A stretch of 64,000 nucleotides of DNA, from assembly GCA_045648665.1 (NCBI GenBank), contig JAZROL010000017.1:4616-68615 (forward strand), given 5' to 3'. Numbering within the stretch: position 1 is the stretch's first letter; each line of letters begins with the position of its first letter. The position numbers and the translations under genes were made by a program. This document shows positions 1-64,000 of the stretch, one piece after another. The notes below the pieces were generated by a model. The model saw only the letters and a list, made by a program, of their open reading frames with translations, did not search any database and was not told where the DNA came from. The stretch is from Candidatus Enterousia sp. (GTDB lineage Bacteria > Pseudomonadota > Alphaproteobacteria > Rs-D84).

Positions 1-76
1 ACACAAAAAAACAACATTTGCGATAAATAAAGCATTTGATTTTTGGTTTGAAATATATATAATTCCACCCATACAC

Positions 77-167
77 GGAGATATGGCAGAGCTGGTTGAA
101 TGCGCGCGACTCGAAATCGCGTATAGTGGCAACACTATCGAGGGTTCGAATCCCCCTATCTCCGCCA
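77..167 (+). tRNA. tRNA-Ser (anticodon CGA), class II with long variable arm, CCA encoded
   Basis: Hand-folded cloverleaf: acceptor GGAGATA/TATCTCC, anticodon stem CGCGA/TCGCG with loop CTCGAAA, variable-arm hairpin TAGTG/CACTA, T-loop TTCGAAT, 3' GCCA. One A-C mismatch in the T stem. Confidence 0.85.
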
Positions 168-347
168 TAAAAATTAAATGACCTTTTGGTCATTTTATTT
201 TTATCACGAGCATAGTATTGGGATTAGAACCCGCAACGAAGTTGCTAGGTTCGACAATGAGTAGATTTCACAAATGTTAATGCAGTGAAATCGTCACGAA
301 TGCAACGCAGACACAAAGTGTCAAGTGAATCCCCCTATCTCCGCCAT
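148..347 (+). repeat. 21-nt perfect direct repeat of the tRNA-Ser 3' end (148-168 and 327-347) bracketing a ~160-bp non-coding element
   Basis: GAATCCCCCTATCTCCGCCAT occurs at both positions. The intervening DNA has a terminator-like hairpin (ATGACC tttt GGTCAT plus T-run) and motifs (CAACGAAGTTG, GGTTCGAC, AATGTTAATG) also seen in reverse orientation in the elements next to tRNA-Gln copies. Confidence 0.8.
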
Positions 348-513
348 CCGTCTTTGCCGCAGGCAAAGCCGCGATCAGCGGATTTGACGCGTTGCAAAAC
401 GGAATGCCGCGGGTGTGCAACAGCACAGCCGGGCAATTAAAGAACGGTCCTGGCGACCGATTTTTTATATACATGCACGTTTTTTTCGTGATCGACCCCC
501 GCAACGATTCCAG

Positions 514-541
514 AGAAAAATTCTCCCCCCGTGGGGGAGAA
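514..541 (-). terminator. rho-independent terminator of the 545-1873 gene
   Basis: 8-bp GC-rich stem TTCTCCCC/GGGGAGAA directly after the stop codon, followed on the minus strand by a T-run. Confidence 0.7.
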
Positions 542-544
542 CTA

Positions 545-1873
545 TTATTGTGCTGGGGTTGTGCGCAGACGCCACCCGCTGAAGATGTAACCTGTTCTTG
601 TTGGGTTGGTTGCAGGTAATGTAATCGGTTGATCGTATGTACATGTATTTGTTTCATACACCGTATCGCCCACACTGTACCAGGTCAGGTTGATTGTATT
701 TGGTGTGCATGTTGGATATTCGCCATATTCACCGAATACTGCGGCACGAGCATGCGTCCAATAAGATACCCTGCTAGCGCATGAATGTGCACAATAATCC
801 GCGCAATTATTCGCATTATCATATATAGTCCACCACACCCATCCGGTATTTGATGATGTGTCAACCGCGCTTTGTCCGGTTAATGTATATCCGGTCATTT
901 TGCACCAACAATTTGCACCGGTACTGTTTTGTGTAAATTGCGCGCTTGTATTAATATTAAATTCTTTATATATCAATGTTCCTGCTTCTTCAAATGTTAT
1001 ATCACCGGATTGATATTGGGTTAATATTTCCTGTAATCGCGTAAATTGTTCCGGTGTTGTGACCGAATATAATGCGGTCATCATTTGTTCCGCGGTAATG
1101 TTATTGTCTGCGAATTCTGTAATATAATATACGATATCATTACGCGTTGTATTACAACTGGATATACCGGATACGGTTGTGCCGTTTTTCCATTTGATTT
1201 CCCATGAACCGGCACTTAAAGGTGCCGCGTTATTGCCATCCGTTCGTGTTCCGGAATTGCTTTTTGCACGATAATAATTATCGTCATAATCTAAAACCTG
1301 AATATTTACGTAATCCGCCAATGCGCCCTTTGACGTTGCGGTATACCCGGTATCGCAAGATACAGTTGCCGCACATGCCAATGTATCATTTGGTATATAA
1401 ACATAATCATAATATTCCTTGGTCGTTGCGGATTGATTTGCGTATGTCACGGTCCCGTGTGGAACGGTTAATGGGTTTTGCACTGCACATGTACGGGTTA
1501 TGGTGTCATAACATAAGTTTTCGCGTGTTGCGCCGGCATCGGAATAATTACCACCGATATTTGATCCATTGCTACATGAAATTATACCAATACTGGCATC
1601 GGCAAAGGTTTCATTTGCAAATCCGGGACAGTATGAATTTGCCGGACATGTCACGTGTTGTGTTATTGTGCCATTAGTCGAATCGTATAACAAATAATAT
1701 CCAGGGTCTTCACTATATTGTGCGCCGGTCCATATTGCCTGAACACCCGCATTACCATTATTTGACGATTCGTTCAAAGTGCCGACCACGCACATCGATT
1801 CGTTATCGATATCCGCAAATGCAGGACACACCGTTACCATCGCAAGCATGGATATTGGCAATAGTTTTTTCAT
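545..1873 (-). CDS. secreted cysteine-rich protein with C-terminal InlB-B-repeat-like (Listeria-Bacteroides repeat) module
   Basis: N-terminal signal-like MKKLLPISMLAMVTVCPAFA, many Cys. C-terminus ...PTRTGYIFSGW resembles the GYxFxGW signature of Flg_new/InlB B repeats. Terminator downstream. Confidence 0.6.
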   Translation of the reverse strand: MKKLLPISMLAMVTVCPAFADIDNESMCVVGTLNESSNNGNAGVQAIWTGAQYSEDPGYYLLYDSTNGTITQHVTCPANSYCPGFANETFADASIGIISCSNGSNIGGNYSDAGATRENLCYDTITRTCAVQNPLTVPHGTVTYANQSATTKEYYDYVYIPNDTLACAATVSCDTGYTATSKGALADYVNIQVLDYDDNYYRAKSNSGTRTDGNNAAPLSAGSWEIKWKNGTTVSGISSCNTTRNDIVYYITEFADNNITAEQMMTALYSVTTPEQFTRLQEILTQYQSGDITFEEAGTLIYKEFNINTSAQFTQNSTGANCWCKMTGYTLTGQSAVDTSSNTGWVWWTIYDNANNCADYCAHSCASRVSYWTHARAAVFGEYGEYPTCTPNTINLTWYSVGDTVYETNTCTYDQPITLPATNPTRTGYIFSGWRLRTTPAQ

Positions 1874-2164
1874 GGGTTCTCCTTTCTATTTTTCTTTTTG
1901 TCCGCGACGGGAACAAAAAACTACACCGCCAAGAAAAAATCAGGCGGCCGGGGAGTTAGAAAATCAGCATACTTTTGACTCCGTGGTTTTCGGGTTTAAC
2001 CCTGTTATATGACACACAGCCCCCCGACACTACCGAATAGTCAGGGAATACACGATGCATTTGCACCGCGAGTATGCTGAGGCCATCTAAAGCCCCGAAC
2101 CCGTTTTTCTTTGGGTTCAATTCAACCTTAGCAAAAAAGAAATATTTAACGCAAGTGGAAAAAT

Positions 2165-2884
2165 TTATCTTGCACGCGAAAGCGCCCTTAACAAATCATT
2201 TCTGTAAAATTCAGCCATTTGTGAACTGTTCGATTGGGTCACAAAAATGTGATTTTCGCCGTCCGGAGTTTTTATCGCCGCGCCCACAATTTTTCCGCCC
2301 GGCGCAACATACACAAATTTAGGCGAATATGGATTTTTAACAAACAAAGATTTATCAATATCAACCGCTGTTTCTAACTTATTGAATTTACGCCAATTAA
2401 ATACAGGAACCGTCCCAATTAAACCGCCAGTTAATTTCTTTTCATAACTACGTTGATTCGAACCAGTATACCCGCGGGATTCATAAAAACCAGTTGCCCC
2501 GTTCAATGATACCACACTCATATTATTTACAATTAATTGCGCAGCGCGTTCGGATCGATGTAATAAAATTTTACCTATGCCAAATCCATTGTATTCAGGG
2601 TAAACATACAAATTATGCAAATACATATGTGTTTTATCTTCCAAATATCCACTGGCAAAACCGACCATTTGTTCATCGTAATATGCTGCAAAAGCAAAAT
2701 TATATTTGTATTTTTTCCAATCTTGGATGTGGCTTTGTAAAATGCGCGCCCTGTCCGTATCATCAACGTGATAGTTGTATTTGACAGAATCACACTTCAT
2801 TTCTATATCTGCAAAAAAAGCCCAAGTCCGCGCATCTGCGGTTTGATTAAAAATCGGCGAAAAACTTAATCTAGATTTGTCCAT
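2165..2884 (-). CDS. GNAT-family N-acetyltransferase with uncharacterised C-terminal extension
   Basis: Motif-A-like segment YVYPEYNGFGIGKILLHRSE and the surrounding beta-strand pattern typical of GNAT. The last ~90 aa are unassigned. Confidence 0.6.
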   Translation of the reverse strand: MDKSRLSFSPIFNQTADARTWAFFADIEMKCDSVKYNYHVDDTDRARILQSHIQDWKKYKYNFAFAAYYDEQMVGFASGYLEDKTHMYLHNLYVYPEYNGFGIGKILLHRSERAAQLIVNNMSVVSLNGATGFYESRGYTGSNQRSYEKKLTGGLIGTVPVFNWRKFNKLETAVDIDKSLFVKNPYSPKFVYVAPGGKIVGAAIKTPDGENHIFVTQSNSSQMAEFYRNDLLRALSRAR

Positions 2885-2972
2885 TTGTGATTTACACCCC
2901 TATACATTATAAATATAGACCATATTTTGTTTTTGTCAATACCACAGCTTAAAAAACCACAAAATTTGCAAT

Positions 2973-3761
2973 GTGGAAAAAAAATTGATAAAATTCCCTA
3001 TCATGTCAAAAAGATTTAGAAAAATTTGGAAAAAATTTTGGACCCCTATTCTGCATAATCCAGTTATACAATGGACACTGGCGGTGATTCTGGCGGGCGC
3101 AACTTGGTTTATATTTTTGACATCTAAACGAAAATTTACAAACACTGAATCTTTGCATCAATATCGTAAAAAACCGGCGGTTTTTGTGTTTTTTCATGGA
3201 CGTTGTTCAATGTTATCACCGGTTATTAAATCCGCACGCATTCCGGGTTTTTGTGTTTCTTCCCGTCACAAAGACGGCCGTATGATGGCACGATTGCAAC
3301 GATTATTCGGCCTGCGCGCGATTTATGGTTCCACATCTGACGGCGCGGTCGCTGTTTTACGTGAAGGCGTTCGTGTTATGCGCGAAACGAATTATTCTAT
3401 GTGTGTTCCTGTTGATGGGCCATCGGGGCCGTCTATGCGGGTTCAAGACGGCGCATTATATTTTGCACGTATGACGGGCGCGCCTATTATTCCATGCTGT
3501 TTTTCTGCGTCACGTGGATTTTTTCTCAATCGTTGGGACAAATTTTTAATTCCAAAACCATTTGGCACTATAACTTGTCGAATTGGCGAACCTATATACA
3601 TAGACGCTAAATTAAAAGGTGATGAATTTGAAAAAAAGCGCGCCGAAATAGAAGAAATTATGGTTAAACAATTACGCGAAATGGACGCTGAATTTAATTT
3701 ACCTGAAATAGAACGTGGCATTCACGCAACTGAATATAAAAAACAATTGCATAAAAAATAA
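2973..3761 (+). CDS. DUF374 / lysophospholipid-acyltransferase-like protein
   Basis: N-terminal TM followed by FFHGR...SRHKDGRMMARLQRLFGLRAIYGSTSDGAVAVLREG...VDGPSGP, characteristic of DUF374. The start may be the downstream Met at 3003. Confidence 0.65.
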   Translation: MEKKLIKFPIMSKRFRKIWKKFWTPILHNPVIQWTLAVILAGATWFIFLTSKRKFTNTESLHQYRKKPAVFVFFHGRCSMLSPVIKSARIPGFCVSSRHKDGRMMARLQRLFGLRAIYGSTSDGAVAVLREGVRVMRETNYSMCVPVDGPSGPSMRVQDGALYFARMTGAPIIPCCFSASRGFFLNRWDKFLIPKPFGTITCRIGEPIYIDAKLKGDEFEKKRAEIEEIMVKQLREMDAEFNLPEIERGIHATEYKKQLHKK

Positions 3762-3766
3762 AATTG

Positions 3767-4060
3767 CTTAGGGCAGCTGACGGATGATCCTGCTGGATTG
3801 GCTCGCTCGACACTTCGTGTCGGCTGCGCGGCATTCGTTAGCACTCGAACCTCGCGTGGCTCGTTTTCGCTTACCCATAGTCGAACCAAAACAACTTCGT
3901 TGAATTGTCAAACCATCGCCACAGAACCAAAAATTCAACTCGTCATTGGACGGGTTGAATTTTTGGTTGTGCTATATGTGCAATTCGCGAGCCAATTTAC
4001 AGGAACTCTTATTCCTCGGTCAGGAAATTGAACAAGCGAAAGATAAATTAAATTTATCTG
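3767..4060 (+). repeat. B-type repeat element, copy 1 (degenerate tRNA-Gln-3'-end-like start, long hairpin, conserved tail)
   Basis: Aligns by eye with 8554-8795 (GGGCAGCTG..GGATT.GCTCGC.CGACAC....GTGTCGGCTGCGCGGCA.TCG ... CAGAACCAAAAATT.AAC...GGGTTGAATTTTTGGTTG.GCTAT.TGTGCAATTCGCGA.CC). Hairpin arms at 3925-3939 / 3954-3968. Confidence 0.75.
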
Positions 4061-4238
4061 GGTTGTATTAAATAACTTAGGGGCAGAACAACGAATATTT
4101 TTACACAAAAACAAGATTTTTCAAGTTGTTTATTTTCTAAAAATGAAAAAATATATAATGACAGCACATTTATTATAGCCAACAATGGTTAGTGAAACAA
4201 TCGTATGTTTCACAAGCTTTTTAACAAAAGGACGCGCT

Positions 4239-4487
4239 ATGGCAAAATATACAACAACAATAACAAACCCAAATATAAAAAATATAAAATATTTGTTTGA
4301 CCATCCAGATTCACAACCTGGTGATGTAGAACCGTGTGCTGGTACAGATACGGACGAACCAAGCTGTGGTATCGCGATAATGGATACTGACGGTGAATGG
4401 ATTGAAGTAAAAAAGAGAAATAAAATACCATATGGTATGTTTTTGAGATGTGCCACAAATGATGCTTACTATCGTCATATACGTTAA
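4239..4487 (+). CDS. hypothetical small protein (82 aa)
   Basis: ORF followed by a strong terminator. Start chosen at the internal Met (MAKYTTT...) of ORF 4185-4487. No recognisable domain. Confidence 0.4.
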   Translation: MAKYTTTITNPNIKNIKYLFDHPDSQPGDVEPCAGTDTDEPSCGIAIMDTDGEWIEVKKRNKIPYGMFLRCATNDAYYRHIR

Positions 4488-4499
4488 TCATTTTTTACC

Positions 4500-4540
4500 A
4501 AACATAGATTGTTGTTCAAAACCAACAATCTATGTTTTTA
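4500..4540 (+). terminator. rho-independent terminator
   Basis: Perfect 15-bp stem AAACATAGATTGTTG / CAACAATCTATGTTT with 8-nt loop, running into a T-run. Confidence 0.75.
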
Positions 4541-4566
4541 ATAATAGCGTAAGTAAAAAATAACAT

Positions 4567-5817
4567 ATGAATACAAAAATATATTATTTATCAAATGGTA
4601 TTCCGGTCGTTGTCTGCGATGCCATGTTCCATACAAACAAAATATTAATCAGTTTAAATTTTGGGGCATATGATGAAGCCCCCCAAGAATACGGTATTAC
4701 GCATTTTATTGAACATTTATTGGGACAAAGTGTCACAGGTGACCCCAGTTTCAGACATTTAAAACAAATGTTAGAAGTATTAGGCGGGTACATAAATTTA
4801 TATACCGATTATGAAAAAATCGGTTGTTTTGTGAAAGTGTTACCGGAACATTTGATTAGCGTTATAAAAATTCTCGGTTCACAAATAACAAATCCTGTAT
4901 TTGATGCTACAAGAATAGAACAAGAAAAAAAAATTATATTAGATGAGTACAGAAGAGCAGCAAATAATTCTTCTTGGGCACTTTTAAAATATAATAGTTT
5001 GTTTAAAAATACTGGTTTGGGACATTGTGTACTGGGGACGCCAGAAACTATCCAATCTTTTACATCGGACGGTTTAAAAAAATATTATTTTTCACATTTG
5101 TCAAACGATAAAATTAATATAGTTTTTGTTGGTCGGGTGCCTGATAGGCATAAATTATTGTCAGAGTTAGAAAGTGTTTTTGGTAAAATACCATTTGTGT
5201 CGTATAGGCGTGATTTTTTACCGGTTCAACAAATAATAAAAAATGATTTAAAGCCTGATGCGAAAAATGTAAAATTGGCTTTGGCTTTCGATGCAAAAAT
5301 ATCGTATGACCGTCTAAATCAAATCGCTATTGGTATATTTCGAAAAATATTGCAAGACAGGTTGATGAATGCTTTGCGTTATGAAAACGGCTTGGTATAT
5401 TCAATACAATGTTTGACAATGGGAATACATGGTGCAAAATTATACACAATAGAAACAGAAACTTTGCCTCAAGATATAGAAAGTGTTACCAGGTTTATCG
5501 CAACAGTTTGTTACGATGTTATAAATACACATCCTGTAACCACGAAAGAGTTGGAAATTGCAAAAAATGTTATAAAGTTCCAATCCGCTTGTATAATTGA
5601 TTCTATTGATAAAAGTTGTGATTTGTATTCGAAATACGTATTGCATTATAACAGTGTGTTCAATATTGAACAGGAAACACAAATATTGAACAAGATACAA
5701 TTGTCAGATATAAACAATATAGCAAAACAATTTTTTAATACCAATGTTTCCATTGTAAGCCAAGGACCAGATTTTGATTGCGATGTCATGAAAATATGGA
5801 GAGAGTTTTTTCAATAA
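4567..5817 (+). CDS. M16 (pitrilysin/insulinase) family zinc peptidase
   Basis: HxxEH zinc motif in GITHFIEHLLGQS near the N-terminus. Length and two-lobe layout fit M16. Confidence 0.8.
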   Translation: MNTKIYYLSNGIPVVVCDAMFHTNKILISLNFGAYDEAPQEYGITHFIEHLLGQSVTGDPSFRHLKQMLEVLGGYINLYTDYEKIGCFVKVLPEHLISVIKILGSQITNPVFDATRIEQEKKIILDEYRRAANNSSWALLKYNSLFKNTGLGHCVLGTPETIQSFTSDGLKKYYFSHLSNDKINIVFVGRVPDRHKLLSELESVFGKIPFVSYRRDFLPVQQIIKNDLKPDAKNVKLALAFDAKISYDRLNQIAIGIFRKILQDRLMNALRYENGLVYSIQCLTMGIHGAKLYTIETETLPQDIESVTRFIATVCYDVINTHPVTTKELEIAKNVIKFQSACIIDSIDKSCDLYSKYVLHYNSVFNIEQETQILNKIQLSDINNIAKQFFNTNVSIVSQGPDFDCDVMKIWREFFQ

Positions 5818-5837
5818 TCACAAATTTATATCAAGAA

Positions 5838-6122
5838 AGTTCGAAAATACTAACATTTTGACATTTTCTAAAACCTAACTCTCGAACTTTGTGAAAGTAT
5901 TAGAAAACAAATAAAAAACCGCTCTGGAATGAACGGTTGTCTATCTTGGTTGGGGCAGCTGGATTGTAATTCCCACTCATTAACATTCGTGGGCCCCTTT
6001 CACTGCGCTGCGCTTCGTCCCGAACCAAACAACTTCGTTGTATAGTCGAACCATCGCCACAGAACCAAAAATTAAACCCGCTTTGTGCGGGTTGAATTTT
6101 TGGTTGGGGTGTGCGGGCGAAA
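5838..6122 (+). repeat. inter-cassette repeat: M module, terminator copy, tRNA-Gln 3'-end copy, B-type element copy 2 and a G-site
   Basis: M inner inverted repeat AGTTCGAAAA...CTCTCGAACT (5838-5888). 5918-5965 matches the tRNA-Gln terminator plus 3' end at 11208-11261 (23 nt identical at 5943-5965). 18-bp hairpin 6063-6080/6088-6105. GGTTGGGGTGTGCGGGCGAAA at 6102-6122. Confidence 0.8.
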
Positions 6123-6128
6123 CGCGAG

Positions 6129-6157
6129 TTGTTATTGTGCTGTTTTTGTGATATAAT
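6129..6157 (+). promoter_or_regulatory. sigma70-like promoter inside cassette E1
   Basis: TTGTTA, 17-nt spacer, TATAAT with TG extension (tgaTATAAT). GGAGAGAG ribosome-binding site precedes the ATG at 6181. Confidence 0.55.
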
Positions 6158-6180
6158 ATCCACAAATATGGAGAGAGAAA

Positions 6181-6585
6181 ATGAAAAAAATAATAATTGT
6201 TCTTGTCAGTTGTTTTATATGTAATCCTATGTTTGCCGGTGCACTTAGTGATGCTATAAAAAAATTAGAAGAATCTGGTACTGGACAAGAATGTAGAGAA
6301 TTGAAAAATAAAATTAAAGATTTGAATAATCAATTAAACGTTGTTGAAGCCGAATACGAAACTAAATGTGTTATTGATGGTACGGGTGACATAGATACAC
6401 AAACGGATTCTGAATATGATGCTTCTGAACCAACCGAAGTTAAATGTGATGACGGTTCTGTTCCTGATATAAATGGATGTTGTACGGACGAAATTTACAC
6501 AGATATGGGACGCGAAGGTTTTAACTGTTGTCCGAAAAATGGTGGCGACTGTTTTTCTCCAATAAAAATAAATACGCAAAAATAG
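6181..6585 (+). CDS. small secreted coiled-coil / Cys-rich protein (134 aa)
   Basis: Signal-like MKKIIIVLVSCFICNPMFAGA, strong RBS and promoter. C-terminal CDDGSVPDINGCCTDE...FNCCPKNGGDC. Confidence 0.6.
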   Translation: MKKIIIVLVSCFICNPMFAGALSDAIKKLEESGTGQECRELKNKIKDLNNQLNVVEAEYETKCVIDGTGDIDTQTDSEYDASEPTEVKCDDGSVPDINGCCTDEIYTDMGREGFNCCPKNGGDCFSPIKINTQK

Positions 6586-6615
6586 TAAGTTATATATTCG
6601 TTTAATTATAACCTT

Positions 6616-6825
6616 TTTGCCCGCACACCCCAACCATTTTGAATAAAAAGACTATTCTTAGCAATGTTTGATTGGTTTTATAAGATTATTGCTAGTTCGA
6701 AAGTGTCAGCAAGAACATAAAATTTCAAAATCAGACTTTCGAACTCGCCAAACCCTTATGTTTCAAACAAAAAAATGCCCCGAAGGACATTTTGTTAACT
6801 TTGGTTGTGGTGTGTGGGCGAAACG
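6616..6825 (+). repeat. inter-cassette structured repeat (C-site, conserved linker, M module, G-site)
   Basis: TTTGCCCGCACACCCCAACC (6616-6635), AYTTTGAATAAAAAGAC linker, M inner IR AGTTCGAAAGT/ACTTTCGAACT (6694-6745), GGTTGTGGTGTGTGGGCGAAACG (6803-6825). Confidence 0.8.
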
Positions 6826-6890
6826 CAAGCTGAACAATTTGACTTTATAATAAAAATAATGATACACTTGAAATATACAAGGGTGAAAGT

Positions 6891-7499
6891 ATGGTTAAAT
6901 TTATTAAAACTTATGCATTGGAAATTTTTACAGTAATATCTATGGCGATGTTGCTGGTTGGTGGATTGATTGGTGATTTGTCAGTTATTCAAAAATTTAC
7001 TTTGGTTTATATATTTTTATTTGTTCTGCATGAATGGGAAGAAATGAAATATCCCGGTGGCTTTGCAGATTCTATTGCAAAAATGTTGGGTATAAAATTA
7101 AACAATGATATGAAACGTGCCAGTCGTATTCCAACCAGTATATTATTGCTAACATTTACTATTACACCGTTTGTTTTGCATGAATATCCAATAACAATAT
7201 TACCAATTGCATGGCTGGGATTGTTTGAAGGTTTTGTTCATATATTTACAATCCGTTTGTTTAAATACCCAAGATTTTATTCTCCTGGGTTTGTAACTGC
7301 AGAAATACAGGCTGTATTTACGATATTTGTTTTTACATATTTTGTAAGAAATGATATTGTATCATGTGGTGAATTTTTGATTGGTTTTATGGTTATGTTT
7401 GTGTGCTTTGTAATTATGCAAAAGAGCCTGACAGCAATGATAGGGTATAAATACAGCAATGTTTTCAAAGTAATAAAAAAACAATTTGCTAAGAAATAA
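6891..7499 (+). CDS. HXXEE-domain integral membrane protein
   Basis: Multi-TM protein with LHEWEEM motif in the second helix, as in the HXXEE domain family. Confidence 0.6.
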   Translation: MVKFIKTYALEIFTVISMAMLLVGGLIGDLSVIQKFTLVYIFLFVLHEWEEMKYPGGFADSIAKMLGIKLNNDMKRASRIPTSILLLTFTITPFVLHEYPITILPIAWLGLFEGFVHIFTIRLFKYPRFYSPGFVTAEIQAVFTIFVFTYFVRNDIVSCGEFLIGFMVMFVCFVIMQKSLTAMIGYKYSNVFKVIKKQFAKK

Positions 7500-7502
7500 T
7501 TG

Positions 7503-7692
7503 TTTCGCCCACACACCCCAACCACTTTGAATAAAAAGACCTGTTAGAGCAGTTTTTTATTAGTTTTATAATATTATTGCTGGTTCGAATGTTTTTAAAG
7601 TGTTATAAGCAGTTCGAAAGTGTGGATAAAGAGATAATTTTTCTAAAAATTACTTTCGAACTCGGTGAAAGTATTGCAAAACAAAAGAAAAA
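7503..7692 (+). repeat. inter-cassette structured repeat (C-site, linker, M module)
   Basis: TTTCGCCCACACACCCCAACC (7503-7523), the same AYTTTGAATAAAAAGAC linker as at 6636, M inner IR 7611-7662, tail CGGTGAAAGTATTGCAAAACAAAAGAAAA. Confidence 0.8.
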
Positions 7693-7698
7693 ATGATT

Positions 7699-8403
7699 TT
7701 ATTCATATTTCTTCAACAAATCTTTCCACGCCTGTGGCGCATCCACTTCATCAAAGTAAGCGCTTAAAAAACTAACCAAGGTTTGATGTTTTTCCTCTGC
7801 ATATTTGCGTCCTGGTTCTGTTAAGCACATATCGCGCAAATGAAAAATTTTAACAAAAAAGTGATTTACGCACGGATCGACTTTTGATTTTCTATACTTT
7901 TCGGCATCCATTTCTTCTGGAAAACAATCTGGATCAAAGAAAGGTTGACCGGTTCCAGAACGATATTCTATGCACCGTAACATACCCGTACATCCAGATG
8001 CATCACACATATCGGCATCGGATACAATGGCACCTTCAATGCCATATGCAGCAATACCCTTTAACCGTTTACTGTATCCAATAGTTTTTACAATATTGAT
8101 ACATTTTTCGCAGAATTCGGCATCAAATCCAGAACCAGACAATATGCGCTTTGTATTGATCATCAGCCGTTCAGATTCTTCACCAAACAGTTTATAATCA
8201 TCACAATCATGTAATAATGCAGCCGCCGCCACCAAATCACGATTAGCAGATGGAATTTCATCACAAATTTTCATTGCCGTATTATAAACGCGAAACACAT
8301 GTTTGTCATCATGCCCGTTAGAGTTATTTTTAAGTAATTCAATCACTGCGTTTTTTATATATTCAACACCTGTCATACAGACACCTTTATCGTTGTACAG
8401 CAT
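7699..8403 (-). CDS. HD-domain metal-dependent phosphohydrolase
   Basis: H...HD signature: DDKHVFRV ... AAALLHDCDDYK. The start may be the Met at 8376. Confidence 0.7.
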   Translation of the reverse strand: MLYNDKGVCMTGVEYIKNAVIELLKNNSNGHDDKHVFRVYNTAMKICDEIPSANRDLVAAAALLHDCDDYKLFGEESERLMINTKRILSGSGFDAEFCEKCINIVKTIGYSKRLKGIAAYGIEGAIVSDADMCDASGCTGMLRCIEYRSGTGQPFFDPDCFPEEMDAEKYRKSKVDPCVNHFFVKIFHLRDMCLTEPGRKYAEEKHQTLVSFLSAYFDEVDAPQAWKDLLKKYE

Positions 8404-8444
8404 ACTATCATAAAAAATTATATATGTCTAATTGTTATTAAAAA

Positions 8445-8795
8445 AGTTCGAAAGTGGTGAAAAATTGCCACTTTTTTAATTTCAACTTTCGAACTCGGTG
8501 AAAGTATTAGAAAACAAAAGAAAACCTGCCTTGATGGGCAAGTTTTGAAACTATGGTTGGGGCAGCTGGATTCGCTCGCACGACACATAGTGTCGGCTGC
8601 GCGGCAATCGTGACGATTGTGGTGCGTTTCACTTCCACAATCTACTGCTTGTCGAACCTTTGGTTCTCATCTCATTACCCCAGAACCAAAAATTAAACCC
8701 GTCTGATGACGGGTTGAATTTTTGGTTGGGCTATCTGTGCAATTCGCGAACCGAATTGGTTAAGATTGGGCAAGAGATTGATGAGCGGAAAGATA
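8445..8795 (+). repeat. inter-cassette repeat: M module, hairpin, tRNA-Gln 3'-end copy and B-type element copy 3
   Basis: M inner IR 8445-8495. 21 nt identical to the tRNA-Gln 3' end at 8554-8574 (TGGTTGGGGCAGCTGGATTCG). 18-bp hairpin 8684-8701/8710-8727. The tail aligns with 3961-4050. Confidence 0.8.
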
Positions 8796-8797
8796 TA

Positions 8798-9448
8798 TTA
8801 TTGCCGTCCAGATTGTGTTAAAGCATTAATTTTTAACAGCCAATCAGGAGTTTCTAGTAAAGTAAAAGTTTTCCCATCCCACCGCATTTTGATATAACCT
8901 GTGTTTGGTGTTCCTCCGTGTGCAAAATCAGTAAAATGTCGTATTAAAAAACTCATAACGCCACCATGTGTTGAAACACCGACTGTTTTTGCATCTGTAT
9001 TCTTTGCAATATTCAACATTGTATCAAGAACTCGTTTAGCAAACATATTATAGCTTTCACCGTTTTTTGGTGGTGCATAATTATCGTCAGACAAAAGAGC
9101 CAAAGGTATGTTTATCATATCTGCATTTATATCAAACTGTGTGTTAACAGGGGCATCCGTTGTTTTTACTATTTTTCCGCAAAGTGCACCAAGGTTCCTT
9201 TCTTGTAATCCTGGGTCTGTTATAATTTCTATATCTCGATTCTCAACAACAATTTTTGCTGTATCTAAAGCCCTTGATAAAGGAGAGCTGTAAATACAAT
9301 CAAATTGCACATCAGATAAATTTTTTGCTAACTGTTTTGCTTGATTAACACCATCTTGGTTTAATGGTATATCTAAAATACTTTGCACCCGTTTCTCAGC
9401 ATTGTAATCTGTCTGACCGTGTCTAAATATATAAAAAATCTTATTCAT
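8798..9448 (-). CDS. histidine phosphatase (phosphoglycerate-mutase-like) family protein
   Basis: RHG motif in IFRHGQTDYN and distal catalytic His in STHGGVM. Confidence 0.8.
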   Translation of the reverse strand: MNKIFYIFRHGQTDYNAEKRVQSILDIPLNQDGVNQAKQLAKNLSDVQFDCIYSSPLSRALDTAKIVVENRDIEIITDPGLQERNLGALCGKIVKTTDAPVNTQFDINADMINIPLALLSDDNYAPPKNGESYNMFAKRVLDTMLNIAKNTDAKTVGVSTHGGVMSFLIRHFTDFAHGGTPNTGYIKMRWDGKTFTLLETPDWLLKINALTQSGRQ

Positions 9449-9478
9449 ATAAAAACCTTTGTTGAATTATACCACAAA

Positions 9479-9609
9479 AGTTCGAAAATGACAATTTTTT
9501 GAGATTTTTTAAACCTAAACTTTCGAACTCACTGGAATTATCAGAAAACAAAAGAAAACTTGCCCCGATGGGCAAGTTTTGAAACTGTGGTTGGGGGGTG
9601 CGGGCGAAA
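9479..9609 (+). repeat. inter-cassette repeat (M module, hairpin, G-site)
   Basis: M inner IR 9479-9529, hairpin CTTGCC ccgat GGCAAG plus TTTT, GGTTGGGGGGTGCGGGCGAAA at 9589-9609. Confidence 0.8.
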
Positions 9610-9726
9610 TTCGAGCTTAAATAAAGTCAAATTTGCGCTAATTTTCTGCTCTTACATAATAAAGTTGAAAAAAACAATCTATTGGAATATAGTCACAGTA
9701 TAATGTTTAGCGAAAAGGTGAAATAA

Positions 9727-10560
9727 ATGACTTTGTTTTTTACGATTGTTTTTTTATTGTTAGTAATTGGATGGGTGTTTTATAACCTTGTAAGGGATGT
9801 TTATACATGGTCTAATCATTATGGTTGGGAAGAAAATTCGACACCAGATAAAAATGCAAAAATTCAAAATATTAGTTCCGAAAAAGTCCAATATTCAAAA
9901 AATGGTGCCAAATATAAAACAAAAATTACTTTTTCTGATGGCTTTTACTTTATTACGCATAAAACAGATAGAGAAGATGGGTTTTTAACATATAGAATTT
10001 TTATTTCCGATGAGCTTAGAGAAAAGATAATTAGTTTGGCTATAGAAAAACATAATATAGCTGTAGATAAGTTTATAAATGATAATCAACCAGTAAGGTG
10101 TGATATAAGCAAGCCTGATTGTAAAGCAAAAAAAGATATGACCAAAATAAAAATAGAAATTGTAAATGATGAAAAATACATAAATCTTAAATCTAGCGAT
10201 AGAATTAAATATCTCAACAGTTTAAAAAAACAAACCGTATCCGAATTGAACAAATTGAACAAAGTATTTGAAATAGAAAACAATAAAAGAAGAGATATAC
10301 CCGTTGATATTGCTAAATATATAAAATCCAATGATATTTCTTCATTAAAAAACGAGATAATAAAATTAGAAAATAAAAGCCTGGTTCTTGATGAATTGAT
10401 TACATTGGAAATTTACGATAAGTGCAAAAAGACAGAATATGAAGCATTGACCAAAAAATTGACTGCTGATACACAGTTAGACAAAAAAGCAAAAGATTCT
10501 ACTAATTCGGAAGAAGATACAGAGACTGAAAAGGAATATGGTTGGCAAAGTTGGGATTAG
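9727..10560 (+). CDS. membrane-anchored coiled-coil protein (277 aa), unknown function
   Basis: N-terminal TM (LFFTIVFLLLVIGWVFYNLV), then a Lys/Glu-rich heptad-like C-terminal half. TTGAAA-17-TATAGT promoter-like sequence upstream. Confidence 0.55.
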   Translation: MTLFFTIVFLLLVIGWVFYNLVRDVYTWSNHYGWEENSTPDKNAKIQNISSEKVQYSKNGAKYKTKITFSDGFYFITHKTDREDGFLTYRIFISDELREKIISLAIEKHNIAVDKFINDNQPVRCDISKPDCKAKKDMTKIKIEIVNDEKYINLKSSDRIKYLNSLKKQTVSELNKLNKVFEIENNKRRDIPVDIAKYIKSNDISSLKNEIIKLENKSLVLDELITLEIYDKCKKTEYEALTKKLTADTQLDKKAKDSTNSEEDTETEKEYGWQSWD

Positions 10561-10577
10561 TTTTTATATTTTATTAG

Positions 10578-10660
10578 TTTTGCCCGCACCCCCCAACCAA
10601 GATAGACAACCGTTCATTTCAGAGCGGTTTTTTGTTTGTTTTTCTTTCGTTTTTATCGGT
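10578..10660 (-). repeat. inverted copy of G-site, tRNA-Gln-type terminator and M-tail
   Basis: TTTGCCCGCACCCCCCAACC (10578-10598). The following 45 nt are the reverse complement of 5918-5955 and also act as a plus-strand terminator for 9727-10560. Confidence 0.75.
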
Positions 10661-10725
10661 TCGAACCTATATATAAAGATACAAAAACACGAAACAGAAG
10701 CTTGTTTGGTGAAATAAGTACTGAT

Positions 10726-11046
10726 TTATTTCTTATCATCACAAATCAATTTTGCTAATAAGCCCAACCTATTGAGATAATCAGAAAGAGCTTTCTTATT
10801 CGCTAAAACATCCGGGGTTTCTTCAAAAAAATAAACCCATTCTATATCATCAGAGCCTTTATAGGATAATTGTTTTGCTTGCTTTTGAGTGAGTCTTATT
10901 TTTCTGACTGATGGGTGGGTAGCGTAATCCTCAACCCATTCTGTTGTTCCGAGTGGTTTGTAACCGCGATTTAAAACAATATAATTATGGTTCCCTAGAT
11001 GTTTCATACAATAAGGAAAATGTGTGTAAATCAGTTCTTGTTTCAT
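10726..11046 (-). CDS. hypothetical protein (106 aa)
   Basis: Clean ORF between repeat modules. No recognisable motif. Confidence 0.4.
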   Translation of the reverse strand: MKQELIYTHFPYCMKHLGNHNYIVLNRGYKPLGTTEWVEDYATHPSVRKIRLTQKQAKQLSYKGSDDIEWVYFFEETPDVLANKKALSDYLNRLGLLAKLICDDKK

Positions 11047-11130
11047 GTTTTTCTCCTAATTTGTTTTCTACGCAATAAATATAATGATTTTTTTAGTAAT
11101 ATCAAGACAACATTAGTCGTTTTTACTAAA

Positions 11131-11240
11131 AGTTCGAAAGCGCCAATAAGAACATAAAATTTCAAGAATAAACTTTCGAACTCGATGAAAAACTTGCAAT
11201 TCTAATAAAAAACCGCCCTGAAACGAACGGTTGTACATCT
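11131..11240 (+). repeat. M module plus native tRNA-Gln terminator
   Basis: M inner IR 11131-11182. On the minus strand, hairpin AACCGTTCGTTTCAGGGCGGTT plus T-run sits immediately 3' of the tRNA. Confidence 0.75.
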
Positions 11241-11314
11241 TGGTTGGGGCAGCTGGATTCGAACCAACACTAGCGGAGTCAGAGTCCGATGTTCTACCAT
11301 TAAACTATGCCCCA
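11241..11314 (-). tRNA. tRNA-Gln (anticodon CUG), CCA encoded
   Basis: Minus-strand cloverleaf: acceptor TGGGGCA/TGCCCCA with U1-A72 as in bacterial tRNA-Gln, D stem GTTT/GAAC, anticodon loop CTCTGAC, T arm GTTGG TTCGAAT CCAGC, discriminator A, CCA. Confidence 0.85.
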
Positions 11315-11464
11315 ATGTCCGTCATATTATATATTTATTATTTCCTTTTTCAATCAAATATTTTAAGCCCTATAAAATTATCACACGCAATAAAACACAT
11401 ATGGCAAATAAAATTTTTGGTAGTATAATTATTCCGTCAAAATCTTAAACAAAAGGAACTTATT

Positions 11465-12700
11465 ATGAAAATTAAACCATTTGCCGGTATTCGCCCTCCA
11501 AAAGAATTAGTTAATGAAGTCGCTTCGCGTCCTTATGATGTTTTGAATTCAGCGGAAGCAAAAGCAGAGGCCGGTGAAAAATCACTTTTACACATTATCA
11601 AACCAGAAATAGATTTTGAACCGATTGCAGATGAACACGAACAAAAAACCTATGACAAAGCGGTCGAAAATTTCAAAAAATGGCAAGACAACGGATGGTT
11701 GGTGCAAGATGCTAAAGAAATGTATTATATTTACGCGCAAACTATGGATGGGCGTACACAATATGGTTTAGTTGCGGCCGCTAATGTTGACGATTATATG
11801 ACTGGCAAAATCAAAAAACACGAATTAACACGCAAAGACAAAGAAGATGATCGTATGATTCACGTTCGTATTCAAAGCGCAAATTTGGAACCTGTGTTTT
11901 TCGCATACCCAGATGTTGATGAAATGAATCAATTAGTTGCTGATTGGATTGCAAATCATGCCCCAGAATATGATTTTGTTGCCGAAGACGGCTTTGGACA
12001 TACTTTCTGGAAAATAGATGATGATGCAACAAATGCACACATCACCGAAATCTTTGCAAAAGTTCCTGCTTTCTATGTGGCGGACGGTCATCACAGAACT
12101 GCGGCTGCGGCACGCGTTGGCGCGGAACGTCGCGAACAAAATCCAAATCACACAGGAAACGAAGAATACAATTATTTTCTGGCGGTGATATTCCCTGAAT
12201 CCCAATTAAGAGTTATTGATTATAACCGCGTTGTCAAAGATTTGAACGGATTAACGGAAACTGAATTTTTGGAAAAATTAAAAGAATCTTTTGATGTAGT
12301 TGAAATGGGATCCGATGTTTATCATCCACACAAATTACATAATTTTGCAATGTATCTGGGTGGTAAATGGTATTCATTGACCGCGAAACCGGGCACATAT
12401 AATGACAACGATCCAATAGGTGTTTTAGATGTGACCGTATTATCTAATTTAGTATTTGATAAAATATTAAACCTTGGTGATTTGCGCACATCGAAACGAA
12501 TCGACTTTGTCGGTGGAATTCGTGGGCTTGGCGAATTACAAAAACGCGTGGATAGTGGAGAAATGGTTGCTGCTTTTGCACTGTATCCCGTCACAATGCG
12601 CCAAATTATAGACATAGCGGACACAGGCAACATAATGCCACCAAAGACAACTTGGTTTGAACCAAAATTACGCAGTGGTCTGGTGATACATAAATTTTAA
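11465..12700 (+). CDS. DUF1015 family protein
   Basis: Length ~410 aa and conserved ADGHHR motif (FYVADGHHRTAAA), typical of DUF1015. Confidence 0.8.
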   Translation: MKIKPFAGIRPPKELVNEVASRPYDVLNSAEAKAEAGEKSLLHIIKPEIDFEPIADEHEQKTYDKAVENFKKWQDNGWLVQDAKEMYYIYAQTMDGRTQYGLVAAANVDDYMTGKIKKHELTRKDKEDDRMIHVRIQSANLEPVFFAYPDVDEMNQLVADWIANHAPEYDFVAEDGFGHTFWKIDDDATNAHITEIFAKVPAFYVADGHHRTAAAARVGAERREQNPNHTGNEEYNYFLAVIFPESQLRVIDYNRVVKDLNGLTETEFLEKLKESFDVVEMGSDVYHPHKLHNFAMYLGGKWYSLTAKPGTYNDNDPIGVLDVTVLSNLVFDKILNLGDLRTSKRIDFVGGIRGLGELQKRVDSGEMVAAFALYPVTMRQIIDIADTGNIMPPKTTWFEPKLRSGLVIHKF

Positions 12701-12705
12701 TTTGC

Positions 12706-12742
12706 ACAAAAAAACACCACCCATATTGGGCGGTGTTTTTTA
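12706..12742. terminator. bidirectional terminator between DUF1015 gene and ssb
   Basis: A-run, hairpin ACACCACC / GGCGGTGT, then T-run. Confidence 0.6.
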
Positions 12743-12757
12743 TTTATTATTTAACCA

Positions 12758-13204
12758 TTAAAATGGGATATCGTCGGCAATATCTTCGATATTAACTTCT
12801 TCACGTGGGGCAGAAGGCGCAGATACAGATTCAGCCGAACCATCCATCGCTTTGGCACCCGACAAAATAACCATTTGACCAGAATAAGGATTCAAAACCA
12901 CTTCTGTTGTATATGTGTCAACACCCTGTTGATTTTGCCATTTACGTGTGCGAAGTGCACCTTCCAAATACAACTTGGTGCCTTTCTGCAACATACGTTC
13001 CGCAACATCGACCAAAGAAGGATTGAATATCACAACACGATGCCATTCGGTTTGTTCTTTTTGTTCACCAGTTTGTCTGTCACGCCACCTATCCGATGTA
13101 GCCAATGAAAAAGACACAACCTTTTGTCCGCTTTGCATAGTGCGAACCTGTGGTTCCTGACCAATATTACCAACTAATATTACTTTATTTATACTTCCTG
13201 CCAT
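12758..13204 (-). CDS. ssb: single-stranded DNA-binding protein
   Basis: OB-fold N-terminus MAGSINKVILVGNIGQEPQVR, acidic tail ending DDIPF. Confidence 0.95.
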   Translation of the reverse strand: MAGSINKVILVGNIGQEPQVRTMQSGQKVVSFSLATSDRWRDRQTGEQKEQTEWHRVVIFNPSLVDVAERMLQKGTKLYLEGALRTRKWQNQQGVDTYTTEVVLNPYSGQMVILSGAKAMDGSAESVSAPSAPREEVNIEDIADDIPF

Positions 13205-13304
13205 ATTTTCGTCCTTTTGTTAATTCTATGATTAAATGATTGCGAAAAAAACAAATAAATACAAGGAAAAAAGAAACGCGTCAAAAAACGACGCGTCTAT
13301 TTAA

Positions 13305-13871
13305 TTATTCTTCGTCATCTGCCTCTTCTATATCTTCATCATCATCTTCTATTGCATTTAAATCTATTTCTTTTGGAATACCTAAAATATCTTCTATCTT
13401 ATTAGAGGCCGCCTCTACATCAATTTTATGTAAAACAGCAAATTCTTGTGCCATACGTTCCAAAGCTTTCAAATACAACTGACGCGCAGAAAAAGTCATA
13501 GAATCGGCAGCAGATCTACGCTGTAAATCACGTACAACCTCCGCCAGTTTCATAGGATCGCCAGAATTTATGTTATCTTCGTATTGTGCCGCACGACGAG
13601 CCCAAATCATACGTTTTGCACCAGCGCGCCCCTTCGCAACACTGATTGCTTCGTCCATTTTCTTTATACTGGTCAAAGGACGCAATCCGGACAGTTCAGC
13701 CCTATCCAAAGGAACACGTAAAGTCATATGATTTTTTTCAAAATCTATGACCATCATTTTCATCTTTTGATCACCAATGGTTGCTTCTTCTATACGCAAT
13801 AATTTACCGACACCCTGTGTTGGATAAACGACGTATTGACCGGTTTTAAAATCAAGTTTCTTATTTGGCAT
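13305..13871 (-). CDS. carD: CarD/CdnL-family transcriptional regulator with acidic tail
   Basis: FKTGQYVVYPTQGVGKLLRIEE N-terminal Tudor-like module. C-terminal IEDDDEDIEEADDEE. Confidence 0.85.
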   Translation of the reverse strand: MPNKKLDFKTGQYVVYPTQGVGKLLRIEEATIGDQKMKMMVIDFEKNHMTLRVPLDRAELSGLRPLTSIKKMDEAISVAKGRAGAKRMIWARRAAQYEDNINSGDPMKLAEVVRDLQRRSAADSMTFSARQLYLKALERMAQEFAVLHKIDVEAASNKIEDILGIPKEIDLNAIEDDDEDIEEADDEE

Positions 13872-13958
13872 AATATATCACACCTGCGGTTGCCATTCTC
13901 TCTCTATACGGTGCATTATAACACAAAAAATCGAAAAAACAAATATTTGGGCAAAAAA

Positions 13959-14387
13959 TTATTGTCCTAATCCAGCAGGCGAAAAACGCCCTATGTTATT
14001 GAACAATTCTTCCAAAGCATTTAATTCGATAGCCGCTGGAATCTCAGTTTCCCCGCCTGCCATCCTTATATCTTGCAAATCAGCATCATTCAAAATCTTG
14101 GTTTTTACAACGCGACCGTTTTTAACCCACGCTAATAAAACTTTTTTATCAGTATAAGTAGTCCGCATCGGGCCGCGCATATTTTCTTCCGCACTATAAT
14201 AAATCCATACTTCGTCCCCATACATAGTGCGCGTTTGCGGATCACCAATTTCATCTTGCAATTGTGCAGTTGTTTTTATATTTGCAACTTTACTTTCCAA
14301 ATCATCGGGAAAAACATAACCACGATGTTTTGTTTGAAAAGTACATGCCGACAATACAATCAATAATAACAATAATATTTTTTTCAT
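13959..14387 (-). CDS. bamE: outer membrane protein assembly factor BamE (SmpA/OmlA lipoprotein)
   Basis: Lipobox LSAC, then HRGYVFPDD...L..GDPQT...YGDEVWIYY, typical of BamE. Confidence 0.8.
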   Translation of the reverse strand: MKKILLLLLIVLSACTFQTKHRGYVFPDDLESKVANIKTTAQLQDEIGDPQTRTMYGDEVWIYYSAEENMRGPMRTTYTDKKVLLAWVKNGRVVKTKILNDADLQDIRMAGGETEIPAAIELNALEELFNNIGRFSPAGLGQ

Positions 14388-14390
14388 TTT

Positions 14391-17300
14391 TTACCCTTCC
14401 CCATTATCTTTGTTTTTATTCACAACAAAATTAGCAATATGTTGTTTCAATTCTGTTTTATATAAATTATTTGCTTTGGCTTCTTCAACTAACTTATCAA
14501 AATTAGGATTTACTGATCGTGCCGCCGCAAACCTAGTTTCACTTTTCATAAATTCTTCCAATGGAAATGGAACATCAACATGCGAATCCATAGTCAACGG
14601 ATTTTGACCATTTTCAACATTTGCCGGATTAAATCGGTATAATGGCCACGCCCCAGTATTAACCAAATTCATTTGATGTTCGACACCATTTTGTAAAGCA
14701 AACCCATGCGCGATACATGGCGCATACGCCAAAATTATCGATGGACCGTCAAAGCTTTCCGCTTCACGAAAAGCGCGTATCGCCTGCGCTTGATTGGCGC
14801 CTATTGCAATTTGTGCAACATAAGCACCGGACATCATAGCAATTAAACCTAAGTCTTTCTTTGCATGTTCTTTACCACCAATTGCGAATTTCATTGATGC
14901 CCCAAAAGGTGTTGATTTAGATTGCTGACCACCAGTATTAGAATAACCTTCTGTATCCAAAACCAAAACATTAACATTTTCGCCACTGTGCAAAACATGA
15001 TCCAAACCACCATAACCAATATCATATGCCCAACCGTCACCACCAACAATCCATACAGATTTATCAACGATTGCATCTAATAAAGACAAAGCATATTTTG
15101 CGCGTTCGTTATCAATGGCAACCAATTTATTATGTAAAAATTCTTTGATTTCGCGTTGCTTTTCCGTATCGCGTTCTGCAAACAAACTATCAACATTTTC
15201 AAAACCTAATTCGAACAATACTGAACGCAAAGCAGCACGTTTTTGATTCAACGCAATTCGCATACCTAAACCATATTCCGCATTATCTTCGAACAAAGAA
15301 TTAGACCAGGCCGGCCCACGTCCGTTTTTATCTGTGCACCATGGTGTTGTCGGTAAATTGCCCCCATAAATAGACGAACACCCTGTTGCATTTGCGACAA
15401 CCATTTTATCACCAAACAGATGCGACATTAAACGAACATAAGGCGTTTCACCACATCCCGCACATGCCCCGGGAAATTCAAAATAATGTGGTAATAATTC
15501 AACATGTTTTGGAATATTTAAATTCAATTTTGATTTATCAAAATCTTTTATTTTCAAAGCATCGTCAAAAACTTTTTGATTTTTAATTCCGTCGGCCAAA
15601 GGCACCATTGACAATGCACCAACCGGACAATTTTTCATACACAAACCGCAACCGGTACAATCAGCCGGTGATATATTTAATGTGTAAAATAAATCCGTCC
15701 CCAATTCAGGTGTTTTTATTGGAACAACGGTTATACCTTTTTCACGCGCCAATTCCATTTCTAATTTATTCATAACTTTGATACGAATCGCGCCATGCGG
15801 ACAAAGCATAGAACATTTTCCACATTGAATACATTTATTCAAATCACATACCGCAACACGCGTAGCCAGCGCACGCTTTTCATATTTCGATGTACCAACA
15901 GGATATTGTCCAGCACCAAACGCACCATCAATTTTGAATCGCGACACAGGAATATCATCGCCACGCCCTGCAGCAATTTCCCCCAAAGTTCCAGCAATTT
16001 CAGCCGGCGTATCATTTGTCATCGCAGGAATAAAATCAGGTGCCAGATTAGAAATACTTGATGGCAAATCATATTTTTGTAAATACGAATCCGCTTTATC
16101 AACCGCGTTCCAGTTCGCCTGAACGACTTCCATACCTTTCTTTTTATATGTTTTTTCTATTGCAATTTTTGCGGCATCCTTTGCAACGTCAGGATTTATG
16201 ACTTTTGTTAAATTAAAGAAATTAAGCATAATAAAAGTGTTTATACGATTTCCCAACCCCAGTTCATTTGCAGCCCTGTTTGCATCCAAGAAATATACAT
16301 TTGCACGCATACGAATTAATTGTTCTTGGGATTCGCGCGGCAAATTCATAAATGCTTCATCTGGTTGCAAAGAAGTATTTATCAATACAGTACCACCAGC
16401 ACGCAACGCAGAAAAAACATCAAATCTTTGCGCAATCATAAAATTAGATACACATATGAAATCAGCACTGTCCACCAAATATTCACTTTTAATCGGTGTT
16501 GGCGCAAAACGAATATGGGATTGTGTTATACCACCTGATTTTTTTGAATCATATACTGCATAAGATTGTGGATATAAATTCGAATTTTCACCAACTATCT
16601 TTACAATATTTTTAACCGCACCAACGGTACCATCGCTGCCGATACCATACAATATAGCGGTTTTAACATCAGGATTTTCAATTGTAAAAGTTTTATCCAC
16701 ATTTAATGATAAATGCGTTAAATCGTCATCTATACCAACCGTAAAATTATGGTGCAATTCTCCACACATCATATATTCAACAATCGCTTTGACATCACGT
16801 GGCTTGAATTCTTTTGACCCCAAACCATAACGTCCACCAAACACAGAAATTTTAGAATCAACGATACTGCGAACGTTTTGATAAAGCGGTTCACCGATCG
16901 AACCTGGTTCTTTTGTTCTATCTAATACAGCAATCTGTTCAACCGTCTTTGGCAGAATTTTTAAAAACGCATCCACAGGGAAAGGATTAAATAAATGCAC
17001 ACATATCAAACCAACACCCTTTGGCAAATATGGCAAAGTTTCAGCTATTGTTTCACAAGACGATCCCATAGAAACAATTACATATTTTGCTTTTTTATCA
17101 CCAATATAATCGACAACGCCATATTTACGTCCCGTCAATTTTGCAAATTTATCCATACAATTCTGCACTATCAGCGGTACATTATCATAAAGAGAATTAG
17201 CCGCTTCACGTCCTTGAAAATACACATCTGGATTTTGTGCGGTTCCACGAATCGCCGGATTATCAGGATTCATACCACGTTCACGATTCGCAATAACTAA

Positions 17301-17894
17301 TTCGTCAGGCAACATTTCACGCAAAACATCATCATCAATTCTTTCAAGCGAGGATTCTTCGTGACTGGTTCTAAATCCATCAAAAAAATGTAAAAAAGGA
17401 ACACGCGATTGTAAAGTCGCAGCATGTGCAATCGCCGCCATATCGTGTGCCGCCTGGACATTATGAGAAGACAACAAAGCAAAACCCGTTTGACGCACAG
17501 ACATAACATCACTGTGGTCGCCAAATATAGACAATGCATGTGTCGCCAATGCACGTGCAGCAACATGCATAACAAACGGTGTCTGTTCACCGGCAATTTT
17601 ATACATATTTGGAATCATCAAAAGCAACCCCTGGGATGCAGTAAAAGTTGTCGCCAATGCGCCCATCTGCAATGCACCATGCAATGCGCCTGCCGCACCA
17701 GCCTCTGATTGCATTTCTATGATTTCCGGTATCACACCCCAAATATTTTTCTTGTGCTGGAATGCCCACTCGTCAGCCAATTCACCCATAGTGCTGCTGG
17801 GGGTGATTGGATAAATTGCCGCACAATCAACACATCTGTATGCAACATCAGCCGCAGCCCAATTCCCATCAACGATTAATTTTGACATTTTCAA
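14391..17894 (-). CDS. nifJ: pyruvate:ferredoxin (flavodoxin) oxidoreductase, fused NifJ type
   Basis: 1167 aa. Two 4Fe-4S motifs (CIQCGKCSMLCPHGA, CTGCGLCMKNCPVGA) and a TPP-binding region GGDGWAYDIGYGGLDH. Confidence 0.95.
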   Translation of the reverse strand: MKMSKLIVDGNWAAADVAYRCVDCAAIYPITPSSTMGELADEWAFQHKKNIWGVIPEIIEMQSEAGAAGALHGALQMGALATTFTASQGLLLMIPNMYKIAGEQTPFVMHVAARALATHALSIFGDHSDVMSVRQTGFALLSSHNVQAAHDMAAIAHAATLQSRVPFLHFFDGFRTSHEESSLERIDDDVLREMLPDELVIANRERGMNPDNPAIRGTAQNPDVYFQGREAANSLYDNVPLIVQNCMDKFAKLTGRKYGVVDYIGDKKAKYVIVSMGSSCETIAETLPYLPKGVGLICVHLFNPFPVDAFLKILPKTVEQIAVLDRTKEPGSIGEPLYQNVRSIVDSKISVFGGRYGLGSKEFKPRDVKAIVEYMMCGELHHNFTVGIDDDLTHLSLNVDKTFTIENPDVKTAILYGIGSDGTVGAVKNIVKIVGENSNLYPQSYAVYDSKKSGGITQSHIRFAPTPIKSEYLVDSADFICVSNFMIAQRFDVFSALRAGGTVLINTSLQPDEAFMNLPRESQEQLIRMRANVYFLDANRAANELGLGNRINTFIMLNFFNLTKVINPDVAKDAAKIAIEKTYKKKGMEVVQANWNAVDKADSYLQKYDLPSSISNLAPDFIPAMTNDTPAEIAGTLGEIAAGRGDDIPVSRFKIDGAFGAGQYPVGTSKYEKRALATRVAVCDLNKCIQCGKCSMLCPHGAIRIKVMNKLEMELAREKGITVVPIKTPELGTDLFYTLNISPADCTGCGLCMKNCPVGALSMVPLADGIKNQKVFDDALKIKDFDKSKLNLNIPKHVELLPHYFEFPGACAGCGETPYVRLMSHLFGDKMVVANATGCSSIYGGNLPTTPWCTDKNGRGPAWSNSLFEDNAEYGLGMRIALNQKRAALRSVLFELGFENVDSLFAERDTEKQREIKEFLHNKLVAIDNERAKYALSLLDAIVDKSVWIVGGDGWAYDIGYGGLDHVLHSGENVNVLVLDTEGYSNTGGQQSKSTPFGASMKFAIGGKEHAKKDLGLIAMMSGAYVAQIAIGANQAQAIRAFREAESFDGPSIILAYAPCIAHGFALQNGVEHQMNLVNTGAWPLYRFNPANVENGQNPLTMDSHVDVPFPLEEFMKSETRFAAARSVNPNFDKLVEEAKANNLYKTELKQHIANFVVNKNKDNGEG

Positions 17895-17911
17895 ATCCTG
17901 TTCGCATAAAA

Positions 17912-19510
17912 TTATTTTTTACTATTATTGTTTTTAGATTTCGTCGTATCAGATTTTTTATTATCTGTCTTCTTTTCTGTTTTTTTAGAATCTGGTTTTG
18001 TTTCTGTCTTTTTTGTATCTTTCTTAGGTTCTTGTTTCACAGCTTTTTTTGTTTCCGGTTTAGATTCTGTTTTGGAATCTTTTTTAAAATCTGTTTTTTC
18101 ATCTGCCGATTCGGTTTCTTCTATTTTTTCAAGATTCTTTTTACCAATCTTTGACAAAGCACGCACCATATCCATAGCGCGTTGCAATTGATAATCACGC
18201 GCATCTTTTTCTTCGTCTGTTAAACTTAAATAATCTTCTTCCTCTTCATCAGCAGCATCTTTTGATTTCTTGGAATCTTTCTTCTTAGATTTGTCTTTTT
18301 TATCAGATGCATCATTTTTCAAAGAATTATTGAACGTTGCCTCTGTAAAAAGAGCTTCCTTCTTTTCAATAACTTCCAATTTACTTTGCAAAACTTCTAT
18401 ATCAGGTGTGATACCTTCGTTTTGTATAGAACGTCCGCTTGGTGTATAATAACGTGCAATTGTTATATGAATGGCAGACCCGTCGCCCAACGGTTTTTGT
18501 TGTTGCACAGAACCTTTACCAAAACTTTGCGATCCCATAACCAACGCACGTCCGTTATCTTGCAATGCGCCCGCAACAATTTCAGATGCAGATGCAGACC
18601 CATGGTTGATTAAAACAACAACGGGTTTGCCTTTTACCACATCCCCTGGTTTTGCGAACATGCGTTCAATATCTGTTTTTTCTTTGCCACGTGTTGAAAC
18701 AATTTCACCACCATCCAAAAACGCATCGGAAACTTCCACAGCAGCGGTTAAATAACCGCCCGGATTATTACGCAAATCCAATACATAACCCGCTACTTTT
18801 TTCTTTTCCAAATCTTTCAGCGCATCCAATAATTCCTTTGTTGTTGTTGCGCCAAAATCTGAAATACGAATATAACCTATCTTTGGCAATTTTTCATCAT
18901 CGACCGCAGCGGCATCATCTTTTTCAGAAAACTTCACAGATTTAACCTTGATTATTGCACGTTTCAGGGTGATTTCTTTTGGTTCTTCGCCAGAATGGAC
19001 AATTGTTAACTTCACTTTGGTTCCTGGTTTCCCCTTCATTTTTTTAACGGCTTGATTAAGTGTCATATCAAACACCTGTTCACCGTCAATATGGGTAATA
19101 TAATCACCCGCCTCTATCCCGGCCTTTGCCGCAGGCGTATCATCAATAGGTGAAATCACACGAACTGCACCTTTGTCACTGGTTATTTGAATACCCAAAC
19201 CACCAAATTCGCCATGTGATTTATCTGTAAATTCTTTGAAATCCTCTTTTGATAAATACGAAGAATGCGGATCCAACGCGCCCAACATACCATTCATAGC
19301 GCCTTCTAACATTTTACGTTCGTCGGCCTCTTCTACAAATTTATCGCGCGCGGTTTCAAAAACCAAAGCCAATTTTTTTAATTCTTCGTAAATTTGTTCA
19401 TCGGTTAAATGAACAACAGGTTCTTCTTTTTTATTTTTATTTTTATTAGGTGCAGCATCCACAACGAATGGGGTTACCAAAGCTAAAATTAAAACGAATT
19501 TTTTCAACAT
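17912..19510 (-). CDS. ctpA: carboxy-terminal processing protease (S41) with long Lys-rich low-complexity tail
   Basis: PDZ segment GLGIQITSDKGAVRVISPIDDTPAAKAGI, catalytic region NPGGYL...GSASASEIVAGALQD. Start taken at MLKKFVL (AGGAAAG RBS), not the upstream ORF Met. Confidence 0.9.
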   Translation of the reverse strand: MLKKFVLILALVTPFVVDAAPNKNKNKKEEPVVHLTDEQIYEELKKLALVFETARDKFVEEADERKMLEGAMNGMLGALDPHSSYLSKEDFKEFTDKSHGEFGGLGIQITSDKGAVRVISPIDDTPAAKAGIEAGDYITHIDGEQVFDMTLNQAVKKMKGKPGTKVKLTIVHSGEEPKEITLKRAIIKVKSVKFSEKDDAAAVDDEKLPKIGYIRISDFGATTTKELLDALKDLEKKKVAGYVLDLRNNPGGYLTAAVEVSDAFLDGGEIVSTRGKEKTDIERMFAKPGDVVKGKPVVVLINHGSASASEIVAGALQDNGRALVMGSQSFGKGSVQQQKPLGDGSAIHITIARYYTPSGRSIQNEGITPDIEVLQSKLEVIEKKEALFTEATFNNSLKNDASDKKDKSKKKDSKKSKDAADEEEEDYLSLTDEEKDARDYQLQRAMDMVRALSKIGKKNLEKIEETESADEKTDFKKDSKTESKPETKKAVKQEPKKDTKKTETKPDSKKTEKKTDNKKSDTTKSKNNNSKK

Positions 19511-19584
19511 AGTCTTTCCTTTATTATTTCTAAAGAAAAGCATAGTAAAAAAAGATATCCCGCGCAACACGATTTTTGTTTAAT

Positions 19585-19608
19585 ATAAAAAAACGCCGAA
19601 ATGGCGTT
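19585..19608 (-). terminator. rho-independent terminator after the kinase-like gene
   Basis: AACGCC gaaat GGCGTT abutting the stop codon, with a T-run on the minus strand. Confidence 0.65.
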
Positions 19609-20529
19609 TTATCTTGTTAAACCTTTTTCTATACTTCGCATTTTTGCGATAAGTTCACGCATATATTTGACTTTGTTAACATTATTTATTTTGGTCTTTT
19701 TAGATTGAGGATTTAATCTTAAATCGTCACCCGCTTTGATAAAACGTTTTAACAATACAGTTATCATTCGATATCTCATAATGTTTTGCAATTCTTGGTT
19801 TCTTGGCCCATAAATACGATATCGATATTTATTGTGTAATTTTAAATATTCTTCATACAAAGGTTTACAAATATCCAAATCAACCGCCAATGGTGAAAAA
19901 ATATCACGATAAACAAAATTATAATTTGCCTCTGCGAAATCAATAAAAGATAATTTACTGGTTTCAGCATCATACAAAACATTGCTTGAATTTAAATCGC
20001 AATGAGACCAAACTTTTCTTGTCACATATTTGAAATTTTCAATATCTTCCATCAAATCCGACATATATTTAATTTCGCCCAAATCAAACCATTGTGGCAT
20101 TTTTCTTTCCAGAATATTTTGAAAACGAACCATTTTTAATTCACTAGAAATTTTATGTTCCGTTTCTTTTTTTACCCCTTTTGATTCGTTCATATCGACT
20201 AAAAAATGAGCAATACTAGTGATAATTTCATAACGTTGACGTGTAGTTAAACTTTGATACAGTTTCAAAGTCAAATCTTCCCCTGGCGCACGTTCTTCTA
20301 ATAATTGGTATTCGCTATCTTTTATATACAACATCTTTGGAATGTTATACACAGGATTATTAAGTTCAATGATATCGTTAATAACAACCCTTGTTCTAAA
20401 TTGTTTTTGTAACCATTTATCTTTTTCAGCCTGGGTAAATTCCGGCAAAGGACGTTTCATAACAAGACCATCGCCAAAATCGGCGATATAAGTTTCACGA
20501 CCATGAGGTTCCATTATATTTGTTTTCAT
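19609..20529 (-). CDS. APH/choline-kinase-like phosphotransferase family protein
   Basis: Brenner-type motif WSHCDLNSSNVLYD followed by FIDFAEA. Confidence 0.7.
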   Translation of the reverse strand: MKTNIMEPHGRETYIADFGDGLVMKRPLPEFTQAEKDKWLQKQFRTRVVINDIIELNNPVYNIPKMLYIKDSEYQLLEERAPGEDLTLKLYQSLTTRQRYEIITSIAHFLVDMNESKGVKKETEHKISSELKMVRFQNILERKMPQWFDLGEIKYMSDLMEDIENFKYVTRKVWSHCDLNSSNVLYDAETSKLSFIDFAEANYNFVYRDIFSPLAVDLDICKPLYEEYLKLHNKYRYRIYGPRNQELQNIMRYRMITVLLKRFIKAGDDLRLNPQSKKTKINNVNKVKYMRELIAKMRSIEKGLTR

Positions 20530-20623
20530 GCTGCATATTATAGACGTATTTTTATTTTTGTCAATGATTTTTTAATAATCTATGATTTACAATTTTAATG
20601 CGTTTTGTTAAAATAAAACCGCA

Positions 20624-21706
20624 ATGCAAACGAAACATTTTGTTTTTTCTTTGTTTATATCTGGCGTATTGTTATCGCCCGGCGTTTGTGCCAATGTTGA
20701 TTTGGAAAAAATTAAATCACAAATCAAACAAACAGAACAACAAAACAAACAAATTGAACAACAAATACAAACATCTGCCAAAGACGTTGAAAAAACAAAA
20801 AAACAACTGGTAAAAACTGCAACCCAGGTCAGTACTTTGGAAGAACAACGCGCCCAAATAGCAAAATACATCGCAGAACTGGATAAACAACGTGATAAAA
20901 TAAATGCAGAATTATCAAAAAGTTATGACGGAATATCTGATGCAACGGGCAGTATTTTATTTATTGCATCGAACCCTAGTTTTGATGCACAAACCATGCA
21001 CGATTACGTTTTAACATCTGTGCTATTATCATCTGCCGCGGAACAATTTGATGTACAAATTATGGATGCCACGCAAAAATTAAAAGAATTAGATAAAATT
21101 CGCGAAAAACGCGCCATTGAAAAAGAAAAATTGGATCGCAGTGCAAAAAAATATACAAATGAAAAAAATGCTTTGGATAAATTGTTAAAAACACGTTCCG
21201 CGCAAAATGAAAAATTAAAAAATCAGCAAATAGAATTACAGGCTAAATTAAAAAAACTATCAGCTCAGGCGAAAAGCATATCCGAATTGTCTGCTGGCGT
21301 CGGTTCATCTGAAATGTCCGCCGATACACGTTTTTCAAAAAGAAAACTTAATACGCCAGTGCGCGGCAAATTGGTTGTAAAATTTGGCGAAAAGACCGCC
21401 CTGGGATTAAAATCAGACGGCTGGCGCATACACGTCCGCGGAGATGCTTTGGTTATGGCCCCTGCCGATGGGGTTGTAAAATTTGCAGACAGTTTCCGCG
21501 GTTTTGGCAAAGTGATAATAATGTCACACAAAAATGGATATAACACAGTTATGACAAACATGGGAACTGTTGACGCCCTGGTTGGTCAAGAAGTTTTAGC
21601 CGGTGAACCAATTGGTCGCATGGATTCTAATCGCAACGAAATGTATCTAGAAGTACGCCGTGGCAACAAAGCCATTGACCCCGCTAAATTATTTAACGAA
21701 CCGTAA
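20624..21706 (+). CDS. EnvC-like murein hydrolase activator (coiled coil plus LytM/M23 domain)
   Basis: Signal peptide, long coiled coil, C-terminal M23-like ...PADGVVKFADSFRGFGKVIIMSHKNGYNTVMTNM...GEPIG. Confidence 0.8.
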   Translation: MQTKHFVFSLFISGVLLSPGVCANVDLEKIKSQIKQTEQQNKQIEQQIQTSAKDVEKTKKQLVKTATQVSTLEEQRAQIAKYIAELDKQRDKINAELSKSYDGISDATGSILFIASNPSFDAQTMHDYVLTSVLLSSAAEQFDVQIMDATQKLKELDKIREKRAIEKEKLDRSAKKYTNEKNALDKLLKTRSAQNEKLKNQQIELQAKLKKLSAQAKSISELSAGVGSSEMSADTRFSKRKLNTPVRGKLVVKFGEKTALGLKSDGWRIHVRGDALVMAPADGVVKFADSFRGFGKVIIMSHKNGYNTVMTNMGTVDALVGQEVLAGEPIGRMDSNRNEMYLEVRRGNKAIDPAKLFNEP

Positions 21707-21710
21707 AGAA

Positions 21711-22697
21711 TTAAAATTCAAATCTTAAACCCAACATCAAATTGGTATAAATCATATTTTCAGCCGCAAACCATTCACGATGGCGCGAACCATCTGAATT
21801 GACTAAATCCCAAGTCACTTTCGGAATATACATAAAACGCGCACTGAAATCTAAATAAGTTGATTCAACTATACCATACGAAAAACCCAACGCACCGATA
21901 ACCGCCACATTCACAGAAGACGGATATTTGTCTTTATCTGTTGGATTATCAAAAACAATCGCCCCAGTTACTGAATCAATAGTTCCATAATTTCTTAAAT
22001 CAGAATCATTTGATAAATCACCGTAAATATCGGACAAATTCAACGTGGTTTTTGATACAGAGTATCCCAAGCCCAATCCAACATACGGGATAAATTGATT
22101 CAAAGGCTTTACATTTCCTTTGTAAAAATCATAAAAAGCCATTGCCGAGATAACATCTGTGGTAATTGTAGATTTTACACCACTGCTGGCAACATCAATA
22201 GTATCATCACCAATCGCGCCACCCGATACACCCAAAGCACCTTCCAAGAATGGAATTTCATTATAATCAGATTCTGCAATATGGTCATAGCCCGCTTCAA
22301 AACGCCATTGTGGATAATAAGGCAATGTAAAACCAACGCTAGCCCCGGCTGTGAACGACGTCTTTTTGAAATTTTCTTTAACCGGCAAAGTGGCTAAATT
22401 ACCATATCCCGCGGGCGTGTATCCCGTGGATGGGGAACCCGCGTTTATATAACCCAATTCTGAAACAACATCACCATTTGAGTCATTTATGTAATACAGC
22501 GTGTATAAACTGCCCATTTCATTTCTTATTTTTGCATTACCCATGGACAAACCGCCACGCAAACTGATTACAAAACGAGAACCGTCATCATTATAATATC
22601 CATCGTTAATACGATATCCGTCATATTGCCAACCTGCGAATGCAGAATTAGCACACAACAACAACGCCATAGAAAAAATAGATATCCTTGCTTTCAT
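21711..22697 (-). CDS. outer-membrane beta-barrel protein
   Basis: Signal peptide MKARISIFSMALLLCANSAFA, alternating amphipathic strands, terminal ...LGLRFEF. Start moved to 22697. Confidence 0.75.
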   Translation of the reverse strand: MKARISIFSMALLLCANSAFAGWQYDGYRINDGYYNDDGSRFVISLRGGLSMGNAKIRNEMGSLYTLYYINDSNGDVVSELGYINAGSPSTGYTPAGYGNLATLPVKENFKKTSFTAGASVGFTLPYYPQWRFEAGYDHIAESDYNEIPFLEGALGVSGGAIGDDTIDVASSGVKSTITTDVISAMAFYDFYKGNVKPLNQFIPYVGLGLGYSVSKTTLNLSDIYGDLSNDSDLRNYGTIDSVTGAIVFDNPTDKDKYPSSVNVAVIGALGFSYGIVESTYLDFSARFMYIPKVTWDLVNSDGSRHREWFAAENMIYTNLMLGLRFEF

Positions 22698-22749
22698 AAC
22701 TGCGATTATTATATCACAAAAAGACATCAAAAAAAAGAATAAAGAGCAT

Positions 22750-22774
22750 AAAAAAATGCCCAAATGGGCATTTT
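22750..22774 (-). terminator. terminator after ygiW-like gene
   Basis: AATGCCC aaa TGGGCATT flanked by A/T runs. Confidence 0.6.
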
Positions 22775-23131
22775 TTATTTTGTAATAGATTCCACATCTA
22801 TTTCGGTATAATTAACACCTTTGTCTACATTACCGTAAACAGTGACAATGTCATCCACGCGAACTGTATTACCATTCCAATCAGATTCATCTATTTCCAA
22901 CATGATTGTTCCCGAAGAATCTTCGAAAACATAAATATTATCACCCATGTTTTGCGTAATACGGCCACGCATTACAACTGGCGTATTATCAGGCAAAGAA
23001 ACAACCTCTGTGACTGACCAGACTGTTGGTTGGGCGTAATTATTATTCATATTGTAATTTTTACCTGGGCCTGCGATTGCGCCACAAATTGGCAACAAAG
23101 CAAACAAAGTTAAAAAAGATACTTTTTTCAT
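22775..23131 (-). CDS. YgiW/YdeI-family periplasmic OB-fold (BOF) protein
   Basis: Signal peptide plus VVMRGRITQNMGDNIYVFEDSSGTIMLEIDESDW...VTVYGNVDK pattern. Confidence 0.75.
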   Translation of the reverse strand: MKKVSFLTLFALLPICGAIAGPGKNYNMNNNYAQPTVWSVTEVVSLPDNTPVVMRGRITQNMGDNIYVFEDSSGTIMLEIDESDWNGNTVRVDDIVTVYGNVDKGVNYTEIDVESITK

Positions 23132-23225
23132 GTGTTTTCTCCTTGTGTTGTTAAATGTGTTTTTTACACAATAAAATTATAACAGCAAGGCCCACAAAAA
23201 TAACTAGGAACGATTTCGTTAAGCA

Positions 23226-23253
23226 AACAAAAAACCGCCCATGCAGGCGGTTT
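23226..23253 (-). terminator. terminator after P1
   Basis: AACCGCC / GGCGGTT hairpin with a minus-strand T-run. Confidence 0.65.
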
Positions 23254-23257
23254 GTTT

Positions 23258-25735
23258 TTACATTTGAACATCTTCACAAATCGGTTCACCCGCATTAACC
23301 TGACAATCAGATTCAGATCTGAAATATTTTGTCATATTTTTACATGATGTTGTCGTTGTAGTAGTGCAAATATGACATTTTCTTGTCGCTTTATCAAATG
23401 TTGCTCGGGTTTCTTTTGTATAACCACTATTCATAGATGTACGGCCACGATATTTAAATGTTTCAGCTCCTTCTTTAATCTTGCCATATCCACCTTGTAA
23501 TAATGATTTAGTGGTCAAACCCGTACCGACATCATAGGATATAGCAAAAGGTGTTGTTAATGGAGATTGTTCAGAAATAGAATTTAAATTAAACGAAGTA
23601 TTTCCCATATCTCCCAATTTTTGACACATAAACTGAGCTACTTCTGCCGAAGAATTATGCGCTGCCTCTTCTATTGCACTTGCTATTTTCTTGTTATAAT
23701 TATCTTGTGCCTTGCGCAATGCGGCCATACCTATCATTGTTCTGTATTGGTTCAATAAATTAGGAAAACGCGCAACCGTTTGATTTTCACCCCTTTTGTT
23801 TTCTTTACCGTTTATCTGTGATAAATCACGACCATTGATACAATATTGAATCCGCGTATCTGATTCAATCAAAGATATTGCATGATTGATAGTGCCAGAT
23901 ATATTCTTTAATTCCTCTTCTATGGATGAAATAATACCATCTGCGCCAGGGACAGTCTTGTTCTTTTTCTTAACTTCTGCTATATAATCTTCAACACCGA
24001 TTTCACCCGGTTTAAGAACCAATTTACCATCACGAACAGATCCTGCGGCATCACCCATTTTAATAGAACCAAAAGATATCATACCTGTGACACGATATAT
24101 TGTGCCATCTTTTTGCGAACGCACAGACCCTGTTCCCAGATACTCATCTGATGCAAATGAATTACAATCTGTGGTAGACCCGCACAGCTCGACCATTTTT
24201 TCTTCTGCTATTTTCTGGCAATTTTCCAATGCCTGATTATCAATATTCAAATACAACCCCATTAACATAGAATCCAAATCTGACATTTTGAAATCTGGAT
24301 TTGCTTGTTTACAAACAACCAATTTATCAATTGGGCAAATATCGTGAATATAATTGAAATCCATACCTATACAATTCATAAAGTCTGTGCCACATCTATC
24401 TTCTGATGTAAAACATTCTTTAACTTCTTGTGTACAAGCATCGACACGCATAGCAGCCAATTTACTTTCTACATAATCCCAAATTTGTGGTTCCATACGT
24501 TCACATGGATCAAGTTGCACTTTACAGAAAGAACGTGCCATAGTTGGGCGAGCCAAACACGCATCCATAGTCGCAACACCTTTCCCAACAATGTCATCTT
24601 TGCACGCTGTTTGAATACAATCTGAAATATCCTTCAAACAAGATTGTCTTTTCTTTGATTCTATATTTGATTCTGCTAAACGAATAGTTGGCGCCGCCTC
24701 GCGTAAAAAATCGTTCCAGATGTACCGACGATTTGCGACACATTTATCCAAAACATTTTCACAAATATAACGTTTTGCTTCCAATATTTCCATCGTTGAC
24801 GCAGTGATGTCATAAGTATCCGTAGTAATAACACTTGTGCCCGCAACGCTGTTTGACTTTTTATTTTGCATATTCTCGGATGCAATAGTGAATACGCATT
24901 GTTCCCAGTCTGGACCGCAAGCATCTTCACTGCGCATACATTTCTTATATTCAACCATACATGTTCCACGATCGTATTTATTGGCCTCGTCCAAACTTTC
25001 TTTTAACGCAGCACGCACACTGGCATTTGCAGAAGACAACATCGTTTTTGCTTCTTGTTTTTTCTGGTCTATGCTATTTGCCAAACCTTTACAATCTGAC
25101 ACAATTTGACGAGAATACATTTGGGTTAACAAACTCATATCTTCTGCACAAGAAGAATCCATTTGTTCAACACATAACTTATGTGCCGCATTATACAGAG
25201 CATTTCCTGTTTTATCAGAAATCAAATCCATCATATCATATTCTTCATCATCTTCGTCATAATCCGTATCATAAAAAGATGACCACATAGATTTTGCTGC
25301 TTCAGCTCTGTCTTTTGTTGCTTTTGTCGCTATGACTTCACCATTTTCATCGTATGTTCTGGTCCCTTGGAAAATAATATCAGCATTTGCACCGGCTTTT
25401 ACTTTTTCAACCTCTTCCGTACTTATACGTTCTGCTTCGGATAACATCTGTCGTATATCAGACAAAGCAGATTCATATTGTTTTATATCATCATTACAAT
25501 TACAAGAACCACCTAATTCGTTATCAACAATACAGAATTGATCCATACACCCAAAATATGATTCATAGCATTTTTTATCATAAACACCACTTGCATCAAC
25601 TTTTGTACGAACCTTTGTCCCAATTTGAATTGCAGATTGTTTTTTTGCTGTTTTTGTGGCGCAAAAACCATCACCAACGCCGACAAAAACAGCCAATCCA
25701 CAAACAAACAAACTAAATTTTAATAATTTTTTCAT
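23258..25735 (-). CDS. Cys-rich secreted protein, CMDxFC family paralog P1 (825 aa)
   Basis: Signal peptide MKKLLKFSLFVCGLAVFVG. Shares ordered Cys motifs with five other ORFs (CYESYFGCMDQFCIVDNELGGSCNC ...). 18 bp downstream of P2. Confidence 0.85.
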   Translation of the reverse strand: MKKLLKFSLFVCGLAVFVGVGDGFCATKTAKKQSAIQIGTKVRTKVDASGVYDKKCYESYFGCMDQFCIVDNELGGSCNCNDDIKQYESALSDIRQMLSEAERISTEEVEKVKAGANADIIFQGTRTYDENGEVIATKATKDRAEAAKSMWSSFYDTDYDEDDEEYDMMDLISDKTGNALYNAAHKLCVEQMDSSCAEDMSLLTQMYSRQIVSDCKGLANSIDQKKQEAKTMLSSANASVRAALKESLDEANKYDRGTCMVEYKKCMRSEDACGPDWEQCVFTIASENMQNKKSNSVAGTSVITTDTYDITASTMEILEAKRYICENVLDKCVANRRYIWNDFLREAAPTIRLAESNIESKKRQSCLKDISDCIQTACKDDIVGKGVATMDACLARPTMARSFCKVQLDPCERMEPQIWDYVESKLAAMRVDACTQEVKECFTSEDRCGTDFMNCIGMDFNYIHDICPIDKLVVCKQANPDFKMSDLDSMLMGLYLNIDNQALENCQKIAEEKMVELCGSTTDCNSFASDEYLGTGSVRSQKDGTIYRVTGMISFGSIKMGDAAGSVRDGKLVLKPGEIGVEDYIAEVKKKNKTVPGADGIISSIEEELKNISGTINHAISLIESDTRIQYCINGRDLSQINGKENKRGENQTVARFPNLLNQYRTMIGMAALRKAQDNYNKKIASAIEEAAHNSSAEVAQFMCQKLGDMGNTSFNLNSISEQSPLTTPFAISYDVGTGLTTKSLLQGGYGKIKEGAETFKYRGRTSMNSGYTKETRATFDKATRKCHICTTTTTTSCKNMTKYFRSESDCQVNAGEPICEDVQM

Positions 25736-25753
25736 ATTCGCCCTCTTCCACAA

Positions 25754-27946
25754 TTACATATTTATATCTTCACAGGATTCAATTTCTTGACAGAATTCTT
25801 TCTTTCCACCGGACGCAGCACCCAAAACCCCAGCACCGACAGCACCAACAATACCACCAATCGCGGTACCCCAACCGGCGTTTATCATCGTTCCCATTGA
25901 TGCCCCAGCAGACAAACCACCCGCCGCCGCTTTCAACGCAGCAGATGCTTTTGATTCACCACCTTCTTCGCAAACTTGTTGTAATCTGCAAACATGGCAA
26001 TTACGCGTTGCTTCTTCAAAAGACGAAGTATGAATATAACTATAATTTGATTTTGAATCTTTCGGCTGTTCAGGTTTATACGTCTTCAAACAAGTTTGTC
26101 TGGCAGTTTCAACATCTTTTTTACGTGTTAATTCAGCAATCTTTGAATCCAATTCACGTAAATTACGATTTTCTGCTGCCATTTTTGCCAATAACTTAGC
26201 AGTATTAAACACACTTGTTCCCAAAGGCTCTCTACCTTTTACTTTCTTTGATTCAACACTTTGTAAATCAGCACATTCTGCAACAGTTTTGTCTTTTTCA
26301 AATTGTTTGAAAAATTCTTCAACCGCATTATCAGAATTTTGAACAATCATTTTACGCAAAGCAGCAAAACCTTCTTCTGTATCCGGCAACCCGACCAATG
26401 AAGGAATAGTGTCATCTATCGGCAAACAAGCCATATCCGTTCCACAAACCTTTGATAATTCATCACTAAAATAATTTATACAACCCTGTAATATTTGATA
26501 ATCCATTTGTAAAAGCACAGATTGAACAATTATATCATATTGCATTGCACCCTTACAAGACGGAAACATAGATTGCGGACAAAGCGCAGCTATTTCATAA
26601 GGCTTTTTACCGACACATTCCGGTTTTGTAAAATCAACACCACATTTATCACGCAAGCATTTATCAATGTCATTTTCACAGAATTTAGTTTGCAAAAATC
26701 CTAACTTGTCATTAACAACCGTTTGCAACCCCGGAATCATAGCATCACATTCGGTAATTATAGGACAAATTCCCGCAGCAACATTAACATCAACTAAACA
26801 TTCGGCATTCGTTGCCGTGGAACAACTTTCTTCCAAACAATCCTGAATTTTTGCTAAACAGGTTGCACGCTTATACTTATCAGCATACTTTGCAGCCTCA
26901 TCCAAAATACTTTTTGATTCTTCTTTCCAATCCTTTTCGACATAATCGCGAACAGCTAAACATTGATCCAAAATATTTTCACATGCATTTGAACGACGTT
27001 TTAACAAACTTGCGTCTAAACAATTTTCAAAATTCGCACCACATCCACCCTTGTCAGCAACACAAGAACGATACGCCAACAAACATTCACCACGATTATA
27101 TTTATTCGTCGTATCTAACATTTCAAGACGCGCTTTACGCACAGCCGATTCGGCGATACGTTTATTAGATTCAGCGTTTGTTTTTTGATCTTTTAAATAC
27201 GCATCATAACTTTTACAATCTTGAACAACCATACGCGTATAAAGCATAGATTCCATTTCAGCCCTGCTACCACAAGCATCTAATTCTGGTTGACAATATT
27301 GCGATGCCATTTCAAGCAAAACATCACCAATATTATAATCTTCACCAACATCTTCATCTTCTTCCCCGTAATCACCAGTTAACCAAGCAAAGAAATTTGC
27401 ACCAGTCGTACTATTGTTCGCAGAATCATTTGTAAACACCAACCGTGCCTTCGCACCCATCTGTTCACGTTCAACACCTTCGCTGTATAATTTATCAGCT
27501 TCGGCCTGAATATCCAAAACCTCTTTAATTTTACTTTTTGCATAGTATATGCTGTCGGAACACGCACATCTTTCACCCTGACTTTCATCCAACAAGCAAA
27601 AATCATCCATACACTTACGATAAGCTTCACGACATTCTTCATGTGAAATAGCAGGCGTTTCAGCGACAGATTCCGTCACCTTTTCAGTTTCAGTGCTAAT
27701 AATGACGGTACTTCCAGAACGTTGCGAATCCTTTACTGCGTTTACAGTCGCAGAATTAACATTTCCAGCCTTCACATTCGGTGCCGAAACAGTTCCGACA
27801 TGAATTCCTGCACTGCCCAATGACAGTCGAGCCTCTGTTTGCGAAGCACGCCCCGCACCAGAACGAACATTACCTGCATCGCGATCCGCAGCAAATGCAA
27901 CAACCGGAAAAACTGCAAAAAGCAGCCAAAATTTACTCATTTTCAT
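25754..27946 (-). CDS. Cys-rich secreted protein, CMDxFC family paralog P2 (730 aa) with C-terminal glycine zipper
   Basis: Signal peptide, CREAYRKCMDDFCLLDESQGERCAC, Gly/Ala zipper GGLSAGASMGTMINAGWGTAIGGIVGAVGAGVLGAASGG, terminal Cys module. Start at ATG 27946 (AGGA upstream). Confidence 0.85.
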   Translation of the reverse strand: MKMSKFWLLFAVFPVVAFAADRDAGNVRSGAGRASQTEARLSLGSAGIHVGTVSAPNVKAGNVNSATVNAVKDSQRSGSTVIISTETEKVTESVAETPAISHEECREAYRKCMDDFCLLDESQGERCACSDSIYYAKSKIKEVLDIQAEADKLYSEGVEREQMGAKARLVFTNDSANNSTTGANFFAWLTGDYGEEDEDVGEDYNIGDVLLEMASQYCQPELDACGSRAEMESMLYTRMVVQDCKSYDAYLKDQKTNAESNKRIAESAVRKARLEMLDTTNKYNRGECLLAYRSCVADKGGCGANFENCLDASLLKRRSNACENILDQCLAVRDYVEKDWKEESKSILDEAAKYADKYKRATCLAKIQDCLEESCSTATNAECLVDVNVAAGICPIITECDAMIPGLQTVVNDKLGFLQTKFCENDIDKCLRDKCGVDFTKPECVGKKPYEIAALCPQSMFPSCKGAMQYDIIVQSVLLQMDYQILQGCINYFSDELSKVCGTDMACLPIDDTIPSLVGLPDTEEGFAALRKMIVQNSDNAVEEFFKQFEKDKTVAECADLQSVESKKVKGREPLGTSVFNTAKLLAKMAAENRNLRELDSKIAELTRKKDVETARQTCLKTYKPEQPKDSKSNYSYIHTSSFEEATRNCHVCRLQQVCEEGGESKASAALKAAAGGLSAGASMGTMINAGWGTAIGGIVGAVGAGVLGAASGGKKEFCQEIESCEDINM

Positions 27947-28096
27947 GTGACACATTCCTACATTATATCTTTCATTTTATCAAAAAATATTATATCTTGC
28001 AAGCACTTAAAGGAATCATATATCCAAAAATTTCTTGCAATTTTTATTGACGCCTAATATTATTGTAGGCATAACATAAATAAAGGTTTTTATAAT

Positions 28097-28348
28097 ATGG
28101 CAAAAGATGATGTAATTGTTTTTTCTGGCGTAGTCGAAGAAAGATTGCCAAACACAATGTTTCGTGTGCGTCTTGAAAATGGACACATGATTTTGGCGAC
28201 CGTTTGTGGAAAAATGCGCAAAGCGCGTATTTGGGTCAATGTTGGCGAACACGTCCACGTTGAAATGACACCTTACGACCTGGACAAAGGACGCATAACA
28301 TTTGTTGAACGCGTTCGCACAGGAAATGAAGGTGCACAAAACAATTAA
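28097..28348 (+). CDS. infA: translation initiation factor IF-1
   Basis: [42 protein letters not shown]... Confidence 0.95.
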
Positions 28349-28373
28349 AATCCACCATGTGTGGATTTTTTAT
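28349..28373 (+). terminator. infA terminator
   Basis: ATCCAC catgt GTGGAT plus a T-run. Confidence 0.7.
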
Positions 28374-28445
28374 TTTCTATTTTTTGTAAAATACCCTTGC
28401 TTAAAATACCCTATTTTTGATATTATTATTAAAAAGTAAGAAGGG

Positions 28446-30743
28446 ATGCGAAAAATACTTGTATTTTTTGTTGGTTTGTTTTTATGCATTGATGTTGTCA
28501 ATGCTGCTGGGCGTGGACAAAACATAAATCCAAGAAATGATGCAAAAAATGTCTCGGTTCGCCAAACAACAAATACAAGAAGCACAAATTCAAATCGCGC
28601 AACAACCGCAAGAACATCAATAAACACGAACACCCGAAAGAACGAAAAATCGAAACAAATTTTATCTCGCACACCACAAACACGAAAATCAGTATCTGCA
28701 CGTTCTGCAAATACAACAACATCTTCTGGAAACATAAAAGTTTCACGTGTTGCATCAAACCAGACAAAAACATTTGGTACAAATTACAATTCTTGTCGCG
28801 ATTCATATTTTACATGCATGGATCAGTTTTGTGCGGCACAAAATGAAACTTATAGACGTTGCGTTTGTTCTTCACGATTGACCGAGATAAAAAACAAAGA
28901 AGCAAAAATATCCCAAACTGGGGACAACCTGAAAGATTTTCAAAATTTAAATTTAGAAGTTATAAATAAAACTGCTGGTGAAGTAAAAGCAATGGTTTCT
29001 GCATCCGAAGGCGAAAGCGCTATGAAAAAAGATAAATCCGCCAGTGCAAAAACTTTGAATAGTATATCCGATGTTTTAAACAACACAAAAAAACAAGCCC
29101 TTTCAACCCAAGGACAACTTGACATTGCCGGCGACATCAAAGCGATTTGGTCAACGACAGATTTAATTGGCGGTGCCGATATTGCAAATTTAACCGGCGA
29201 AGCATTATATAACGCAGTTCATGCACAATGTGCAGAATTGGTTGCACAAAATTGTGAAACATCTGATTTGAATATGGTTGCATCTGCATATGGAATGTAT
29301 ATAGAAAATGATTGTTCCACATTAGCCAATAACCTGGACAAGAAAAAAACAGAAGCAAATGCCGCTATTCGTTCAACCAGGCATCAAATGCAAGATGCAA
29401 GACTTGAAAATTATGATGCACACAACTCTTTGTCCATAAATGATTGTGTTGCAAGGGTACGCCAAGATTTAACAACAGAAACCGCTTGTGGCGCTGATTA
29501 TATTCACTGTTTAGACATGACTGGTAAATATATAAATTCAACAACAGGCAAACCAATATATTCCACTGAATTTTATCAAATAGAAAATCAAATTTCATTA
29601 TCTGGCGATGTTTTAACTAACAATAAAAATGCAAATTTCATAGTTGCACTAAATCAAAAACGTGCTTTTGCTGAAAAAACATTGGATTTATGTCGCGATA
29701 ATGCCGACGAAGTTTGGGATGAATACATGCGTCAGGCCATTATCGAAATATATCAAAAACAACAAGAACGTGTAAGAATTGTTAAATCAGAATGTTTACG
29801 TGTTGTCAATGATTGTTATTTAGATAAATCAAACCAATTAAAATCTTTTTCTGATACCACAAACGAAATAACTTTGGGGCAAACATTAGAAACCGCAGAA
29901 GACATGTGTGCAGATAAATTAAATACTTGCAGTAATTTATATGGCGGTGGCTCAGAAGGTTTCGCAAAACTTGTTGATACAATGTCTGAAATAACAGACG
30001 TCACCATCGCACAAACATGTCCAGATTTATTAAATAAATATGTGCAAAGTATCTGTTCTGTATCAGTTAATGATTCAATTCATACTTATCCTTATGGCTG
30101 TCGTACTTATGCCCCGGGCGAAGCACGCTATGCAAACACAGAAATATGCAACACAACTTTAACCAATCCTTTTAGTAAATCTGACATTTTTGTTTCAACA
30201 AATATCAGTGTTTATGACGATTATTATGTTTGTAAAAATACCACAAAAAGATATATACGCTGTGAATTTAATTACTATTTGTATGACGACCAAGGCGAAT
30301 GCAACGAAACCAACAACTTTTGTTTCAGTAAAAATAATGCAACCGAATGCCGTATATGTCCATCTGGACATTTATGCACAGGCGGAACCAGTGAACCAAA
30401 AGGAATAAATTCAGATATATATAGTTCGTGCGGAGTATATTATATAGGCAGTTTGTATCAACAACTTGTTCGTTACGCATTGCAAAATTGTGTACGACCT
30501 TCACGAAGTTCATATATATTACCAGAAAATATTTTGGCAGATGTTGATACCGTTATGAAACAAGTCCAGTCATCTTTGGTATCTGAATTAAGTAAAGAAT
30601 GTGAACGCTATAACGGGAAATGGTATGACTTACCATGGATTGATGACGATATGGATGGTTATCACGATGAAAATGATGATACGCTGAACGAAGAATTTTA
30701 TGATCAAACACGAACAAATAAACTTTGGGGATATTGCAAATAA
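28446..30743 (+). CDS. Cys-rich secreted protein, CMDxFC family paralog P3 (765 aa, most divergent)
   Basis: Signal peptide MRKILVFFVGLFLCIDVVNA, CRDSYFTCMDQFCAAQNETYRRCVC, GEALYNAVHAQC...NDCSTLANNLDKKK. Confidence 0.85.
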   Translation: MRKILVFFVGLFLCIDVVNAAGRGQNINPRNDAKNVSVRQTTNTRSTNSNRATTARTSINTNTRKNEKSKQILSRTPQTRKSVSARSANTTTSSGNIKVSRVASNQTKTFGTNYNSCRDSYFTCMDQFCAAQNETYRRCVCSSRLTEIKNKEAKISQTGDNLKDFQNLNLEVINKTAGEVKAMVSASEGESAMKKDKSASAKTLNSISDVLNNTKKQALSTQGQLDIAGDIKAIWSTTDLIGGADIANLTGEALYNAVHAQCAELVAQNCETSDLNMVASAYGMYIENDCSTLANNLDKKKTEANAAIRSTRHQMQDARLENYDAHNSLSINDCVARVRQDLTTETACGADYIHCLDMTGKYINSTTGKPIYSTEFYQIENQISLSGDVLTNNKNANFIVALNQKRAFAEKTLDLCRDNADEVWDEYMRQAIIEIYQKQQERVRIVKSECLRVVNDCYLDKSNQLKSFSDTTNEITLGQTLETAEDMCADKLNTCSNLYGGGSEGFAKLVDTMSEITDVTIAQTCPDLLNKYVQSICSVSVNDSIHTYPYGCRTYAPGEARYANTEICNTTLTNPFSKSDIFVSTNISVYDDYYVCKNTTKRYIRCEFNYYLYDDQGECNETNNFCFSKNNATECRICPSGHLCTGGTSEPKGINSDIYSSCGVYYIGSLYQQLVRYALQNCVRPSRSSYILPENILADVDTVMKQVQSSLVSELSKECERYNGKWYDLPWIDDDMDGYHDENDDTLNEEFYDQTRTNKLWGYCK

Positions 30744-30746
30744 AAA

Positions 30747-30768
30747 AACCGATTGAAATAAATCGGTT
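30747..30768. terminator. bidirectional terminator between P3 and clpX
   Basis: AACCGATT gaaataa AATCGGTT flanked by A and T runs. Confidence 0.65.
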
Positions 30769-30788
30769 TTTTAATAATCAAATATTTT

Positions 30789-32054
30789 TTACGCGGCTTT
30801 TTTTACTTCTTCATATATTTCTACTGCTGATTTTTTCCCATTAACTACATCAGCATCAATAACTATCTCTTTTAAATCTTTTTTATCTGGTGCTTCGAAC
30901 ATAGGTTGCAACAATATCTTTTCTAATATAGACCGCAAACCACGCGCCCCAGTTTTTCTTTCTACTGCCATTTTGGCGATAGCAGTTAAACCGTCTTTGG
31001 TAACATTTAATTTAATACCATCCATTTCCAACATAGCGGCATACTGTTTTACTATCGCGTTTTTCGGTTCTGTTAAAATTTTCACCAATGCTTTTTCGTC
31101 CAACGGATTCAATGTTGTAACAATCGGCAAACGACCTATTAATTCAGGTATAATGCCGAATTTTACTAAATCACCAGATTGAACATCGCCCAATCTATTT
31201 TTGTCTTCACGTGATTGTTTATCTAAAACATCTGCGCCGAATCCAATACCTGCACGCGCAGATGTTCTGGATTCTATGATTTTATTTAAACCATCAAACG
31301 CACCACCACAAATGAACAAAATTTTACTAGTATCCAATTGTACGGTTGTTTCACCCGGATGTTTGCGTCCACCACCACCCGCCGGAACATTGGCAACAGT
31401 TCCTTCTATTAATTTCAACAAAGCCTGTTGAACCCCCTCACCTGAAACATCACGCGTCAAAGATGGATTTTCAGATTTTCTTGAAATTTTATCAATTTCA
31501 TCAATATAAATTATCCCGCGTTGCGCCCTTTCAACATCAAAATTAGCATTCTGCAACAAACGAGTTAATACAGATTCCACATCATCACCGACATATCCCG
31601 CTTCGGTCAAGGTTGTAGCATCAGCAATTGCAAAAGGTACATCCAATACGCGCGCCAAAGTTTGCGCGAACAAAGTTTTACCAGTACCTGTTGACCCTAT
31701 CATCAAAATATTAGATTTTTGAATTTCAACATTTGATGCAACTGCAGCCATATTTCTTTTATAATGATTATACACCGCGACCGACAAAGTTCGTTTTGCT
31801 TCATCTTGCCCTATTACATAATCATTTAAAAACTTATAAATTTGCGATGGGGTCGGTAATTTAACATCATCATGATTTATTTTATTTTGTTTATCATCGG
31901 CCATTATGTCATTGCACAAATTTATACATTCATCACAAATGCAAACATTTCGACCACTGACTAACTTTTTTACTTCATATACAGACTTACCACAAAAACT
32001 ACAACATTGTTGCGAATTTTCTGGTGTATCTTGTTTTTTTGTATCATCACTCAT
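30789..32054 (-). CDS. clpX: ATP-dependent Clp protease ATP-binding subunit ClpX
   Basis: Zinc finger CSFCGK...CICDECI, Walker A GSTGTGKT. Confidence 0.97.
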
Positions 32055-32081
32055 CTGTTCATTACCTTTGATTTATAAAAA

Positions 32082-32663
32082 TTATTTACGAATCAAAATA
32101 TCGTCGACCAAACCAAACTTTTTGGCTGCTTCTGCATCCATCCAATTATCACGTTCCATCGAATCAAACAATTCTTTTTCCTTGCGACCTGTGAACTCAG
32201 CCATTTTTTCGGTTAACAATTTTTTAAGACGTTGCCCTTCTCGCACAGAAATTTCCATATCTGTCACCATCCCTTGTGTTCCAGCAGATGGTTGATGAAT
32301 CATAACTGTTGTATTAGGCAAAACAAAACGTTTCCCCTTTTCACCCGCCGCCAACAACACAGAAGCCATAGATGCAACCAATCCCATACCAATAGTTGAA
32401 ACCTTTGGTTTGATATATTGCATAGTATTCATAATTGCCAACCCTGCATACACTTCACCACCCGGTGAATTTATATACAAAGAAATATCCGCATTTGGAT
32501 TTTCAGATTCCAAAAATAATAATTGCGCTATAATAGTATTCGCCATATTGGTTTCAATTGGCCCCGATACCATAACTATTCTGTCACGCAAAAGACGTGA
32601 ATAAATATCAAAAGAACGTTCGCCTTTTGGTGATTCTTCTATAACAATAGGAACTAACGACAT
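32082..32663 (-). CDS. clpP: ATP-dependent Clp protease proteolytic subunit
   Basis: Canonical ClpP sequence with the GLVASMAS active-site Ser region and IHQP. Confidence 0.97.
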   Translation of the reverse strand: MSLVPIVIEESPKGERSFDIYSRLLRDRIVMVSGPIETNMANTIIAQLLFLESENPNADISLYINSPGGEVYAGLAIMNTMQYIKPKVSTIGMGLVASMASVLLAAGEKGKRFVLPNTTVMIHQPSAGTQGMVTDMEISVREGQRLKKLLTEKMAEFTGRKEKELFDSMERDNWMDAEAAKKFGLVDDILIRK

Positions 32664-32771
32664 AATAAATCCTCTTTTTACACTGAATTATACCACTCTT
32701 TTGGCCGATTCGCCAATTTTATAGTATATAAGTAAGGATTTTTTACCGATTTACAAGGTCTCGCCCAATAT

Positions 32772-33947
32772 TTATTGCATCAAAGCAACTATTCCAGGCA
32801 ATTCTTTACCTTCTATAAATTCTAAAAATGCACCACCGCCAGTTGAAACATATGTCATATCATTAAACACGCCGCTATCATTTAATGCCGCGACAGTATC
32901 GCCCCCACCAACAATGCTTTCTATTTTTCCCATTTTTGTAAAATGAGCTAAATCTTGTGCGAATTCAAATGATGCACGTCCCCAGCGTTTACCCCATTCA
33001 GCCAAACCAAAAGTCCCGTTCCAAATGACAGTTTGCGCGTTTTTCAATATTTCTTTGTTACGCAATATGGTTTTATCACCATCATCCATTATTATATCAT
33101 CATCATGAATATCATTCACATCACAATTAACACGTATCGCATCTTTTGAAAAAGTTTTTCCAACCCCTTTATCCAAAGGCAATAAAATTTCACAATTATT
33201 TTCTTTTGCTAATTTAATTATATCCAACGCGACATTTGCCATATCTGGTTCATACAAAGAATTTCCAACCGGTAATCCCAATGCAAAATTAAAAGTAGTT
33301 CCCATGGCACCACCAATGACAATCTTATCAGTAATAGAAACTAATTTTTTCAACACGCCTATTTTCGTTGATATTTTGCCACCACCGACAAAAGCGATTA
33401 ACGGACGATTTGGATTTTCCATAACCCGTGAAATATTTTCAATTTCTTTTTGAAGCAATAACCCTGCAAATGACGGTAAATATTTTGTAACACCGACCAT
33501 GCTAGCCGCTGCCCTGTGCGATACAGCAAAGGCATCATTTACGTAAATATCAAAACCACTTGCTAATTTTTTTGCGAAGGCTTCGTCGTTTTCTTCTTCG
33601 CCTTTATAAAAACGTAAATTTTCAAGTAAAACAACATCGCCATTTTTCATATTTGCTAAAAACTTTTTATCCAAACAATCATCAACAAAAGGAATATTCA
33701 TATATTCAGCAATTTTACGCAAAGATAAATCTGCAACAAACTTTCCGTCCGGCCGTCCCAAGTGCGAACAGATAACAACTCGTGCACCATTTGCTATTAA
33801 ATATTTAATCGTCGGCATTGATGCATTTATACGAAAAGTCTCTGTTATAACACCATCAACAATTTGAACATTAAAATCGTCCCTTAACAAAACATATTTT
33901 CCACGAACATCTGTTTCTTTGATATTATGAATCAGCATTTTTTTCAA
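32772..33947 (-). CDS. pgk: phosphoglycerate kinase
   Basis: VRGKYVLLRDDFNV..., SHLGRPDG, C-terminal STGGGAFLEF. The 5' end overlaps the rnhB stop. Confidence 0.95.
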   Translation of the reverse strand: MKKMLIHNIKETDVRGKYVLLRDDFNVQIVDGVITETFRINASMPTIKYLIANGARVVICSHLGRPDGKFVADLSLRKIAEYMNIPFVDDCLDKKFLANMKNGDVVLLENLRFYKGEEENDEAFAKKLASGFDIYVNDAFAVSHRAAASMVGVTKYLPSFAGLLLQKEIENISRVMENPNRPLIAFVGGGKISTKIGVLKKLVSITDKIVIGGAMGTTFNFALGLPVGNSLYEPDMANVALDIIKLAKENNCEILLPLDKGVGKTFSKDAIRVNCDVNDIHDDDIIMDDGDKTILRNKEILKNAQTVIWNGTFGLAEWGKRWGRASFEFAQDLAHFTKMGKIESIVGGGDTVAALNDSGVFNDMTYVSTGGGAFLEFIEGKELPGIVALMQ

Positions 33948-34551
33948 TCCTTTCTTTCACAGGCTTATAAGTTTTTCTATAATGTTCATTTATACCATAT
34001 TTATCAATCGCCTGCAAATGGTGTTTTGTTGGATATCCAGCATTCTTTTCCCATTCGTATTGCGGATATTGTTTTGATAATTCACACATAATTCTATCAC
34101 GTGTTACTTTCGCTATAACAGAAGCAGCCGCGATAGACAACGATTTTGCATCACCTTTGACAACAGATTCGCCAATTAAACCCTTTGGCATTTTATTTCC
34201 ATCAATTAAACAATATTCTGGATTTATACCCAGCGCATTAATTGCACGTGTCATAGCGGTTAAAGATGCCTGTAAAATATTTAATTCATCTATTTCGATT
34301 GCACTGCATTGCCCAACGGCCCACATGACATCAGGATTATTAGTAATCCAATCATATGCAATGTTACGTTGATGTTCGTTCATTTGTTTAGAATCACAAA
34401 TAAGTGGCATATCATCAAAATCATATTTTTTAAAAATAACAGCGCCAGCAACCACAGGCCCACACAATGGACCACGCCCCGCCTCATCAGCACCGGCAAT
34501 TATTTTTTTACCGCAATTTTTTTCAATAGAAAAATCAGGTATATCACGCAT
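33925..34551 (-). CDS. rnhB: ribonuclease HII
   Basis: GADEAGRGPLCGPVV catalytic motif. Confidence 0.93.
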   Translation of the reverse strand: MRDIPDFSIEKNCGKKIIAGADEAGRGPLCGPVVAGAVIFKKYDFDDMPLICDSKQMNEHQRNIAYDWITNNPDVMWAVGQCSAIEIDELNILQASLTAMTRAINALGINPEYCLIDGNKMPKGLIGESVVKGDAKSLSIAAASVIAKVTRDRIMCELSKQYPQYEWEKNAGYPTKHHLQAIDKYGINEHYRKTYKPVKERIEKNADS

Positions 34552-34558
34552 ATATCAA

Positions 34559-36283
34559 TTATAAAGACATTTTATTTAATAAATTATTTTGAACATATTC
34601 ATCTTCACTATTGTAATACGGCCAATGCCCATCGGCCAGTTCTTTTAACGCAGTCAAAGGCTGATTCAAACGTGCACGATACAACCACAAATTAGACATT
34701 ACACGTTTAATATAATTACGCGTTTCATACGCAGGAAAACTTTCAATGTAAAGCAACGGATCGGTTGTTGAAAAACTTTTTTCAAATTTAACCAAATTCC
34801 CCATACCAGCATTATAAGCGGCTAACATTTTTATTATGTTATTTTGAATCACTTGATGTGCTAATAAATCAACAATATGTTGTTGACCTAAAAACATATT
34901 ATGTTCCGGCTTTGACATATCAATTTCAGATAATTTCACGTCATTTTTACGCGCGACTCGTTTTGCAGTCCCTGGCATCAACTGCATAACACCATTTGCC
35001 CCAGCATGTGATTTAGCAGTTGTCTTAAAACCACTTTCCTGTTTTGCAATTGCTAAAAGCAAAGCTCTGTCGATAGACCAACCACCCATTGGTTCCCAAT
35101 TCGGCAAAGGATATTGCGCAGAATAAATAATATCATCGTTTATTTCTAAAACACCTCTGTCACGCATAACACCAGACACCAATATAGAAACGCTTGGTAA
35201 ACCATACATAGAAGACACAGCATTTATAGCATGCAACATTTTATCCGATGCCTTTGCTGTAATAATATATTTCAAATATTGTTCTGCCCTATCTTTACGT
35301 CCAACTTGAATCAAAGCCAATGCTTTTCGACCATATTTATTTTCGCGTAATTCAATAATGTCCTCTTCTGAACATTCCTGATCAAAAAATTCATATGCCG
35401 GCAAATAACCTAACATAACAGCCGCCAAAGCACCATAAAAAGACATAGGATGCGCAGCCGCGATTTTCCAATATTTTCTGGCATCGACATTATTGCCATC
35501 CATATCTGCGGCGCGCCCCGCCCAAAAAGCAGCCTCTGTTTTACGTGCATTATTTATTTGTGTTAAATCTAAAATTTTGCTGAAATATTTTTGACTTTCT
35601 TTGTATTTTTGTTCTTTAAAATAAAGTAATCCCATTGACCACAATCCATATTCAGAATTTGCATCACTTGCAACAAATCCCCATTTTTTCGCTAATTCAT
35701 ATTCACCGTTTGTATAATACAAGAAAGACAACCGCCCCGCCAACCTTCCATAATCGGCTTCGTAAAGTGATTTCTTAAAATTCTTATCTTCCAATATATT
35801 ACGCGCAGTCTTTGAACTACCAGAACGAATTGCTTTTTTAAATTTATTTATAGTTTTAGTTGTTTTTTCTTTGTAAGTTTTTTCAGTCCAAGTTTCAGAT
35901 TGTGCCGTTTCAATATAATCAGTGCCGGTTATAATATTTGGGACAACAGGTTCGCGCACCGACGTCTTTTTAATCTTCGCCATTTTAGACAAACGTTGTG
36001 CACCAGGCATATCATAATATTTATTCATCCATTGTTGTAATTCGGTTCCACGTGTATGATAAGTTTTCGAAATATAACGATGATATAAAACTTCATTCAT
36101 TAAAAATTTATCAGTCAATTTGCTTTCAAGTTTTTTTGCAGATTCTATTTTTTCTTTATCTTGCAATGTGAAAATTTGTAAATATATTGCGGCATCTTCA
36201 TCTGTTAAAATATCTACAGATTCCACCGCCGATGCAAACAACGGTATAAACAAAGCCACAAAAAAAGCCAGTATCTTTTTCAT
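34559..36283 (-). CDS. slt: soluble lytic murein transglycosylase (Slt70-like)
   Basis: Signal peptide, superhelical N-domain, catalytic AIAKQESGF...GVMQLMP. Confidence 0.9.
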   Translation of the reverse strand: MKKILAFFVALFIPLFASAVESVDILTDEDAAIYLQIFTLQDKEKIESAKKLESKLTDKFLMNEVLYHRYISKTYHTRGTELQQWMNKYYDMPGAQRLSKMAKIKKTSVREPVVPNIITGTDYIETAQSETWTEKTYKEKTTKTINKFKKAIRSGSSKTARNILEDKNFKKSLYEADYGRLAGRLSFLYYTNGEYELAKKWGFVASDANSEYGLWSMGLLYFKEQKYKESQKYFSKILDLTQINNARKTEAAFWAGRAADMDGNNVDARKYWKIAAAHPMSFYGALAAVMLGYLPAYEFFDQECSEEDIIELRENKYGRKALALIQVGRKDRAEQYLKYIITAKASDKMLHAINAVSSMYGLPSVSILVSGVMRDRGVLEINDDIIYSAQYPLPNWEPMGGWSIDRALLLAIAKQESGFKTTAKSHAGANGVMQLMPGTAKRVARKNDVKLSEIDMSKPEHNMFLGQQHIVDLLAHQVIQNNIIKMLAAYNAGMGNLVKFEKSFSTTDPLLYIESFPAYETRNYIKRVMSNLWLYRARLNQPLTALKELADGHWPYYNSEDEYVQNNLLNKMSL

Positions 36284-36292
36284 AATTTAAAT

Positions 36293-36793
36293 TCAAAACA
36301 AAGATGTTTTCGGCAATTTGCAAACCAGAGCATCATCATCCGCTTCTGGTATTTGGTTGATAATTTTTTTGAAATCAGAAACCTTTGAAAATTTTCTATA
36401 AACCGACACAAATCGTATAAAAGCAATAGGATCCAAATTCAACAAAGAATCAGAAACCATTTGCCCAACCATCGCACTGGTCACTGTGTCATCAGCAGTT
36501 TCTGTTTCAAGACGGCGTTGAATAGATGCAACCAATCTTTCAATTTGTTCGTCACGTACATCACGATTGCGACATGCTAATTTTATACTGCGGAATAATT
36601 TATCACGATCAAAAGGTTCTGTTTTTCCGCTGTTTTTACGAACAATCAAATCTCGCATTTGAATACGTTCCACAGTTGTAAATTTTGCGCCACATTGATT
36701 ACACACGCGTCTGCGTCGAATAATCGCATCGCCAATATCAGGACGGGAATCCGCCACCCTGCTATCCGTAGAATTACAATATGGACATCTCAT
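36293..36793 (-). CDS. nrdR: transcriptional repressor NrdR
   Basis: MRCPYCNSTDSRVADSR...CNQCGAKFTTVE zinc ribbon plus ATP-cone. The upstream extension of the ORF is rejected. Confidence 0.93.
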   Translation of the reverse strand: MRCPYCNSTDSRVADSRPDIGDAIIRRRRVCNQCGAKFTTVERIQMRDLIVRKNSGKTEPFDRDKLFRSIKLACRNRDVRDEQIERLVASIQRRLETETADDTVTSAMVGQMVSDSLLNLDPIAFIRFVSVYRKFSKVSDFKKIINQIPEADDDALVCKLPKTSLF

Positions 36794-36976
36794 AATGACT
36801 AAGATTAGAAAAAATTCACTTGGTTGTAAAGTATAATTTATCGTAAAAAAAATTACTTTTTTATAAAAATCAAGCGTTTTTTTTATAAACCGATTCGGTG
36901 GCACGATTTTTTATCCACATAAAATGTGATAAAATGCAAATATAAATCATAAATAAGAGAGAGAATCTGCGCCAAA

Positions 36977-38077
36977 ATGCAAAAGTATTTAAACCAAATT
37001 TTGTGTGGTGATTGCATAGATATTATGCGAAAGATGCCTGACGCATCTGTTGATGCCGTATTTGCAGATTCCCCGTACAATTTACAACTGGGCGAAAAAA
37101 CACTTTACAGACCCGAAGATCAAACCGCCGCACGTGCAGTCCGTGACAGCTGGGATGCGTTTGAATCAAACGACAAATATGATGAATTCACACGCGATTG
37201 GATGCGTGAATGTAAACGCATACTTAAACCAGACGGTGCAATGTGGGTTATTGGTTCTTATCATAACATATTTCGTGTTGGCGCAATATTACAAGACATG
37301 GGTTTTTGGATTTTAAATGACATAGTTTGGGTAAAAACAAATCCTATGCCTAATTTTCGTGGCACACGCTTTACAAACGCACATGAAACTTTGATTTGGG
37401 CGACACCTACAAAAACCGGGAAATACACATTTAATTACGAAACTATGAAAAAATTAAATGGTGGAAAACAAATGCGTTCGGATTGGGATTTAAATATTTG
37501 CCTGGGTGAAGAACGCGTAAAGGACAAAGACGGCAAAAGCCTGCACAATACACAAAAACCAATGGATTTGTTGCGTCGTGTAATTTTGTCTTCAACAAAA
37601 CCTGGCGATATAATTTTGGATCCTTTTGTTGGTTCTGGAACAACCGCCGCGGTTGCAAAAGAATTAGGACGTCAATTTATCGGTATAGATCGCGAACCTA
37701 TATACGTAGACGCTGCGCGCGAACGTGTTAATAATATAGTCCCTGTTGATTTATCAGACATAGAAGTCACTGCACCAAAACGTGATGCAATAAAGATTGC
37801 TTTCCGTGAATTGATTGATGCGGGATTACTTTACACAGGACAAACATTGGTTGGCCCACGTGGTGATCGCGTTATGATTACTCACGACGGACAATTAACA
37901 CATACTTTGTACGGCAAAGCATCTATCCACATAATGGCTGCGCGCATACAACACAGTGTCAGTTTTAATGGTTGGGATTATTGGTCTGCGGAAAAAGCAG
38001 ACGGCACATTGGTTGCCATTGACGAATTACGCAAATATTTACGCAACATAAAACAGAATATGAAACGCGCCGCTTAA
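36977..38077 (+). CDS. ccrM: CcrM-like N6-adenine DNA methyltransferase (beta class)
   Basis: Motif IV ADSPYNL near the N-terminus, AdoMet motif DPFVGSGTTAAVA later, ~80-aa C-terminal extension as in CcrM. Confidence 0.9.
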   Translation: MQKYLNQILCGDCIDIMRKMPDASVDAVFADSPYNLQLGEKTLYRPEDQTAARAVRDSWDAFESNDKYDEFTRDWMRECKRILKPDGAMWVIGSYHNIFRVGAILQDMGFWILNDIVWVKTNPMPNFRGTRFTNAHETLIWATPTKTGKYTFNYETMKKLNGGKQMRSDWDLNICLGEERVKDKDGKSLHNTQKPMDLLRRVILSSTKPGDIILDPFVGSGTTAAVAKELGRQFIGIDREPIYVDAARERVNNIVPVDLSDIEVTAPKRDAIKIAFRELIDAGLLYTGQTLVGPRGDRVMITHDGQLTHTLYGKASIHIMAARIQHSVSFNGWDYWSAEKADGTLVAIDELRKYLRNIKQNMKRAA

Positions 38078-38110
38078 CTATAAAGATAAAAAACCAAAGA
38101 ACAAATTAAA

Positions 38111-38139
38111 AATCCCCAGAAAACAATATTCTGGGGATT
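38111..38139. terminator. bidirectional terminator between ccrM and 38159-40267
   Basis: AATCCCCAGA / TCTGGGGATT 10-bp stem flanked by A/T runs. Confidence 0.7.
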
Positions 38140-38158
38140 TTAATTAATACACTTACTT

Positions 38159-40267
38159 TTATTTAATCTTACGTGATTTTGCAACTGCTTCGTTCACGAT
38201 ACAGATCGTTCCGGAAACTTTGCACGCACCACGAACTAAATCATAACCTTTTTTGTTTTTCAGGTTGATTTGAACACGTGGACAATCTTGCAATTTACCA
38301 TTGAACTGTGAACAGGCCTGTTCCCAATCTGCACGATTTTCGACTGCAGATGTTGGGGATACTGTATCTGGCAAATGCAAATTCCATTTGACATAGAAAT
38401 CTTTCAAAGAATCTATGGTATGGGATTTACCCAAAGCAACAGAATTCAAACCATCACCAACTTTACAAGTAATATTGCTGCGTTCAACAAAAGCAGTTAT
38501 CGCTGTTGCCAAACCACCGGCAGCTGCACCAGTCGCAGCACCAATAGCAGCACCCTTACCTATTTCTTTGCCTTTGTTTAATTCAGCCAAATCAACAATG
38601 TTCGCATCAACCACACCCTTGATAGAATTCAAGAAAATGCGCAAAGAACTTAATTCCGATTGAACATATGTGACCGGGACACAAACACCATCGGATTCAC
38701 ACAAAGGTGTTGTATCTTCGACGAACAAACCAACCTGCATTGGTTTAAACAAACATTTCTTTGGCACTTGTTTAATATTATAATCATTCACAATTGCTTT
38801 TTGTTCGGCTTTTCCCCCGTTTTCACACACGCCTTCCAAACTATTTAGCGCCCTTTTTTCGTCTATGGTAAGCCCACCTAGATCACAACGTTTGATTGTG
38901 TCTTCGTATAAATATATCTTAGAGAACAATCTGTGTATCGCCCGACATTGTTCGTCATCCATACTTCTAAAGCTCTCTTCGTCTCTAAATACTGGTGATG
39001 ATGCAGCGGCATTCAATTTCTTAACAGTAATTGTATCGCCATTTTTATCAACAGTTTCTTCGTTATCCCATTTTACATATTTATACAACCAAGTCTTTAA
39101 CCATACATCTTGGTGTTGTGACATAATATAAGCACCCAACGATTTACGATAATCGGCATCTAAACAAGGATCTTTCTGGGCGGCTTTCTTTTTTGATTCG
39201 TACGCCCCCGCACCCGCAGCAGCACCAATCGCGGTTCCCAAAACGGTACCACCACCGACACCGACAACGGCCGCAGTTTTCGTATCATTTAACAAAGAAA
39301 ATCCGAATAAATCTTTATTGCAAGTAAATGTAGAACCGGCTTTTTCCCAAACTTCGGCAACATTATCATTACCAACGGCACCAAACAACCAACTGTTAGT
39401 AATCGCTTTGTCTTTATTATAAGCACCAACACGCACTAAACATTCTGCATTCACCGCATCCCAACGTGCATAATGCCCACGATTTCCATCATATCCAACG
39501 GTGTTAACCGCAACACCTTGTGGATTTTCTTTTGTCAAAGTTCCATTTTCAGCACGATTATACGCACCAACTTTGTTTTTATATTCTGTGTTAACTTCGT
39601 TCAAATCAGACACAGCCGCAAACGAAGCGCCATAAGTATTTCTGTCCAACAACAAACAAGTATTTTCAGCCTGATTTGGTGTTAAACCTGTTTTACGCAA
39701 AACAAAATTGTAATATTCCGGTTGCACAATACGGGAATTGAAATCAAGCCACACATCGTTAGAAGACGTATAAACATTTCTGCAATCAACACGAACAGAA
39801 GTGATACATCTATCAACTTCTGTTTGGCATAATCTCATACCGCTGGCAATAGAATTACGAACGTCTTCATTGAACAAATCGTGTAATCCACCCTGTAACG
39901 CGCCAGTATTCACACATTGTAAAACATCATTCATACAAAGGGAAATTGTATAATCAGAATTTTCAACCTTGCCATCATCACATTTTGACTCTGGTTCATC
40001 TGGATCATCTGGTTTTGGATCGTCTGGATTCACCGGCACAGGGATAGTAATATTTGCCTGCACAGGTTGCGACACCACACCAACAGCAGGATTATTAAAC
40101 GTATTCAACGACACAGTTGGTGCAACCAACATACGTCCCGCACTAGGTGCAGTTGTTGGCATCATACTGCGACTGCCACGGCTGCCTTCCGCAGCGACAG
40201 CGGCACTGAACGTTGCCAATACGGCGATACTTACCACAGATTTTCCACATAAATTTAACATTTTCAT
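38159..40267 (-). CDS. secreted Cys-rich protein with two glycine-zipper segments (702 aa)
   Basis: Signal peptide, Pro/Asp linker PVNPDDPKPDDPDEPESKC, zippers VVGVGGGTVLGTAIGAAAGAGAY and GKGAAIGAATGAAAGGLATAI, many Cys. Confidence 0.75.
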   Translation of the reverse strand: MKMLNLCGKSVVSIAVLATFSAAVAAEGSRGSRSMMPTTAPSAGRMLVAPTVSLNTFNNPAVGVVSQPVQANITIPVPVNPDDPKPDDPDEPESKCDDGKVENSDYTISLCMNDVLQCVNTGALQGGLHDLFNEDVRNSIASGMRLCQTEVDRCITSVRVDCRNVYTSSNDVWLDFNSRIVQPEYYNFVLRKTGLTPNQAENTCLLLDRNTYGASFAAVSDLNEVNTEYKNKVGAYNRAENGTLTKENPQGVAVNTVGYDGNRGHYARWDAVNAECLVRVGAYNKDKAITNSWLFGAVGNDNVAEVWEKAGSTFTCNKDLFGFSLLNDTKTAAVVGVGGGTVLGTAIGAAAGAGAYESKKKAAQKDPCLDADYRKSLGAYIMSQHQDVWLKTWLYKYVKWDNEETVDKNGDTITVKKLNAAASSPVFRDEESFRSMDDEQCRAIHRLFSKIYLYEDTIKRCDLGGLTIDEKRALNSLEGVCENGGKAEQKAIVNDYNIKQVPKKCLFKPMQVGLFVEDTTPLCESDGVCVPVTYVQSELSSLRIFLNSIKGVVDANIVDLAELNKGKEIGKGAAIGAATGAAAGGLATAITAFVERSNITCKVGDGLNSVALGKSHTIDSLKDFYVKWNLHLPDTVSPTSAVENRADWEQACSQFNGKLQDCPRVQINLKNKKGYDLVRGACKVSGTICIVNEAVAKSRKIK

Positions 40268-40406
40268 GATTTTTCCCTCGTATTCTTATGCGCATATTAT
40301 ACCATACAACCGTGTATAAAAAAAGTTTTTTTTGATAAAAATAACCCCACACAAAACACTTTTATTATAATATTGACAAATCATATAAATTGTCTATAAT
40401 TGTAAT

Positions 40407-41336
40407 ATGAAAAAGATTTGGGAATTTTTGAAAACGAATTTTTTAGTTATCAAATGGACATTTTGGTATTTTCTGTTTGTGTGGGCTGTTTTACAGTTCG
40501 TGTTCGGGTTTGATATGTTTTCTTTGAAATATTGGGAACGTTTTTTCAGGGCAACCCTGCACGGATTCAGCGGTTTTGTATTTGGTACAATAATATACAC
40601 TTTTATACCGATTTACCTGGCGACTGTCATCACTGTTTATCGAAAACATGAATTGATAATAACAATACCTTTTGTTGATAAAATATTTAATCTTTTCAAA
40701 AAAGCACAACCCGCCCCGGAACCAGAACCTGAACAAACCGAACCGGAAGAAACCGCAAACAAAATTGAATACCCGGCGGATTTGCCACCTGAATTGCGCG
40801 TTCCATATACACGTGTGAAAAACAATCTTTCTTTGACTGGTGCGGTATCTGTATATAATCGCCAACCAATATCAACACCAAAAGCACCCGAACACAAACC
40901 AGAAGAAAATTCCGAATACCCTATTCCTATGGATTTTGATATATCCGAAGATTTAACCACAGAAGACACCAACATACCACAATTCACAGACCTCGATTTT
41001 GGCACACCTATTGCAAATCAACATTCAAACAGCGTCACAAAATATTTCGATTTACACGACATAGAATACGAACAATATCGTGATTTTGTCGCAACGGAAA
41101 AATATGTAATCTATCCACACATCGACGATGATTTTTGGATAATGGACGAAGACAATTGGTTTGCCAGTGGCAAACAAATGGAATCCCCATTACCAGAATT
41201 AAAGGGCCTGGCAAAACAAAATGGATTAATCCCGGTGTTGTATTTGGAATCAACAAATATAATGAATTTGAACGAAACAATAAAACAAATCGAATCCACC
41301 GGAATAAAAGTTATTAAAGATTTAGACGAATTGTAA
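40407..41336 (+). CDS. membrane protein, unknown function (309 aa)
   Basis: Three N-terminal TM helices, Pro/Glu linker, acidic C-terminal domain. No known motif. Confidence 0.55.
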   Translation: MKKIWEFLKTNFLVIKWTFWYFLFVWAVLQFVFGFDMFSLKYWERFFRATLHGFSGFVFGTIIYTFIPIYLATVITVYRKHELIITIPFVDKIFNLFKKAQPAPEPEPEQTEPEETANKIEYPADLPPELRVPYTRVKNNLSLTGAVSVYNRQPISTPKAPEHKPEENSEYPIPMDFDISEDLTTEDTNIPQFTDLDFGTPIANQHSNSVTKYFDLHDIEYEQYRDFVATEKYVIYPHIDDDFWIMDEDNWFASGKQMESPLPELKGLAKQNGLIPVLYLESTNIMNLNETIKQIESTGIKVIKDLDEL

Positions 41337-42103
41337 AATTCCCACCACACGGTTCGGGCGCCGCCGCCCGAGCCGCTTGTGTAAATCTGGCCGCAGTTTC
41401 CGCCTTTGCCAAAGCCCCCGTCTGGCAAAATTTGATTACAAAGATTGTTATAGCCGTAGTTGTTGCGGCAGTCATTGTTGTTGCATGTCTTTTCACCGCG
41501 GGGGCTGCAGGTGCAGGCCCATTAGCCAAATTCATGGCTACACATGGTGCAACTTTTGCGATAATGAAGGAAAAATTAGCGGCAGCAGCGCTAAAGTCAG
41601 CTATTGCTGGAGCAGCAAAAACTGAAGCAAAAGTAGCAATAGCTGCAGCGGCATCTGGGAAGGGAAGTATCAATGACGCCACGATGGCTATCGGCGCTTC
41701 TATTAAGGCAACGTCAGCCGCTACTAAGGCTACTGCAGAAGCCGCTGCCGCTACCGCTGCGACTGTGGGTACCGTTGCAGCCAGTACAATAGGAATGGCA
41801 GGTGCCGTTGCTGGTGTTATGGCTGACGGTATTTCAACAGGTATAACAAATGCAAATAATAATGCTGAAATCAGCGCACAAAAAGCAAGTACTAATGAAA
41901 ATCATGGGGAGTTTTTTACCAACGAATGGAACTATAAAGAAAAAATCACGACAGATTTTGATGATAAAACTAATATTTGTAAGCGTTGTATTTCAACCAA
42001 GAAATGTGAAGAAACAAAGTGGTCTATTTTTTCGGATAGAACGTGCAAAAAATGGAAAAGCGAAGAATTTTCTGAACCCCGTTGCAGTGAGATACAGTTT
42101 TAA
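41318..42103 (+). other. start-less alternative C-terminal cassette of P4 (no ATG or SD visible; open frame from 41318)
   Basis: The in-frame translation begins ...AAARAACVNLAAVSAFAKAPVWQ (identical to P4), then a divergent TM/Ala-rich region, and ends NHGEFFTNEWNYKEKITTDFDDKTNICKRCISTKKCEETKWSIFSDRTCKKWKSEEFSEPRCSEIQF. The P4 end is THGEFFANEWNYREKITTDFDNDTGICKKCVSKMTCEKTKWHIFSDRTCSKWASEDFEDERCTEIQF. Only a TTG at 41432 is available as a start, and no SD is visible. Confidence 0.8.
41360..41428 (+). repeat. left arm of perfect 69-bp inverted repeat
   Basis: Base-for-base reverse complement of 42557-42625 by manual alignment. GC-rich relative to its surroundings. Confidence 0.9.
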
Positions 42104-42112
42104 ATTATTAAA

Positions 42113-44755
42113 TTAAAATTGGATTTCGGTGCATCTTTCGTCCTCAAAATCTTCAGATGCCCATTTACTGCAAGTTCTGTCACTAAATATATGCCACTTT
42201 GTTTTTTCACAGGTCATTTTTGAAACACATTTTTTACAAATACCCGTATCATTATCAAAATCAGTTGTTATCTTTTCACGATAATTCCATTCATTAGCAA
42301 AGAATTCACCATGAGTTTCAGTAACTTTATCCTTATGCGTAGATATAAAAGCTTTGTCATCCTCTCTTTCATTAGAAGCTAACCCTTCATCTATACCTAC
42401 CGCAATGGCTCCTATCGCAGTTGCACCAAAAAAAACAAGACCTATAATACCGGCAACAAAATGAAAAGTATTAGTCCACGCACCAGCAGTAAATACCGTT
42501 GCAACAATCGCCGCCCCAATAACAACTATACCGACAATAATTTGTGCCCATAATGATTGCCAGACGGGGGCTTTGGCAAAGGCGGAAACTGCGGCCAGAT
42601 TTACACAAGCGGCTCGGGCGGCGGCTCTCTTTGCATCTTCACCATTTAACTTTAAATTATTAGCAACTCGTTCATTTACTATCGCTAAATCCATTTGCAT
42701 TTGTTCGCTGTATATATCATACAATTGATAATAATTTTCTTTTGCTTTTAATAATGCGGCATTTGCCAAACTTACACGAATAGTATTTGATAATTTTGGA
42801 AAACGAACTTTGTTATTTTTAAATTGATCTGTTACACCTGGAACCTCGCGACCATTTATGCAATATTGCACAAAATAATCAGATTCCACAGACGATATCA
42901 TTGAATTAATTCCAGATTGCAAATGTTGCAATTCATCCATGACACGTGCTTTTTCTTCTTCTGGGATATAACTGTCTTTGTTTTCTTCCAATGCGGTCAT
43001 ATACGCATCAATATCGATTTTACCGTCGTCGGTTACTTGAATACTTTCCCATTTTATAATGCCGCTGATAACACCCGCAAATGGGGCAACATAACCCAAT
43101 TCTTCACTTTGTGCATTTTGCAAACGCCCCAGCTCATAATCGGAAATATCATTAACGCTGCTGCGACAATTAAACCATTTGAACCCGGCGGTTGAATCTG
43201 GCGAATCCGTAGAATATTCACACACCTGATAACGCAAGGATTGCGCACCTATCTTTTGTCCCAACGCCTGAACCGCGCAATCTTCAACACTGCCACAGGT
43301 TTTACTAACTGAATTTTCCACAGCCAATTCGCAAGTCTGCAACATATCATTATCGATATTCAAAATTATACCCTGGACAATTTGCGCGATATTATCGTAA
43401 ATTTCATCGCCCTGCACTTTTTCGTTACCATATACTTTTTGACAACCGACCAATTTATCATAAGGGCACATACGCATAATTATATTCGTATCCAAACCAA
43501 CACACTGAGAATAATCCGGGCCACATCTGTCCACGCTTTGCATACATTCTTTTAATTCCGCAGTACAAGAATCAACACGCATAGCCGACAATTTAGACAA
43601 CACTGATGGCCACAGCGTTGATAATTGCGGAACCTCGTAACTGCCACCTGTTGCAGCCAAACAAGGTTCCAATTCAACTTTGCACATAGACTTTATTGTT
43701 TCAGGACGTGTCAAACACATATCATACGAATCGTTTCCATCTATGTTGTCTTTGCACGCTTTCACAAAACAATTGGAAATATTTTCCAAACAAGATGTCC
43801 TGATATTCGATTCGGCTTTTGATTCGGCTAACTTTATTTGTGGCGCAGATATTTTTAAGAAAGAATCCCAAACATTATCACGCACAGAAACACATTTGCT
43901 CAAAACCGATTCGCACATTATTTTTTTGCTTTCCAACATATCCATTGTTGATTTAGCAATTATTACCGACGAATTTTCCCCCTGTATTGCAACTGTATTT
44001 GTCACACCAGCATAAATACTTTCTTTTGCAACAGTATCAACACATCCTGTGAAATCAGCACCACATTCCGCGGTAGTTTGCATACATTGTGAAAATTCAT
44101 TTACGCATTGTCCCAGATCATATTTGTTTGACGATTGATATTGTTCCAGCGCGGCTTTGCGAACAGTCGTTTTTGCAGCGGCAGCACGTTGCGAACTTTT
44201 ATTTTTTTCAATCTTCAAAGCATTTTCATACGCATTACAATCAGATTTAACTTTTTGTGCATAAATATTTTTCAACAGCGTAAGTTGCGATTTACATTCT
44301 GGAATTTTTTCAATACAGATATCATGCATTTTTGCACGTAATCTGTCGCCCTGTTCCGAATCGGTGACGGATAAATCAACATCTTCTTCATCTTGATCTG
44401 CGGTAATATCATCATATAGTTGTTGTCCCAATTCACCAAGTTTAATTATTTCGACACTGTTTTCAGTTATTAATTGTGTTTGTGCTTCGGATTTTTTTAT
44501 TTGATTAAATTCAGCATTTAATTCTTTGATTCGATTACTGCATTGGCAACGGCCACCCGAATCGTTATCCAACATACATCCCATATCCATACATGCGGTA
44601 TATTTGTCCTGACAAGAATTTGATGTTGCAGTCGATTCAGAAACTTTTGTTCCACGATTTATAACCGATTGACTGGGGCCACGCGTTGCAGAATAAGTCG
44701 GCATCGCGCAACAAACAAAAAACAGAACTGATAAAAATCTTGTTATCGATTTCAT
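42113..44755 (-). CDS. Cys-rich secreted protein, CMDxFC family paralog P4 (880 aa) with TM hairpin and C-terminal Cys module
   Basis: Signal peptide, CQDKYTACMDMGCMLDNDSGGRCQCSNR and all downstream family motifs. Two hydrophobic segments, then the NEWNY...CTEIQF module. Confidence 0.88.
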   Translation of the reverse strand: MKSITRFLSVLFFVCCAMPTYSATRGPSQSVINRGTKVSESTATSNSCQDKYTACMDMGCMLDNDSGGRCQCSNRIKELNAEFNQIKKSEAQTQLITENSVEIIKLGELGQQLYDDITADQDEEDVDLSVTDSEQGDRLRAKMHDICIEKIPECKSQLTLLKNIYAQKVKSDCNAYENALKIEKNKSSQRAAAAKTTVRKAALEQYQSSNKYDLGQCVNEFSQCMQTTAECGADFTGCVDTVAKESIYAGVTNTVAIQGENSSVIIAKSTMDMLESKKIMCESVLSKCVSVRDNVWDSFLKISAPQIKLAESKAESNIRTSCLENISNCFVKACKDNIDGNDSYDMCLTRPETIKSMCKVELEPCLAATGGSYEVPQLSTLWPSVLSKLSAMRVDSCTAELKECMQSVDRCGPDYSQCVGLDTNIIMRMCPYDKLVGCQKVYGNEKVQGDEIYDNIAQIVQGIILNIDNDMLQTCELAVENSVSKTCGSVEDCAVQALGQKIGAQSLRYQVCEYSTDSPDSTAGFKWFNCRSSVNDISDYELGRLQNAQSEELGYVAPFAGVISGIIKWESIQVTDDGKIDIDAYMTALEENKDSYIPEEEKARVMDELQHLQSGINSMISSVESDYFVQYCINGREVPGVTDQFKNNKVRFPKLSNTIRVSLANAALLKAKENYYQLYDIYSEQMQMDLAIVNERVANNLKLNGEDAKRAAARAACVNLAAVSAFAKAPVWQSLWAQIIVGIVVIGAAIVATVFTAGAWTNTFHFVAGIIGLVFFGATAIGAIAVGIDEGLASNEREDDKAFISTHKDKVTETHGEFFANEWNYREKITTDFDNDTGICKKCVSKMTCEKTKWHIFSDRTCSKWASEDFEDERCTEIQF
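42557..42625 (-). repeat. right arm of perfect 69-bp inverted repeat (inside P4)
   Basis: Reverse complement of 41360-41428. Confidence 0.9.
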
Positions 44756-44764
44756 ATTGTTTTC

Positions 44765-47296
44765 CTAGTATTCAATTTCCTTACATTCTTCTTTTTCATC
44801 ACCCCATTCTTTGCACCATTTGTGTTTAGGTGTATCACATTCCTGCGTTCTTACACACTTAGTACAAACCACTCTGTTTATATCAAACTGCGTAGTCACA
44901 GAACGTTTATAATTCCACGCACTGTGTTGTGAATAACCAACCAACTTTTCGTCACGTCCAGACTTTCTATTTATCTTCCAGTTATTGTTCAATTCTTTAA
45001 TATCTCTGACATCGTCATTTTCACCCAACGCCATACATTTTTCACGTGCAATATCTTCTTTTTTGCGTTGTTCATTTTCTTTATTTACTTTTGCATAACG
45101 CGCAGCCAACGAACTGTTATCATTCACAGAATCTTCATAAACCGTATTATATTTTCTGTAATAATTTCTTTGCACAGACCTTAACGCAGAATTTATAATT
45201 TTTGCACGCGCCATTTGTGTTAAATTAGGAAACTTTGGATTGTCTTTTTTTCCTATAACTTGTTCAAAACCCGAATCGTAAGTCAAACCAGAAACCTGAC
45301 GCCCCGTCATACAAAATTGAATACGAGGATCGGCTTCTATTTCTGCGATTGCGTTTTTAATAGATGTTCCCAACACACCTATTTCGGTTTTAATATTATC
45401 AGCTTCTTTTTTATCAATATCTATCATCACATCCTTGACTTTGTCCATATATTCATCGGCACTGATTATCCCGGACATATCTTCCAACATTTCTACGTTT
45501 TGCCACAATATTTGACCATAAATTATTGACGTAAAAATATGTTTATCATGTTTAGTCAAAGATAAATCAGAATTACGGGATGTCTTTCCTAATTCAATAT
45601 CAGTAATCGCGGATAAATCTTGTTTACAGTTCACATATTTGTGTTCACCATCCGCAGTTTCACAATATTTTATTCCTAATGACCGAGTTCCTAAATCATT
45701 ATCGACTATTAAACCATCGCAATTATTAACATCACCGCACACACGCAACATAGCATCATCAACAGCCTTTTGACAAGCATCAGCCAAACCTTTTTCAACG
45801 GACAACATAACACCCTGGGCAACACGCGCCAAAGTTTCCCGCACATTATAAACTTTACCTTTATAATCACCATAACACGCGGTCAGTTTATCTTCTGGAC
45901 ACATATCGACAACATCTTCATTATCCAACCCGATACATTTTGAATAATCTTCGCCACATCTGTCATCGTCTTGCATACATTGTTTAAATTCTTTGGTACA
46001 TGCATCTGCACGTTCTTTTGCTAATTCCGCCAAGATACCTTTCCAAATACGCGATTTTTCAGGTTTATCATAACTGCCACCCGTTGCCGACAAACAAGGT
46101 TCCAATTCAATTTTACAAAAAGATTTATAATTTTCTGGTTGCGTCAAACACATATCATAAGAACCATCAGGATCTTTCGGATCCATATTTTCACGACATG
46201 CCTTTAAATAACATTCTGCAACAGTAGAAAGACAATTTTCACGCAAACCCGATTCGGCTTTTAATTCCGCAGACTTTATATCGAACGCAGCATCTTGTAA
46301 AAATGAATTCCACACATTATCTTTGACCGATTCGCATTTATCCAAAATATTTTCACACAAAATTTTCTTTGCCGACAAAGAATCCATAGTCGACCCGGAC
46401 AGATTAATGTCCATGCTGCCAACCGTTATAATTTGTGATTCTGCTTTTGCAGCACCTACATTTTCATACGCAGACAAAGTCACACATCCGGTAAAATCAT
46501 TTCCACAACCACCGGTCGTTTTCATACACTGTTTAAATTCCAAAGCACATTTTCCCAAACCATACGAATTAGAATCTTTGAATTGCGCCAACGCAGCATC
46601 ACGAACATTTTTTTGCGCATTATCCAGCTGCACAGTGGCTTCTGATTTTTGCAATTTAATTGCATTTTCAAATCCAATACAATCAGATTTAATTTTTTGC
46701 GCATACAACAATTGCACCATTTCTTTTGACGATGCGCATTTCTTAGGTGTTTGTTCCCAACACATAGAATCAGCAACATTATAAAGTTCATCGCCTTTTT
46801 TATTAGAGATATCATCTTCTAAAACAAAATCATCTTCTTCGTCATCTTCATTGGACGAAAACATATTATTCCAATCACTAAATGATAAAGACTTTTTGTC
46901 CTGTTTATCTTTTTTCTTTAAAACATCTTCGGACATTTTTACAACATCATCGGTTGCTTTGCCTAAATTTACATAATCGGCACCATTTTCAGCAATCAAA
47001 GCCGCCTTATTTTGCATATCCATAATTTCGTTCAGTTGTGTGTATAAACTGTTATATTTATTACTGCATTGGCAACGACCACCAGAAACATTTTCATCCA
47101 TACAAAGCGCATCCATACAACCGAAATACGAATCCTGGCATTCTGTATCAACCGCGGTATTTTCAGCTGCAGAATTGACCTTGGTCCCGGTATTAACAAC
47201 CTTTTGTTTAACCGCAGAACGCGAAACCACCGCACCAAAAGACGAACCCGGCACAACATATAAACATAACAAAAACACTGCGAACAATTTACGCAT
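44765..47296 (-). CDS. Cys-rich secreted protein, CMDxFC family paralog P5 (843 aa)
   Basis: Start at MRKLFAVFLLCLYVVPGSSFG (GGAGAG RBS). CQDSYFGCMDALCMDENVSGGRCQCSNK. 9 bp upstream of P4. Confidence 0.88.
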   Translation of the reverse strand: MRKLFAVFLLCLYVVPGSSFGAVVSRSAVKQKVVNTGTKVNSAAENTAVDTECQDSYFGCMDALCMDENVSGGRCQCSNKYNSLYTQLNEIMDMQNKAALIAENGADYVNLGKATDDVVKMSEDVLKKKDKQDKKSLSFSDWNNMFSSNEDDEEDDFVLEDDISNKKGDELYNVADSMCWEQTPKKCASSKEMVQLLYAQKIKSDCIGFENAIKLQKSEATVQLDNAQKNVRDAALAQFKDSNSYGLGKCALEFKQCMKTTGGCGNDFTGCVTLSAYENVGAAKAESQIITVGSMDINLSGSTMDSLSAKKILCENILDKCESVKDNVWNSFLQDAAFDIKSAELKAESGLRENCLSTVAECYLKACRENMDPKDPDGSYDMCLTQPENYKSFCKIELEPCLSATGGSYDKPEKSRIWKGILAELAKERADACTKEFKQCMQDDDRCGEDYSKCIGLDNEDVVDMCPEDKLTACYGDYKGKVYNVRETLARVAQGVMLSVEKGLADACQKAVDDAMLRVCGDVNNCDGLIVDNDLGTRSLGIKYCETADGEHKYVNCKQDLSAITDIELGKTSRNSDLSLTKHDKHIFTSIIYGQILWQNVEMLEDMSGIISADEYMDKVKDVMIDIDKKEADNIKTEIGVLGTSIKNAIAEIEADPRIQFCMTGRQVSGLTYDSGFEQVIGKKDNPKFPNLTQMARAKIINSALRSVQRNYYRKYNTVYEDSVNDNSSLAARYAKVNKENEQRKKEDIAREKCMALGENDDVRDIKELNNNWKINRKSGRDEKLVGYSQHSAWNYKRSVTTQFDINRVVCTKCVRTQECDTPKHKWCKEWGDEKEECKEIEY

Positions 47297-47405
47297 GCAA
47301 AAACTCTCTCCAATATTGGTATATATATTATACCACAAAACAAGAATTGATAAAATCAGTTTTTATAATAAATATTTAATTTCAAAGACGTATATAACAA
47401 AAAAA

Positions 47406-47429
47406 ACACCGTCCATTTGTTGACGGTGT
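47406..47429. terminator. terminator after P6
   Basis: ACACCGTC catttgt TGACGGTGT flanked by A and T runs. Confidence 0.7.
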
Positions 47430-47434
47430 TTTTT

Positions 47435-50278
47435 TTAATGAACGCTGACACTTCTAGCCACATCTATCAGGAAGTCCGCACTGTTACCTATCGTCTTCGC
47501 TGCATCTTTTAGGGATTTCTCACTGTTACCTAATAAATCACGTTCACGATTGTATTTAGGCATAGCAACAGTACGGCTGCCATCTTCTACACCTTTTTCA
47601 TCCCAATGCCAACAGCACCCAGTAAGCATATAATCACAAACATGTTTTTTTCTGGTAATCGTACAGGTATATGTTGCAGGATCATACGCAGCAGTTGAAA
47701 ACCAATGCGCAGAGTCTCTCGCGGATCCCACACAACCCGTGCGGAAAAATCCTGTACCTTGTGTAGATGAAAACCCATCAATATCATTGTTTGCTATAGC
47801 AAGCTTCTCACAATAGTCTTTATTTAGTTCATGTTTTTTCTCTGCAACCACACCCTCTATTGATGCTAAACGTTCTGCGACTTTGGCGTAAAGAGCTTCA
47901 ATCTCTGCATCTTTTGCTCTTTCTGCTTTGATATATTGTTCACGCATAACACCCAAAGTTTTTGAAACTAATATATTAGTATACTGTTCCAACAATTCTG
48001 GATATCTTGTACCTCTTGAATCAATATCGTCTCCGTCCGCACCAATATCATACGAGTTTTTTCCACCCCTTGTTGCACTTATACCTTGAATTTTTTTCCC
48101 GTTAAGACATGCACTTACTGTCGCGTCAGATTTCAATATAGCAATCTTTGTGTTTAAAAGATTTGTAAGACCATCTCTTATAGATTCAACACCTGAATCA
48201 TCCGCCTCTGCAAATCCAGCATTTGCTGGGTTGTTTGTCGAAGAGTATTCAAACTTACCCTTATTATACATTACATTGTTAACATTTATACGATTTAACA
48301 AACGAGGTCTGACATTACCCGCTATTATATCCGCTGCTTTAAATGCGTCCGCGGAATTATAACAATTTCCATCTGTTTCGTCTTCTCCATCCAGGCATAA
48401 TTTAACATCCAACAAACCATCAAATGATATATTTCCTAAATCAAGACCTTCACATGTTTCTTCGTCACCACACAACTTAATCATTGCGGTTTTAGCAGCT
48501 TTTTGACATGTTTCCGCTAATTTAGAATCTATCTTTAATGCGTAACCCTGGGCAACCTGGGCTATATATTCACGAACATCTTGATTTTGGCCACCGGCAC
48601 CACGCCCATAACGGTCTTGACATGCCGTCAATTTTTCTTCGGCACACAAATCGACAATCGTATCTGTTGATAAACCAACACACATAGCATAATCTTCGCC
48701 ACAAATGCCTTCTATGCACTGCGTCACTTCTTTTGTACATGCATCAACACGCAAAGCCGACAACATAGCGGTAACACCCTGCCATAATCTGGATTTTTTA
48801 AATCCAGCATCAGATGTTGATTGCCCACCGGTTGCAACTATACATGGATCTAACTTTACTTTACAAGAATCGCGTAATAACCAAGGATCCGCCAAACACA
48901 TATCATAATTTTTCGCGTCGCTGTTTGGGTCAAAACTGGTTGCACAACGTTCTTTGAAACAAGTTGCTACTTCGGAAATACAATTTTTACGCAAATCATC
49001 TTCTGCATTCAATTCCGCACTTTTTAATGCAGGCGCCGCATCACGCAAGAACAAATCCCAAATAGTATCTTTGTATTTCACACAATGTGATAAAACATCA
49101 TCGTCACAATAAACCTTCTTTGCGTTTAATTGATTCATTGTTGACCCGGCCAAAACAATATCAACAACCCCAGAAATAGTTCTGGCTTTCTCAGATTGCT
49201 TTGCTTTTCTTGATGTTTTAGCATTTGATGCATCCGCAGCAGTTTGGATATTTTCTTCGGCCGAAAACTGTACACATCCCGAATAATCCGCACCGCATCC
49301 GGCTGTAGTTTGCATACACTGTGTATATCGGGTTAAACATTGCCCCTGGTTATATTTATTTGCATCCTGAAATTGTTCAAGCGCAGCATCACGCAATGCT
49401 TTTTCCGCGGTTTGTAATTTTTGTGCACTGGCATTTTTTTGCTGCTTCAAACTGTTTTCATACGCAGTACAATCAGATTTAATTTTTTGCTTATATATCA
49501 ATTGCAACATAGATGCTGATTCCTGACATTGTTCCGGGATTTGTGCAGCACACATTTTAGAAGCACTAGCATGTAACGCATCGCCTTTTTTATCTAAAAC
49601 CACAGAACTAGCCACATCAAAAATATCTTCTTCATCATCTTCGAACATAGCATCGTTATTCCATAAATCCAAATTCAATGTTCTGGATGTTTTCCCGTTT
49701 TCTGCCTCGGCAGTTTTACTATTGACAACGGCATCCGCTGCCGCTTTTGCGCGCGCCATAATCTCGTCCGCATTTTCACCCATTTTCAAACGTTCGACAC
49801 CTTCGGTTGCCATAGCATAACTTTGTTCATCCAATTTCATAATCTCTTCTAGAATAGAATCAAATTCAGCATTTTTATTACTGCATTGGCAACGACCACC
49901 CGACGTGTTATCCAACATACAGAAAGAATCCATACATCCAAAATAAGCATCCTGGCATTCCTGATCAACAACAGTATTTGTTGTCGCAGACTGCACTTTT
50001 GTCCCAGCATTGATTACCTTTTGTTTAGTCCCAGCACGCGCAGCAATCGGTCTTGTCGCGGCACGCGCAGTCGCAGGTGCAATCCCAGATGTATTTTTTA
50101 CACCGACATTACGTGCAGCACGTGCAGTTTGCGCTTTCGGTGCAGCCGCTTCCTTTTGTTCAACAGATTGTTCCTGTGAAACAAGGCCACGCGCACTTCT
50201 GCGTTGTGTCGCAGCAAACGCCCCAAAATCAGCCAAAACCAATGAAACAAACAATGGCAAAATTAATAATTTGCGCAT
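47435..50278 (-). CDS. Cys-rich secreted protein, CMDxFC family paralog P6 (947 aa)
   Basis: AAGGAG RBS, signal peptide MRKLLILPLFVSLVLADFGAFA, CQDAYFGCMDSFCMLDNTSGGRCQCSNK and the downstream family motifs. Confidence 0.88.
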   Translation of the reverse strand: MRKLLILPLFVSLVLADFGAFAATQRRSARGLVSQEQSVEQKEAAAPKAQTARAARNVGVKNTSGIAPATARAATRPIAARAGTKQKVINAGTKVQSATTNTVVDQECQDAYFGCMDSFCMLDNTSGGRCQCSNKNAEFDSILEEIMKLDEQSYAMATEGVERLKMGENADEIMARAKAAADAVVNSKTAEAENGKTSRTLNLDLWNNDAMFEDDEEDIFDVASSVVLDKKGDALHASASKMCAAQIPEQCQESASMLQLIYKQKIKSDCTAYENSLKQQKNASAQKLQTAEKALRDAALEQFQDANKYNQGQCLTRYTQCMQTTAGCGADYSGCVQFSAEENIQTAADASNAKTSRKAKQSEKARTISGVVDIVLAGSTMNQLNAKKVYCDDDVLSHCVKYKDTIWDLFLRDAAPALKSAELNAEDDLRKNCISEVATCFKERCATSFDPNSDAKNYDMCLADPWLLRDSCKVKLDPCIVATGGQSTSDAGFKKSRLWQGVTAMLSALRVDACTKEVTQCIEGICGEDYAMCVGLSTDTIVDLCAEEKLTACQDRYGRGAGGQNQDVREYIAQVAQGYALKIDSKLAETCQKAAKTAMIKLCGDEETCEGLDLGNISFDGLLDVKLCLDGEDETDGNCYNSADAFKAADIIAGNVRPRLLNRINVNNVMYNKGKFEYSSTNNPANAGFAEADDSGVESIRDGLTNLLNTKIAILKSDATVSACLNGKKIQGISATRGGKNSYDIGADGDDIDSRGTRYPELLEQYTNILVSKTLGVMREQYIKAERAKDAEIEALYAKVAERLASIEGVVAEKKHELNKDYCEKLAIANNDIDGFSSTQGTGFFRTGCVGSARDSAHWFSTAAYDPATYTCTITRKKHVCDYMLTGCCWHWDEKGVEDGSRTVAMPKYNRERDLLGNSEKSLKDAAKTIGNSADFLIDVARSVSVH

Positions 50279-50447
50279 AAAAGACTCCTTACCTTATACA
50301 ATTAATTTTATCATAAAGCCCGAACCCGCGCAAGCGCTTTATCATAAAAAAAACTAAAAAATCACAGAATTTTTTCTACAAAAACATTGACAAAAACCAC
50401 AGATTGTATTAAATTATGCAGGCTTGCGCAAAAATTAAGGATAAAAA

Positions 50448-50864
50448 ATGAAAGTTAGAAAAAATACATATGAAATATCGACTCAATTTTTAAATTATGA
50501 ATTGATATGTTTTTTTACATACCAAAAATCTACCCCTTTGCCAATCCTATCCATTAACGGGAACAAAGCTTATATGGAATATTCAGCAATACCAACTATA
50601 TCATTTCCAAATCCTGCAACGTTTGAAATGGTATCTGTATTATGCAATGAATACACTCCAAAAACCAAATTTTCCGCAACCATAGTCGAATATGTAGACA
50701 ATTGCAATCAACCAATTTTATATTTATTTCCGGACGGTACAATTTTCGAAAAAACTGAAAATGCATCCAAGAAAATGAACAATCTTATGCGACGCGATTT
50801 GATATATCAACAAAGATTGCGTCAAAATATGCTTAAAGAAGCAAAACAAAAATATCGCAGATAA
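50448..50864 (+). CDS. hypothetical protein (138 aa)
   Basis: ORF followed by a terminator. No motif recognised. Confidence 0.4.
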   Translation: MKVRKNTYEISTQFLNYELICFFTYQKSTPLPILSINGNKAYMEYSAIPTISFPNPATFEMVSVLCNEYTPKTKFSATIVEYVDNCNQPILYLFPDGTIFEKTENASKKMNNLMRRDLIYQQRLRQNMLKEAKQKYRR

Positions 50865-50869
50865 AAAAC

Positions 50870-50890
50870 AAACGTCCAAAACGGACGTTT
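50870..50890. terminator. bidirectional terminator (end of alpha operon / 50448 gene)
   Basis: AAACGTCC aaaa CGGACGTTT flanked by A and T runs. Confidence 0.7.
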
Positions 50891-50912
50891 ATTTTTTTGA
50901 AAGAAAAATTTA

Positions 50913-51467
50913 TTATTTTCCTGTTGCGCGACGTTTAACAGCCACAGTCTTTTTTGCAGCAGTCGCTTTTGGTGCAGCCGCTTTCTTTTCAACAGACGCA
51001 GCCTTTTTCGCCTTTGGCGCAGCAGTTTTTTTAACTTCTTCTTTTACAGTTGGTTCTTCGACTGGTGCAGCAACAGATTTTGGTGCAACTTTTTTTGCAT
51101 TTTCATCTCTGTCAACCAATTCGATAATCGCCATAGGCGCAGCATCACCATAACGGAAACCCGCTTTCAAAACACGAGTATAACCGCCAGGACGTTTTGC
51201 ATAACGAGGTCCCAACACAGCAAACAATTTTTTCACTGTTTTTTCGCAACCGTTGCCCAATTCAGATGCAGTCAAACGACGATTTGCAACTGTATCGACT
51301 TTCGCACGGGTAATCAATTTTTCGACTACACTGCGTAAATCTTTTGCTTTTGGCAAAGTTGTTTTAATTTGTTCTTTTTCAATCAAATTTTTCGCCAAAC
51401 CAATAAACAAGGCTTTGCGAGCATTAGTGTCGCGATTGAAAGTACGACCTGCTTTCATATGTCTCAT
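50913..51467 (-). CDS. rplQ: 50S ribosomal protein L17 with Ala/Lys/Pro-rich C-terminal extension
   Basis: [21 protein letters not shown]...[10 protein letters not shown]...; ~45 extra residues rich in A/K/P. Confidence 0.93.
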
Positions 51468-51679
51468 TGATTACTCCTTTTGTTTCTGCCCCACGCGGGG
51501 ATTTAACGAGACGCGTGCCCCAGAATTAAATTCCAGCAACACGATTTTGAAGATTATACATTTTCTCGTTCTTGGCGAGAAATTAAATTATGTGCAGGGA
51601 TTGGCAGCGATTGACGTTTTGCCGTGTAGTAAACCTACATAAAAAACGGCAATCGCAACAAGCACCCACAGAATTTAAT

Positions 51680-52708
51680 TTATTTGTATGGGTCTTCGTA
51701 TTTTTTAGCCAATTCCGCAACATTTTCTGGTGGCCATCCTGGAACTTCCATTCCAAGGGACAATCCCATTGCTTCCAATTGGACCTTGATTTCATTCAAA
51801 GATTTACGGCCGAAATTAGGTGTTTTCAACATATCATTTTCTGTTTTTTGCACCAATTCGCCCAACCAATTGATTTTGTCGTTTTTCAGACAGTTTGTTG
51901 CACGAACCGACAATTCTAATTCATCAACATGTTTCAACAATTTTGGATCGAAAGGCAAAGTATCTTTTGCTTTTTCTTCGTCGGAATCAGCGCTGATTTG
52001 TGTTGGATCTTCGAAATTGATAAATACACTCAGTTGATCCGTCAAAATACGCGCTGCATATGCAATCGCATCTTCTGGGGATACAGAACCATTTGTTTTA
52101 ACAACCAATTCCAATTTGTCATAATCAGTACTTTGTCCCACACGTGTTTGTGAAACATTTGACGCAACGTTCAAAATTGGCGAATAGATAGAATCGACAG
52201 GAATTGTACCCAAAGGCAAATTATTTGCATTCATATTTGCAGGTACATATCCGCGACCAGACGCCAAAGTGATTTCCATATCAAAAACAGCCCCAGCATC
52301 CAAAGTACAAATTTGGGCGTCTTTGTTCATAACTTCGACATTAGAAGACGTTTCAATCATAGCAGCCGTCACAACAGCAGGACCTTTTACTTTAATAGCA
52401 GCCTTGTGTTGTCCTTCGGTCAAAGCTTTGAAATAAACACCTTTTAAATTCAAAATAATATCCGTAATATCTTCACGAACACCAGGCAAAGTTGTGAATT
52501 CATGTTGCACACCGTCAATTTTAACATATATAGGTGCACAGCCTTGTAAAGAAGACAACAACACACGACGCAAAGCCGTACCCAATGTCAACCCAAAGCC
52601 TTTTTCCAAAGGTTCTGCGATTAATGTTGCAATATTAGGATTGTTTTCATCGACTTTGATGCTTAATTTTTTTGGCTTAATCAAAGTCATCCAGTTTTTT
52701 TCGATCAT
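51680..52708 (-). CDS. rpoA: DNA-directed RNA polymerase subunit alpha
   Basis: Canonical N-terminal domain ([22 protein letters not shown]) and C-terminal domain ([12 protein letters not shown]). Confidence 0.97.
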
Positions 52709-52778
52709 TTTTACACCTTATGGCTTAGTTTATTATTTTCACCATTTTTGCGACATACCTTTCGATACGCGCCTCGCG

Positions 52779-52807
52779 ATTGTAAAAGAAAAAATATCAA
52801 AAGTCAA
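52779..52807 (-). promoter_or_regulatory. sigma70-like promoter upstream of rpoA
   Basis: Minus strand TTGACT, 17-nt spacer, TACAAT, ~70 nt upstream of the rpoA ATG. Confidence 0.5.
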
Positions 52808-52865
52808 ATATTTTAATAAATTCTCCCAATATTAGAAGAGAACCGATATATTGATTTTACAGCCC

Positions 52866-55112
52866 CTAAACAGGACATATATCTCTCTTCAAAGGAGGAA
52901 TTGTCATATTTTGTCTTTCTATATCATTTTGATAAATATTTATTTTCGTTGGCCACTCAAAACATGTATTTTCATCGATGCAATACTTAGCCACAGTTGG
53001 AACACATTCATCACAACCTTTGGCCCCCTTGTTCACAGTAGTTGTTCCGTCTGGACAAGAATGACACTTTCCTTCATCATCGTTGATGCAATAGTAATTA
53101 CCATCTTTTGTACCATCAGACGCGGGTCTTGTTCCAGTTGAATAAGTCCCCCTATTACATTGATACTGCTTTGCAATAACCCTTTCTCCAACTGTTTCTT
53201 TTATACAACAAGCCCCAGGTGGACAAGTCGTGCATTGTTCTTTGCCCGGACCGAAAGAAAATGTTCCCTCGGCACATGGTTGACATAAAGCATTATGAGT
53301 ATCATTACCACTGCGGTATGTTCCGTCCGGACATTTTTCACAAGATCCTCTTGAATCGGATTGAACCCAACCGTACCCTCCATCACACAACTTTGCACAG
53401 TATTCGCGTTTTTCACCTTTTTCTATCACATAAATAGAATCAGCTGAACATGGCAAGACACATCTTATAAACTCTGTCCTTTCACCATCGTCACCCCAAG
53501 TATACAATGCTACCTTGTCACGCGGACACGATTTACAACTAGTTGCGCCGGGTTCTTCTGTATATTTTGTGTCACCGCATTCAATACATTTTCCGTCACT
53601 TGCATATGTTCCAATTGGACATATATAACAACCGTCCTGTGTATCATTTACAATCGACCCAACAGGACAATTTGTACAAGTACCATCGCTATCCCTATAT
53701 TGATTCAAACCACACAGATTTGGCGTACAAGCACCCGGACCCACGGCACCAACTTCTGGATTATAGGTACCATTACCACAACGTTCACAAACAGGAATAC
53801 CATCTTCATTAATTTTCCCGTATGTATTCACAGGACATGCCGTACACGCAACCACAGGGAAAGTTTCTTTTATAACATATAGAGGTTTTTCACTACAATC
53901 TGTCACATTAGGATTACAAAGATTTGTGCACTTTTGTACTTCACAATTATCCGAGCTTGTCGATGAATTAGAAAAACAATGGCTTCTAACAAGGTCCAAC
54001 TCAGACCACCAAGAATCAAAATCATCAGAAGATTTACCATCACTACTACCTTCTGTTTCATTGCCACAATCTTGTTGTGAATTCGGATCACAAAATTCTT
54101 TGGATTTCACACCACCATTTGAATATGTTCCCACCTGACAACGAAACGCGTTACCACCCACACAATAATGCCCTTCCGGACAAGGTTGTTTTGACCGTTC
54201 TTTTCCAGGCTCTTCACACCAATAACCACTTGGGCATTGTTTACATTGGGCCCAACCCTCTTCTGAATATTCACCTTCACCGCATGGTGTACAATTTCCT
54301 ATGCCTGTATACGATTTTTCTGTTCCCGCAGGACACTTCGTTCCTATCCCTTTATTATCACAGGTATAACCGGCGGGGCAATCATACCGCCCCTGTTCCA
54401 GTCTATTTGTGTGTGGAACCTCAAAACACCCACCGGGACAATAATATGCACCATTACCACCACAAGGTCTACTTTCCGGACGCTCATCTGTGGTCATAGC
54501 AACAAAATACCCAGGCGCACAATAAAATGGAAAATATTGTTTTTCGCCTTTTTCATTATTTGTATAACAATCGTATTGCAGCCATGTTCCCACCTCAGAA
54601 TTCGGGTACTGAGCAGGACATCTGTAAATACCAGCATCATCTGATGTTCCACATAGACCTTCACCTGTGTTTACTGTACAAATATCATTTACATCACAAT
54701 CCTCCCCCCAATAATTCTCATGATAGTAGTTTACCTTTTTTCCGTCTTTACAATTTCTTCTATAAGAATAAGTGTTATCTTTGTTCTTTTTTAGGGTATA
54801 TATAGGAGTTTCTTTTTTATCATAACCTTCAGTATTACAACCTATAAACCACTCACATGGAGAACCATATGCACACCAATTTTCGACATCATTTTTATAA
54901 ATCTCATCTTGGTCATTTCCATGTTTATCCAACGCACCATCATCACCTGGGGCACCTTTACACCAACACCCTTTGGGACAATCAGGGGTTTGATTTGTTA
55001 AACAATATTGCCTTGGGCCAGAACTATAACATTCCCCAATTCCCATTGCAGAATTGTACACGCAAAACAAACAAATAAAAACACTTAAAAATGCCAATCG
55101 CAAAAATTTCAT
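52866..55112 (-). CDS. secreted protein made of eukaryote-like CxxCPxGxY cysteine repeats (748 aa)
   Basis: Start at MKFLRLAFLSVFICLF (AAGGAG RBS). Repeats such as CTPCGEGEYSEEGWAQCKQCPSGYWC, CTACPVNTYGK...CERCGNGTYNP, CTNCPVGS...CYICPIGTYASDGKCIECGDTKY, CEKCPDGTYRSG...CQPCAEGTF, CHSCPDGTT. Confidence 0.85.
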   Translation of the reverse strand: MKFLRLAFLSVFICLFCVYNSAMGIGECYSSGPRQYCLTNQTPDCPKGCWCKGAPGDDGALDKHGNDQDEIYKNDVENWCAYGSPCEWFIGCNTEGYDKKETPIYTLKKNKDNTYSYRRNCKDGKKVNYYHENYWGEDCDVNDICTVNTGEGLCGTSDDAGIYRCPAQYPNSEVGTWLQYDCYTNNEKGEKQYFPFYCAPGYFVAMTTDERPESRPCGGNGAYYCPGGCFEVPHTNRLEQGRYDCPAGYTCDNKGIGTKCPAGTEKSYTGIGNCTPCGEGEYSEEGWAQCKQCPSGYWCEEPGKERSKQPCPEGHYCVGGNAFRCQVGTYSNGGVKSKEFCDPNSQQDCGNETEGSSDGKSSDDFDSWWSELDLVRSHCFSNSSTSSDNCEVQKCTNLCNPNVTDCSEKPLYVIKETFPVVACTACPVNTYGKINEDGIPVCERCGNGTYNPEVGAVGPGACTPNLCGLNQYRDSDGTCTNCPVGSIVNDTQDGCYICPIGTYASDGKCIECGDTKYTEEPGATSCKSCPRDKVALYTWGDDGERTEFIRCVLPCSADSIYVIEKGEKREYCAKLCDGGYGWVQSDSRGSCEKCPDGTYRSGNDTHNALCQPCAEGTFSFGPGKEQCTTCPPGACCIKETVGERVIAKQYQCNRGTYSTGTRPASDGTKDGNYYCINDDEGKCHSCPDGTTTVNKGAKGCDECVPTVAKYCIDENTCFEWPTKINIYQNDIERQNMTIPPLKRDICPV

Positions 55113-55143
55113 TAAAAATCCAATCTCCTTTCTAACGAAATCA

Positions 55144-55172
55144 ATTATAATGTGTTTAATATTTTCGCGCAA
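55144..55172 (-). promoter_or_regulatory. sigma70-like promoter for the inserted Cys-repeat gene
   Basis: Minus strand TTGCGC, 17-nt spacer, TATAAT, 32 nt upstream of the ATG. Confidence 0.55.
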
Positions 55173-55182
55173 GGTAAAAAAC

Positions 55183-55208
55183 AAAAAAACACCGCATAAA
55201 ATGCGGTG
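55183..55208 (-). terminator. rho-independent terminator directly after rpsK
   Basis: CACCGCAT aaa ATGCGGTG with a 7-nt T-run on the minus strand. Confidence 0.7.
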
Positions 55209-55233
55209 CAATTTTTTGTTCACAAACGCAGTA

Positions 55234-55617
55234 TTACACACGACGGACTTTCTTTGGACGGCACCCATTGTGTGGAATACGTGTCGTGTCTGTAATAGAT
55301 TGAACAACCAATCCTGCATTTGCCAAACCACGTACGGCAGATTCACGACCCTGGCCAATTCCGCGCATCAAAACATCGATAGTTTGCATACCCATTTCGG
55401 CAACTTTTTTGCCAACCGCATCTGCAACAACTGTTGCAGCGTACGGGGTAGATTTTTTCGCGCCTTTGAAATTATTAGCCCCAGCGGTTGCCCATGTCAA
55501 AACAGCACCCGTTTGGTCTGTGATTGTAATACGTGTATTGTTATTAGTAGCGACCACATGTGCAATACCATGTGATACTTTTTTAATTACTTTCTTTTTT
55601 GATTTTGTAACTGCCAT
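55234..55617 (-). CDS. rpsK: 30S ribosomal protein S11
   Basis: GIAHVVATNNNTRITITD...; conserved S11 sequence. Confidence 0.97.
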   Translation of the reverse strand: MAVTKSKKKVIKKVSHGIAHVVATNNNTRITITDQTGAVLTWATAGANNFKGAKKSTPYAATVVADAVGKKVAEMGMQTIDVLMRGIGQGRESAVRGLANAGLVVQSITDTTRIPHNGCRPKKVRRV

Positions 55618-55683
55618 TTGTTTTTCCTTAATTTAAGATGTCTTCAATTAACTATAGTGTTAATCTCTACCCTATTTTAATTT

Positions 55684-56061
55684 TTATTTACCCTTGGTTG
55701 CGGATCCTGCAACAACAACGCGTTTTCCTTTGCGGGTACGTGCGTTTGTTTGTGTGCGTTGACCACGAACCGGTAAACGGTTACGGTGACGAATTCCGCG
55801 ATAAGTTTTCAAATCTTGCAAACGTTTAATATTCATTGCAACTTCGCGACGAACATCACCTTCTACTTTGAAATTTTGTTCAATATAATTTGAAATTTTG
55901 ATAACATCCTCGTCCGTTAAATCTTTTGCACGCAGACCGTCTTTCAATTTCAATGCAGAACAAATCTGTGCCGATTTAGCCGGGCCAATACCATGAATGT
56001 ATTGCAACGCAACTTCTATGCGTTTTTCACTTGGAATGTTAACACCTGCTATACGTGCCAT
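55684..56061 (-). CDS. rpsM: 30S ribosomal protein S13
   Basis: [26 protein letters not shown]. Confidence 0.97.
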
Positions 56062-56217
56062 CTTTTATTTTCCTTTTGTTTTATTATCTTTGGAATGTTG
56101 CCATTCCGCCCTGCACTCGTAAAAATCCACACGTTTTTTCGAATGCTTTCGATTTTTGTAATTGGTATTATACACACGCCAAAACAAAAATCAAATCTTG
56201 TTTATTATGTTTCCCAC

Positions 56218-57534
56218 TTATCCGCGGAAACGACCCTTTTGATGTGTCTTTGCTACAACACCGCTGTATTGTTTTTCAACCAAATAAGATTTTACCTGGT
56301 TCATAGTATCCAAAACAACGCCCGCCACGATTAAAACACTGGTTCCACCAATCATCAAAGGCATACCTGCGCGAGTATTCAAAATAATAGGCAAAACGCA
56401 AACTACTATCAAATACACAACACCTATCGCTGTCACTTTGGACACAACATCATCTAAATAATGCATAGTTTGTTCACCCGGACGAACACCCGGTATATAT
56501 CCACCCATGTTTTTCAAATTGTTGCTGGTTTCTTCGGAATTGAATACCACAGCAGTTTGGAAATACGCAAAAAATGCGATTAACACTGTGTACAAAGCCA
56601 TATAAGACCAAGTACCATAGGTAAAGAATCCCAGTATATGTTGCACTGTCAAATTTTCACTTTGCACAAAACGTTGCACAAACGCAGGCAACATCATAAT
56701 TGATGCCGCAAACACAGGCCCCATAACACCGGACATATTTACTTTGATAGGTAAATAAGAAACGTTCGTATTCATAACACCGTTTGCCATTGCCTGACGT
56801 GGATAAAGAATTTGAATACGACGTTGCGCTTGTTCCATAAATGCTATCAACGCAACAATGCCCACTACAAACCCCAATACCAAAGCAATCATTGCAGGCG
56901 ACATTTGGCCAACACCCGCCAATGAAAACAACTTTGCTATACCACCAGGAACTTCCGCGATAATTCCAGCGAAAATCAAAAGCGATGCGCCCTGCCCTAT
57001 GCCACGTGACGTAACCTGTTCGGCCAACCACATAACAAATACAGTTCCGCCAACCAGCGCAATTATCGCAGACAATTCAAACGCAAAACCTGGATTTGCA
57101 ACCGCCGCTATACCATTAACAGGTGCCATTGATTCCAAACCACGAACCACTGCCCAACCCTGGACAACAGCCAATAACACCGCCAAATAACGTGTATATT
57201 GATTGATTTTAATACGCCCAGATTCGCCCTCTTTACGTAAATCAGTCAAAGATTTACTGGTCGCTGTTAATAACTGAATAACGATTGATGCCGAGATATA
57301 TGGGAAAATATTCAAAGCCAAAACCGACATACGTGATAAAGAACCACCGGAAAACATATCAAACATTCCCATCATTCCATTATCGCCATTAAATAAATGC
57401 AAAACAGCACTGGCATTAACACCAGGCAATGGAATAAAAGAACCTATACGATAAACAATCAACGCACCTAATGTGAACAAGATACGTTTTTGTAAATCTG
57501 ACAATTTTCCAAAAATATTTTTAAAAATACTCAT
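56218..57534 (-). CDS. secY: preprotein translocase subunit SecY
   Basis: 10-TM protein with conserved SecY motifs (GSFIPLPGV, IFPYISASI). Confidence 0.97.
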   Translation of the reverse strand: MSIFKNIFGKLSDLQKRILFTLGALIVYRIGSFIPLPGVNASAVLHLFNGDNGMMGMFDMFSGGSLSRMSVLALNIFPYISASIVIQLLTATSKSLTDLRKEGESGRIKINQYTRYLAVLLAVVQGWAVVRGLESMAPVNGIAAVANPGFAFELSAIIALVGGTVFVMWLAEQVTSRGIGQGASLLIFAGIIAEVPGGIAKLFSLAGVGQMSPAMIALVLGFVVGIVALIAFMEQAQRRIQILYPRQAMANGVMNTNVSYLPIKVNMSGVMGPVFAASIMMLPAFVQRFVQSENLTVQHILGFFTYGTWSYMALYTVLIAFFAYFQTAVVFNSEETSNNLKNMGGYIPGVRPGEQTMHYLDDVVSKVTAIGVVYLIVVCVLPIILNTRAGMPLMIGGTSVLIVAGVVLDTMNQVKSYLVEKQYSGVVAKTHQKGRFRG

Positions 57535-57590
57535 GTGGTTTCAACTTTATGTCAAAATGTGCCCGGCAAACCGGACACATTGGTTAATCA

Positions 57591-58049
57591 TTATTTAGAT
57601 TGAATTTTTCCACCCGCTTTGACGATTGCAGCTTCAGCTGATTTAGACCATTTATCTGCAACAATATTCACAGCAGTTTTTATTTCGCCTTTGCCTAAAA
57701 CTTTCAATCCATCCAATTTGCGATTCAAAATTTTTGCATCAAACAAAGAATCCAATGTGATTTCTTTCTTGGCATCAATTTTACCCGCAGCGACAAATTT
57801 TTCAATATCGCCCAAATTGATTGTTGCATATGTTTTAGCAAAAGGATTATTAAAACCAAATTTTGGAAAACGACGCAAAATCGGCATTTGTCCACCTTGG
57901 AAAGTAGCCTGTTTGCGTGATCCAGAACGAGATTTTTGACCCTTATTACCACGACCAGATGTTTTACCATACCCGGACGCCATACCACGACCAACACGTT
58001 TAACATCTTTGCGGGCACCTAAATTATCCATCAATGCATTTAATTTCAT
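57591..58049 (-). CDS. rplO: 50S ribosomal protein L15
   Basis: MKLNALMDNLGARKDVKRVGRGMASGYGKTSGRGNKGQKSRSG. Confidence 0.95.
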   Translation of the reverse strand: MKLNALMDNLGARKDVKRVGRGMASGYGKTSGRGNKGQKSRSGSRKQATFQGGQMPILRRFPKFGFNNPFAKTYATINLGDIEKFVAAGKIDAKKEITLDSLFDAKILNRKLDGLKVLGKGEIKTAVNIVADKWSKSAEAAIVKAGGKIQSK

Positions 58050-58128
58050 TTCTTTTTCCTTTTTGTCCTATGACTATAAGTATAGTCTGTTTCGCACATA
58101 ATTCAAGATTACGTACTCGGTTTATTTT

Positions 58129-58683
58129 TTATTTTGATTCTTCTGCAACTTCTAATTTTTTACCGTCACGGCCAGCGATGATTTCTGCAACTGTTTTGCC
58201 ACGACGTGCAGCAACAGTTTTTGGAGAATTCATTTTATTGAAAGCCAAAAATGCAGCGCGAATCATGTTGTTTGGATTGTTTGAACCTTGTGATTTAACA
58301 ACAACGTCTTGTACGCCCAAACATTCAAAAACTGCACGCAAAGCACCACCCGCGATAATACCAGTACCAGGAACTGCGCTGCGAACGACCAATTTGCTGG
58401 CGCCATATTTTGCAGCACTATCATGGTGCAAAGTGCGACCTTCTTTCAAAGGAACACGAATCATTTTTGCTTTTGCAGCCTTGGTTGCTTTTTGAACAGC
58501 AGCTTGTACTTCCAAAGCTTTACCTTTGCCAAAACCAACCATTCCAGATTTATCACCAACAACAACCAATGCCGAAAACGACATGTTGCGTCCGCCTTTC
58601 ACAGTTTTGGAAACGCGATTGATAGAAACTAATTTATCTACCAAATTATCTGACTGTAATTTTTTATCATCAAAACGTGCCAT
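58129..58683 (-). CDS. rpsE: 30S ribosomal protein S5
   Basis: [27 protein letters not shown]. Confidence 0.96.
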
Positions 58684-58701
58684 TGTATTTTGCTCCTAAT
58701 A

Positions 58702-59079
58702 TTAAATATTGATTCCGTTTGCGCGCACTGCGTCACCCAAAGCTTTTACACGACCATGATATAAATAACGACCACGATCGAAATAACAGTTGTCTTTGAT
58801 ACCTGCTTTTGCTGCACGTTCAGCAAACAATTTGCCAACCATTTCAGCCCCAGCAATATTCCAACCTTTGCCTTTGAAATCTTTTTCTTTTGAAGATGCC
58901 GCACACAATGTGTGCCCTTTTACATCATCAATAGCTTGGATTTCAATATGACGAGCAGAACGGAACACTGACAAACGAATTTTGCCAGGATTCTTTCTTT
59001 TCAACGCACCGCGATTTGCCAATGTACGTCTTTCATCAGAAGATAAATGTCTTAACATTTCTTTTTCCTTTTTTATCAA
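58702..59079 (-). CDS. rplR: 50S ribosomal protein L18
   Basis: RLSVFRSARHIEIQAIDD...YLYHGRVKALGDAVRANG. The exact start is ambiguous. Confidence 0.93.
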   Translation of the reverse strand: MIKKEKEMLRHLSSDERRTLANRGALKRKNPGKIRLSVFRSARHIEIQAIDDVKGHTLCAASSKEKDFKGKGWNIAGAEMVGKLFAERAAKAGIKDNCYFDRGRYLYHGRVKALGDAVRANGINI

Positions 59080-59110
59080 TTTCCGTAACAGCGGAAATTA
59101 TATTGTTTTA

Positions 59111-59662
59111 TTATTTCTTCTTGCCTTCTTTGCGACGGACATATTCGTCTTTATAGAAGATACCTTTACCTTTATATGGATCTGCTTTGCGGATTTTATG
59201 GATTTTATCTGCAAATTGTCCCAATAAATTCTTGTCAATACCAGAAATAGTAAATTCTGTTGGGGTTTCACCCATAGTGACGGTCAAGCCTGCTGGGATT
59301 TCCATATTAACATCATGAGAAAAACCAACAACCAATGTGAACATATTACCCTTCACAGATGCTTTATAACCAACACCTTTCATGTACATGGCTTTTGAAA
59401 AACCTTCTGCAACACCTTGTACAGCGGCTTTGATATTACGAGTCATAGTTCCCCTCATAGCGCGAGATGCTTTATCTTCCGCATTTTTTGGGGTAATCAC
59501 AACATGACCATCTTCAATTTTTATATCAACCAAACCTGCGTTTTTAGTTTCCAAAGAAACTTTCAATTCGCCTTTTGGACCTTTTACAATTACGGCTTTA
59601 TCTGTTAATTCAACCGATACGCCATTTTTAATTTCTACTGGATATTTTCCTGCACGAGACAT
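59111..59662 (-). CDS. rplF: 50S ribosomal protein L6
   Basis: MSRAGKYPVEIKNGVSVEL... Confidence 0.96.
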   Translation of the reverse strand: MSRAGKYPVEIKNGVSVELTDKAVIVKGPKGELKVSLETKNAGLVDIKIEDGHVVITPKNAEDKASRAMRGTMTRNIKAAVQGVAEGFSKAMYMKGVGYKASVKGNMFTLVVGFSHDVNMEIPAGLTVTMGETPTEFTISGIDKNLLGQFADKIHKIRKADPYKGKGIFYKDEYVRRKEGKKK

Positions 59663-59677
59663 AACGATTTCCTTTAA

Positions 59678-60076
59678 TTAGATAACTTTGCACAACACTT
59701 CGCCGCCGACATTCATCAAACGGGCTTTGTGATCTGTCATAACACCATTTGGTGTGGATACAATTGCTATACCCAAACCGTTCAAAACGCGTGGCATTTT
59801 TGCACAACCAGAATATACACGACGGCCCGGTTTAGACACCGCTGTAATTTCTTGGATTGCACCATTACCATTAACGTATTTCAATTCAATAACCAAATTT
59901 GCGCGTTTTTCATCAATTTGTTCTTTGCGAAAATCTGTTATGAAACCTTCGTCTTTCAAAACCGTCAAAACCGCAACACGTAATTTGCTGTTTGGAACGG
60001 TGACGTATTCTTTACCTGCATTTTGTCCATTACGGATGCGGGTAATCATATCTCCAATTGGATGTGATAGTGACAT
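59678..60076 (-). CDS. rpsH: 30S ribosomal protein S8
   Basis: MSLSHPIGDMITRIRNGQNA. Confidence 0.96.
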   Translation of the reverse strand: MSLSHPIGDMITRIRNGQNAGKEYVTVPNSKLRVAVLTVLKDEGFITDFRKEQIDEKRANLVIELKYVNGNGAIQEITAVSKPGRRVYSGCAKMPRVLNGLGIAIVSTPNGVMTDHKARLMNVGGEVLCKVI

Positions 60077-60153
60077 ATTTTTACTCCTTGTTTATTTGCA
60101 AGAATTTTCATTCTTGCGCTTGGGCTGCATTGTCCACAGCTTGCATTTATTTT

Positions 60154-60456
60154 TTACCAACTAGATTTGCGAACACCTGGCAATTTACCTTCTGATGCCA
60201 TTGTTCGAACCTGTTGACGACACAAACCGAACAAGCGGGAAAATCCGCGTGCACGTCCAGTTACTGAACAGCGGTTGTGTAAACGTGTAGGATTTGCATT
60301 GCGTGGCAATTTTGCCAATTTTTTCATTGCATCCATACGTTCTTCTGGGGTTGCATTAACGGACATCTTTGCTTTGATAGATTCGCGTTTTTTTGCGTAT
60401 TGCGCAACCATCTTTTCACGTTTCTTTTGTTTATTTATCAACGCTAATTTAGCCAT
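60154..60456 (-). CDS. rpsN: 30S ribosomal protein S14 (long form)
   Basis: MAKLALINKQKKREKMV...NRCSVTGRARGF...VRKSSW. Confidence 0.95.
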   Translation of the reverse strand: MAKLALINKQKKREKMVAQYAKKRESIKAKMSVNATPEERMDAMKKLAKLPRNANPTRLHNRCSVTGRARGFSRLFGLCRQQVRTMASEGKLPGVRKSSW

Positions 60457-60471
60457 TTTCTTTTCCTTATA

Positions 60472-61017
60472 TTATTTCAAAACCAATGGCAAGCCGATTT
60501 TTGTCAGCAAAGCACGGGCTTCATCATCTGTTTTTGCTGTTGTAACAATGACGATATCCATACCACGGATAGCATCAATTTTATCAACAGAAATTTCTGG
60601 GAATATCAAATGTTCTTTGATACCAAATGCGTAATTTCCACGACCATCAAATTTAGATTTTGATAATCCACGAAAATCTTTCACACGTGGCAAAGCCACT
60701 GTAATCAATTTATCCAAGAAATCATACATTCTTTTTCCACGCAAAGTCACTTTTGTTCCAATCGCTTGACCTTCACGCAAACGATATGTCGCAATTGATT
60801 TCTTTGCATGTGTGATAATTGATTTCTGTGCCGCAATAGCCGTCAAATCAGCAGCAGCAGCATCTAATTTCTTTTTATCAGAAACTGCTTCGCCAACGCC
60901 CATATTCAAAACAATTTTTGTAAGTTTTGGAACGGCAAACGCATTTTTGTACCCAAATTCTTTTACTAATTCAGGAACAATATTTTTTTCATAAAATTCA
61001 CGCAATCTACTTTGCAT
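60472..61017 (-). CDS. rplE: 50S ribosomal protein L5
   Basis: [14 protein letters not shown]...NMGVGEA. Confidence 0.96.
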
Positions 61018-61064
61018 TTTTTTGCCTTTTCGTTATCAATTCCGTAACAGCGGAATCATTTACT

Positions 61065-61367
61065 TTATATTTGTGTTCCAGATTTTTTAGAAACACGAAC
61101 TTTTTTATCGCCTTCTACTTTGTATCCAACGCGTGTTGCTTTCTTTGTCTTTGGATCAACCAAAGCAACGTTTGATACATGTATAGGTGCTTCGCGGTCA
61201 ACAATATGACCAGGTTGTTCTTGTGTTGGTTTGATGTGCCATTTATGACGATTTACACCTTCGACCACCACACGGGATTCACTTGGACGTGCCTGTAATA
61301 CTTTACCTTTGACGCCTTTGTATTTTCCCGAAATAACTACGACTTCGTCGCCTTTCTTAATTTTCAT
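61065..61367 (-). CDS. rplX: 50S ribosomal protein L24
   Basis: [24 protein letters not shown]. Confidence 0.95.
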
Positions 61368-61394
61368 TGTTTTACCTTTTTGTTGTCAAAAGTA

Positions 61395-61769
61395 TTATAT
61401 TACTTCTGGTGCCAAAGACACGATTTTTTGAACGTCATATTTACGACGAACTTCACGAGCAATTGGCCCAAAAATACGAGTTCCAATTGGTTCAAAATTG
61501 TTTTTGTTAATCAAAACAACCGCATTATCATCGAAACGAATAATGGAACCGTCTGGACGTTTTACAGGGAATTTTGTTCTTACGATAATAGCGCGTTGAA
61601 CAGTTCCCTTTTGAACTTTACCACGTGGAATGGCATCTTTAATAGCAACAACTATTTTGTCGCCAACTGTTGCATAACGACGATGAGAACCGCCCAAAAC
61701 TTTGATGCACATTGCTTTACGAGCACCAGAGTTGTCTGCAACTGTCATAACTGTTTCATTTTGTATCAT
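61395..61769 (-). CDS. rplN: 50S ribosomal protein L14
   Basis: [18 protein letters not shown]. Confidence 0.96.
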
Positions 61770-61880
61770 AACTTTTTCCTATATCCTGCGAACGGGGCAA
61801 TCCCCCATCGCTTTGTTAACGGGTTTCGACTGTCTTGAATCTAATTTTTGTATTCAAGGCCTCAAAAAACCCACCTAAAT

Positions 61881-62147
61881 TTAATCAACATTGACAGATG
61901 TGTCTTTGCTGACCCCAACACGACCCTTTACAACCCAAGATTTTGTCTTGGAAATAGGACGATGTTCTTCAATAGCAACGATTTCACCAACTTTATATTC
62001 ATTGTTTTCATCGTGTGCCTTGTATTTTTTATTCTGCTTCACGAACTTTCCATACAACGGATGACGGAAACGGCGTTCAACTTCCACAACGACTGTCTTG
62101 TCATTTGCTGTACTTTTCACAGTTCCTTGCAATATACGTCTTGGCAT
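61881..62147 (-). CDS. rpsQ: 30S ribosomal protein S17
   Basis: [31 protein letters not shown]. Confidence 0.95.
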
Positions 62148-62220
62148 AACTTTTGTCCTTGTTATTCTTGTTTACCGGCCTTTGATTTTACACTAAAAAA
62201 ATCAAAAGTCAAAGATTTAG

Positions 62221-62424
62221 TTATTTCGCAGCGTTCAACTTTGTCTTTACACGTGCAATTTCACGACGGGTTTTACGCAAAACATGTGTTTTTGGCAATT
62301 GACCCGCAGCCAGTTGAAAGCGTTGATTCATTTGTTCTTTTTTCAAATCAACCAATTTGCTTTGCAAAGCTTCTTTTGTCAAAGCATCTTTTTCGGCTGT
62401 TTTATTTACTTTCTTTTCTGCCAT
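62221..62424 (-). CDS. rpmC: 50S ribosomal protein L29
   Basis: Size, position between rplP and rpsQ, and [13 protein letters not shown]. Confidence 0.9.
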
Positions 62425-62450
62425 TTTTTAACCTTTTTGCACTTGTATTT

Positions 62451-62864
62451 TTAGTTTACTTTGCGTTCTACGATTTTTGTTTTTACTGGCAATTTAGCAG
62501 CGGCCAACGCGAACGCTTCATATGCGATTTCTGGCTTAACACCATCTAATTCGAACATGATACGTCCTGGTTTAACGCGGCAAATCCAGTATTCAACAGC
62601 ACCTTTACCCTTACCCATACGAACACCACCAGGTTTCGCGGTCACAGGAACATCTGGGAAAATACGAATCCATAATTTACCCATACGTCTCATATGACGG
62701 GTTATGGCACGACGTGCCGCTTCTATCTGACGTGCAGTCACACGTTCAGGAGACATTGCTTTCAATCCAAACGAACCAAACGCCAATTCACTTCCACCTT
62801 TGGCAGCCCCGTGAATACGACCTTTGTGCTGTTTGCGAAATTTTGTTTTATTTGGCATTAACAT
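62451..62864 (-). CDS. rplP: 50S ribosomal protein L16
   Basis: [19 protein letters not shown]. Confidence 0.96.
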
Positions 62865-62888
62865 GATTAAAACCTTTGATTTTAATTA

Positions 62889-63590
62889 TTATTTGCTTTT
62901 CTTTTCGCTGCTGCCGGCATATTCAGTCGGACGCGCCATTTCAGACGCCAGCTTTTCTTTATTCACAACATCGCCAGTGTAAATCCACACTTTCACGCCG
63001 ATAACACCATATGTTGTTTTTGCTTGAATTGACGCATAGTCAATATCTGCACGTAACGTATGAAGAGGTATGCGACCTTCACGAATTTGTTCGCTACGAG
63101 CAATTTCAGCACCATTCAAACGACCGGAACACATAACTTTAATACCTTGTGCACCTGCTTTTTGAGCATTTTGAACAGCTTTTTTCATAGCACGTTTGAA
63201 CGAAACACGTCCTTCAATTTGTTGTGCAATGTTTTGTGCAACCAATTGTGCATTCAAATCTGGACGACGAACTTCATAGATATTAACAACTACTTGATCG
63301 TTTTTAACCAGTTTTTTGATATCGTTACGCAAAGCTTCGATATCTGCACCGTTTTTACCAATAATCATACCTGGACGAGATGTGTGTATAGTAACAACTA
63401 CTTTTTTCGCAAAACGTTCGATAACGACTTTGGCCAATCCTGCTTTCTTTAATTTCTTTTCAACGAATTTACGGATTTTGACATCTTCTGCCAACAATGC
63501 AGCATAATCTTTTTTACCTGCAATCCAACGAGAATCTGTAATTTTATTTATAAATTCGCGCAATGAAATTGGTGATACTTTCTGTCCCAT
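62889..63590 (-). CDS. rpsC: 30S ribosomal protein S3
   Basis: [11 protein letters not shown]...KH domain... Confidence 0.96.
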
Positions 63591-63605
63591 TTTTTCACTC
63601 CACTT

Positions 63606-64000
63606 TTATTTTGTTACTTTTTTTGTTTTTTTCTTTTCAGGAGCCGTGCCACTTTCCAAAACTATTGTAAGATTAGAAAATGGTTTCAAAATTGGACGAG
63701 CACTTCCACGAGGTCCTGCCATAATACGTTTCATTGTCAACGCTTTGCCACACCAAATTTCTTTGACGAACAAAGTATCAACTGACAAGTTTTTATTGTG
63801 TTCTGCATTTGCAACAGCAGACAACAATGTCTTCAAAACTTCGTCAGAAACACGTTTCTTTGAAAATTTCAAAACGTCAACGGCACGATCAACTGGCAAG
63901 CCGCGAACCATATCACAAACCAGATTTAATTTCTGGTGGCTGATGCGAATCATTTTATTGAACGCACGAACCTGATTGTCTTTTATTCCATATCTTGTCA
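63606..64000 (-). CDS. rplV: 50S ribosomal protein L22 (5' end runs off the window)
   Basis: The frame stays open upstream of the listed Met (..KDNQVRAFNKMIRISHQKLNLV), matching the usual L22 N-terminus. The true start lies beyond 64000. Confidence 0.9.
   Translation of the reverse strand, partial: TRYGIKDNQVRAFNKMIRISHQKLNLVCDMVRGLPVDRAVDVLKFSKKRVSDEVLKTLLSAVANAEHNKNLSVDTLFVKEIWCGKALTMKRIMAGPRGSARPILKPFSNLTIVLESGTAPEKKKTKKVTK

Follow-up and report, generated by a model that had tools for sequence, protein, structure and literature searches.

How did a row of single genes, punctuated by copies of the same non-coding sequence, come to lie against the 3' end of a tRNA gene? The locus belongs to a Candidatus Enterousia-like alphaproteobacterium of the order Rs-D84, a gut bacterium with a small genome, and was analysed within a window of 64 kb (the whole stretch of DNA, 64,000 nucleotides). 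The array spans 3767-11240 between DUF374 and DUF1015, on the 3' side of tRNA-Gln(CTG). This interval is probably an accretion island at tRNA-Gln(CTG), made up of miniaturised derivatives of large serine recombinase (LSR) elements that are exchanged by site-specific recombination, with the LSR acting in trans.

Genes, units and repeats of the interval

The initial annotation described eight ORFs between DUF374 and tRNA-Gln(CTG), with recurrent repeats among them. Gene calls at 2973-11314 bear out the eight ORFs, and the repeats are real and positioned as described. Pfam confirms the M16 peptidase, the HD protein and the histidine phosphatase, while the HXXEE assignment (19.2 bits) falls below the cut-off of 25, and no family was found for the 82-, 134-, 277- and 106-aa ORFs.

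2973-3761, plus strand: DUF374 gene, conserved left flank of the island
4239-4487, plus strand: 82-aa ORF, U1 cargo, no Pfam family
4567-5817, plus strand: M16-family peptidase, U1 cargo (Pfam M16 and M16_C)
6181-6585, plus strand: secreted Cys-rich 134-aa ORF, U3 cargo, no Pfam family
6891-7499, plus strand: HXXEE-like membrane protein, U4a cargo, Pfam match below cut-off
7699-8403, minus strand: HD-domain gene, U4b cargo (Pfam HD)
8798-9448, minus strand: histidine phosphatase, U6 cargo (Pfam His_Phos_1, 2.4e-42)
9727-10560, plus strand: coiled-coil membrane ORF of 277 aa, cargo, no Pfam family
10726-11046, minus strand: 106-aa ORF, part of U7 cargo, no Pfam family
11241-11314, minus strand: tRNA-Gln(CTG), array anchor (ARAGORN; Rfam tRNA, 67.4 bits); recombination core formed by its 3' end CCCCAACCA (which reads TGGTTGGGG on the plus strand, at 11241)
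11465-12700, plus strand: DUF1015 gene, conserved right flank of the island

The array comprises seven to eight units joined at the short core TGGTTG, the complement of the CAACCA at the tRNA-Gln 3' end. A unit runs from one core up to the next and holds a P' arm, usually a single cargo gene with its own promoter, and then a P arm, the M module. The P' arm resembles the 3' part of the tRNA and takes one of three forms: a tRNA copy with a B body; GGGTGTGCGGGCGAAAC; or TGCTATCTGTGCAATTCGCGA with a relic LSR tail. The limits are U1 3964-5946, U2 5947-6100, U3 6101-6801, U4a 6802-7690, U4b 7691-8553, U5 8554-8722, U6 8723-9587 and U7 9588-11240. Terminator-like hairpins are abundant, with 16 observed against 5.1 ± 2.2 expected.

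The tRNA 3' sequence TGGTTGGGGCAGCTGGATT is present at 5947, 8554 and 11241. As proposed earlier, the copy at 8554-8574 equals 11241-11261 at 21 of 21 positions, and homology extends through the tRNA terminator (5910-5965 against 11204-11259, 91%). The three B elements of the initial annotation are found at 3782-3971, 5947-6109 and 8554-8730, and an additional B-like element lies beyond the region it considered, at tRNA-Ser. A 20-nt direct repeat, GAATCCCCCTATCTCCGCCA (148-167 and 327-346), delimits this fourth copy on both sides and is the tRNA-Ser(CGA) gene's own 3' end.

168-346, minus strand: fourth B-like element, immediately 3' of tRNA-Ser(CGA) (77-167; nhmmer E = 3.6e-13)
3767-3963, plus strand: B1, gene-less, distal end of the array; tRNA copy degraded, with an interruption of ~17 nt
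5947-6100, plus strand: B2 (U2), gene-less; 19-nt tRNA 3' copy, body, bidirectional terminator 6075-6093
8554-8722, plus strand: B3 (U5), gene-less; 21-nt tRNA 3' copy, structured body, bidirectional terminator 8696-8715

Apart from the B copy at tRNA-Ser, all repeat families in the window are confined to 3767-11261. This distribution bears on the idea of a generic intergenic REP, MITE or terminator-promoter module that is dense here by chance and takes no part in moving genes. In its favour, a terminator lies in the M module, which also overlaps a promoter, and type-2 units have MITE-like terminal inverted repeats. However, the remaining ~56 kb hold no copies except at the second tRNA 3' end, copies in other genomes are tied to tRNA 3' ends, and no target-site duplications stand beside the inverted repeats, which leaves this idea scarcely credible. 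The repeats do not form a genome-wide REP or MITE family: in the window they occur only at two tRNA 3' flanks, and in Rs-D84-like genomes most non-coding copies face a tRNA 3' end.

M modules, B elements and the ends of LSR elements

An inverted repeat had been placed at six positions. Five copies of GTTCGAAA-N-TTTCGAAC are exact (6695, 7612, 8446, 9480 and 11132; shuffles give 0 expected), while the copy at 5838 is imperfect. The module at 7611 lacks both terminator and core.

5838-5946, minus strand: M module 1; imperfect inverted repeat, tail, terminator 5917-5938
6694-6801, minus strand: M module 2; inverted repeat, diverged tail, terminator 6772-6793
7611-7690, minus strand: M module 3, truncated to inverted repeat and tail
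8445-8553, minus strand: M module 4; inverted repeat, tail, terminator 8521-8546
9479-9587, minus strand: M module 5; inverted repeat, tail, terminator 9555-9580
11131-11240, minus strand: M module 6; inverted repeat 11131-11181, tail, tRNA terminator 11211-11232

Identity among the M modules is 75-90%; the arms of the inverted repeat stay intact and the intervening loop drifts. The hairpin doubles as a terminator for any tRNA-like end upstream, and the M5 inverted repeat overlaps the His_Phos promoter (TTGTCA-17-TATAAT, with TG).

The origin of these modules is suggested by tile L012, in which a 501-aa ORF (domains Resolvase, Recombinase and Zn_ribbon_recom) abuts a tRNA-Gln whose 3' end is the same as that in the window. 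The ORF reads across the core and terminates as ..SWLGQLDSNQH within the tRNA complement. A profile of LSR 3' ends matches M modules at E = 9.5e-8 to 3e-4. M6 (translation NGCTSWLGQLDSNQH) aligns over the entire profile at E = 9.5e-8, M4 shares 39% identity with LSR residues 450-498 (tblastn), and M1 translates as SIRK..MNGCLSWLGQLD, a relic of the LSR C-terminus. Judged by sequence, the M module is what remains of the 3'-terminal ~110 nt of an LSR gene. An intact 5.9-kb LSR element emerges when the contiguous tiles L076 and L012 are joined; at its far end stand a complete B element and then an inner TTGGTTG. Past this inner core the translation reads WLTIVNEFRTTYYNDIMN, which resembles the C-terminal tail WLGIVDDLRTVYYADIMN of the L124 LSR. 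An intact LSR element has a left end homologous to B3. Alignment shows M and B to be homologous to the two ends of intact LSR elements, and the likely recombinase is the LSR that such elements encode at the same site in related genomes.

Two short in-frame stretches that follow cores are relics of C-terminal LSR extensions:

3964-4071, plus strand: core TGGTTG and type-3 P' arm, relic tail WLCYMCNSRANLQELLFLGQEIEQAKDKLNLSGLY*
8723-8821, plus strand: core TGGTTG and type-3 P' arm, in-frame relic LSR C-terminal tail WLGYLCNSRTELVKIGQEIDERKDILLPSRLC*

LSR homologues without a tRNA fusion end in the tail W-L-x-L-V-D-x-L-R-T, a pattern matched by the window tails WL.(C/Y).CNSR(A/T).L, which show third-codon variation across copies. 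Counting from TGGTTG on the sequences places GAAC(C/T) at +21 to +25 in the tRNA; in type-3 arms it stands at +26 to +30. LSR attP half-sites are reportedly shifted 5 bp outward relative to attB, the same shift as in the type-3 arms. Canonical LSRs recombine attP with attB only. The internal junctions of the array look attP-like (P-core-P'), and for excision or integration at them either a directionality factor or a relaxed specificity like that of Ccr would be required.

LSR homologues retrieved without use of the inverted repeat retain it with compensatory changes. Paired cells amount to 66.9% against 58.3% in shuffles and the covariation score is 0.276 against 0.157, neither value being reached in 500 shuffles; slid partners, as a control, pair at 27-47%. 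The conserved inverted repeat may be a cis-acting site of the LSR system.

No LSR or other recombinase or integrase was found in the array region or the 64-kb window, and the reported absence of an integrase stands for that window. A different recombinase, whether integron-type, Xer-like, another tyrosine enzyme or a small serine invertase, could have the TGGTTG core or the inverted repeat as its target, in which case the relics of the LSR would be bystanders. A small resolvase lies inside the L002 island, a tyrosine integrase is encoded 6.5 kb from the L123 LSR, and an invertase is suggested by single genes that lie, in either orientation, between inverted cores. This proposal is nevertheless highly improbable: at every junction both arms go back to the ends of LSR elements, the LSR ORF spans the core, the window encodes none of these enzymes, and the inverted repeat does not match the attC consensus.

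Units shared between genomes

The DUF374-DUF1015 interval is hypervariable, with quite different gene content in relatives whose DUF1015 protein is 92-93% identical. The cassette-level variation anticipated by the initial annotation is found; gene order is not common to related genomes. Other species have near-identical units at tRNA loci other than this one, and the repeats mark the breakpoints. Such recurrence is seen for three window units at 92-98.6% identity, against only 74-84% DNA identity for the flanking core genes DUF374 and DUF1015. U3 is 98.6% identical to its copy in L106, which adjoins tRNA-Gln(TTG), and the identity stops at TGGTTG on either side. L026 matches U4a (6801-7670) at 97.6% identity, the identity of U4b with L004, L071 and L107 is 92-94%, and ~20 more units of 0.7-1.9 kb are shared between other genomes. 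Such units, with breakpoints on repeats, imply that cassette-sized units move. The tRNA association extends to Rs-D84-like genomes, where 55 of 80 non-coding M copies have a facing tRNA 3' end in the same 8-kb tile (Gln-CTG 30, Gln-TTG 19, Met 3, Glu 3); the tRNA-Met 3' end is also CAACCA.

The array might instead be inert debris of full-size LSR elements that integrated serially, each losing its recombinase and most genes by deletion, with no cassette-sized movement and with similar units elsewhere reflecting recent whole-element transfer and later decay. Frameshifts and stop codons interrupt the degraded LSR sequence of the M modules and tails, longer C-terminal relics exist (L054 spans residues 440-501), M3 is truncated and the 64-kb window lacks a recombinase. 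Against this stands U3, already reduced and LSR-less at another tRNA locus in another species, at 98.6% identity with identical ends; U4a, U4b and the ~20 other units behave likewise. Debris of this kind is unlikely because independent decay would not yield identical boundaries, and the inverted-repeat arms are preserved while the loop drifts.

Were units exchanged by RecA across the ~100-bp repeats (M, B and site) on either side of each gene, these repeats would be portable homology rather than recombinase sites. The mutual identity of the M modules would permit it, and many shared segments end within M, past the inverted-repeat arm, in the tail or in the loop, as in L107. Several junctions, however, drop from >98% identity to no similarity across a core of 6-7 nt, which is too short for RecA. 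Unrelated P and P' arms assort near-freely at the core (17 of 21 possible combinations among 139 classified junctions), and the repeats descend from both ends of a site-specific element. As a general account, homologous shuffling is improbable. For a second class of breakpoints, just past the inner inverted-repeat arm (ACTTTCGAACTCG|), homologous recombination between M modules is no worse a fit than site-specific recombination.

The first suggestion, that serial site-specific integration at a tRNA 3' end yielded integrase-less single-gene units, is supported. In an accretion island exchanged by an LSR in trans, units would have been inserted, and would still be exchanged, through site-specific recombination in the last ~20 nt of the tRNA. 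The catalyst of mobilisation would be an LSR whose autonomous element resides at another place in the cell or in the population. The P arm may be kept because it must terminate and insulate transcription at any landing place. The crossover point varies: cassette junctions lie at TGGTTG, B junctions in the T-loop, 19-21 nt from the 3' end. Circular or excised cassette forms were not seen among the sequences analysed.

Among the closest precedents are tycheposons, SCC composite islands and the Dehalococcoides ssrA islands. The last stand in tandem between 20-bp repeats of the ssrA 3' end, and an integrase is missing from about half of them; the 3' end of their CcrB-like LSR gene always overlaps attL (PMC3146451). 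The near-identical cassettes in other species therefore mark the array as an unusually miniaturised form of a known tRNA-anchored gene-exchange hotspot, in which one-gene cassettes are bounded by leftovers of serine-recombinase elements.

Inverted modules around three genes

The module was thought to keep one orientation throughout, but three partial inverted copies (site, terminator and tail) are found at 6614-6693, 7502-7592 and 10577-10642, so that three genes on the plus strand sit between 23-bp inverted repeats, which simple integration does not explain. The site GGTTGGGGNGTGNGGGCGAAA occurs in six copies against 0.01 expected.

6101-6123, plus strand: core TGGTTG and type-2 arm; U3 start; left inverted repeat of the Cys-rich cassette
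6614-6693, plus strand: right inverted repeat of the Cys-rich cassette; reversed type-2 site, CAACCA at 6631, reversed P arm
6802-6824, plus strand: core TGGTTG and type-2 arm; U4a start; left inverted repeat of the HXXEE cassette
7502-7592, plus strand: right inverted repeat of the HXXEE cassette (partial module)
9588-9610, plus strand: core TGGTTG and type-2 arm (GGGGGTGCGGGCGAAAT); U7 start; left inverted repeat of the coiled-coil cassette
10577-10642, plus strand: right inverted repeat of the coiled-coil cassette (partial module)

The copy at 7502-7592 holds a reversed type-2 site, CAACCA at 7519, a reversed P arm and half an inverted repeat. That at 10577-10642 holds a reversed type-2 site, the CAACCA core at 10594, a terminator and a tail, and is 96% complementary to 5904-5955 over 52 nt.

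Organization of the tRNA-Gln array

The array occupies 3767-11240, between the DUF374 gene (2973-3761) and the tRNA that anchors it. Gene calls bear out the eight open reading frames that the initial annotation had placed here, with five genes on the plus and three on the minus strand. The units measure 0.15-1.9 kb and hold none to two genes each, and promoter-like sites lie inside cassettes, for example at 6129-6157 and 9494-9466. G+C content is 31-35% in six of the seven 1-kb windows of 4001-11000; the seventh, 8001-9000, has 38%, and most of the remaining sequence of the window has 36-41%. The low G+C of the island fits a foreign origin.

Features of the window
148-346: B-like mini-element at tRNA-Ser(CGA), with a terminator, a body of ~130 nt and a 20-nt direct repeat of the tRNA-Ser 3' end
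3964-4071 and 8723-8821: tails reading WL.(C/Y).CNSR(A/T).L..GQEI..KD.L*, in frame with TGG TTG
6101-6636, 6802-7524 and 9588-10599: type-2 cassettes, each with a single gene
11241-11314, minus strand: tRNA-Gln(CTG), the anchor, with the array on its 3' side

The core of each junction is TGGTTG, the complement of the tRNA-Gln 3' end CAACCA. It joins a P arm, the M module of ~110 nt (inverted repeat, tail and terminator; copies M1-M6), to a P' arm, which is a tRNA copy followed by a B body, a type-2 arm, or a type-3 arm with the relic tail of a large serine recombinase (LSR). The inverted repeat described initially, GTTCGAAA-N-TTTCGAAC, is present in five exact copies where none is expected, with an imperfect sixth at 5838, and the reported tRNA copies are equally real, as TGGTTGGGGCAGCTGGATT is found at 5947, at 8554 and in tRNA-Gln itself. 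The boundaries of the units are marked by copies of the tRNA 3' end in direct orientation, 19-21 nt long at 5947 and 8554, and by cores of 6-9 nt at 3964, 6101, 6802, 8723 and 9588. The site GGTTGGGGNGTGNGGGCGAAA has six copies against 0.01 expected, and terminator-like hairpins are enriched threefold (16 versus 5.1 expected). When the region was compared with the whole window by BLAST, a self-comparison of the kind that had been proposed, every repeat pair fell inside 3792-11261.

The claim of a single module orientation stands for only three of six sites. The others, at 6615, 7503 and 10578, are inverted, each together with its terminator and tail, so that 23-bp inverted repeats enclose each of three genes, those for the Cys-rich, HXXEE and coiled-coil proteins. 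A profile search with the B elements, the gene-less units of the array (B1-B3), also found a fourth copy that the first reading had not seen, at 170-346, directly 3' of tRNA-Ser(CGA). Its ~130-nt body shares homology with the tRNA-Gln B bodies, so this gene-less unit is not confined to one kind of tRNA. Across B copies the motif TACTCATTGTCGAACC is conserved and, by eye, the body's first hairpin shows covariation (CGACAC/GTGTCG, CGGCAC/GTGCCG and GGCAT/ATGCC in 8554-8722 plus 30 copies), and RNAalifold on those 30 copies returned the terminator hairpin only. B could act as a structured RNA or as a site where a protein binds. An identity as a tmRNA or tRNA-like gene was dropped, as ARAGORN calls two tRNAs and no tmRNA, and an Rfam scan of 3000-12000 by E-value found tRNA as the only known RNA family.

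The window holds no LSR gene, only relics of its last ~40 codons, and its units are thus derivatives rather than elements. One tyrosine recombinase query and one small serine recombinase query found no match in the 64 kb, and ten further open reading frames of the window contain no recombinase domain. An N6/N4 DNA methylase with a RAMA domain lies at 36977-38077, with no obvious restriction partner among the open reading frames scanned; it is unrelated to the array.

A generic REP or MITE family, the alternative named at the outset, would scatter such repeats over the genome. Their distribution excludes it: within the 64 kb, copies occur only at the 3' flanks of two tRNAs, and in other genomes they are again tRNA-linked. 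A scan for the inverted repeat, one genome per species, found at least 119 loci in two classes. Copies of the non-coding class lie 55-58 nt after tRNA-Gln(CTG), tRNA-Gln(TTG), tRNA-Met or tRNA-Glu in Rs-D84-like genomes and have the layout of the M module; among the matches listed, 55 of 80 have a tRNA within the same 8-kb tile. One genome can carry M modules at three tRNA loci, as RUG13568 does (tiles L009, L013 and L113). For the coding class the distance is 80-83 or 103 nt, the tRNAs are of many kinds and come from several phyla, and the repeat falls within an open reading frame, at its 3' end, that runs antisense to the tRNA.

A recombinase gene that reads across its attachment site

The open reading frame at L012:1853-3358, in a related genome, encodes Resolvase, Recombinase and zinc-ribbon domains. 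The C-terminus of this LSR is ..NGCQSWLGQLDSNQH, in which WLGQLDSNQH is encoded by the complement of the tRNA-Gln 3' end. LSR genes stand next to a tRNA in related genomes at L012/L076, L057, L065 and L122. Loci of this kind gave no useful second copy of the tRNA 3' end within the 8-kb tiles, which are too short to include one. Throughout the family the reading frame crosses the codon TGG, the complement of CCA. Where the gene adjoins a tRNA it continues as tRNA-encoded ..DSN.., and otherwise it enters a tail with the consensus W-L-x-L-V-D-x-L-R-T. The integrated form of the L012/L076 LSR accordingly ends in ..WLGQLDSNQH and its reconstructed attP form in ..WLTIVNEFRTTYY.., and in general the last 10-45 residues differ between the two forms (L012:1853-3358; L124:3103-4734; LSR-family proteins P0121-P0239). 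This C-terminal exchange could serve as a switch of LSR activity or directionality.

L076 and L012 adjoin each other on a single contig. Once joined, they contain two small units followed by an intact element of 5.9 kb, in the order outer copy TGGTTGGGGCAGCTG, complete B with its hairpin, inner TTGGTTG, several open reading frames, LSR and tRNA-Gln; one of the open reading frames has a weak, below-cut-off match to a replication-protein family. After the inner core the translation reads WLTIVNEFRTTYYNDIMN, which resembles the C-terminal tail WLGIVDDLRTVYYADIMN of the L124 LSR. It follows that the LSR C-terminus is coded across the att site and swapped on integration.

The array of the window is built from the same ends. 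A profile of the LSR 3' end aligns end to end with the tRNA-adjacent M module (E = 9.5e-8) and also matches the other M modules, and the translation of M1 still reads SIRK..MNGCLSWLGQLD. The tails at 3964-4071 and 8723-8821, which vary at third codon positions between copies, are read here as probable relic tails of a second LSR subfamily. A tblastn similarity of the M16 peptidase C-terminus to LSR proved spurious, the convincing alignment being confined to the M-module part.

The inverted repeat lies within the LSR gene. LSR homologues chosen by protein similarity alone (24-68% identity to the reference) carry it at the same codons with different sequences, namely TTCAAAC/GTTTGAA, TTCCAAG/CTTGGAA, TTCAAAGAT/ATCTTTGAA and TTCGCAA/TTGCGAA. 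In 25 of these homologues, 66.9% of cells pair versus 58.3% in shuffles, and the covariation score is 0.276 versus 0.157; none of 500 shuffles reaches either observed value, and slid-partner controls pair at 27-47%. Among viral contigs (L127-L190) the repeat has arms of 9-13 bp about 30 nt apart and lies about 100-160 nt before the LSR stop codon. Judged by these sequences, the inverted repeat is a selected structure, which may act as an RNA or DNA hairpin or as a symmetric LSR-binding site. Its arms resemble the tRNA T-arm (TTCGAAC); compared by eye with the T-arm of the target tRNA, about six agree and three differ, which is suggestive only. In the M modules the arms are kept (five exact, one imperfect) while the loop drifts, and this suggests that the inverted repeat is needed in cis.

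Many viral contigs end exactly at the LSR gene, or the gene runs into tRNA-Pro, -Arg, -Asp, -Val or -Ala. Inside the conserved KPFD codons, in the last ~70 nt of the gene, is a strong GC-rich hairpin, for example GGCCCTTCG..CGAAGGGCC (L143-L190), and on the tRNA strand it occupies the place expected of the tRNA terminator. The same DNA is apparently both LSR coding sequence and antisense tRNA terminator. A search of the phage collection gave two close LSR relatives only, both in the integrated form beside a tRNA, and thus no attP form. Compared with phage LSRs of the classical type, such as TP901-1, this LSR reaches only ~24% identity. In five viral contigs (L151, L154, L161, L181 and L190) the LSR is followed by approximately the 3' half of tRNA-Pro and then by unrelated sequence, and ARAGORN calls no tRNA there. 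This arrangement suggests that crossover in the tRNA-Pro LSR subfamily takes place not at the 3' end of the tRNA but further into it, perhaps close to the anticodon loop.

Exchange of cassettes and their junctions

The host belongs to a clade with much variation at this locus. DUF1015, whose gene (11465-12700) lies beyond tRNA-Gln, has thousands of close homologues in uncultured gut Alphaproteobacteria, and the DNA matches carry the names Candidatus Enterousia and relatives, of the order Rs-D84; their genomes are under 1 Mb (PMC12306168). Two proteins of the window had no exact counterpart on record. The order of genes differs among relatives, a shared order being what the initial annotation had named as a refutation: in three of them (L001-L003) DUF1015 is 92-93% identical as protein, and quite different genes, including autotransporters and a TPR protein, fill the DUF374-DUF1015 interval. 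One of the three carries a small resolvase in the same island, its DUF374 lying outside the stretch compared. The layout, with variable DNA on the tRNA 3' side, is the same in relatives. Their tRNA-Gln(CTG) genes (L001:8437-8510, L002:9067-9140 and L003:5035-5108) are only 78% identical to 11241-11314; the two alleles differ with compensatory changes in the stems, and the repeat copies of each genome match its own allele. In L003 the tRNA and island are inverted between DUF374 and DUF1015, and in L002 the tRNA has the same inverted orientation. In most of what a metagenome scan with DUF1015 returned, relatives at 70-77%, DUF1015 does not adjoin tRNA-Gln, and the scan yielded no strain-level series of presence and absence. 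An insertion in L093 relative to L036 was set aside as a core-linked event, since it lies on the tRNA 5' side and is unrelated to cores.

Units of the array recur in other genomes at higher identity than the flanking DUF374 and DUF1015 DNA, which is only 74-84% identical.

Array units with close copies elsewhere
6092-6810: Cys-rich unit; L106, the genome of another species, directly beside tRNA-Gln(TTG); 98.6% identity
6801-7670: HXXEE unit; L026; 97.6% identity
7691-8497 to 8529: HD unit; L004, L071 and L107; 92-94% identity

Identity between the Cys-rich unit and L106 breaks off at TGGTTG on either side. About twenty further segments, 0.7-1.9 kb long, are common to genomes at 90-99% identity, and the ends of shared segments gather at two places, TGGTTG/CAACCA and the position immediately following the inverted repeat's inner arm. 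To judge from these copies, it is units of cassette size that move. A pure graveyard of decayed elements, in which nothing was transferred after reduction, does not explain why identical reduced units occur at different tRNA loci and in different species.

In 139 junctions classified by the sequence flanking TGGTTG, P and P' arms occur in 17 of 21 possible pairings, the pattern that recombination at the core would give. Homologous exchange between M modules may well play a part, as the class of breakpoints just after the inverted-repeat arm would indicate, but it does not account for switches at a 6-nt core between unrelated arms. A different recombinase is the less economical explanation because every junction is built of LSR-element ends. 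The preferred agent is the LSR: we infer that it acts in trans on the array junctions, with the inverted repeat as its probable cis site. The breakpoints place the crossover in TGGTTG or the T-loop and no more precisely; it would fall in TGGTTG at cassette junctions and in the T-loop at B junctions, as in Dehalococcoides.

Type-2 cassettes form a distinct arrangement, with terminal inverted repeats of 23-24 bp, TGGTTG(G/T)GG(T/G)GTG(C/T)GGGCGAAAC. Besides those of the window, inverted type-2 pairs bracket single genes of 134-578 aa at no fewer than 14 loci.

Type-2 cassettes in other genomes
L009, L011, L025, L042, L058, L060, L068, L079, L085, L089, L102, L113 and L114

The two repeats of one unit co-vary (L025, L068 and L102). 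In 17 single-gene segments between inverted cores, the gene points one way in 12 and the other way in five. No target-site duplication is present at the flanks of type-2 cassettes, which are P arms of several types, and the window contains no invertase. The cassettes look like invertible or bidirectionally insertable units.

Proposed mechanism and relation to known systems

In the most likely mechanism, autonomous LSR elements would integrate within the last ~20 nt of tRNA-Gln. The incoming element would supply the new 3' flank, and the end of its LSR gene would double as the tRNA terminator. Derivatives that lack the LSR but keep both arms, the M module as P and a P' arm, would persist and pile up between the tRNA and DUF374, usually with one self-expressed gene and a terminator each. 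The anatomy of the units, their homologies, their exchange between species and the assortment of their arms are matters of observation. A difficulty for this mechanism is that classical LSRs are not known to join two attP-like sites; the enzyme would have to be relaxed in specificity, as Ccr is, or be helped by a directionality factor.

A bolder reading, which is possible but on balance doubtful, is that Rs-D84 practises integron-like gene capture with an LSR in place of IntI. Cassettes would consist of a gene, an attP-like junction and a cis-acting inverted repeat; an LSR in trans would excise, insert and invert them at tRNA-Gln and tRNA-Met ends, and tail exchange would switch its activity or directionality.

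The array shares with integrons and CALINs its gene-sized cassettes, a pool common to species, a structured inverted-repeat site after each cassette and the ability of an array to exist without its recombinase. Membership was nevertheless rejected on three features (IntI/attI/Pc, attC cores, and cassette orientation and promoters). The attC R''/R' cores are RYYYAAC and GTTRRRY, and integron cassettes are mostly promoterless and in one orientation. On inspection, the arms AGTTCGAAAGT / ACTTTCGAACT misfit R''/R', GTTCGAA having C where R is required. Unlike integron cassettes, those of the array have their own promoters and terminators, lie in both orientations and are anchored at a tRNA end instead of attI.

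Among described systems the closest appears to be the Dehalococcoides ssrA islands, followed by SCC/pseudo-SCC composite islands and tycheposon islands. The ssrA islands stand in tandem 3' of a tRNA-like gene, with ~20-nt repeats of its 3' end (McMurdie et al. 2011, PMC3146451). Their recombinase, DsiB, is a CcrB-like LSR whose reading frame always overlaps the att site (attL) and runs into the RNA gene, and about half of the islands have no integration module and were proposed to be cis-mobilisable (PMC3146451). An insertion point in the T-loop, matching the B junctions, and an LSR C-terminus across the att site are common to both systems. The Dehalococcoides islands differ in their tmRNA anchor and in their size, ~10-20 kb with many genes, and the LSR-relic module, gene-less B units and inverted-repeat cassettes are not described there.

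The SCC/pseudo-SCC elements that Ccr recombinases insert at rlmH in staphylococci likewise line up one after another behind a conserved gene, at its 3' end, with short direct repeats between them, and ccr-less elements are thought to be moved in trans. They differ from the present array in having a protein-coding target, lengths of 10-60 kb, CcrAB or CcrC, and no tRNA mimicry; examples of composite islands are available (10.1101/336396). Tycheposons of Prochlorococcus occupy hypervariable tRNA-adjacent islands in streamlined genomes (Hackl et al., bioRxiv 10.1101/2020.12.28.424599). They lie side by side with only partial tRNA copies between them, leave degenerate remnants and scattered partial tRNAs, and mostly use tyrosine recombinases, large serine recombinases being the minority (10.1101/2020.12.28.424599). 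Unlike the units here they are multi-gene and have replication modules, and integrase-less single-gene arrays with a relic module are not described. In the ICESt1/ICESt3 family, integrase-less, att-flanked elements accrete in tandem and can be moved by a related integrase (PMC5704250); that family differs in its tyrosine integrase, its target fda, its kb-scale elements and the lack of tRNA-mimic arms.

The SSV1-type integrases of archaeal fuselloviruses also have a reading frame that spans the attachment site, and integration alters the encoded protein. Those are tyrosine recombinases of archaea, split near the 5' end of the gene, whereas the exchange here affects no more than the final ~10-45 codons of a serine recombinase. 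The 178-bp repeats of E. coli tyrT, the precedent first cited, similarly contain a tRNA 3' end with no mobile genes nearby. They differ from the array, by description only, in carrying no cargo, no recombinase link and no exchange between genomes.

What is new here is the use of ordinary tRNA anchors, single-gene or gene-less units with an LSR-relic module, the covarying repeat in the LSR gene, the inverted-repeat cassettes and the host clade. The array extends serine-recombinase accretion of the Dehalococcoides/SCC style to ordinary tRNA genes and cassette-sized units. It would give reduced gut genomes a compact route to a flexible gene pool, a tRNA-anchored slot in which accessory genes common to species are stacked: secreted, membrane and hydrolase proteins here, autotransporters in relatives. 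It also points to a widespread LSR family whose reading frame spans its own att site and whose 3' coding region holds a tRNA terminator and a covarying inverted repeat. Finally, the paired natural half-sites, tRNA ends as attB-type and P' arms as attP-type, are candidate attP/attB pairs for LSR genome engineering. In LSR attP half-sites the distal motif lies ~5 bp further from the centre than in attB half-sites. Counted by hand from the core, GAAC(C/T), the assumed zinc-ribbon contact, occupies +21 to +25 in the tRNA and, in type-3 arms, +26 to +30.

Follow-up and report, generated by a model that had tools for sequence, protein, structure and literature searches.

We give a probability of about 0.5 to the reading that three repeat-flanked units (E1, E2 and E5) in a 64-kb stretch of DNA, hereafter the window, are reverse-oriented cassettes in an array that accretes and shuffles on the 3' end of a tRNA-Gln(CTG) gene, served by an enzyme acting in trans. 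The host is a Candidatus Enterousia-like reduced-genome gut alphaproteobacterium of the order Rs-D84. The array is anchored on the tRNA gene, the arms of the units are homologous to the tRNA end, and partial copies of that end lie within the array as direct repeats. Module boundaries fall at the arm tips and at GTTCGAA, and both cassette content and array orientation vary among close relatives.

Layout of the tRNA-anchored array

The 3' end of the tRNA gene, ...TGCCCCAACCA, appears as TGGTTGGGGCA on the plus strand, and the array that adjoins it (Table 1) holds about nine ORFs, some on each strand, together with six junction units and three stretches that partly copy the tRNA-Gln 3' end. Its G+C content (0.31-0.35) is below that of the remaining window (0.36-0.44). 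A degenerate N-unit at its far end indicates that the array extends beyond the peptidase M16 gene (4567-5817). A promoter-like site lies upstream of each ORF on either strand, and terminator-like hairpins number 15 against 4.2 expected. As the initial annotation had stated, each of the three repeat-flanked units contains one ORF and its own sigma-70-like promoter inside the arms, and the linker AYTTTGAATAAAAAGAC comes after the right arm in both E1 and E2.

Table 1. Coordinates of the array, its parts and its anchor in the window
Feature	Position	Strand	Components
Whole cassette array	3762-11240	.	about 7.5 kb; ends at tRNA-Gln
Third N-unit, degenerate	3766-3992	-	N-unit 3770-3965; C-type site 3966-3992
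Distal junction	5835-6100	-	degenerate J unit 5838-5888; terminator hairpin 5938-5917; 19-nt tRNA-Gln 3'-end copy 5947-5965; N-unit body 5966-6100; hairpin 6075-6093
Unit E1	6101-6636	+	S arm 6101-6122 (inner extension CGCGAG); promoter 6129-6157 (TTGTTA-17-TATAAT with TG); ORF 6181-6585 (134 aa, signal-peptide-like, Cys-rich); S' arm 6615-6636
Interior of E1-E2 intergenic palindrome	6637-6801	.	leader; J palindrome 6694-6745; A-rich tract; terminator hairpin 6772-6793
Unit E2	6802-7524	+	S arm 6802-6823; promoter 6839-6868 (TTGACT-18-TACACT with TG); ORF 6891-7499 (202 aa; weak match to HXXEE membrane protein); S' arm 7503-7524
Forward (tRNA-direction) cassette, HD-domain	7611-8553	-	J unit 8445-8495; promoter 8430-8402; ORF 8403-7699; truncated J unit after the ORF, 7611-7662
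N-unit	8554-8722	-	exact tRNA-Gln 3'-end copy 8554-8572 (19-21 nt); bidirectional terminator hairpin 8696-8715
Forward cassette, histidine phosphatase	8723-9587	-	J unit 9479-9529; promoter 9494-9466; ORF 9448-8798; C-type end site 8757-8723
Unit E5	9588-10599	+	S arm 9588-9609; promoter 9665-9693 (TTGAAA-17-TATAGT); ORF 9727-10560 (277 aa, without family match); S' arm 10578-10599
Inverted terminator/T-rich unit, after E5	10600-10680		
tRNA-proximal forward cassette	10726-11240	-	terminator hairpin 11232-11211; J unit 11131-11182; promoter 11105-11078; ORF 11046-10726 (106 aa)
tRNA-Gln(CTG) gene, array anchor	11241-11314	-	ARAGORN; Rfam tRNA, 67.4 bits

The J palindrome between E1 and E2 reads AGTTCGAAAG-N32-CTTTCGAACT, its general form being GAGTTCGAAAG-N31-CTTTCGAACTC, and its TTCGAA core may mimic the T-loop of a tRNA. 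In the N-unit at 8554-8722, a structured core of ~70 nt is inserted in a T-loop-like GGTTCGA^GAAT and precedes the tRNA copy. The C-type end site of the histidine phosphatase cassette is TTCGGTTCGCGAATTGCACAGATAGCCCAACCA, and this cassette recurs within another array (contig L001). The initial annotation had overlooked the tRNA-anchored array, with its direct partial copies of the tRNA, its terminator hairpins and its forward cassettes devoid of inverted arms.

Origin and pairing of the repeat arms

The 22-bp arm TGGTTGGGGTGTGCGGGCGAAA has six matches with at most two mismatches in the window and none in 100 shuffles, and the rest of the 64 kb contains no further match. These six arms bracket the three units in the manner first described, the two arms of a unit being 95% complementary, and site orientation alternates (6101>, 6636<, 6802>, 7524<). 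The arms are diverged copies of the final ~18-22 nt of tRNA-Gln (...CCCCAACCA): the tRNA-Gln gene 640 bp downstream has a 3' end whose reverse complement is GGTTGGGG, and the arm GCCCGCACACCCCAACCA is four transitions apart from the tRNA-Gln end GTCCGTGTACCCCAACCA. They are therefore att-type repeats. The tRNA-Gln origin of the arms had not been recognized in the initial annotation. Besides these diverged copies, exact copies of the tRNA-Gln 3' end (19-21 nt) lie at 5947 and 8554 in tRNA orientation.

Two classes of arm can be distinguished. The forward class, S (ACTCGCG-TTTCGCCCRCACACCMCAACCA), forms the cassette end, with a conserved spacer plus a bidirectional terminator hairpin directly after it, while the inverted class, S', lies on the far side of cassettes whose ORF opposes the tRNA direction and adjoins a conserved leader and the J palindrome. 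Within the window, arms occur only inside the array anchored on tRNA-Gln, and in the window and related contigs the sites are confined to arrays, so a dispersed distribution, which would have counted against discrete units, was not seen. Unlike the core sites of tyrosine and serine recombinases, the arms lack internal dyad symmetry, and a short direct repeat (overlap region) was not consistently seen at unit junctions.

The initial annotation had proposed that the two arms of each unit share private variants. This covariation comes down to two positions: both E5 arms have a G at position 10, and both E2 arms have a T at position 14. In a set of 21 units from the window and related contigs, arms within a unit differ by 1.67 mismatches on average versus 2.27 when randomly re-paired (p ~0.002, kinship uncontrolled), and neighbouring arms around an intergenic palindrome are nearly as similar (1.9 versus 1.4 mismatches). 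One compensatory change, between the 98%-identical units of L099 and L100, favours pairing, whereas the discordant arms of the E1-family units in L137 and L138 speak against it. The private variants reflect linkage rather than a maintained constraint. In the chimeric unit of L137, arm variants are seen to travel with the adjacent half of a unit instead of being kept complementary, and the use of covariation as a sign of transposon ends fails on this point.

Recurrence and proposed exchange of modules between arrays

A search for further copies with other cargo, suggested at the outset, was productive: the arm pattern was detected in 41 metagenome contigs, where ~2 would be expected (our estimate from pattern degeneracy), and in 0 viral contigs, and modules reappear in new contexts. 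tRNA-Gln adjoins the arms in 14 of the 17 contigs scanned for tRNAs. E2 is 99% identical to units of L123 and L124 from arm to arm, exactly from TGGTTG to CAACCA and no further, in another chromosomal context with unrelated flanks and without target duplication. Similarly, the high-identity boundaries of the L099 and L100 units are the outer arm tips. The units are thus discrete modules bounded at these tips. The E1 block is 98.6% identical to one in L090 with CCA at both boundaries, the common block running arm-ORF-arm-palindrome interior and stopping at the next TGG. Identity also breaks at arm tips or J motifs in L082/L117, L004/L106 and window/L001, and the similarity of intergenic units is 70-92%, whether they share an array or not. 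Relatives whose DUF1015 proteins are 83-92% identical differ in array content and in how the tRNA and array are oriented with respect to the DUF1015 gene. Among the related loci, an empty site was not found.

The window yielded no recombinase of any class, the fetched loci gave no tblastn match at E < 0.01 to XerD or lambda Int, and no integrase was seen among the ~60 arrays and fragments surveyed. In 41 metagenome loci, 13 Enterousia-like genome loci and a viral collection, no cognate element that pairs these ends with a transposase was found; the one larger element seen, in L123, contains at best an ORF with weak resemblance to an HUH Rep. On the preferred reading, each cassette would be a self-contained expression unit (promoter, ORF and flanking terminators) that is gained, lost and swapped among strains by recombination at tRNA-derived joints, namely at the GTTCGAA motifs and where the arms end in CCA. 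The exchange enzyme would be encoded elsewhere, and its class we can only infer.

On this reading, exchange would be site-specific rather than homologous. That it lacks site-specificity altogether, with the arms, J palindromes and hairpins serving as regulatory or insulating elements (bidirectional terminators or operators) and homologous recombination after DNA uptake swapping the modules, is unlikely in our assessment. Breakpoints at each of the conserved motifs (S, S', J and T-rich tract), the enrichment of terminator and promoter signals and the missing recombinase would fit such a view, as would the chimeric unit in L137, whose breakpoint within the E1 ORF shows that homologous recombination does act in these arrays. 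But the common stretches are 11-29 bp in DNA otherwise 60-90% alike and make a poor RecA substrate, and tRNA-derived arms together with exact 19-21-nt tRNA copies are classical integrase marks. Moreover, small unrelated inserts sit exactly at the end of CCA in L123 and L105 and exactly inside GTTC^GAAT, which argues for sequence-specific cleavage. Several observations count against the tRNA-array reading itself, among them the missing recombinase, the arms' lack of dyad symmetry and the lack of a consistent overlap repeat at the junctions. The breakpoints are spread over more than one motif (S tip, S' tip and GTTCGAA), as they would be if homologous recombination acted between the sole conserved stretches, and plain tRNA integration yields direct repeats only, leaving unexplained why reverse-oriented cassettes have an inverted copy beside them, whose route of origin is likewise inferential.

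The units could also be, as the initial annotation chiefly read them, non-autonomous transposons with terminal inverted repeats, akin to mobile insertion cassettes, in which IS-derived inverted repeats flank passenger genes; a transposase would act in trans and prefer the slot between leader and terminator hairpin. We regard this as distinctly unlikely. The 22-bp inverted repeats do lie at the element tips around a passenger gene without a transposase, identity starts and stops exactly there in E2/L123 and L099/L100, and arms within a unit are more alike than re-paired ones. However, a related IS is lacking, the repeats derive from a tRNA and are limited to one kind of locus, and, as already reported for this DNA, neither a target-site duplication nor a transposase is present: no consistent repeat flanks E1, E2 and E5 in the window or E1, E2 and the SDR-gene unit of L105 elsewhere, and no transposase was found in the window or in any locus. 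In the E1 family the S' arm was co-inherited with its outer flank in all four contexts, so that the arm is not always the element end, and single S arms close forward cassettes without an inverted partner. The absence of an empty site also weighs against transposition.

Very unlikely, in turn, is an integron analogue in which a ~200-nt intergenic palindrome (S arm, hairpin, J, leader and S' arm) folds as single-stranded DNA like attC and is split upon integration, so that the arms of a circular cassette come to flank the ORF. As in chromosomal integrons and CALINs (attC-site clusters without an integrase), whose arrays can do without a linked integrase, cassettes here mostly hold single genes of very diverse, mostly unknown cargo and are separated by conserved imperfect palindromes. 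The predicted fold of 6612-6827 (-36 kcal/mol, z = -4.2) has the arms paired, the arm tips CCCCAAC/GTTGGGG agree with RYYYAAC/GTTRRRY at 6/7 positions, and the E1/L090 block and the similarity of intergenic units both resemble what integrons show. Yet the attC-like palindrome of the initial annotation does not hold up. attC sites are 57-141 nt long and conserved in structure rather than sequence, whereas the palindromes here are 190-390 nt (2-3 times longer) and conserved in sequence, and the covariation term of the alignment fold (+0.38) lends no support beyond the invariant arms and J. The boxes run in the opposite order, AAC/GTT facing the palindrome interior, in place of an R''-L''...L'-R' layout with R' = GTTRRRY at the boundary. 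No integron integrase adjoins any locus, and no intI or other tyrosine recombinase was found in the window or loci; the array begins at a tRNA gene, not at attI/intI. Its cassettes carry their own promoters and terminators in both orientations, unlike the mostly promoterless, co-oriented cassettes under a common promoter in integrons. E2 reached L123 without the palindrome interior, and the discordant arms in L137 and L138 are a further difficulty.

Invertible segments (phase variation or a shufflon) with an invertase encoded elsewhere are extremely improbable, for despite inverted 22-bp repeats around 0.4-1.9-kb segments, ORFs between S and S' in both orientations, a tRNA-plus-array block inverted relative to the DUF1015 gene between relatives and a tRNA-Asp flipped between L127 and L128, near-identical copies in assembled contigs (E1 in four contexts, E2 in three, L099/L100) never occur in both orientations relative to S and S', ~14/18 units rather than half read S to S', and the promoters lie inside the arms with the ORFs, so that flipping would not switch them.

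Closest known analogues

Among known systems, the array comes closest to tRNA-anchored island arrays, Acinetobacter dif modules and integrons, and it departs from each in defining features. dif modules are likewise discrete gene modules with short bounding sites in alternating orientation, and they too recur in new contexts at site boundaries without target duplication, as E2 does in L123; by analogy, the enzyme here may act in trans without being encoded in the array. In contrast to the 28-bp XerC/XerD sites with a 6-bp spacer, TTTCGCCCRCACACCMCAACCA has no 11-6-11 dyad and no likeness to the dif consensus; the sites here derive from a tRNA 3' end, and the arrays are chromosomal and tRNA-anchored.

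Tycheposon-type arrays in Prochlorococcus are tandem integrative elements at tRNA genes. Such island arrays share with the present one the anchorage on a tRNA 3' end, direct partial copies between successive insertions (here 19-21 nt at 5947 and 8554), content that varies between close strains and cargo-only members without an integrase. They differ in that each unit here is one gene of 0.5-1 kb in a standard promoter/terminator frame, many units being bracketed by inverted tRNA-end repeats, and the tblastn search of all loci with XerD and lambda Int gave no integrase that would mark autonomous members. In arrays at tRNA-Glu the end sites resemble the tRNA-Glu 3' end instead, and direct tRNA 3'-end copies in tRNA orientation were also found after tRNA-Ser.

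Units and their tRNA-Gln anchor

The 22-mer TGGTTGGGGTGTGCGGGCGAAA has six copies in the window at two mismatches or fewer and was never matched in dinucleotide-preserving shuffles of the window. The copies pair as arms (table) with 95% complementarity, and inside each pair lie one plus-strand ORF (134, 202 and 277 aa) and, just within the left arm, a promoter-like site. The linker AYTTTGAATAAAAAGAC directly follows the right arms of E1 and E2. The initial annotation, which described three repeat-flanked units of promoter plus ORF, is therefore accurate in its description.

What that annotation overlooked is the tRNA origin of the repeat. A tRNA-Gln(CTG) gene is present at 11241-11314 on the minus strand (ARAGORN and Rfam), and its 3' end, ...CAGCTGCCCCAACCA, corresponds to plus-strand TGGTTGGGGCAGCTG, which identifies GGTTGGGG as the end of the tRNA. 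This end is exactly repeated over 19-21 nt, in tRNA orientation, at 8554-8572 and 5947-5965, and each copy is preceded by a terminator hairpin and an A-rich tract; the same pair follows the real tRNA-Gln. Four transitions separate the arm GCCCGCACACCCCAACCA from the tRNA-Gln end of related contigs, GTCCGTGTACCCCAACCA, and the homology of the arm to tRNA-Gln extends further in than its tip.

A junction unit of ~130 nt, composed of a palindrome J (AGTTCGAAAG-N32-CTTTCGAACT), the tract GTGAAAGTATTAGAAAACAAAAGAAAA, a G+C-rich hairpin and an end site, occurs six times, all in the array and nowhere else in the 64 kb. Three minus-strand ORFs (a 106-aa ORF, a histidine phosphatase and an HD domain protein) are forward cassettes, each made up of a J unit, promoter, ORF and end site without an inverted arm; E1, E2 and E5 are the reverse-oriented cassettes, with a repeat copy at both ends. 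The best-supported account of this region is a tRNA-Gln-anchored array of self-contained gene cassettes bounded by tRNA-derived repeats. With a degenerate further unit at 3766-3992, the array spans ~3762 to 11240 and encloses a peptidase M16 gene, while the window outside it holds housekeeping genes (ClpXP, PGK, RNase HII, rpoA, secY and ribosomal proteins). The array carries an HD phosphohydrolase, a histidine phosphatase, a membrane protein and small secreted Cys-rich proteins. The peptidase gene (4567-5817) is a possible cargo gene too, given its low G+C content (0.31-0.32) and its position within the array limits. Among the housekeeping genes, a solitary N6/N4 DNA methyltransferase gene with a RAMA domain is found at 36977-38077; TTCGAA is present in the J palindromes.

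A profile search separated two arm classes by their flanks. S arms, the forward copies of the tRNA-Gln 3' end, have an inner extension ACTCGCG, and after the arm come spacers of the AAAATTCAAC type and a terminator hairpin. S' arms, the inverted copies, have A+T-rich inner flanks, and after the arm come a leader, YWTTGAAY...AATATCAAGCGGGG, and then J. Following the direction of the tRNA, one meets tRNA or S first; then hairpin, T-rich tract, J and leader; next S', ORF and S; and then the next hairpin. The long intergenic palindrome suspected in the initial annotation is borne out, since an imperfect palindrome of 190-390 nt runs from each S to the S' that follows. Rfam (at gathering score and at E <= 1) returned only tRNAs and one chance hit, so the arms, the palindromes and the ~70-nt structured core that accompanies tRNA-end copies (N-core; together, the N-unit) lie outside described RNA families.

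Features of the array and extent of identity between near-identical copies (L numbers denote related contigs)
Feature or comparison	Position or contigs	Identity	Arrangement or extent	Flanks
E1 arms	6101-6122 / 6615-6636		outward-facing inverted pair	
E2 arms	6802-6823 / 7503-7524		outward-facing inverted pair	
E5 arms	9588-9609 / 10578-10599		outward-facing inverted pair	
~70-nt core copies, window	8573-8660 (-), 5966-6060 (-), 3800-3900 (-), 241-330 (+)			
~70-nt core copies, relatives	L001, L091, L097, L099, L100, L107, L112, L123			
E2	window vs L123/L124	99%	TGGTTG to CAACCA exactly	unrelated or ~65% alike
Contigs with identical tRNA	L099 vs L100	98%	S' to S	
E1 block	window 6092-6810 vs L090	98.6%	E1 and palindrome interior, to CCA of next site	
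Related contigs	L082 vs L117	97.8%	S tip to J end	
Window and relative	window vs L001	95.4%	J to just beyond hairpin after C-type site	
Related contigs	L004 vs L106	95.1%	begins at CCCAACCA	

Breakpoints and arm variants

The limits of the moving piece were read from near-identical sequences in different contexts (table). Between L099 and L100 the N-unit and J region separating the tRNA from the unit are strongly diverged, and beyond S the two contigs are unrelated. In L090 the next site after the shared E1 block is the tRNA; in the window, it is the arm of E2. From these breakpoints the joints are therefore the arm tips, immediately after CAACCA, and the GTTCGAA motifs. Small unrelated inserts are found exactly after CCA (31 nt in L123, ~130 nt in L105) and exactly within GTTC^GAAT.

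The arms had also been proposed to covary across each ORF. The arms match in all three window units; only two positions distinguish the units, position 10 (E5) and position 14 (E2), and at each of these both arms of the respective unit agree. A compensatory change separates L099 from L100 (GTGGTGTG/CACACCAC vs GTGGGGTG/CACCCCAC), and arm mismatches are 1.67 within units vs 2.27 for shuffled pairs (p ~0.002, in a shuffle that ignores relatedness). Against a constraint, neighbouring arms across the palindrome have 1.9 mismatches vs 1.4 for unit pairs. In the E1 family, moreover, position 9 is G/G in the window and L090 but A/G in L138; in L137, positions 9 and 16 are A/G and A/C, respectively. 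The L137 unit is chimeric: the 3' half of its ORF, its S' arm and its leader are almost exactly as in the window, whereas divergence is seen in its 5' half, promoter and S arm. Variants of the arms are therefore inherited together with the neighbouring DNA. The E1 family is decisive against a pairing constraint on the arms, and the agreement in the window reflects common descent of each unit and not selection for pairing.

Candidate mechanisms and known systems

The most economical mechanism is that cassettes would be exchanged at the tRNA-derived joints by an unlinked site-specific enzyme, for which our estimate is about 0.5. Among 30 window ORFs scanned with Pfam, only housekeeping genes and no recombinase, transposase or HUH domain came up, and tblastn with XerD and lambda Int sequences found nothing at E < 0.01 in either the window or ~135 fetched loci.

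Purely homologous exchange has a modest chance of being correct. It would show the same breakpoints, because the joints are the only sequences conserved between units; the exactness of breakpoints and inserts argues for sequence-specific events. Inverted-repeat transposons mobilised in trans, close to what the initial annotation had favoured, are rather improbable; no target duplication was found on comparing the window's E2 with its L123/L124 copy, which lies in a different chromosomal neighbourhood (DHDPS, GT8). An attC-like single-strand mechanism is improbable; the intergenic palindrome is predicted to fold with its arms paired (z = -4.2), and eight examples revealed no covariation beyond the invariant arms and J. 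Invertible segments are highly improbable, with ORFs running from S to S', against the tRNA direction, in ~14 of 18 units. None of the five mechanisms accounts for the origin of the inverted repeat copy.

Several other readings were rejected. Serine- and tyrosine-integrase core-site models were consistent with neither the arms, which have no internal dyad, nor the junctions, which have no repeated overlap or central dinucleotide. A MITE reading, in which the intergenic palindrome is mobile and the ORFs are bystanders, conflicts with the identity of E2, which extends across the arms up to their outer tips and no further, and with the absence of the repeats away from arrays. Arm pairing at the RNA level (mRNA end pairing or an RNase III stem) is at odds with the window units, whose promoter lies inside the upstream arm. 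When viral contigs were searched for excised circles with an abutted-arm pattern, a single match came up, attributable to chance in coding sequence of high G+C content. Near the arrays a single mobile-element protein was observed, a 161-aa ORF of L123 that has an HUH-like motif (WHWHLLLW) and matches the filamentous-phage/Rep family PF23343 below threshold (E = 1e-4); it was rejected as the enzyme since it is unique to L123, lacks a solved-structure match and is not a recurrent array neighbour. This ORF lies in a 4.5-kb element of L123 (9080-12600) adjoining a 16-nt tRNA-Gln(TTG) 3' fragment at the junction GTTC/CCGTGCGC; apart from the HUH-like ORF, the element's seven ORFs have no family match, and it also holds two paralogous ORFs (169 and 177 aa) with 34% identity.

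Returning to the unlinked enzyme, a more specific and decidedly tentative version is that Rs-D84 bacteria, with genomes of <1 Mb, may possess an undescribed integron-like system of cassette capture. Its joints would mimic the tRNA 3' half (the CCA-terminal acceptor strand and the GTTCGAA T-loop motif), each gene would bring its own promoter and terminators, the enzyme would be unlinked and possibly non-tyrosine, such as an HUH protein acting on single-stranded DNA, and the covarying ~70-nt core would be part of the site.

Dif modules are discrete and lie between inversely oriented sites, with the enzyme supplied in trans (PMC13141974). The array is nearest to them in architecture, with discrete modules, inversely oriented sites and, by analogy, a putative trans enzyme; in anchorage it is nearest to tRNA-linked island arrays and in ecology to chromosomal integrons, and it fails at least one defining feature of each. 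No published description was found in the full-text literature on Enterousia or on cassette arrays at tRNA-Gln. A 7.5-kb hot spot turning over single ready-to-express genes would be a main route of accessory-gene flux in a genome of <1 Mb. If a dedicated enzyme uses the joints, integrons and dif modules would be joined by a third natural design for the modular capture of genes, one whose sites were taken over from a tRNA gene; should exchange be homologous only, the array remains a clear example of gene shuffling framed by repeats.

Hosts, cargo and small inserts at tRNA ends

The DUF1015 protein flanking the array shares 83-92% identity with proteins from uncultured gut Alphaproteobacteria that bear the name Candidatus Enterousia. 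Enterousia belongs to the order Rs-D84, has genomes below ~1 Mb and, like other Rs-D84 members, is thought to depend on other gut organisms (PMC12306168). The same protein (gene 11465-12700) is 71-81% identical to Bacteroidales proteins, and because this is unusually high for a different phylum it suggests transfer of the gene within the gut. For neither the DUF1015 nor the E1 protein did an exact-protein look-up return a record.

In Enterousia-like relatives tRNA-Gln lies near the DUF1015 gene, with array content and orientation varying. It points towards DUF1015, with the array in between, in L001, L002 and L004, whereas in the window, L003 and L012 it adjoins DUF1015 and the array is on the opposite side; tRNA-Gln and the entire array are thus inverted relative to DUF1015 between close relatives (window 11241-12700). 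The contigs L001, L002 and L004 end at a tRNA-Gln 3'-end copy (in L001, inside the gene itself), as expected where assembly breaks on repeats. L007 contains only an N-unit and an empty hairpin-plus-site unit.

An exact scan found the degenerate arm pattern in 41 metagenome contigs, mostly from animal-gut samples, against ~2 chance matches estimated from the pattern degeneracy; it was absent from viral contigs. tRNA-Gln (TTG or CTG) lies beside the arms in 14 of the 17 contigs scanned for tRNAs, and 20 inverted arm pairs surround ORF units of 0.4-1.9 kb. Cargo of related arrays includes a methyltransferase-like ORF, a HipA/RelA-SpoT toxin-like pair and, as read from the sequence alone, a putative SDR-like dehydrogenase and isochorismatase-like protein. 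Records named Campylobacter, Opitutales and Desulfovibrio contain relatives of the E2 gene family (54-69% identity); the gene pool supplying the cassettes is therefore wide.

Homologues of the E5 ORF (56-71% identity) occur in similar arrays adjoining tRNA-Glu, with end sites that resemble the tRNA-Glu end. Those at tRNA-Glu(TTC) (L127-L133) and tRNA-Glu(CTC) (L084, 9590-10560) have the same junction units, made up of GAGTTCGTAAG palindromes, an A-rich tract and a hairpin, together with end sites of the C type, the end site finishing ...GTCCTGC and not CAACCA. A 1-kb cassette and the orientation of a nearby tRNA-Asp distinguish L127 from L128, both of which carry the same protein.

The ~70-nt core consists of GACAAGCAGTAGATT, a hairpin, CGTYACGRTTG.CCCGCAG, a second hairpin and CGAGG, and is embedded in a T-loop-like GGTTCGA^GAAT; in most cases an exact 3'-end copy of the adjacent tRNA comes next. 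Among nine copies, 11 of 21 predicted pairs are maintained through changes on both sides, and no Rfam family was found for it. Relative to the window, the L123 core is a clean insertion in GTTC^GAATG. At 77-340 of the window, tRNA-Ser(CGA) is followed by a terminator hairpin, ~60 nt, GGTTCGA with the core, and then 20 nt that perfectly repeat the 3' end of tRNA-Ser (GAATCCCCCTATCTCCGCCA), so the mini-element is not restricted to tRNA-Gln. Short G+C-rich hairpin-forming sequences are a third type of small insert targeting the same junction; they directly follow the terminal CCA of an arm or of a tRNA copy in L123 (8635-8665), L105 (~6570-6700, minus strand) and the window (340-375), and start with TCCGTCTT in L123 and the window and with CCCTTCGC in L105.

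What the first reader, a model, noticed from the sequence alone, without database searches (positions are those of the whole stretch)
23258..50278. Six-member paralogous family of large Cys-rich secreted proteins (CMDxFC family) that I cannot place in a known family
Six ORFs each start with a signal-peptide-like N-terminus: 23258-25735, 25754-27946, 28446-30743, 42113-44755, 44765-47296 and 47435-50278. They share the same ordered series of cysteine-spaced motifs, aligned by eye.
1. C[QRY][DE]xYxxCMDxFCxxDxxxGxRCxC. Examples: CQDAYFGCMDSFCMLDNTSGGRCQCSNK, CQDSYFGCMDALCMDENVSGGRCQCSNK, CQDKYTACMDMGCMLDNDSGGRCQCSNR, CYESYFGCMDQFCIVDNELGGSCNCNDD, CREAYRKCMDDFCLLDESQGERCACSDS, CRDSYFTCMDQFCAAQNETYRRCVCSSR.
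2. A coiled-coil-like stretch, then an acidic D/E run.
3. GDALY..A...C......C.......Y.QKIKSDC..YEN.
4. NKY..G.C...Y..CM.....CG.D[FY]..C.
5. K..CE..L..C...[RK]D..W..FL..AAP.I..AE......R..CL..I..C...AC.
6. YDMCL..P......CK[VI].L[DE]PC.
7. A.RVD.CT.E.KEC....DRCG.DY..C[IV]G[LM]D....D.CP.DKL..C.
Together they occupy about 15 kb. With the other Cys-rich ORFs, roughly one third of the window encodes disulfide-rich exported proteins. They form tandem sets: P2-P1 are 18 bp apart and P5-P4 are 9 bp apart. The motif set does not match any named domain I recognise.
Basis: seen in the sequence. Interest (0 to 1): 0.85.

Follow-up and report, generated by a model that had tools for sequence, protein, structure and literature searches.

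The report
New cysteine-rich envelope protein family
Six related genes in this window encode large exported proteins with 36-38 strictly conserved cysteines; the family occurs only in an uncultured group of small-genome gut bacteria, matches no known protein family or structure, and probably builds a disulfide-braced structure in the cell envelope.

Summary
The six ORFs exist at the stated coordinates, carry signal-peptide-like N-termini and align over their length (20-34% identity, about 20 invariant Cys).

The family is real and lineage-restricted. A profile search found 1040 clusters among 1.84 billion representatives. All 79 genomic loci recovered are gut, rumen or termite MAGs of uncultured Alphaproteobacteria (Candidatus Enterousia, order Rs-D84, genomes under about 1 Mb).

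Each paralogue has its own orthologue across about 70 species. The P3/P2/P1 trio stays together while its flanks shuffle, and P6-P5-P4 forms a second conserved cluster.

Pfam, NCBIfam, PADLOC, PHROGs, PDB sequences and Foldseek (PDB, BFVD) give no significant match. AlphaFold predicts long helices plus a small C-terminal beta domain.

All mature cysteines are at least 96% conserved. Cx6C is the dominant spacing, and His is scarce. There is no CxxCH and no Tat motif, so disulfides are the likely role.

The classes are stably specialised. P2 and P4 have glycine-zipper or hydrophobic tails. P1, P2, P4 and P5 end in C-x-[DE]-[IV]-x-[MFY]; P3 and P6 do not.

Best reading: a Sec-exported, disulfide-stapled, heteromeric envelope or surface assembly. 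The function is inferred, not shown.

The parts
23258..25735 (-). P1: 825-aa family member. It has a signal peptide, 36 mature Cys and no hydrophobic tail, and ends ...CEDVQM.
   Evidence: ORF. All mature Cys are at least 96% conserved in 67 orthologues. 64 of 67 orthologues end in M.
25754..27946 (-). P2: 730-aa member lying 18 bp upstream of P1 in the same operon. A glycine-zipper tail sits before the terminal ...CEDINM.
   Evidence: GxxxGxxxG is present in 67 of 67 orthologues. All 36 Cys are at least 99% conserved.
28446..30743 (+). P3: 765-aa divergent member transcribed away from P2-P1. It has a long basic S/T/N-rich linker, lacks motifs 6-7 and the C-terminal module, and has 29 conserved Cys (an odd number).
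   Evidence: The arrangement P3(-) P2(+) P1(+) occurs in 53 loci.
42113..44755 (-). P4: 880-aa member with two hydrophobic helices (residues 731-789) before the C-terminal Cys beta module; it ends ...CTEIQF.
44765..47296 (-). P5: 843-aa member with 38 mature Cys. This is the paralogue modelled with AlphaFold.
   Evidence: Model m50296585c6d8: pLDDT 76, long helices plus a C-terminal six-strand beta domain.
47435..50278 (-). P6: 947-aa member and first gene of the P6-P5-P4 cluster, just downstream of rplQ. It has an A/R/Q-rich linker and no terminal C-x-[DE]-[IV]-x-[MFY] motif.
46484..46549 (-). First copy of the C-x6-C-x6-C-x6-C module in P5 (residues 250-271).
   Evidence: hhalign of sub-alignments: probability 97.9%, E 4e-13 against residues 433-454.
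45935..46000 (-). Second copy of the C-x6-C-x6-C-x6-C module in P5 (residues 433-454).
44768..44989 (-). C-terminal Cys-containing beta module of P5 (residues 770-843), ending ...CKEIEY.
   Evidence: AF2 strands 776-842 with pLDDT about 90. A module HMM hits 120 family ORFs and four stand-alone small ORFs.
41432..42103 (+). sCT: 223-aa small protein made of an N-terminal TM helix, an Ala/Gly-rich region and the family's C-terminal module. It is an inverted partial copy of the P4 3' end and lies tail-to-tail with P4.
   Evidence: Family HMM positions 793-871, E 1.8e-11. Sequence. Inverted repeat. Also present in L049 and L051.
41893..42323 (.). Inverted repeat centred on 42108 (215-nt arms, 70% complementary) formed by the 3' ends of sCT and P4. 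A second pair of arms lies at 41360-41464 and 42521-42625 (85%).
   Evidence: Within-genome similarity exceeds between-species similarity.
38159..40267 (-). C7: 702-aa exported Cys-rich protein with two glycine-zipper segments. It is not homologous to the family but is syntenic with it.
   Evidence: hhalign against the family gives probability 0.2%. It is adjacent to P4 in L049, L051, L052 and L056, and to P3/P2/P1 in L031 and L040. It has 765 lineage-restricted homologues.
40407..41336 (+). U309: 309-aa membrane protein of unknown family, conserved between C7 and sCT/P4.
23232..23253 (-). Terminator-like hairpin with a T-run immediately after the P1 stop. It closes the P2-P1 unit before the OMP gene.

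Best explanation
The six genes are ancient, functionally specialised paralogues of a protein family confined to the uncultured gut alphaproteobacterial order Rs-D84 (Candidatus Enterousia and relatives).

Proposed mechanism:
1. Each protein is exported by the Sec pathway through a cleavable signal peptide.
2. It folds outside the cytoplasm into an elongated, mostly alpha-helical body.
3. Its helices are stapled by about 18-19 intramolecular disulfides. Cx6C spacing puts cysteines one heptad apart on the same helix face.
4. Most members end in a small Cys-containing beta domain.
5. The six products, probably with sCT and C7, assemble into a fixed heteromeric structure in the cell envelope or on the surface. 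P2 and P4 (and sCT, C7) would provide glycine-zipper or hydrophobic membrane anchors. P1 and P5 would be soluble subunits carrying the C-terminal module. P3 and P6 would be subunits without it.
6. Its likely role is a protease- and stress-resistant envelope scaffold or contact layer for a metabolically dependent bacterium living in the gut.

Shown here: paralogy, lineage restriction, conserved clusters, Cys conservation, absence of known homologues.
Inferred: export, disulfides, helical architecture.
Speculative: heteromeric assembly and its role.
For: Paralogy and shared Cys spacing.

Lineage restriction: 1040 clusters in 1.84e9 representatives, 489 at E<=1e-30. All 79 genomic loci are Enterousia, Alphaproteobacteria or 'Rickettsiales' MAGs from rumen, gut and termite, apart from three with uninformative or probably mis-binned labels: two titled only 'bacterium' and one 'uncultured Muribaculaceae'. 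The lineage has genomes under about 1 Mb, no TCA cycle or respiration, and a suspected partner-dependent lifestyle (PMC12306168).

Conserved clusters: 1:1 orthologue classes. P3-P2-P1 is kept in 53+ loci while the flanks differ, and P6-P5-P4(-sCT-U309-C7) recurs.

Export: signal peptides in all six and in 209 of 246 relatives, with no lipobox and no twin-arginine.

Disulfides: every mature Cys of P1 and P2 is at least 96% conserved across 67 species, and counts are even at 36/36/38/38/38. There are 8-11 Cx6C per protein in the five closest paralogues (5 in P3), 0-1 CxxC, no CxxCH, and His at 0.5-0.9%.

Architecture: AF2 model with pLDDT 76, helices up to about 65 residues and a C-terminal six-strand domain at pLDDT about 90.

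Stable specialisation of tails and end motifs by class.

Codon usage is like that of neighbouring core genes, with no sign of foreign origin. An OMP ending ...RFEF lies next door, so the cell is diderm.
Against: - No experimental or expression data exist.
- A disulfide-forming system (DsbA/DsbB/VKOR) could not be looked for, because only 20-kb loci were reachable. The organism is an anaerobe without a respiratory chain, where such systems are often missing.
- P3 has an odd number of conserved Cys.
- pTM is only 0.48, so the overall shape is uncertain.
- Heteromer formation rests on synteny and class specialisation alone.
- The final location (periplasm, outer membrane or surface) is unknown.
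- AlphaFold DB and ESM Atlas were not searchable, so a structural relative among cellular proteins is not excluded.
Confidence: 0.5

Rival explanations
1. Variable surface antigens: a contingency family used for antigenic or phase variation, in the manner of Giardia VSPs, trypanosome VSGs or chlamydial Pmps.
For: The proteins are Cys-rich, exported and multi-copy in a gut-associated organism. They evolve faster than housekeeping genes (about 40-58% against 75-93% identity). Inverted-repeat recombination is visible at the P4/sCT tails.
Against: The complement is fixed at six classes with 1:1 orthologues across about 70 species and conserved gene order. Copy number does not expand. No simple-sequence tracts were noted at the gene starts. 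Divergence is similar to that of Pgk or the OMP. All Cys and many other positions are invariant.
Confidence: 0.08
2. Membrane-active effectors or pore formers. The glycine-zipper segments of P2, P4, sCT and C7 would insert into a partner or host membrane to extract metabolites or kill competitors, with the helical bodies as delivery scaffolds.
For: GxxxGxxxG is present in 67 of 67 P2 orthologues. P4, sCT and C7 have hydrophobic hairpins. The lineage lacks standard transporters and is thought to be partner-dependent. Long helices with Cx6C loops and a C-terminal anchor loosely recall class I fusion proteins (my own reading; the Cx6C motif surfaced in the search).
Against: No secretion system, immunity gene or toxin domain lies nearby. 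The glycine zippers sit next to the protein's own C-terminal module, as expected for self-anchoring. Four of the six classes have no hydrophobic segment.
Confidence: 0.12
3. Head-to-tail polymer or appendage. The conserved N-terminal strand-like motif [VI][IV]N.GTK[VI] of one subunit would dock into the C-terminal beta domain of the next, building an anchored fibre. Bases would be P2, P4 and sCT, middle units P1 and P5, and tip P6.
For: The motif lies at a fixed 16-17 residues before the first Cys in the P1, P4, P5 and P6 classes but not in P2 or P3. It is disordered in the monomer model, with pLDDT below 50. The C-terminal module occurs in P1, P2, P4, P5 and as the stand-alone anchored sCT. 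The donor-only and acceptor-only pattern is what a polar chain would need.
Against: No multimer prediction or covariation test was possible. There is no usher, chaperone or sortase-like gene nearby. The motif could equally be a processing or recognition site.
Confidence: 0.1
4. Metal- or cofactor-binding periplasmic proteins (Zn, Fe-S, haem or metal storage), with cysteines as ligands rather than disulfides.
For: There are 36-38 conserved Cys in an anaerobe, where extracytoplasmic disulfides are less expected. An acidic run could bind cations.
Against: There is no CxxCH, 0-1 CxxC per protein, His at only 0.5-0.9%, no twin-arginine signal for export of folded cofactor proteins, even Cys counts, and Cys spread singly along helices at heptad spacing rather than in clusters of four. 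A window-specific extra pair in P3 (C619/C626) was gained as a pair.
Confidence: 0.07
5. Artefact: low-complexity or chance similarity, or non-coding ORFs.
For: None beyond the low-complexity N-terminal linkers.
Against: Full-length alignments, E-values down to 1e-277 to database relatives, and hundreds of orthologues with conserved length and Cys.
Confidence: 0.01

Closest known systems
Chlamydial cysteine-rich outer-membrane-complex proteins (OmcB/OmcA)
   Same: Sec-exported, Cys-rich envelope proteins of a small-genome, host-dependent diderm. Disulfides are thought to give the envelope mechanical strength. This is the nearest functional analogy.
   Different: There is no sequence match: no Pfam hit of any kind at E up to 1. 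The predicted fold is helical with Cx6C spacing (my knowledge: OmcB is thought to be beta-rich). Here six specialised paralogues of 730-950 aa exist, and peptidoglycan-remodelling genes are present nearby (Slt, M23). Intermolecular cross-linking is untested.
Helicobacter cysteine-rich proteins (Hcp, Sel1-like repeats)
   Same: Secreted bacterial helical proteins in which paired helices are bridged by disulfides.
   Different: No Sel1/TPR profile match. No regular 34-36-residue repeat. The proteins are much larger, with one duplicated 4-Cys module rather than tandem repeats.
Giardia VSP / high-cysteine membrane proteins and Ephrin_rec_like (GCC2_GCC3) repeat proteins
   Same: Cys-rich, C-terminally anchored coat proteins of gut-lumen organisms, thought to resist proteases. 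A true Ephrin_rec_like protein (52866-55358) is encoded in the same window.
   Different: VSP-type proteins are built from CXXC repeats. The six have 0-1 CxxC and are helical. There is no Pfam match and no sign of variation.
Twin-CX9C / CX3C (CHCH) helix-loop-helix proteins of the mitochondrial intermembrane space
   Same: Cysteines at fixed helical spacing staple antiparallel helices, with oxidative folding in the compartment equivalent to the periplasm.
   Different: The spacing is 6, not 9 or 3. The modules are embedded in 800-aa proteins. There is no sequence relation.
Glycine-zipper membrane segments (Gly-zipper_YMGG/Omp, Rickettsia 17-kDa antigen type)
   Same: P2, P4, sCT and C7 carry GxxxG-rich hydrophobic segments like these small envelope anchors. 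C7 has a faint PF13441 hit (E 0.011), and one C7 homologue carries PF13441.
   Different: This concerns only a 30-60-residue tail. The hits are below Pfam thresholds, and the large Cys-rich bodies have no counterpart.

Membership tests
Any Pfam-A / NCBIfam family | Profile match at or above the curated threshold | tested here: not met
   The best Pfam E-values are 0.0056-0.7, all below the gathering scores. NCBIfam gives none. Across 50 diverse members no family is hit by more than 3.
Any solved structure (PDB) or viral predicted structure (BFVD) | Significant sequence-profile or fold match | tested here: not met
   PDB profile searches: best E 0.11 (A1), and none at E<=1 (A4). Foldseek gives 0 matches at E<=1e-3 in PDB or BFVD for the P5 model. 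AlphaFold DB was not available.
Chlamydial OmcB-type cysteine-rich envelope proteins | Sequence membership (Chlam_OMP6-type profile) | tested here: not met
   No such Pfam hit at E up to 1.
Chlamydial OmcB-type cysteine-rich envelope proteins | Intermolecular disulfide cross-linking in the envelope | not testable with these tools
   Needs biochemistry. The only hint is the odd number (29) of conserved Cys in P3.
Giardia VSP / Ephrin_rec_like Cys-rich repeat proteins | Tandem CXXC-containing repeats and a PF07699/PF03302 match | tested here: not met
   0-1 CxxC per protein and no Pfam hit. The neighbour 52866-55358 does match PF07699 at 1.1e-13.
Sel1-like-repeat Hcp proteins | SLR/TPR-type repeat profile | tested here: not met
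   No SEL1/TPR hits.
Twin-CX9C (CHCH) proteins | Two CX9C motifs in a helix-loop-helix | tested here: not met
   The spacing is C-x6-C. The helix-loop-helix is only predicted.
c-type cytochromes / exported Fe-S proteins | CxxCH haem motif or a Tat (twin-arginine) signal with Cys clusters | tested here: not met
   0 CxxCH and no RR in the n-region.
Outer-membrane beta-barrel proteins (BAM substrates) | Beta-barrel body with a C-terminal aromatic beta-signal | tested here: not met
   The terminal residue is F/Y/M in four classes, but the body is predicted helical and the C-terminal domain has only six strands.
Glycine-zipper membrane anchors | GxxxGxxxG hydrophobic segment and a Pfam Gly-zipper match | tested here: inconclusive
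   The motif is present in 67 of 67 P2 orthologues. Pfam hits are only faint (PF10439 E 0.67 in P2; PF13441 E 0.011 in C7).
Anti-phage defence or phage protein families | PADLOC or PHROGs profile match | tested here: not met
   No hits for the six, C7 or sCT.

The most novel reading that the evidence does not exclude
The six paralogues, with sCT and C7, are the subunits of a previously unseen, disulfide-locked envelope appendage or contact apparatus. Membrane-anchored bases (P2, P4, sCT) would be extended by subunits that join head-to-tail, the N-terminal GTKV strand docking into the C-terminal beta domain. Through this structure a metabolically crippled alphaproteobacterium would attach to partner cells (bacteria or gut protists) and perhaps tap them.
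Probability: 0.12. Interest if true: 0.85.

Novelty: categorically new. Interest (0 to 1): 0.62.

Why it matters
Rs-D84/Enterousia bacteria are widespread in rumen, gut and termite microbiomes. They have genomes under 1 Mb and lack respiration, several glycolytic steps and standard transporters, and nobody knows how they live.

About 15 kb, roughly 1.5-2% of such a genome, is spent on six conserved, specialised paralogues of one exported family, and further kilobases on associated Cys-rich proteins. That level of investment in a streamlined genome marks a core feature of the lineage's envelope or of its interaction with partners.

The family also offers:
- an apparently new disulfide-stapled helical architecture;
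- a test case for how an anaerobe without a respiratory chain oxidises 36-38 cysteines per exported protein;
- ready-made lineage-specific markers and antigens for detecting, sorting or imaging these uncultured cells.

Tried and rejected
Searches that found nothing:
- Pfam, NCBIfam, PADLOC and PHROGs scans of the six proteins and neighbours, and of 50 diverse members.
- PDB sequence-profile searches.
- Foldseek of the P5 model against PDB and BFVD. The best hits were levivirus coat proteins for the C-terminal beta domain at E about 1.7, rejected as noise.

Tests on neighbouring genes:
- I tested whether C7 (38159-40267) is a distant family member. hhalign gave probability 0.2%, so it was rejected.
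- I then spent a homologue search, an AF2 job and a Foldseek run on C7, hoping its fold would reveal the system. The model had pLDDT 66 and gave no match.

Dead ends:
- I looked for Dsb-like thioredoxin-fold ORFs in the window and the 79 loci. Only spurious antisense ORFs turned up, so the question stays open.
- Cys co-loss analysis to infer disulfide partners was confounded by phylogeny, because most losses are P3-class-wide.
- Codon adaptation as an expression proxy was uninformative. The genes look like ordinary native genes.
- The OMP gene next to P1 was considered as a dedicated partner. Adjacency holds only in the 5 closest genomes and a terminator separates them, so it was rejected.
- One contig look-up to see whether short Logan contigs were transcripts was uninformative.
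- Literature searches for Enterousia and Rs-D84 found no description of these proteins.
Full report
**Observation.** The six ORFs exist as described: 23258-25735(-), 25754-27946(-), 28446-30743(+), 42113-44755(-), 44765-47296(-) and 47435-50278(-). I call them P1 to P6 in that order.
- Each begins with a basic n-region, a strongly hydrophobic h-region and small residues at a plausible cleavage site. None has a lipobox or a twin-arginine.
- MAFFT aligns them positionally at 20-34% identity to P1, with about 20 invariant cysteines and an invariant C..Y..CMD..C...C.C motif.
- Pairwise BLAST scores are far above chance. P1, P4, P5 and P6 form the closer group, and P2 and P3 are divergent.
- The Cys spacing series is shared by the paralogues: 6,4,9,1 / about 100 / 7,18,43 / 6,6,6 / about 43 / 6,33,6,4 / ... 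/ 6,6,6 / 11,7 / ... / 11,5.
- P3 lacks motif 6, most of motif 7 and the C-terminal module.
- The stated intergenic gaps (18 and 9 bp) and the total of about 15 kb are correct.

**Whose genes these are.** The window is ordinary chromosome. It carries PFOR, CtpA, an M23 peptidase, ClpXP, pgk, rnhB, Slt, nrdR, a CcrM-type methylase, and the rplQ-rpoA...secY ribosomal cluster. Codon usage of the six is like that of their neighbours.

A search with P5 returned 853 relatives. All are unnamed or 'hypothetical', and where a source names an organism it is 'Alphaproteobacteria bacterium' MAGs or Candidatus Enterousia. A profile of the six, run against 1.84 billion cluster representatives, found 1040 proteins at E<=1e-3 and 489 at E<=1e-30, mostly full-length.

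A scan of one genome per GTDB species returned 79 loci. All come from uncultured Alphaproteobacteria, Ca. Enterousia or 'Rickettsiales' MAGs of rumen, faeces and termite gut. The exceptions are three loci with uninformative or probably mis-binned titles: two 'bacterium' and one 'uncultured Muribaculaceae'. Enterousia belongs to order Rs-D84. Its genomes are mostly under 1 Mb, lack the TCA cycle, respiration, some glycolytic steps and standard transporters, and have been proposed to be partner-dependent (PMC12306168).

**Conservation pattern.** I classified every family ORF in the 79 loci against the six.
- Each paralogue has its own orthologue class.
- The arrangement P3(-) P2(+) P1(+) occurs in 53 loci unchanged, and with minor variants in most others.
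- The flanking genes differ between species (ClpX/ClpP, pgk/rnhB/Slt, rpoA/rplQ, and others), so the trio is held together beyond background synteny.
- P6-P5-P4 follows rplQ in several genomes. It is itself followed by a small convergent ORF (sCT), a membrane protein (U309) and a 702-aa Cys-rich protein (C7). C7 sits beside the other trio in L031 and L040.
- Median identity to the window is 38-58% for the family, against 75-93% for ClpXP, RpoA and SecY and about 60% for Pgk and the OMP.
- This is the signature of old, specialised subunits, not of a fast-turnover antigen family.

**Cysteines.**
- All 36 mature Cys of P1 and all 36 of P2 are at least 96% conserved in 67 orthologues each.
- All 38 mature Cys of P5 are at least 90% conserved in an 86-sequence alignment spanning the classes.
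- Mature counts are even (36, 36, 38, 38, 38), except for P3. P3 has 29 conserved Cys plus a window-specific pair, C619/C626, that was evidently gained together.
- Cx6C occurs 8-11 times per protein in the five closest paralogues (5 in P3). CxxC occurs 0-1 times and CxxCH never. His is 0.5-0.9%.
- Combined with Sec-type signals, this argues for structural disulfides rather than metal or cofactor sites.
- I could not check model coordinates or find a Dsb system in the DNA available, so disulfide bonding remains an inference.

**Architecture.** AlphaFold2 on P5 with 86 sequences gave mean pLDDT 76 and pTM 0.48. Along the sequence it predicts:
- a disordered linker after the signal peptide;
- a short Cys-rich helical head (motif 1);
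- a helical stretch, followed by a disordered acidic run;
- a series of long helices (up to about 65 residues) interrupted by the two 4-Cys modules and short beta hairpins;
- a high-confidence C-terminal half ending in a six-strand beta domain (residues 776-842) that holds five Cys.

Cys at i and i+7 lie on one helical face, which suits ladders of disulfides between neighbouring helices.

**Specialisation of the classes.**
- P2 and P4 carry hydrophobic or glycine-zipper segments just before the C-terminal module. GxxxGxxxG is present in 67 of 67 P2 orthologues, and the tail hydropathy median is 1.5-1.9 against 0.7-1.0 in the other classes.
- P1, P2, P4 and P5 end in C-x-[DE]-[IV]-x-[MFY]: 64 of 67 P1 and 60 of 67 P2 orthologues end in Met. 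No P3 or P6 protein does (0 of 71 and 0 of 74).
- A strand-like motif, [VI][IV]N.GTK[VI], lies exactly 16-17 residues before the first Cys in P1, P4, P5 and P6 but not in P2 or P3.
- The C-terminal module also occurs alone, behind a TM helix, in sCT (41432-42103) and its counterparts in L049, L051 and L059.

**Comparison with what is known.** AlphaFold DB was not available.

C7 is likewise lineage-restricted (765 relatives), unrelated to the family and without a fold match. The literature held on Enterousia and Rs-D84 does not mention these proteins.

The nearest analogies are functional only:
- chlamydial OmcB-type envelope proteins;
- Helicobacter disulfide-bridged helical Hcp proteins;
- Giardia VSP-type coats;
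- CHCH helix staples;
- glycine-zipper anchors.

Each fails its sequence or motif test (see the membership table).

**Interpretation.** I commit to the following, with about 50% confidence. These are Sec-exported, disulfide-stapled helical envelope proteins that assemble into a fixed heteromeric, membrane-anchored structure. It would serve as an envelope scaffold or contact layer in a gut-dwelling, metabolically dependent bacterium.

The rivals are listed with their tests: antigenic variation, a pore or effector role, a donor-strand-like fibre, and metal binding. The artefact explanation is excluded.

**Verdict.** At the level of family and fold nothing known matches, within the limits of the libraries on hand. 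Function is unproven, so interest is moderate to high (0.62) rather than very high.

Noticed in passing
window 41360-42625 (sCT 41432-42103 + and the 3' end of P4): sCT is an inverted partial copy of the P4 tail. The two genes converge with 9 bp between their stops and form a 215-nt inverted repeat plus an 85%-identical 105-nt outer pair. In three genomes the sCT tail is closer to its own neighbour P4 (56-77% identity) than to sCT of other species (42-49%). This implies gene conversion or inversion between the copies.
   Followed up: partly
window 52866-55358 (-): An 830-aa ORF with 9% Cys and four Ephrin_rec_like (GCC2_GCC3) repeats (Pfam 1.1e-13), a eukaryote-type domain. It sits inside the ribosomal-protein cluster between rpoA and secY. 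The secY-rpoA gap is only 1.55 kb in L055, 2.3 kb in L052 and 2.9 kb in L057, and none has a C8 relative, so it looks like a lineage-specific insertion.
   Followed up: partly
window 38159-40267 (-) and 40407-41336 (+): C7 (Cys-rich, two glycine-zipper segments, 20 conserved Cys) and the membrane protein U309 travel with the family clusters in other species. Both lack any known family. C7 has 765 lineage-restricted relatives and no fold match.
   Followed up: yes
window 545-1873 (-): Another exported Cys-rich protein (442 aa, 17 Cys) with a weak Listeria-Bacteroides repeat at its C-terminus (Pfam E 8.6e-06, just below threshold).
   Followed up: no
window 21711-22763 (-): A 350-aa protein with a signal peptide that ends ...LGLRFEF, typical of an outer-membrane beta-barrel. 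It indicates a diderm envelope. It lies next to P1 only in the closest genomes and is separated from P1 by a terminator hairpin (23232-23253).
   Followed up: partly
window 40373-40400 (+): A perfect sigma-70 consensus (TTGACA, 16 nt, TATAAT) lies 7 bp upstream of the U309 start, in the divergent C7/U309 intergenic region.
   Followed up: no
window 28446-30743 (P3): P3 orthologues have an odd number (29) of conserved cysteines, which may leave one free for an intermolecular bond. The window copy has an extra pair (C619, C626) found in only 1-6% of orthologues. The P3 C-terminal region contains a C.ICP.G..C.GG stretch reminiscent of furin/ephrin-type repeats, but without a Pfam hit.
   Followed up: partly
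window 1-64000: GC skew is negative almost throughout (cumulative -4.6) and most genes are on the minus strand, so the window probably lies within one replichore with the minus strand leading. Two tRNA genes lie at 77-164 (+) and 11244-11314 (-).
   Followed up: no
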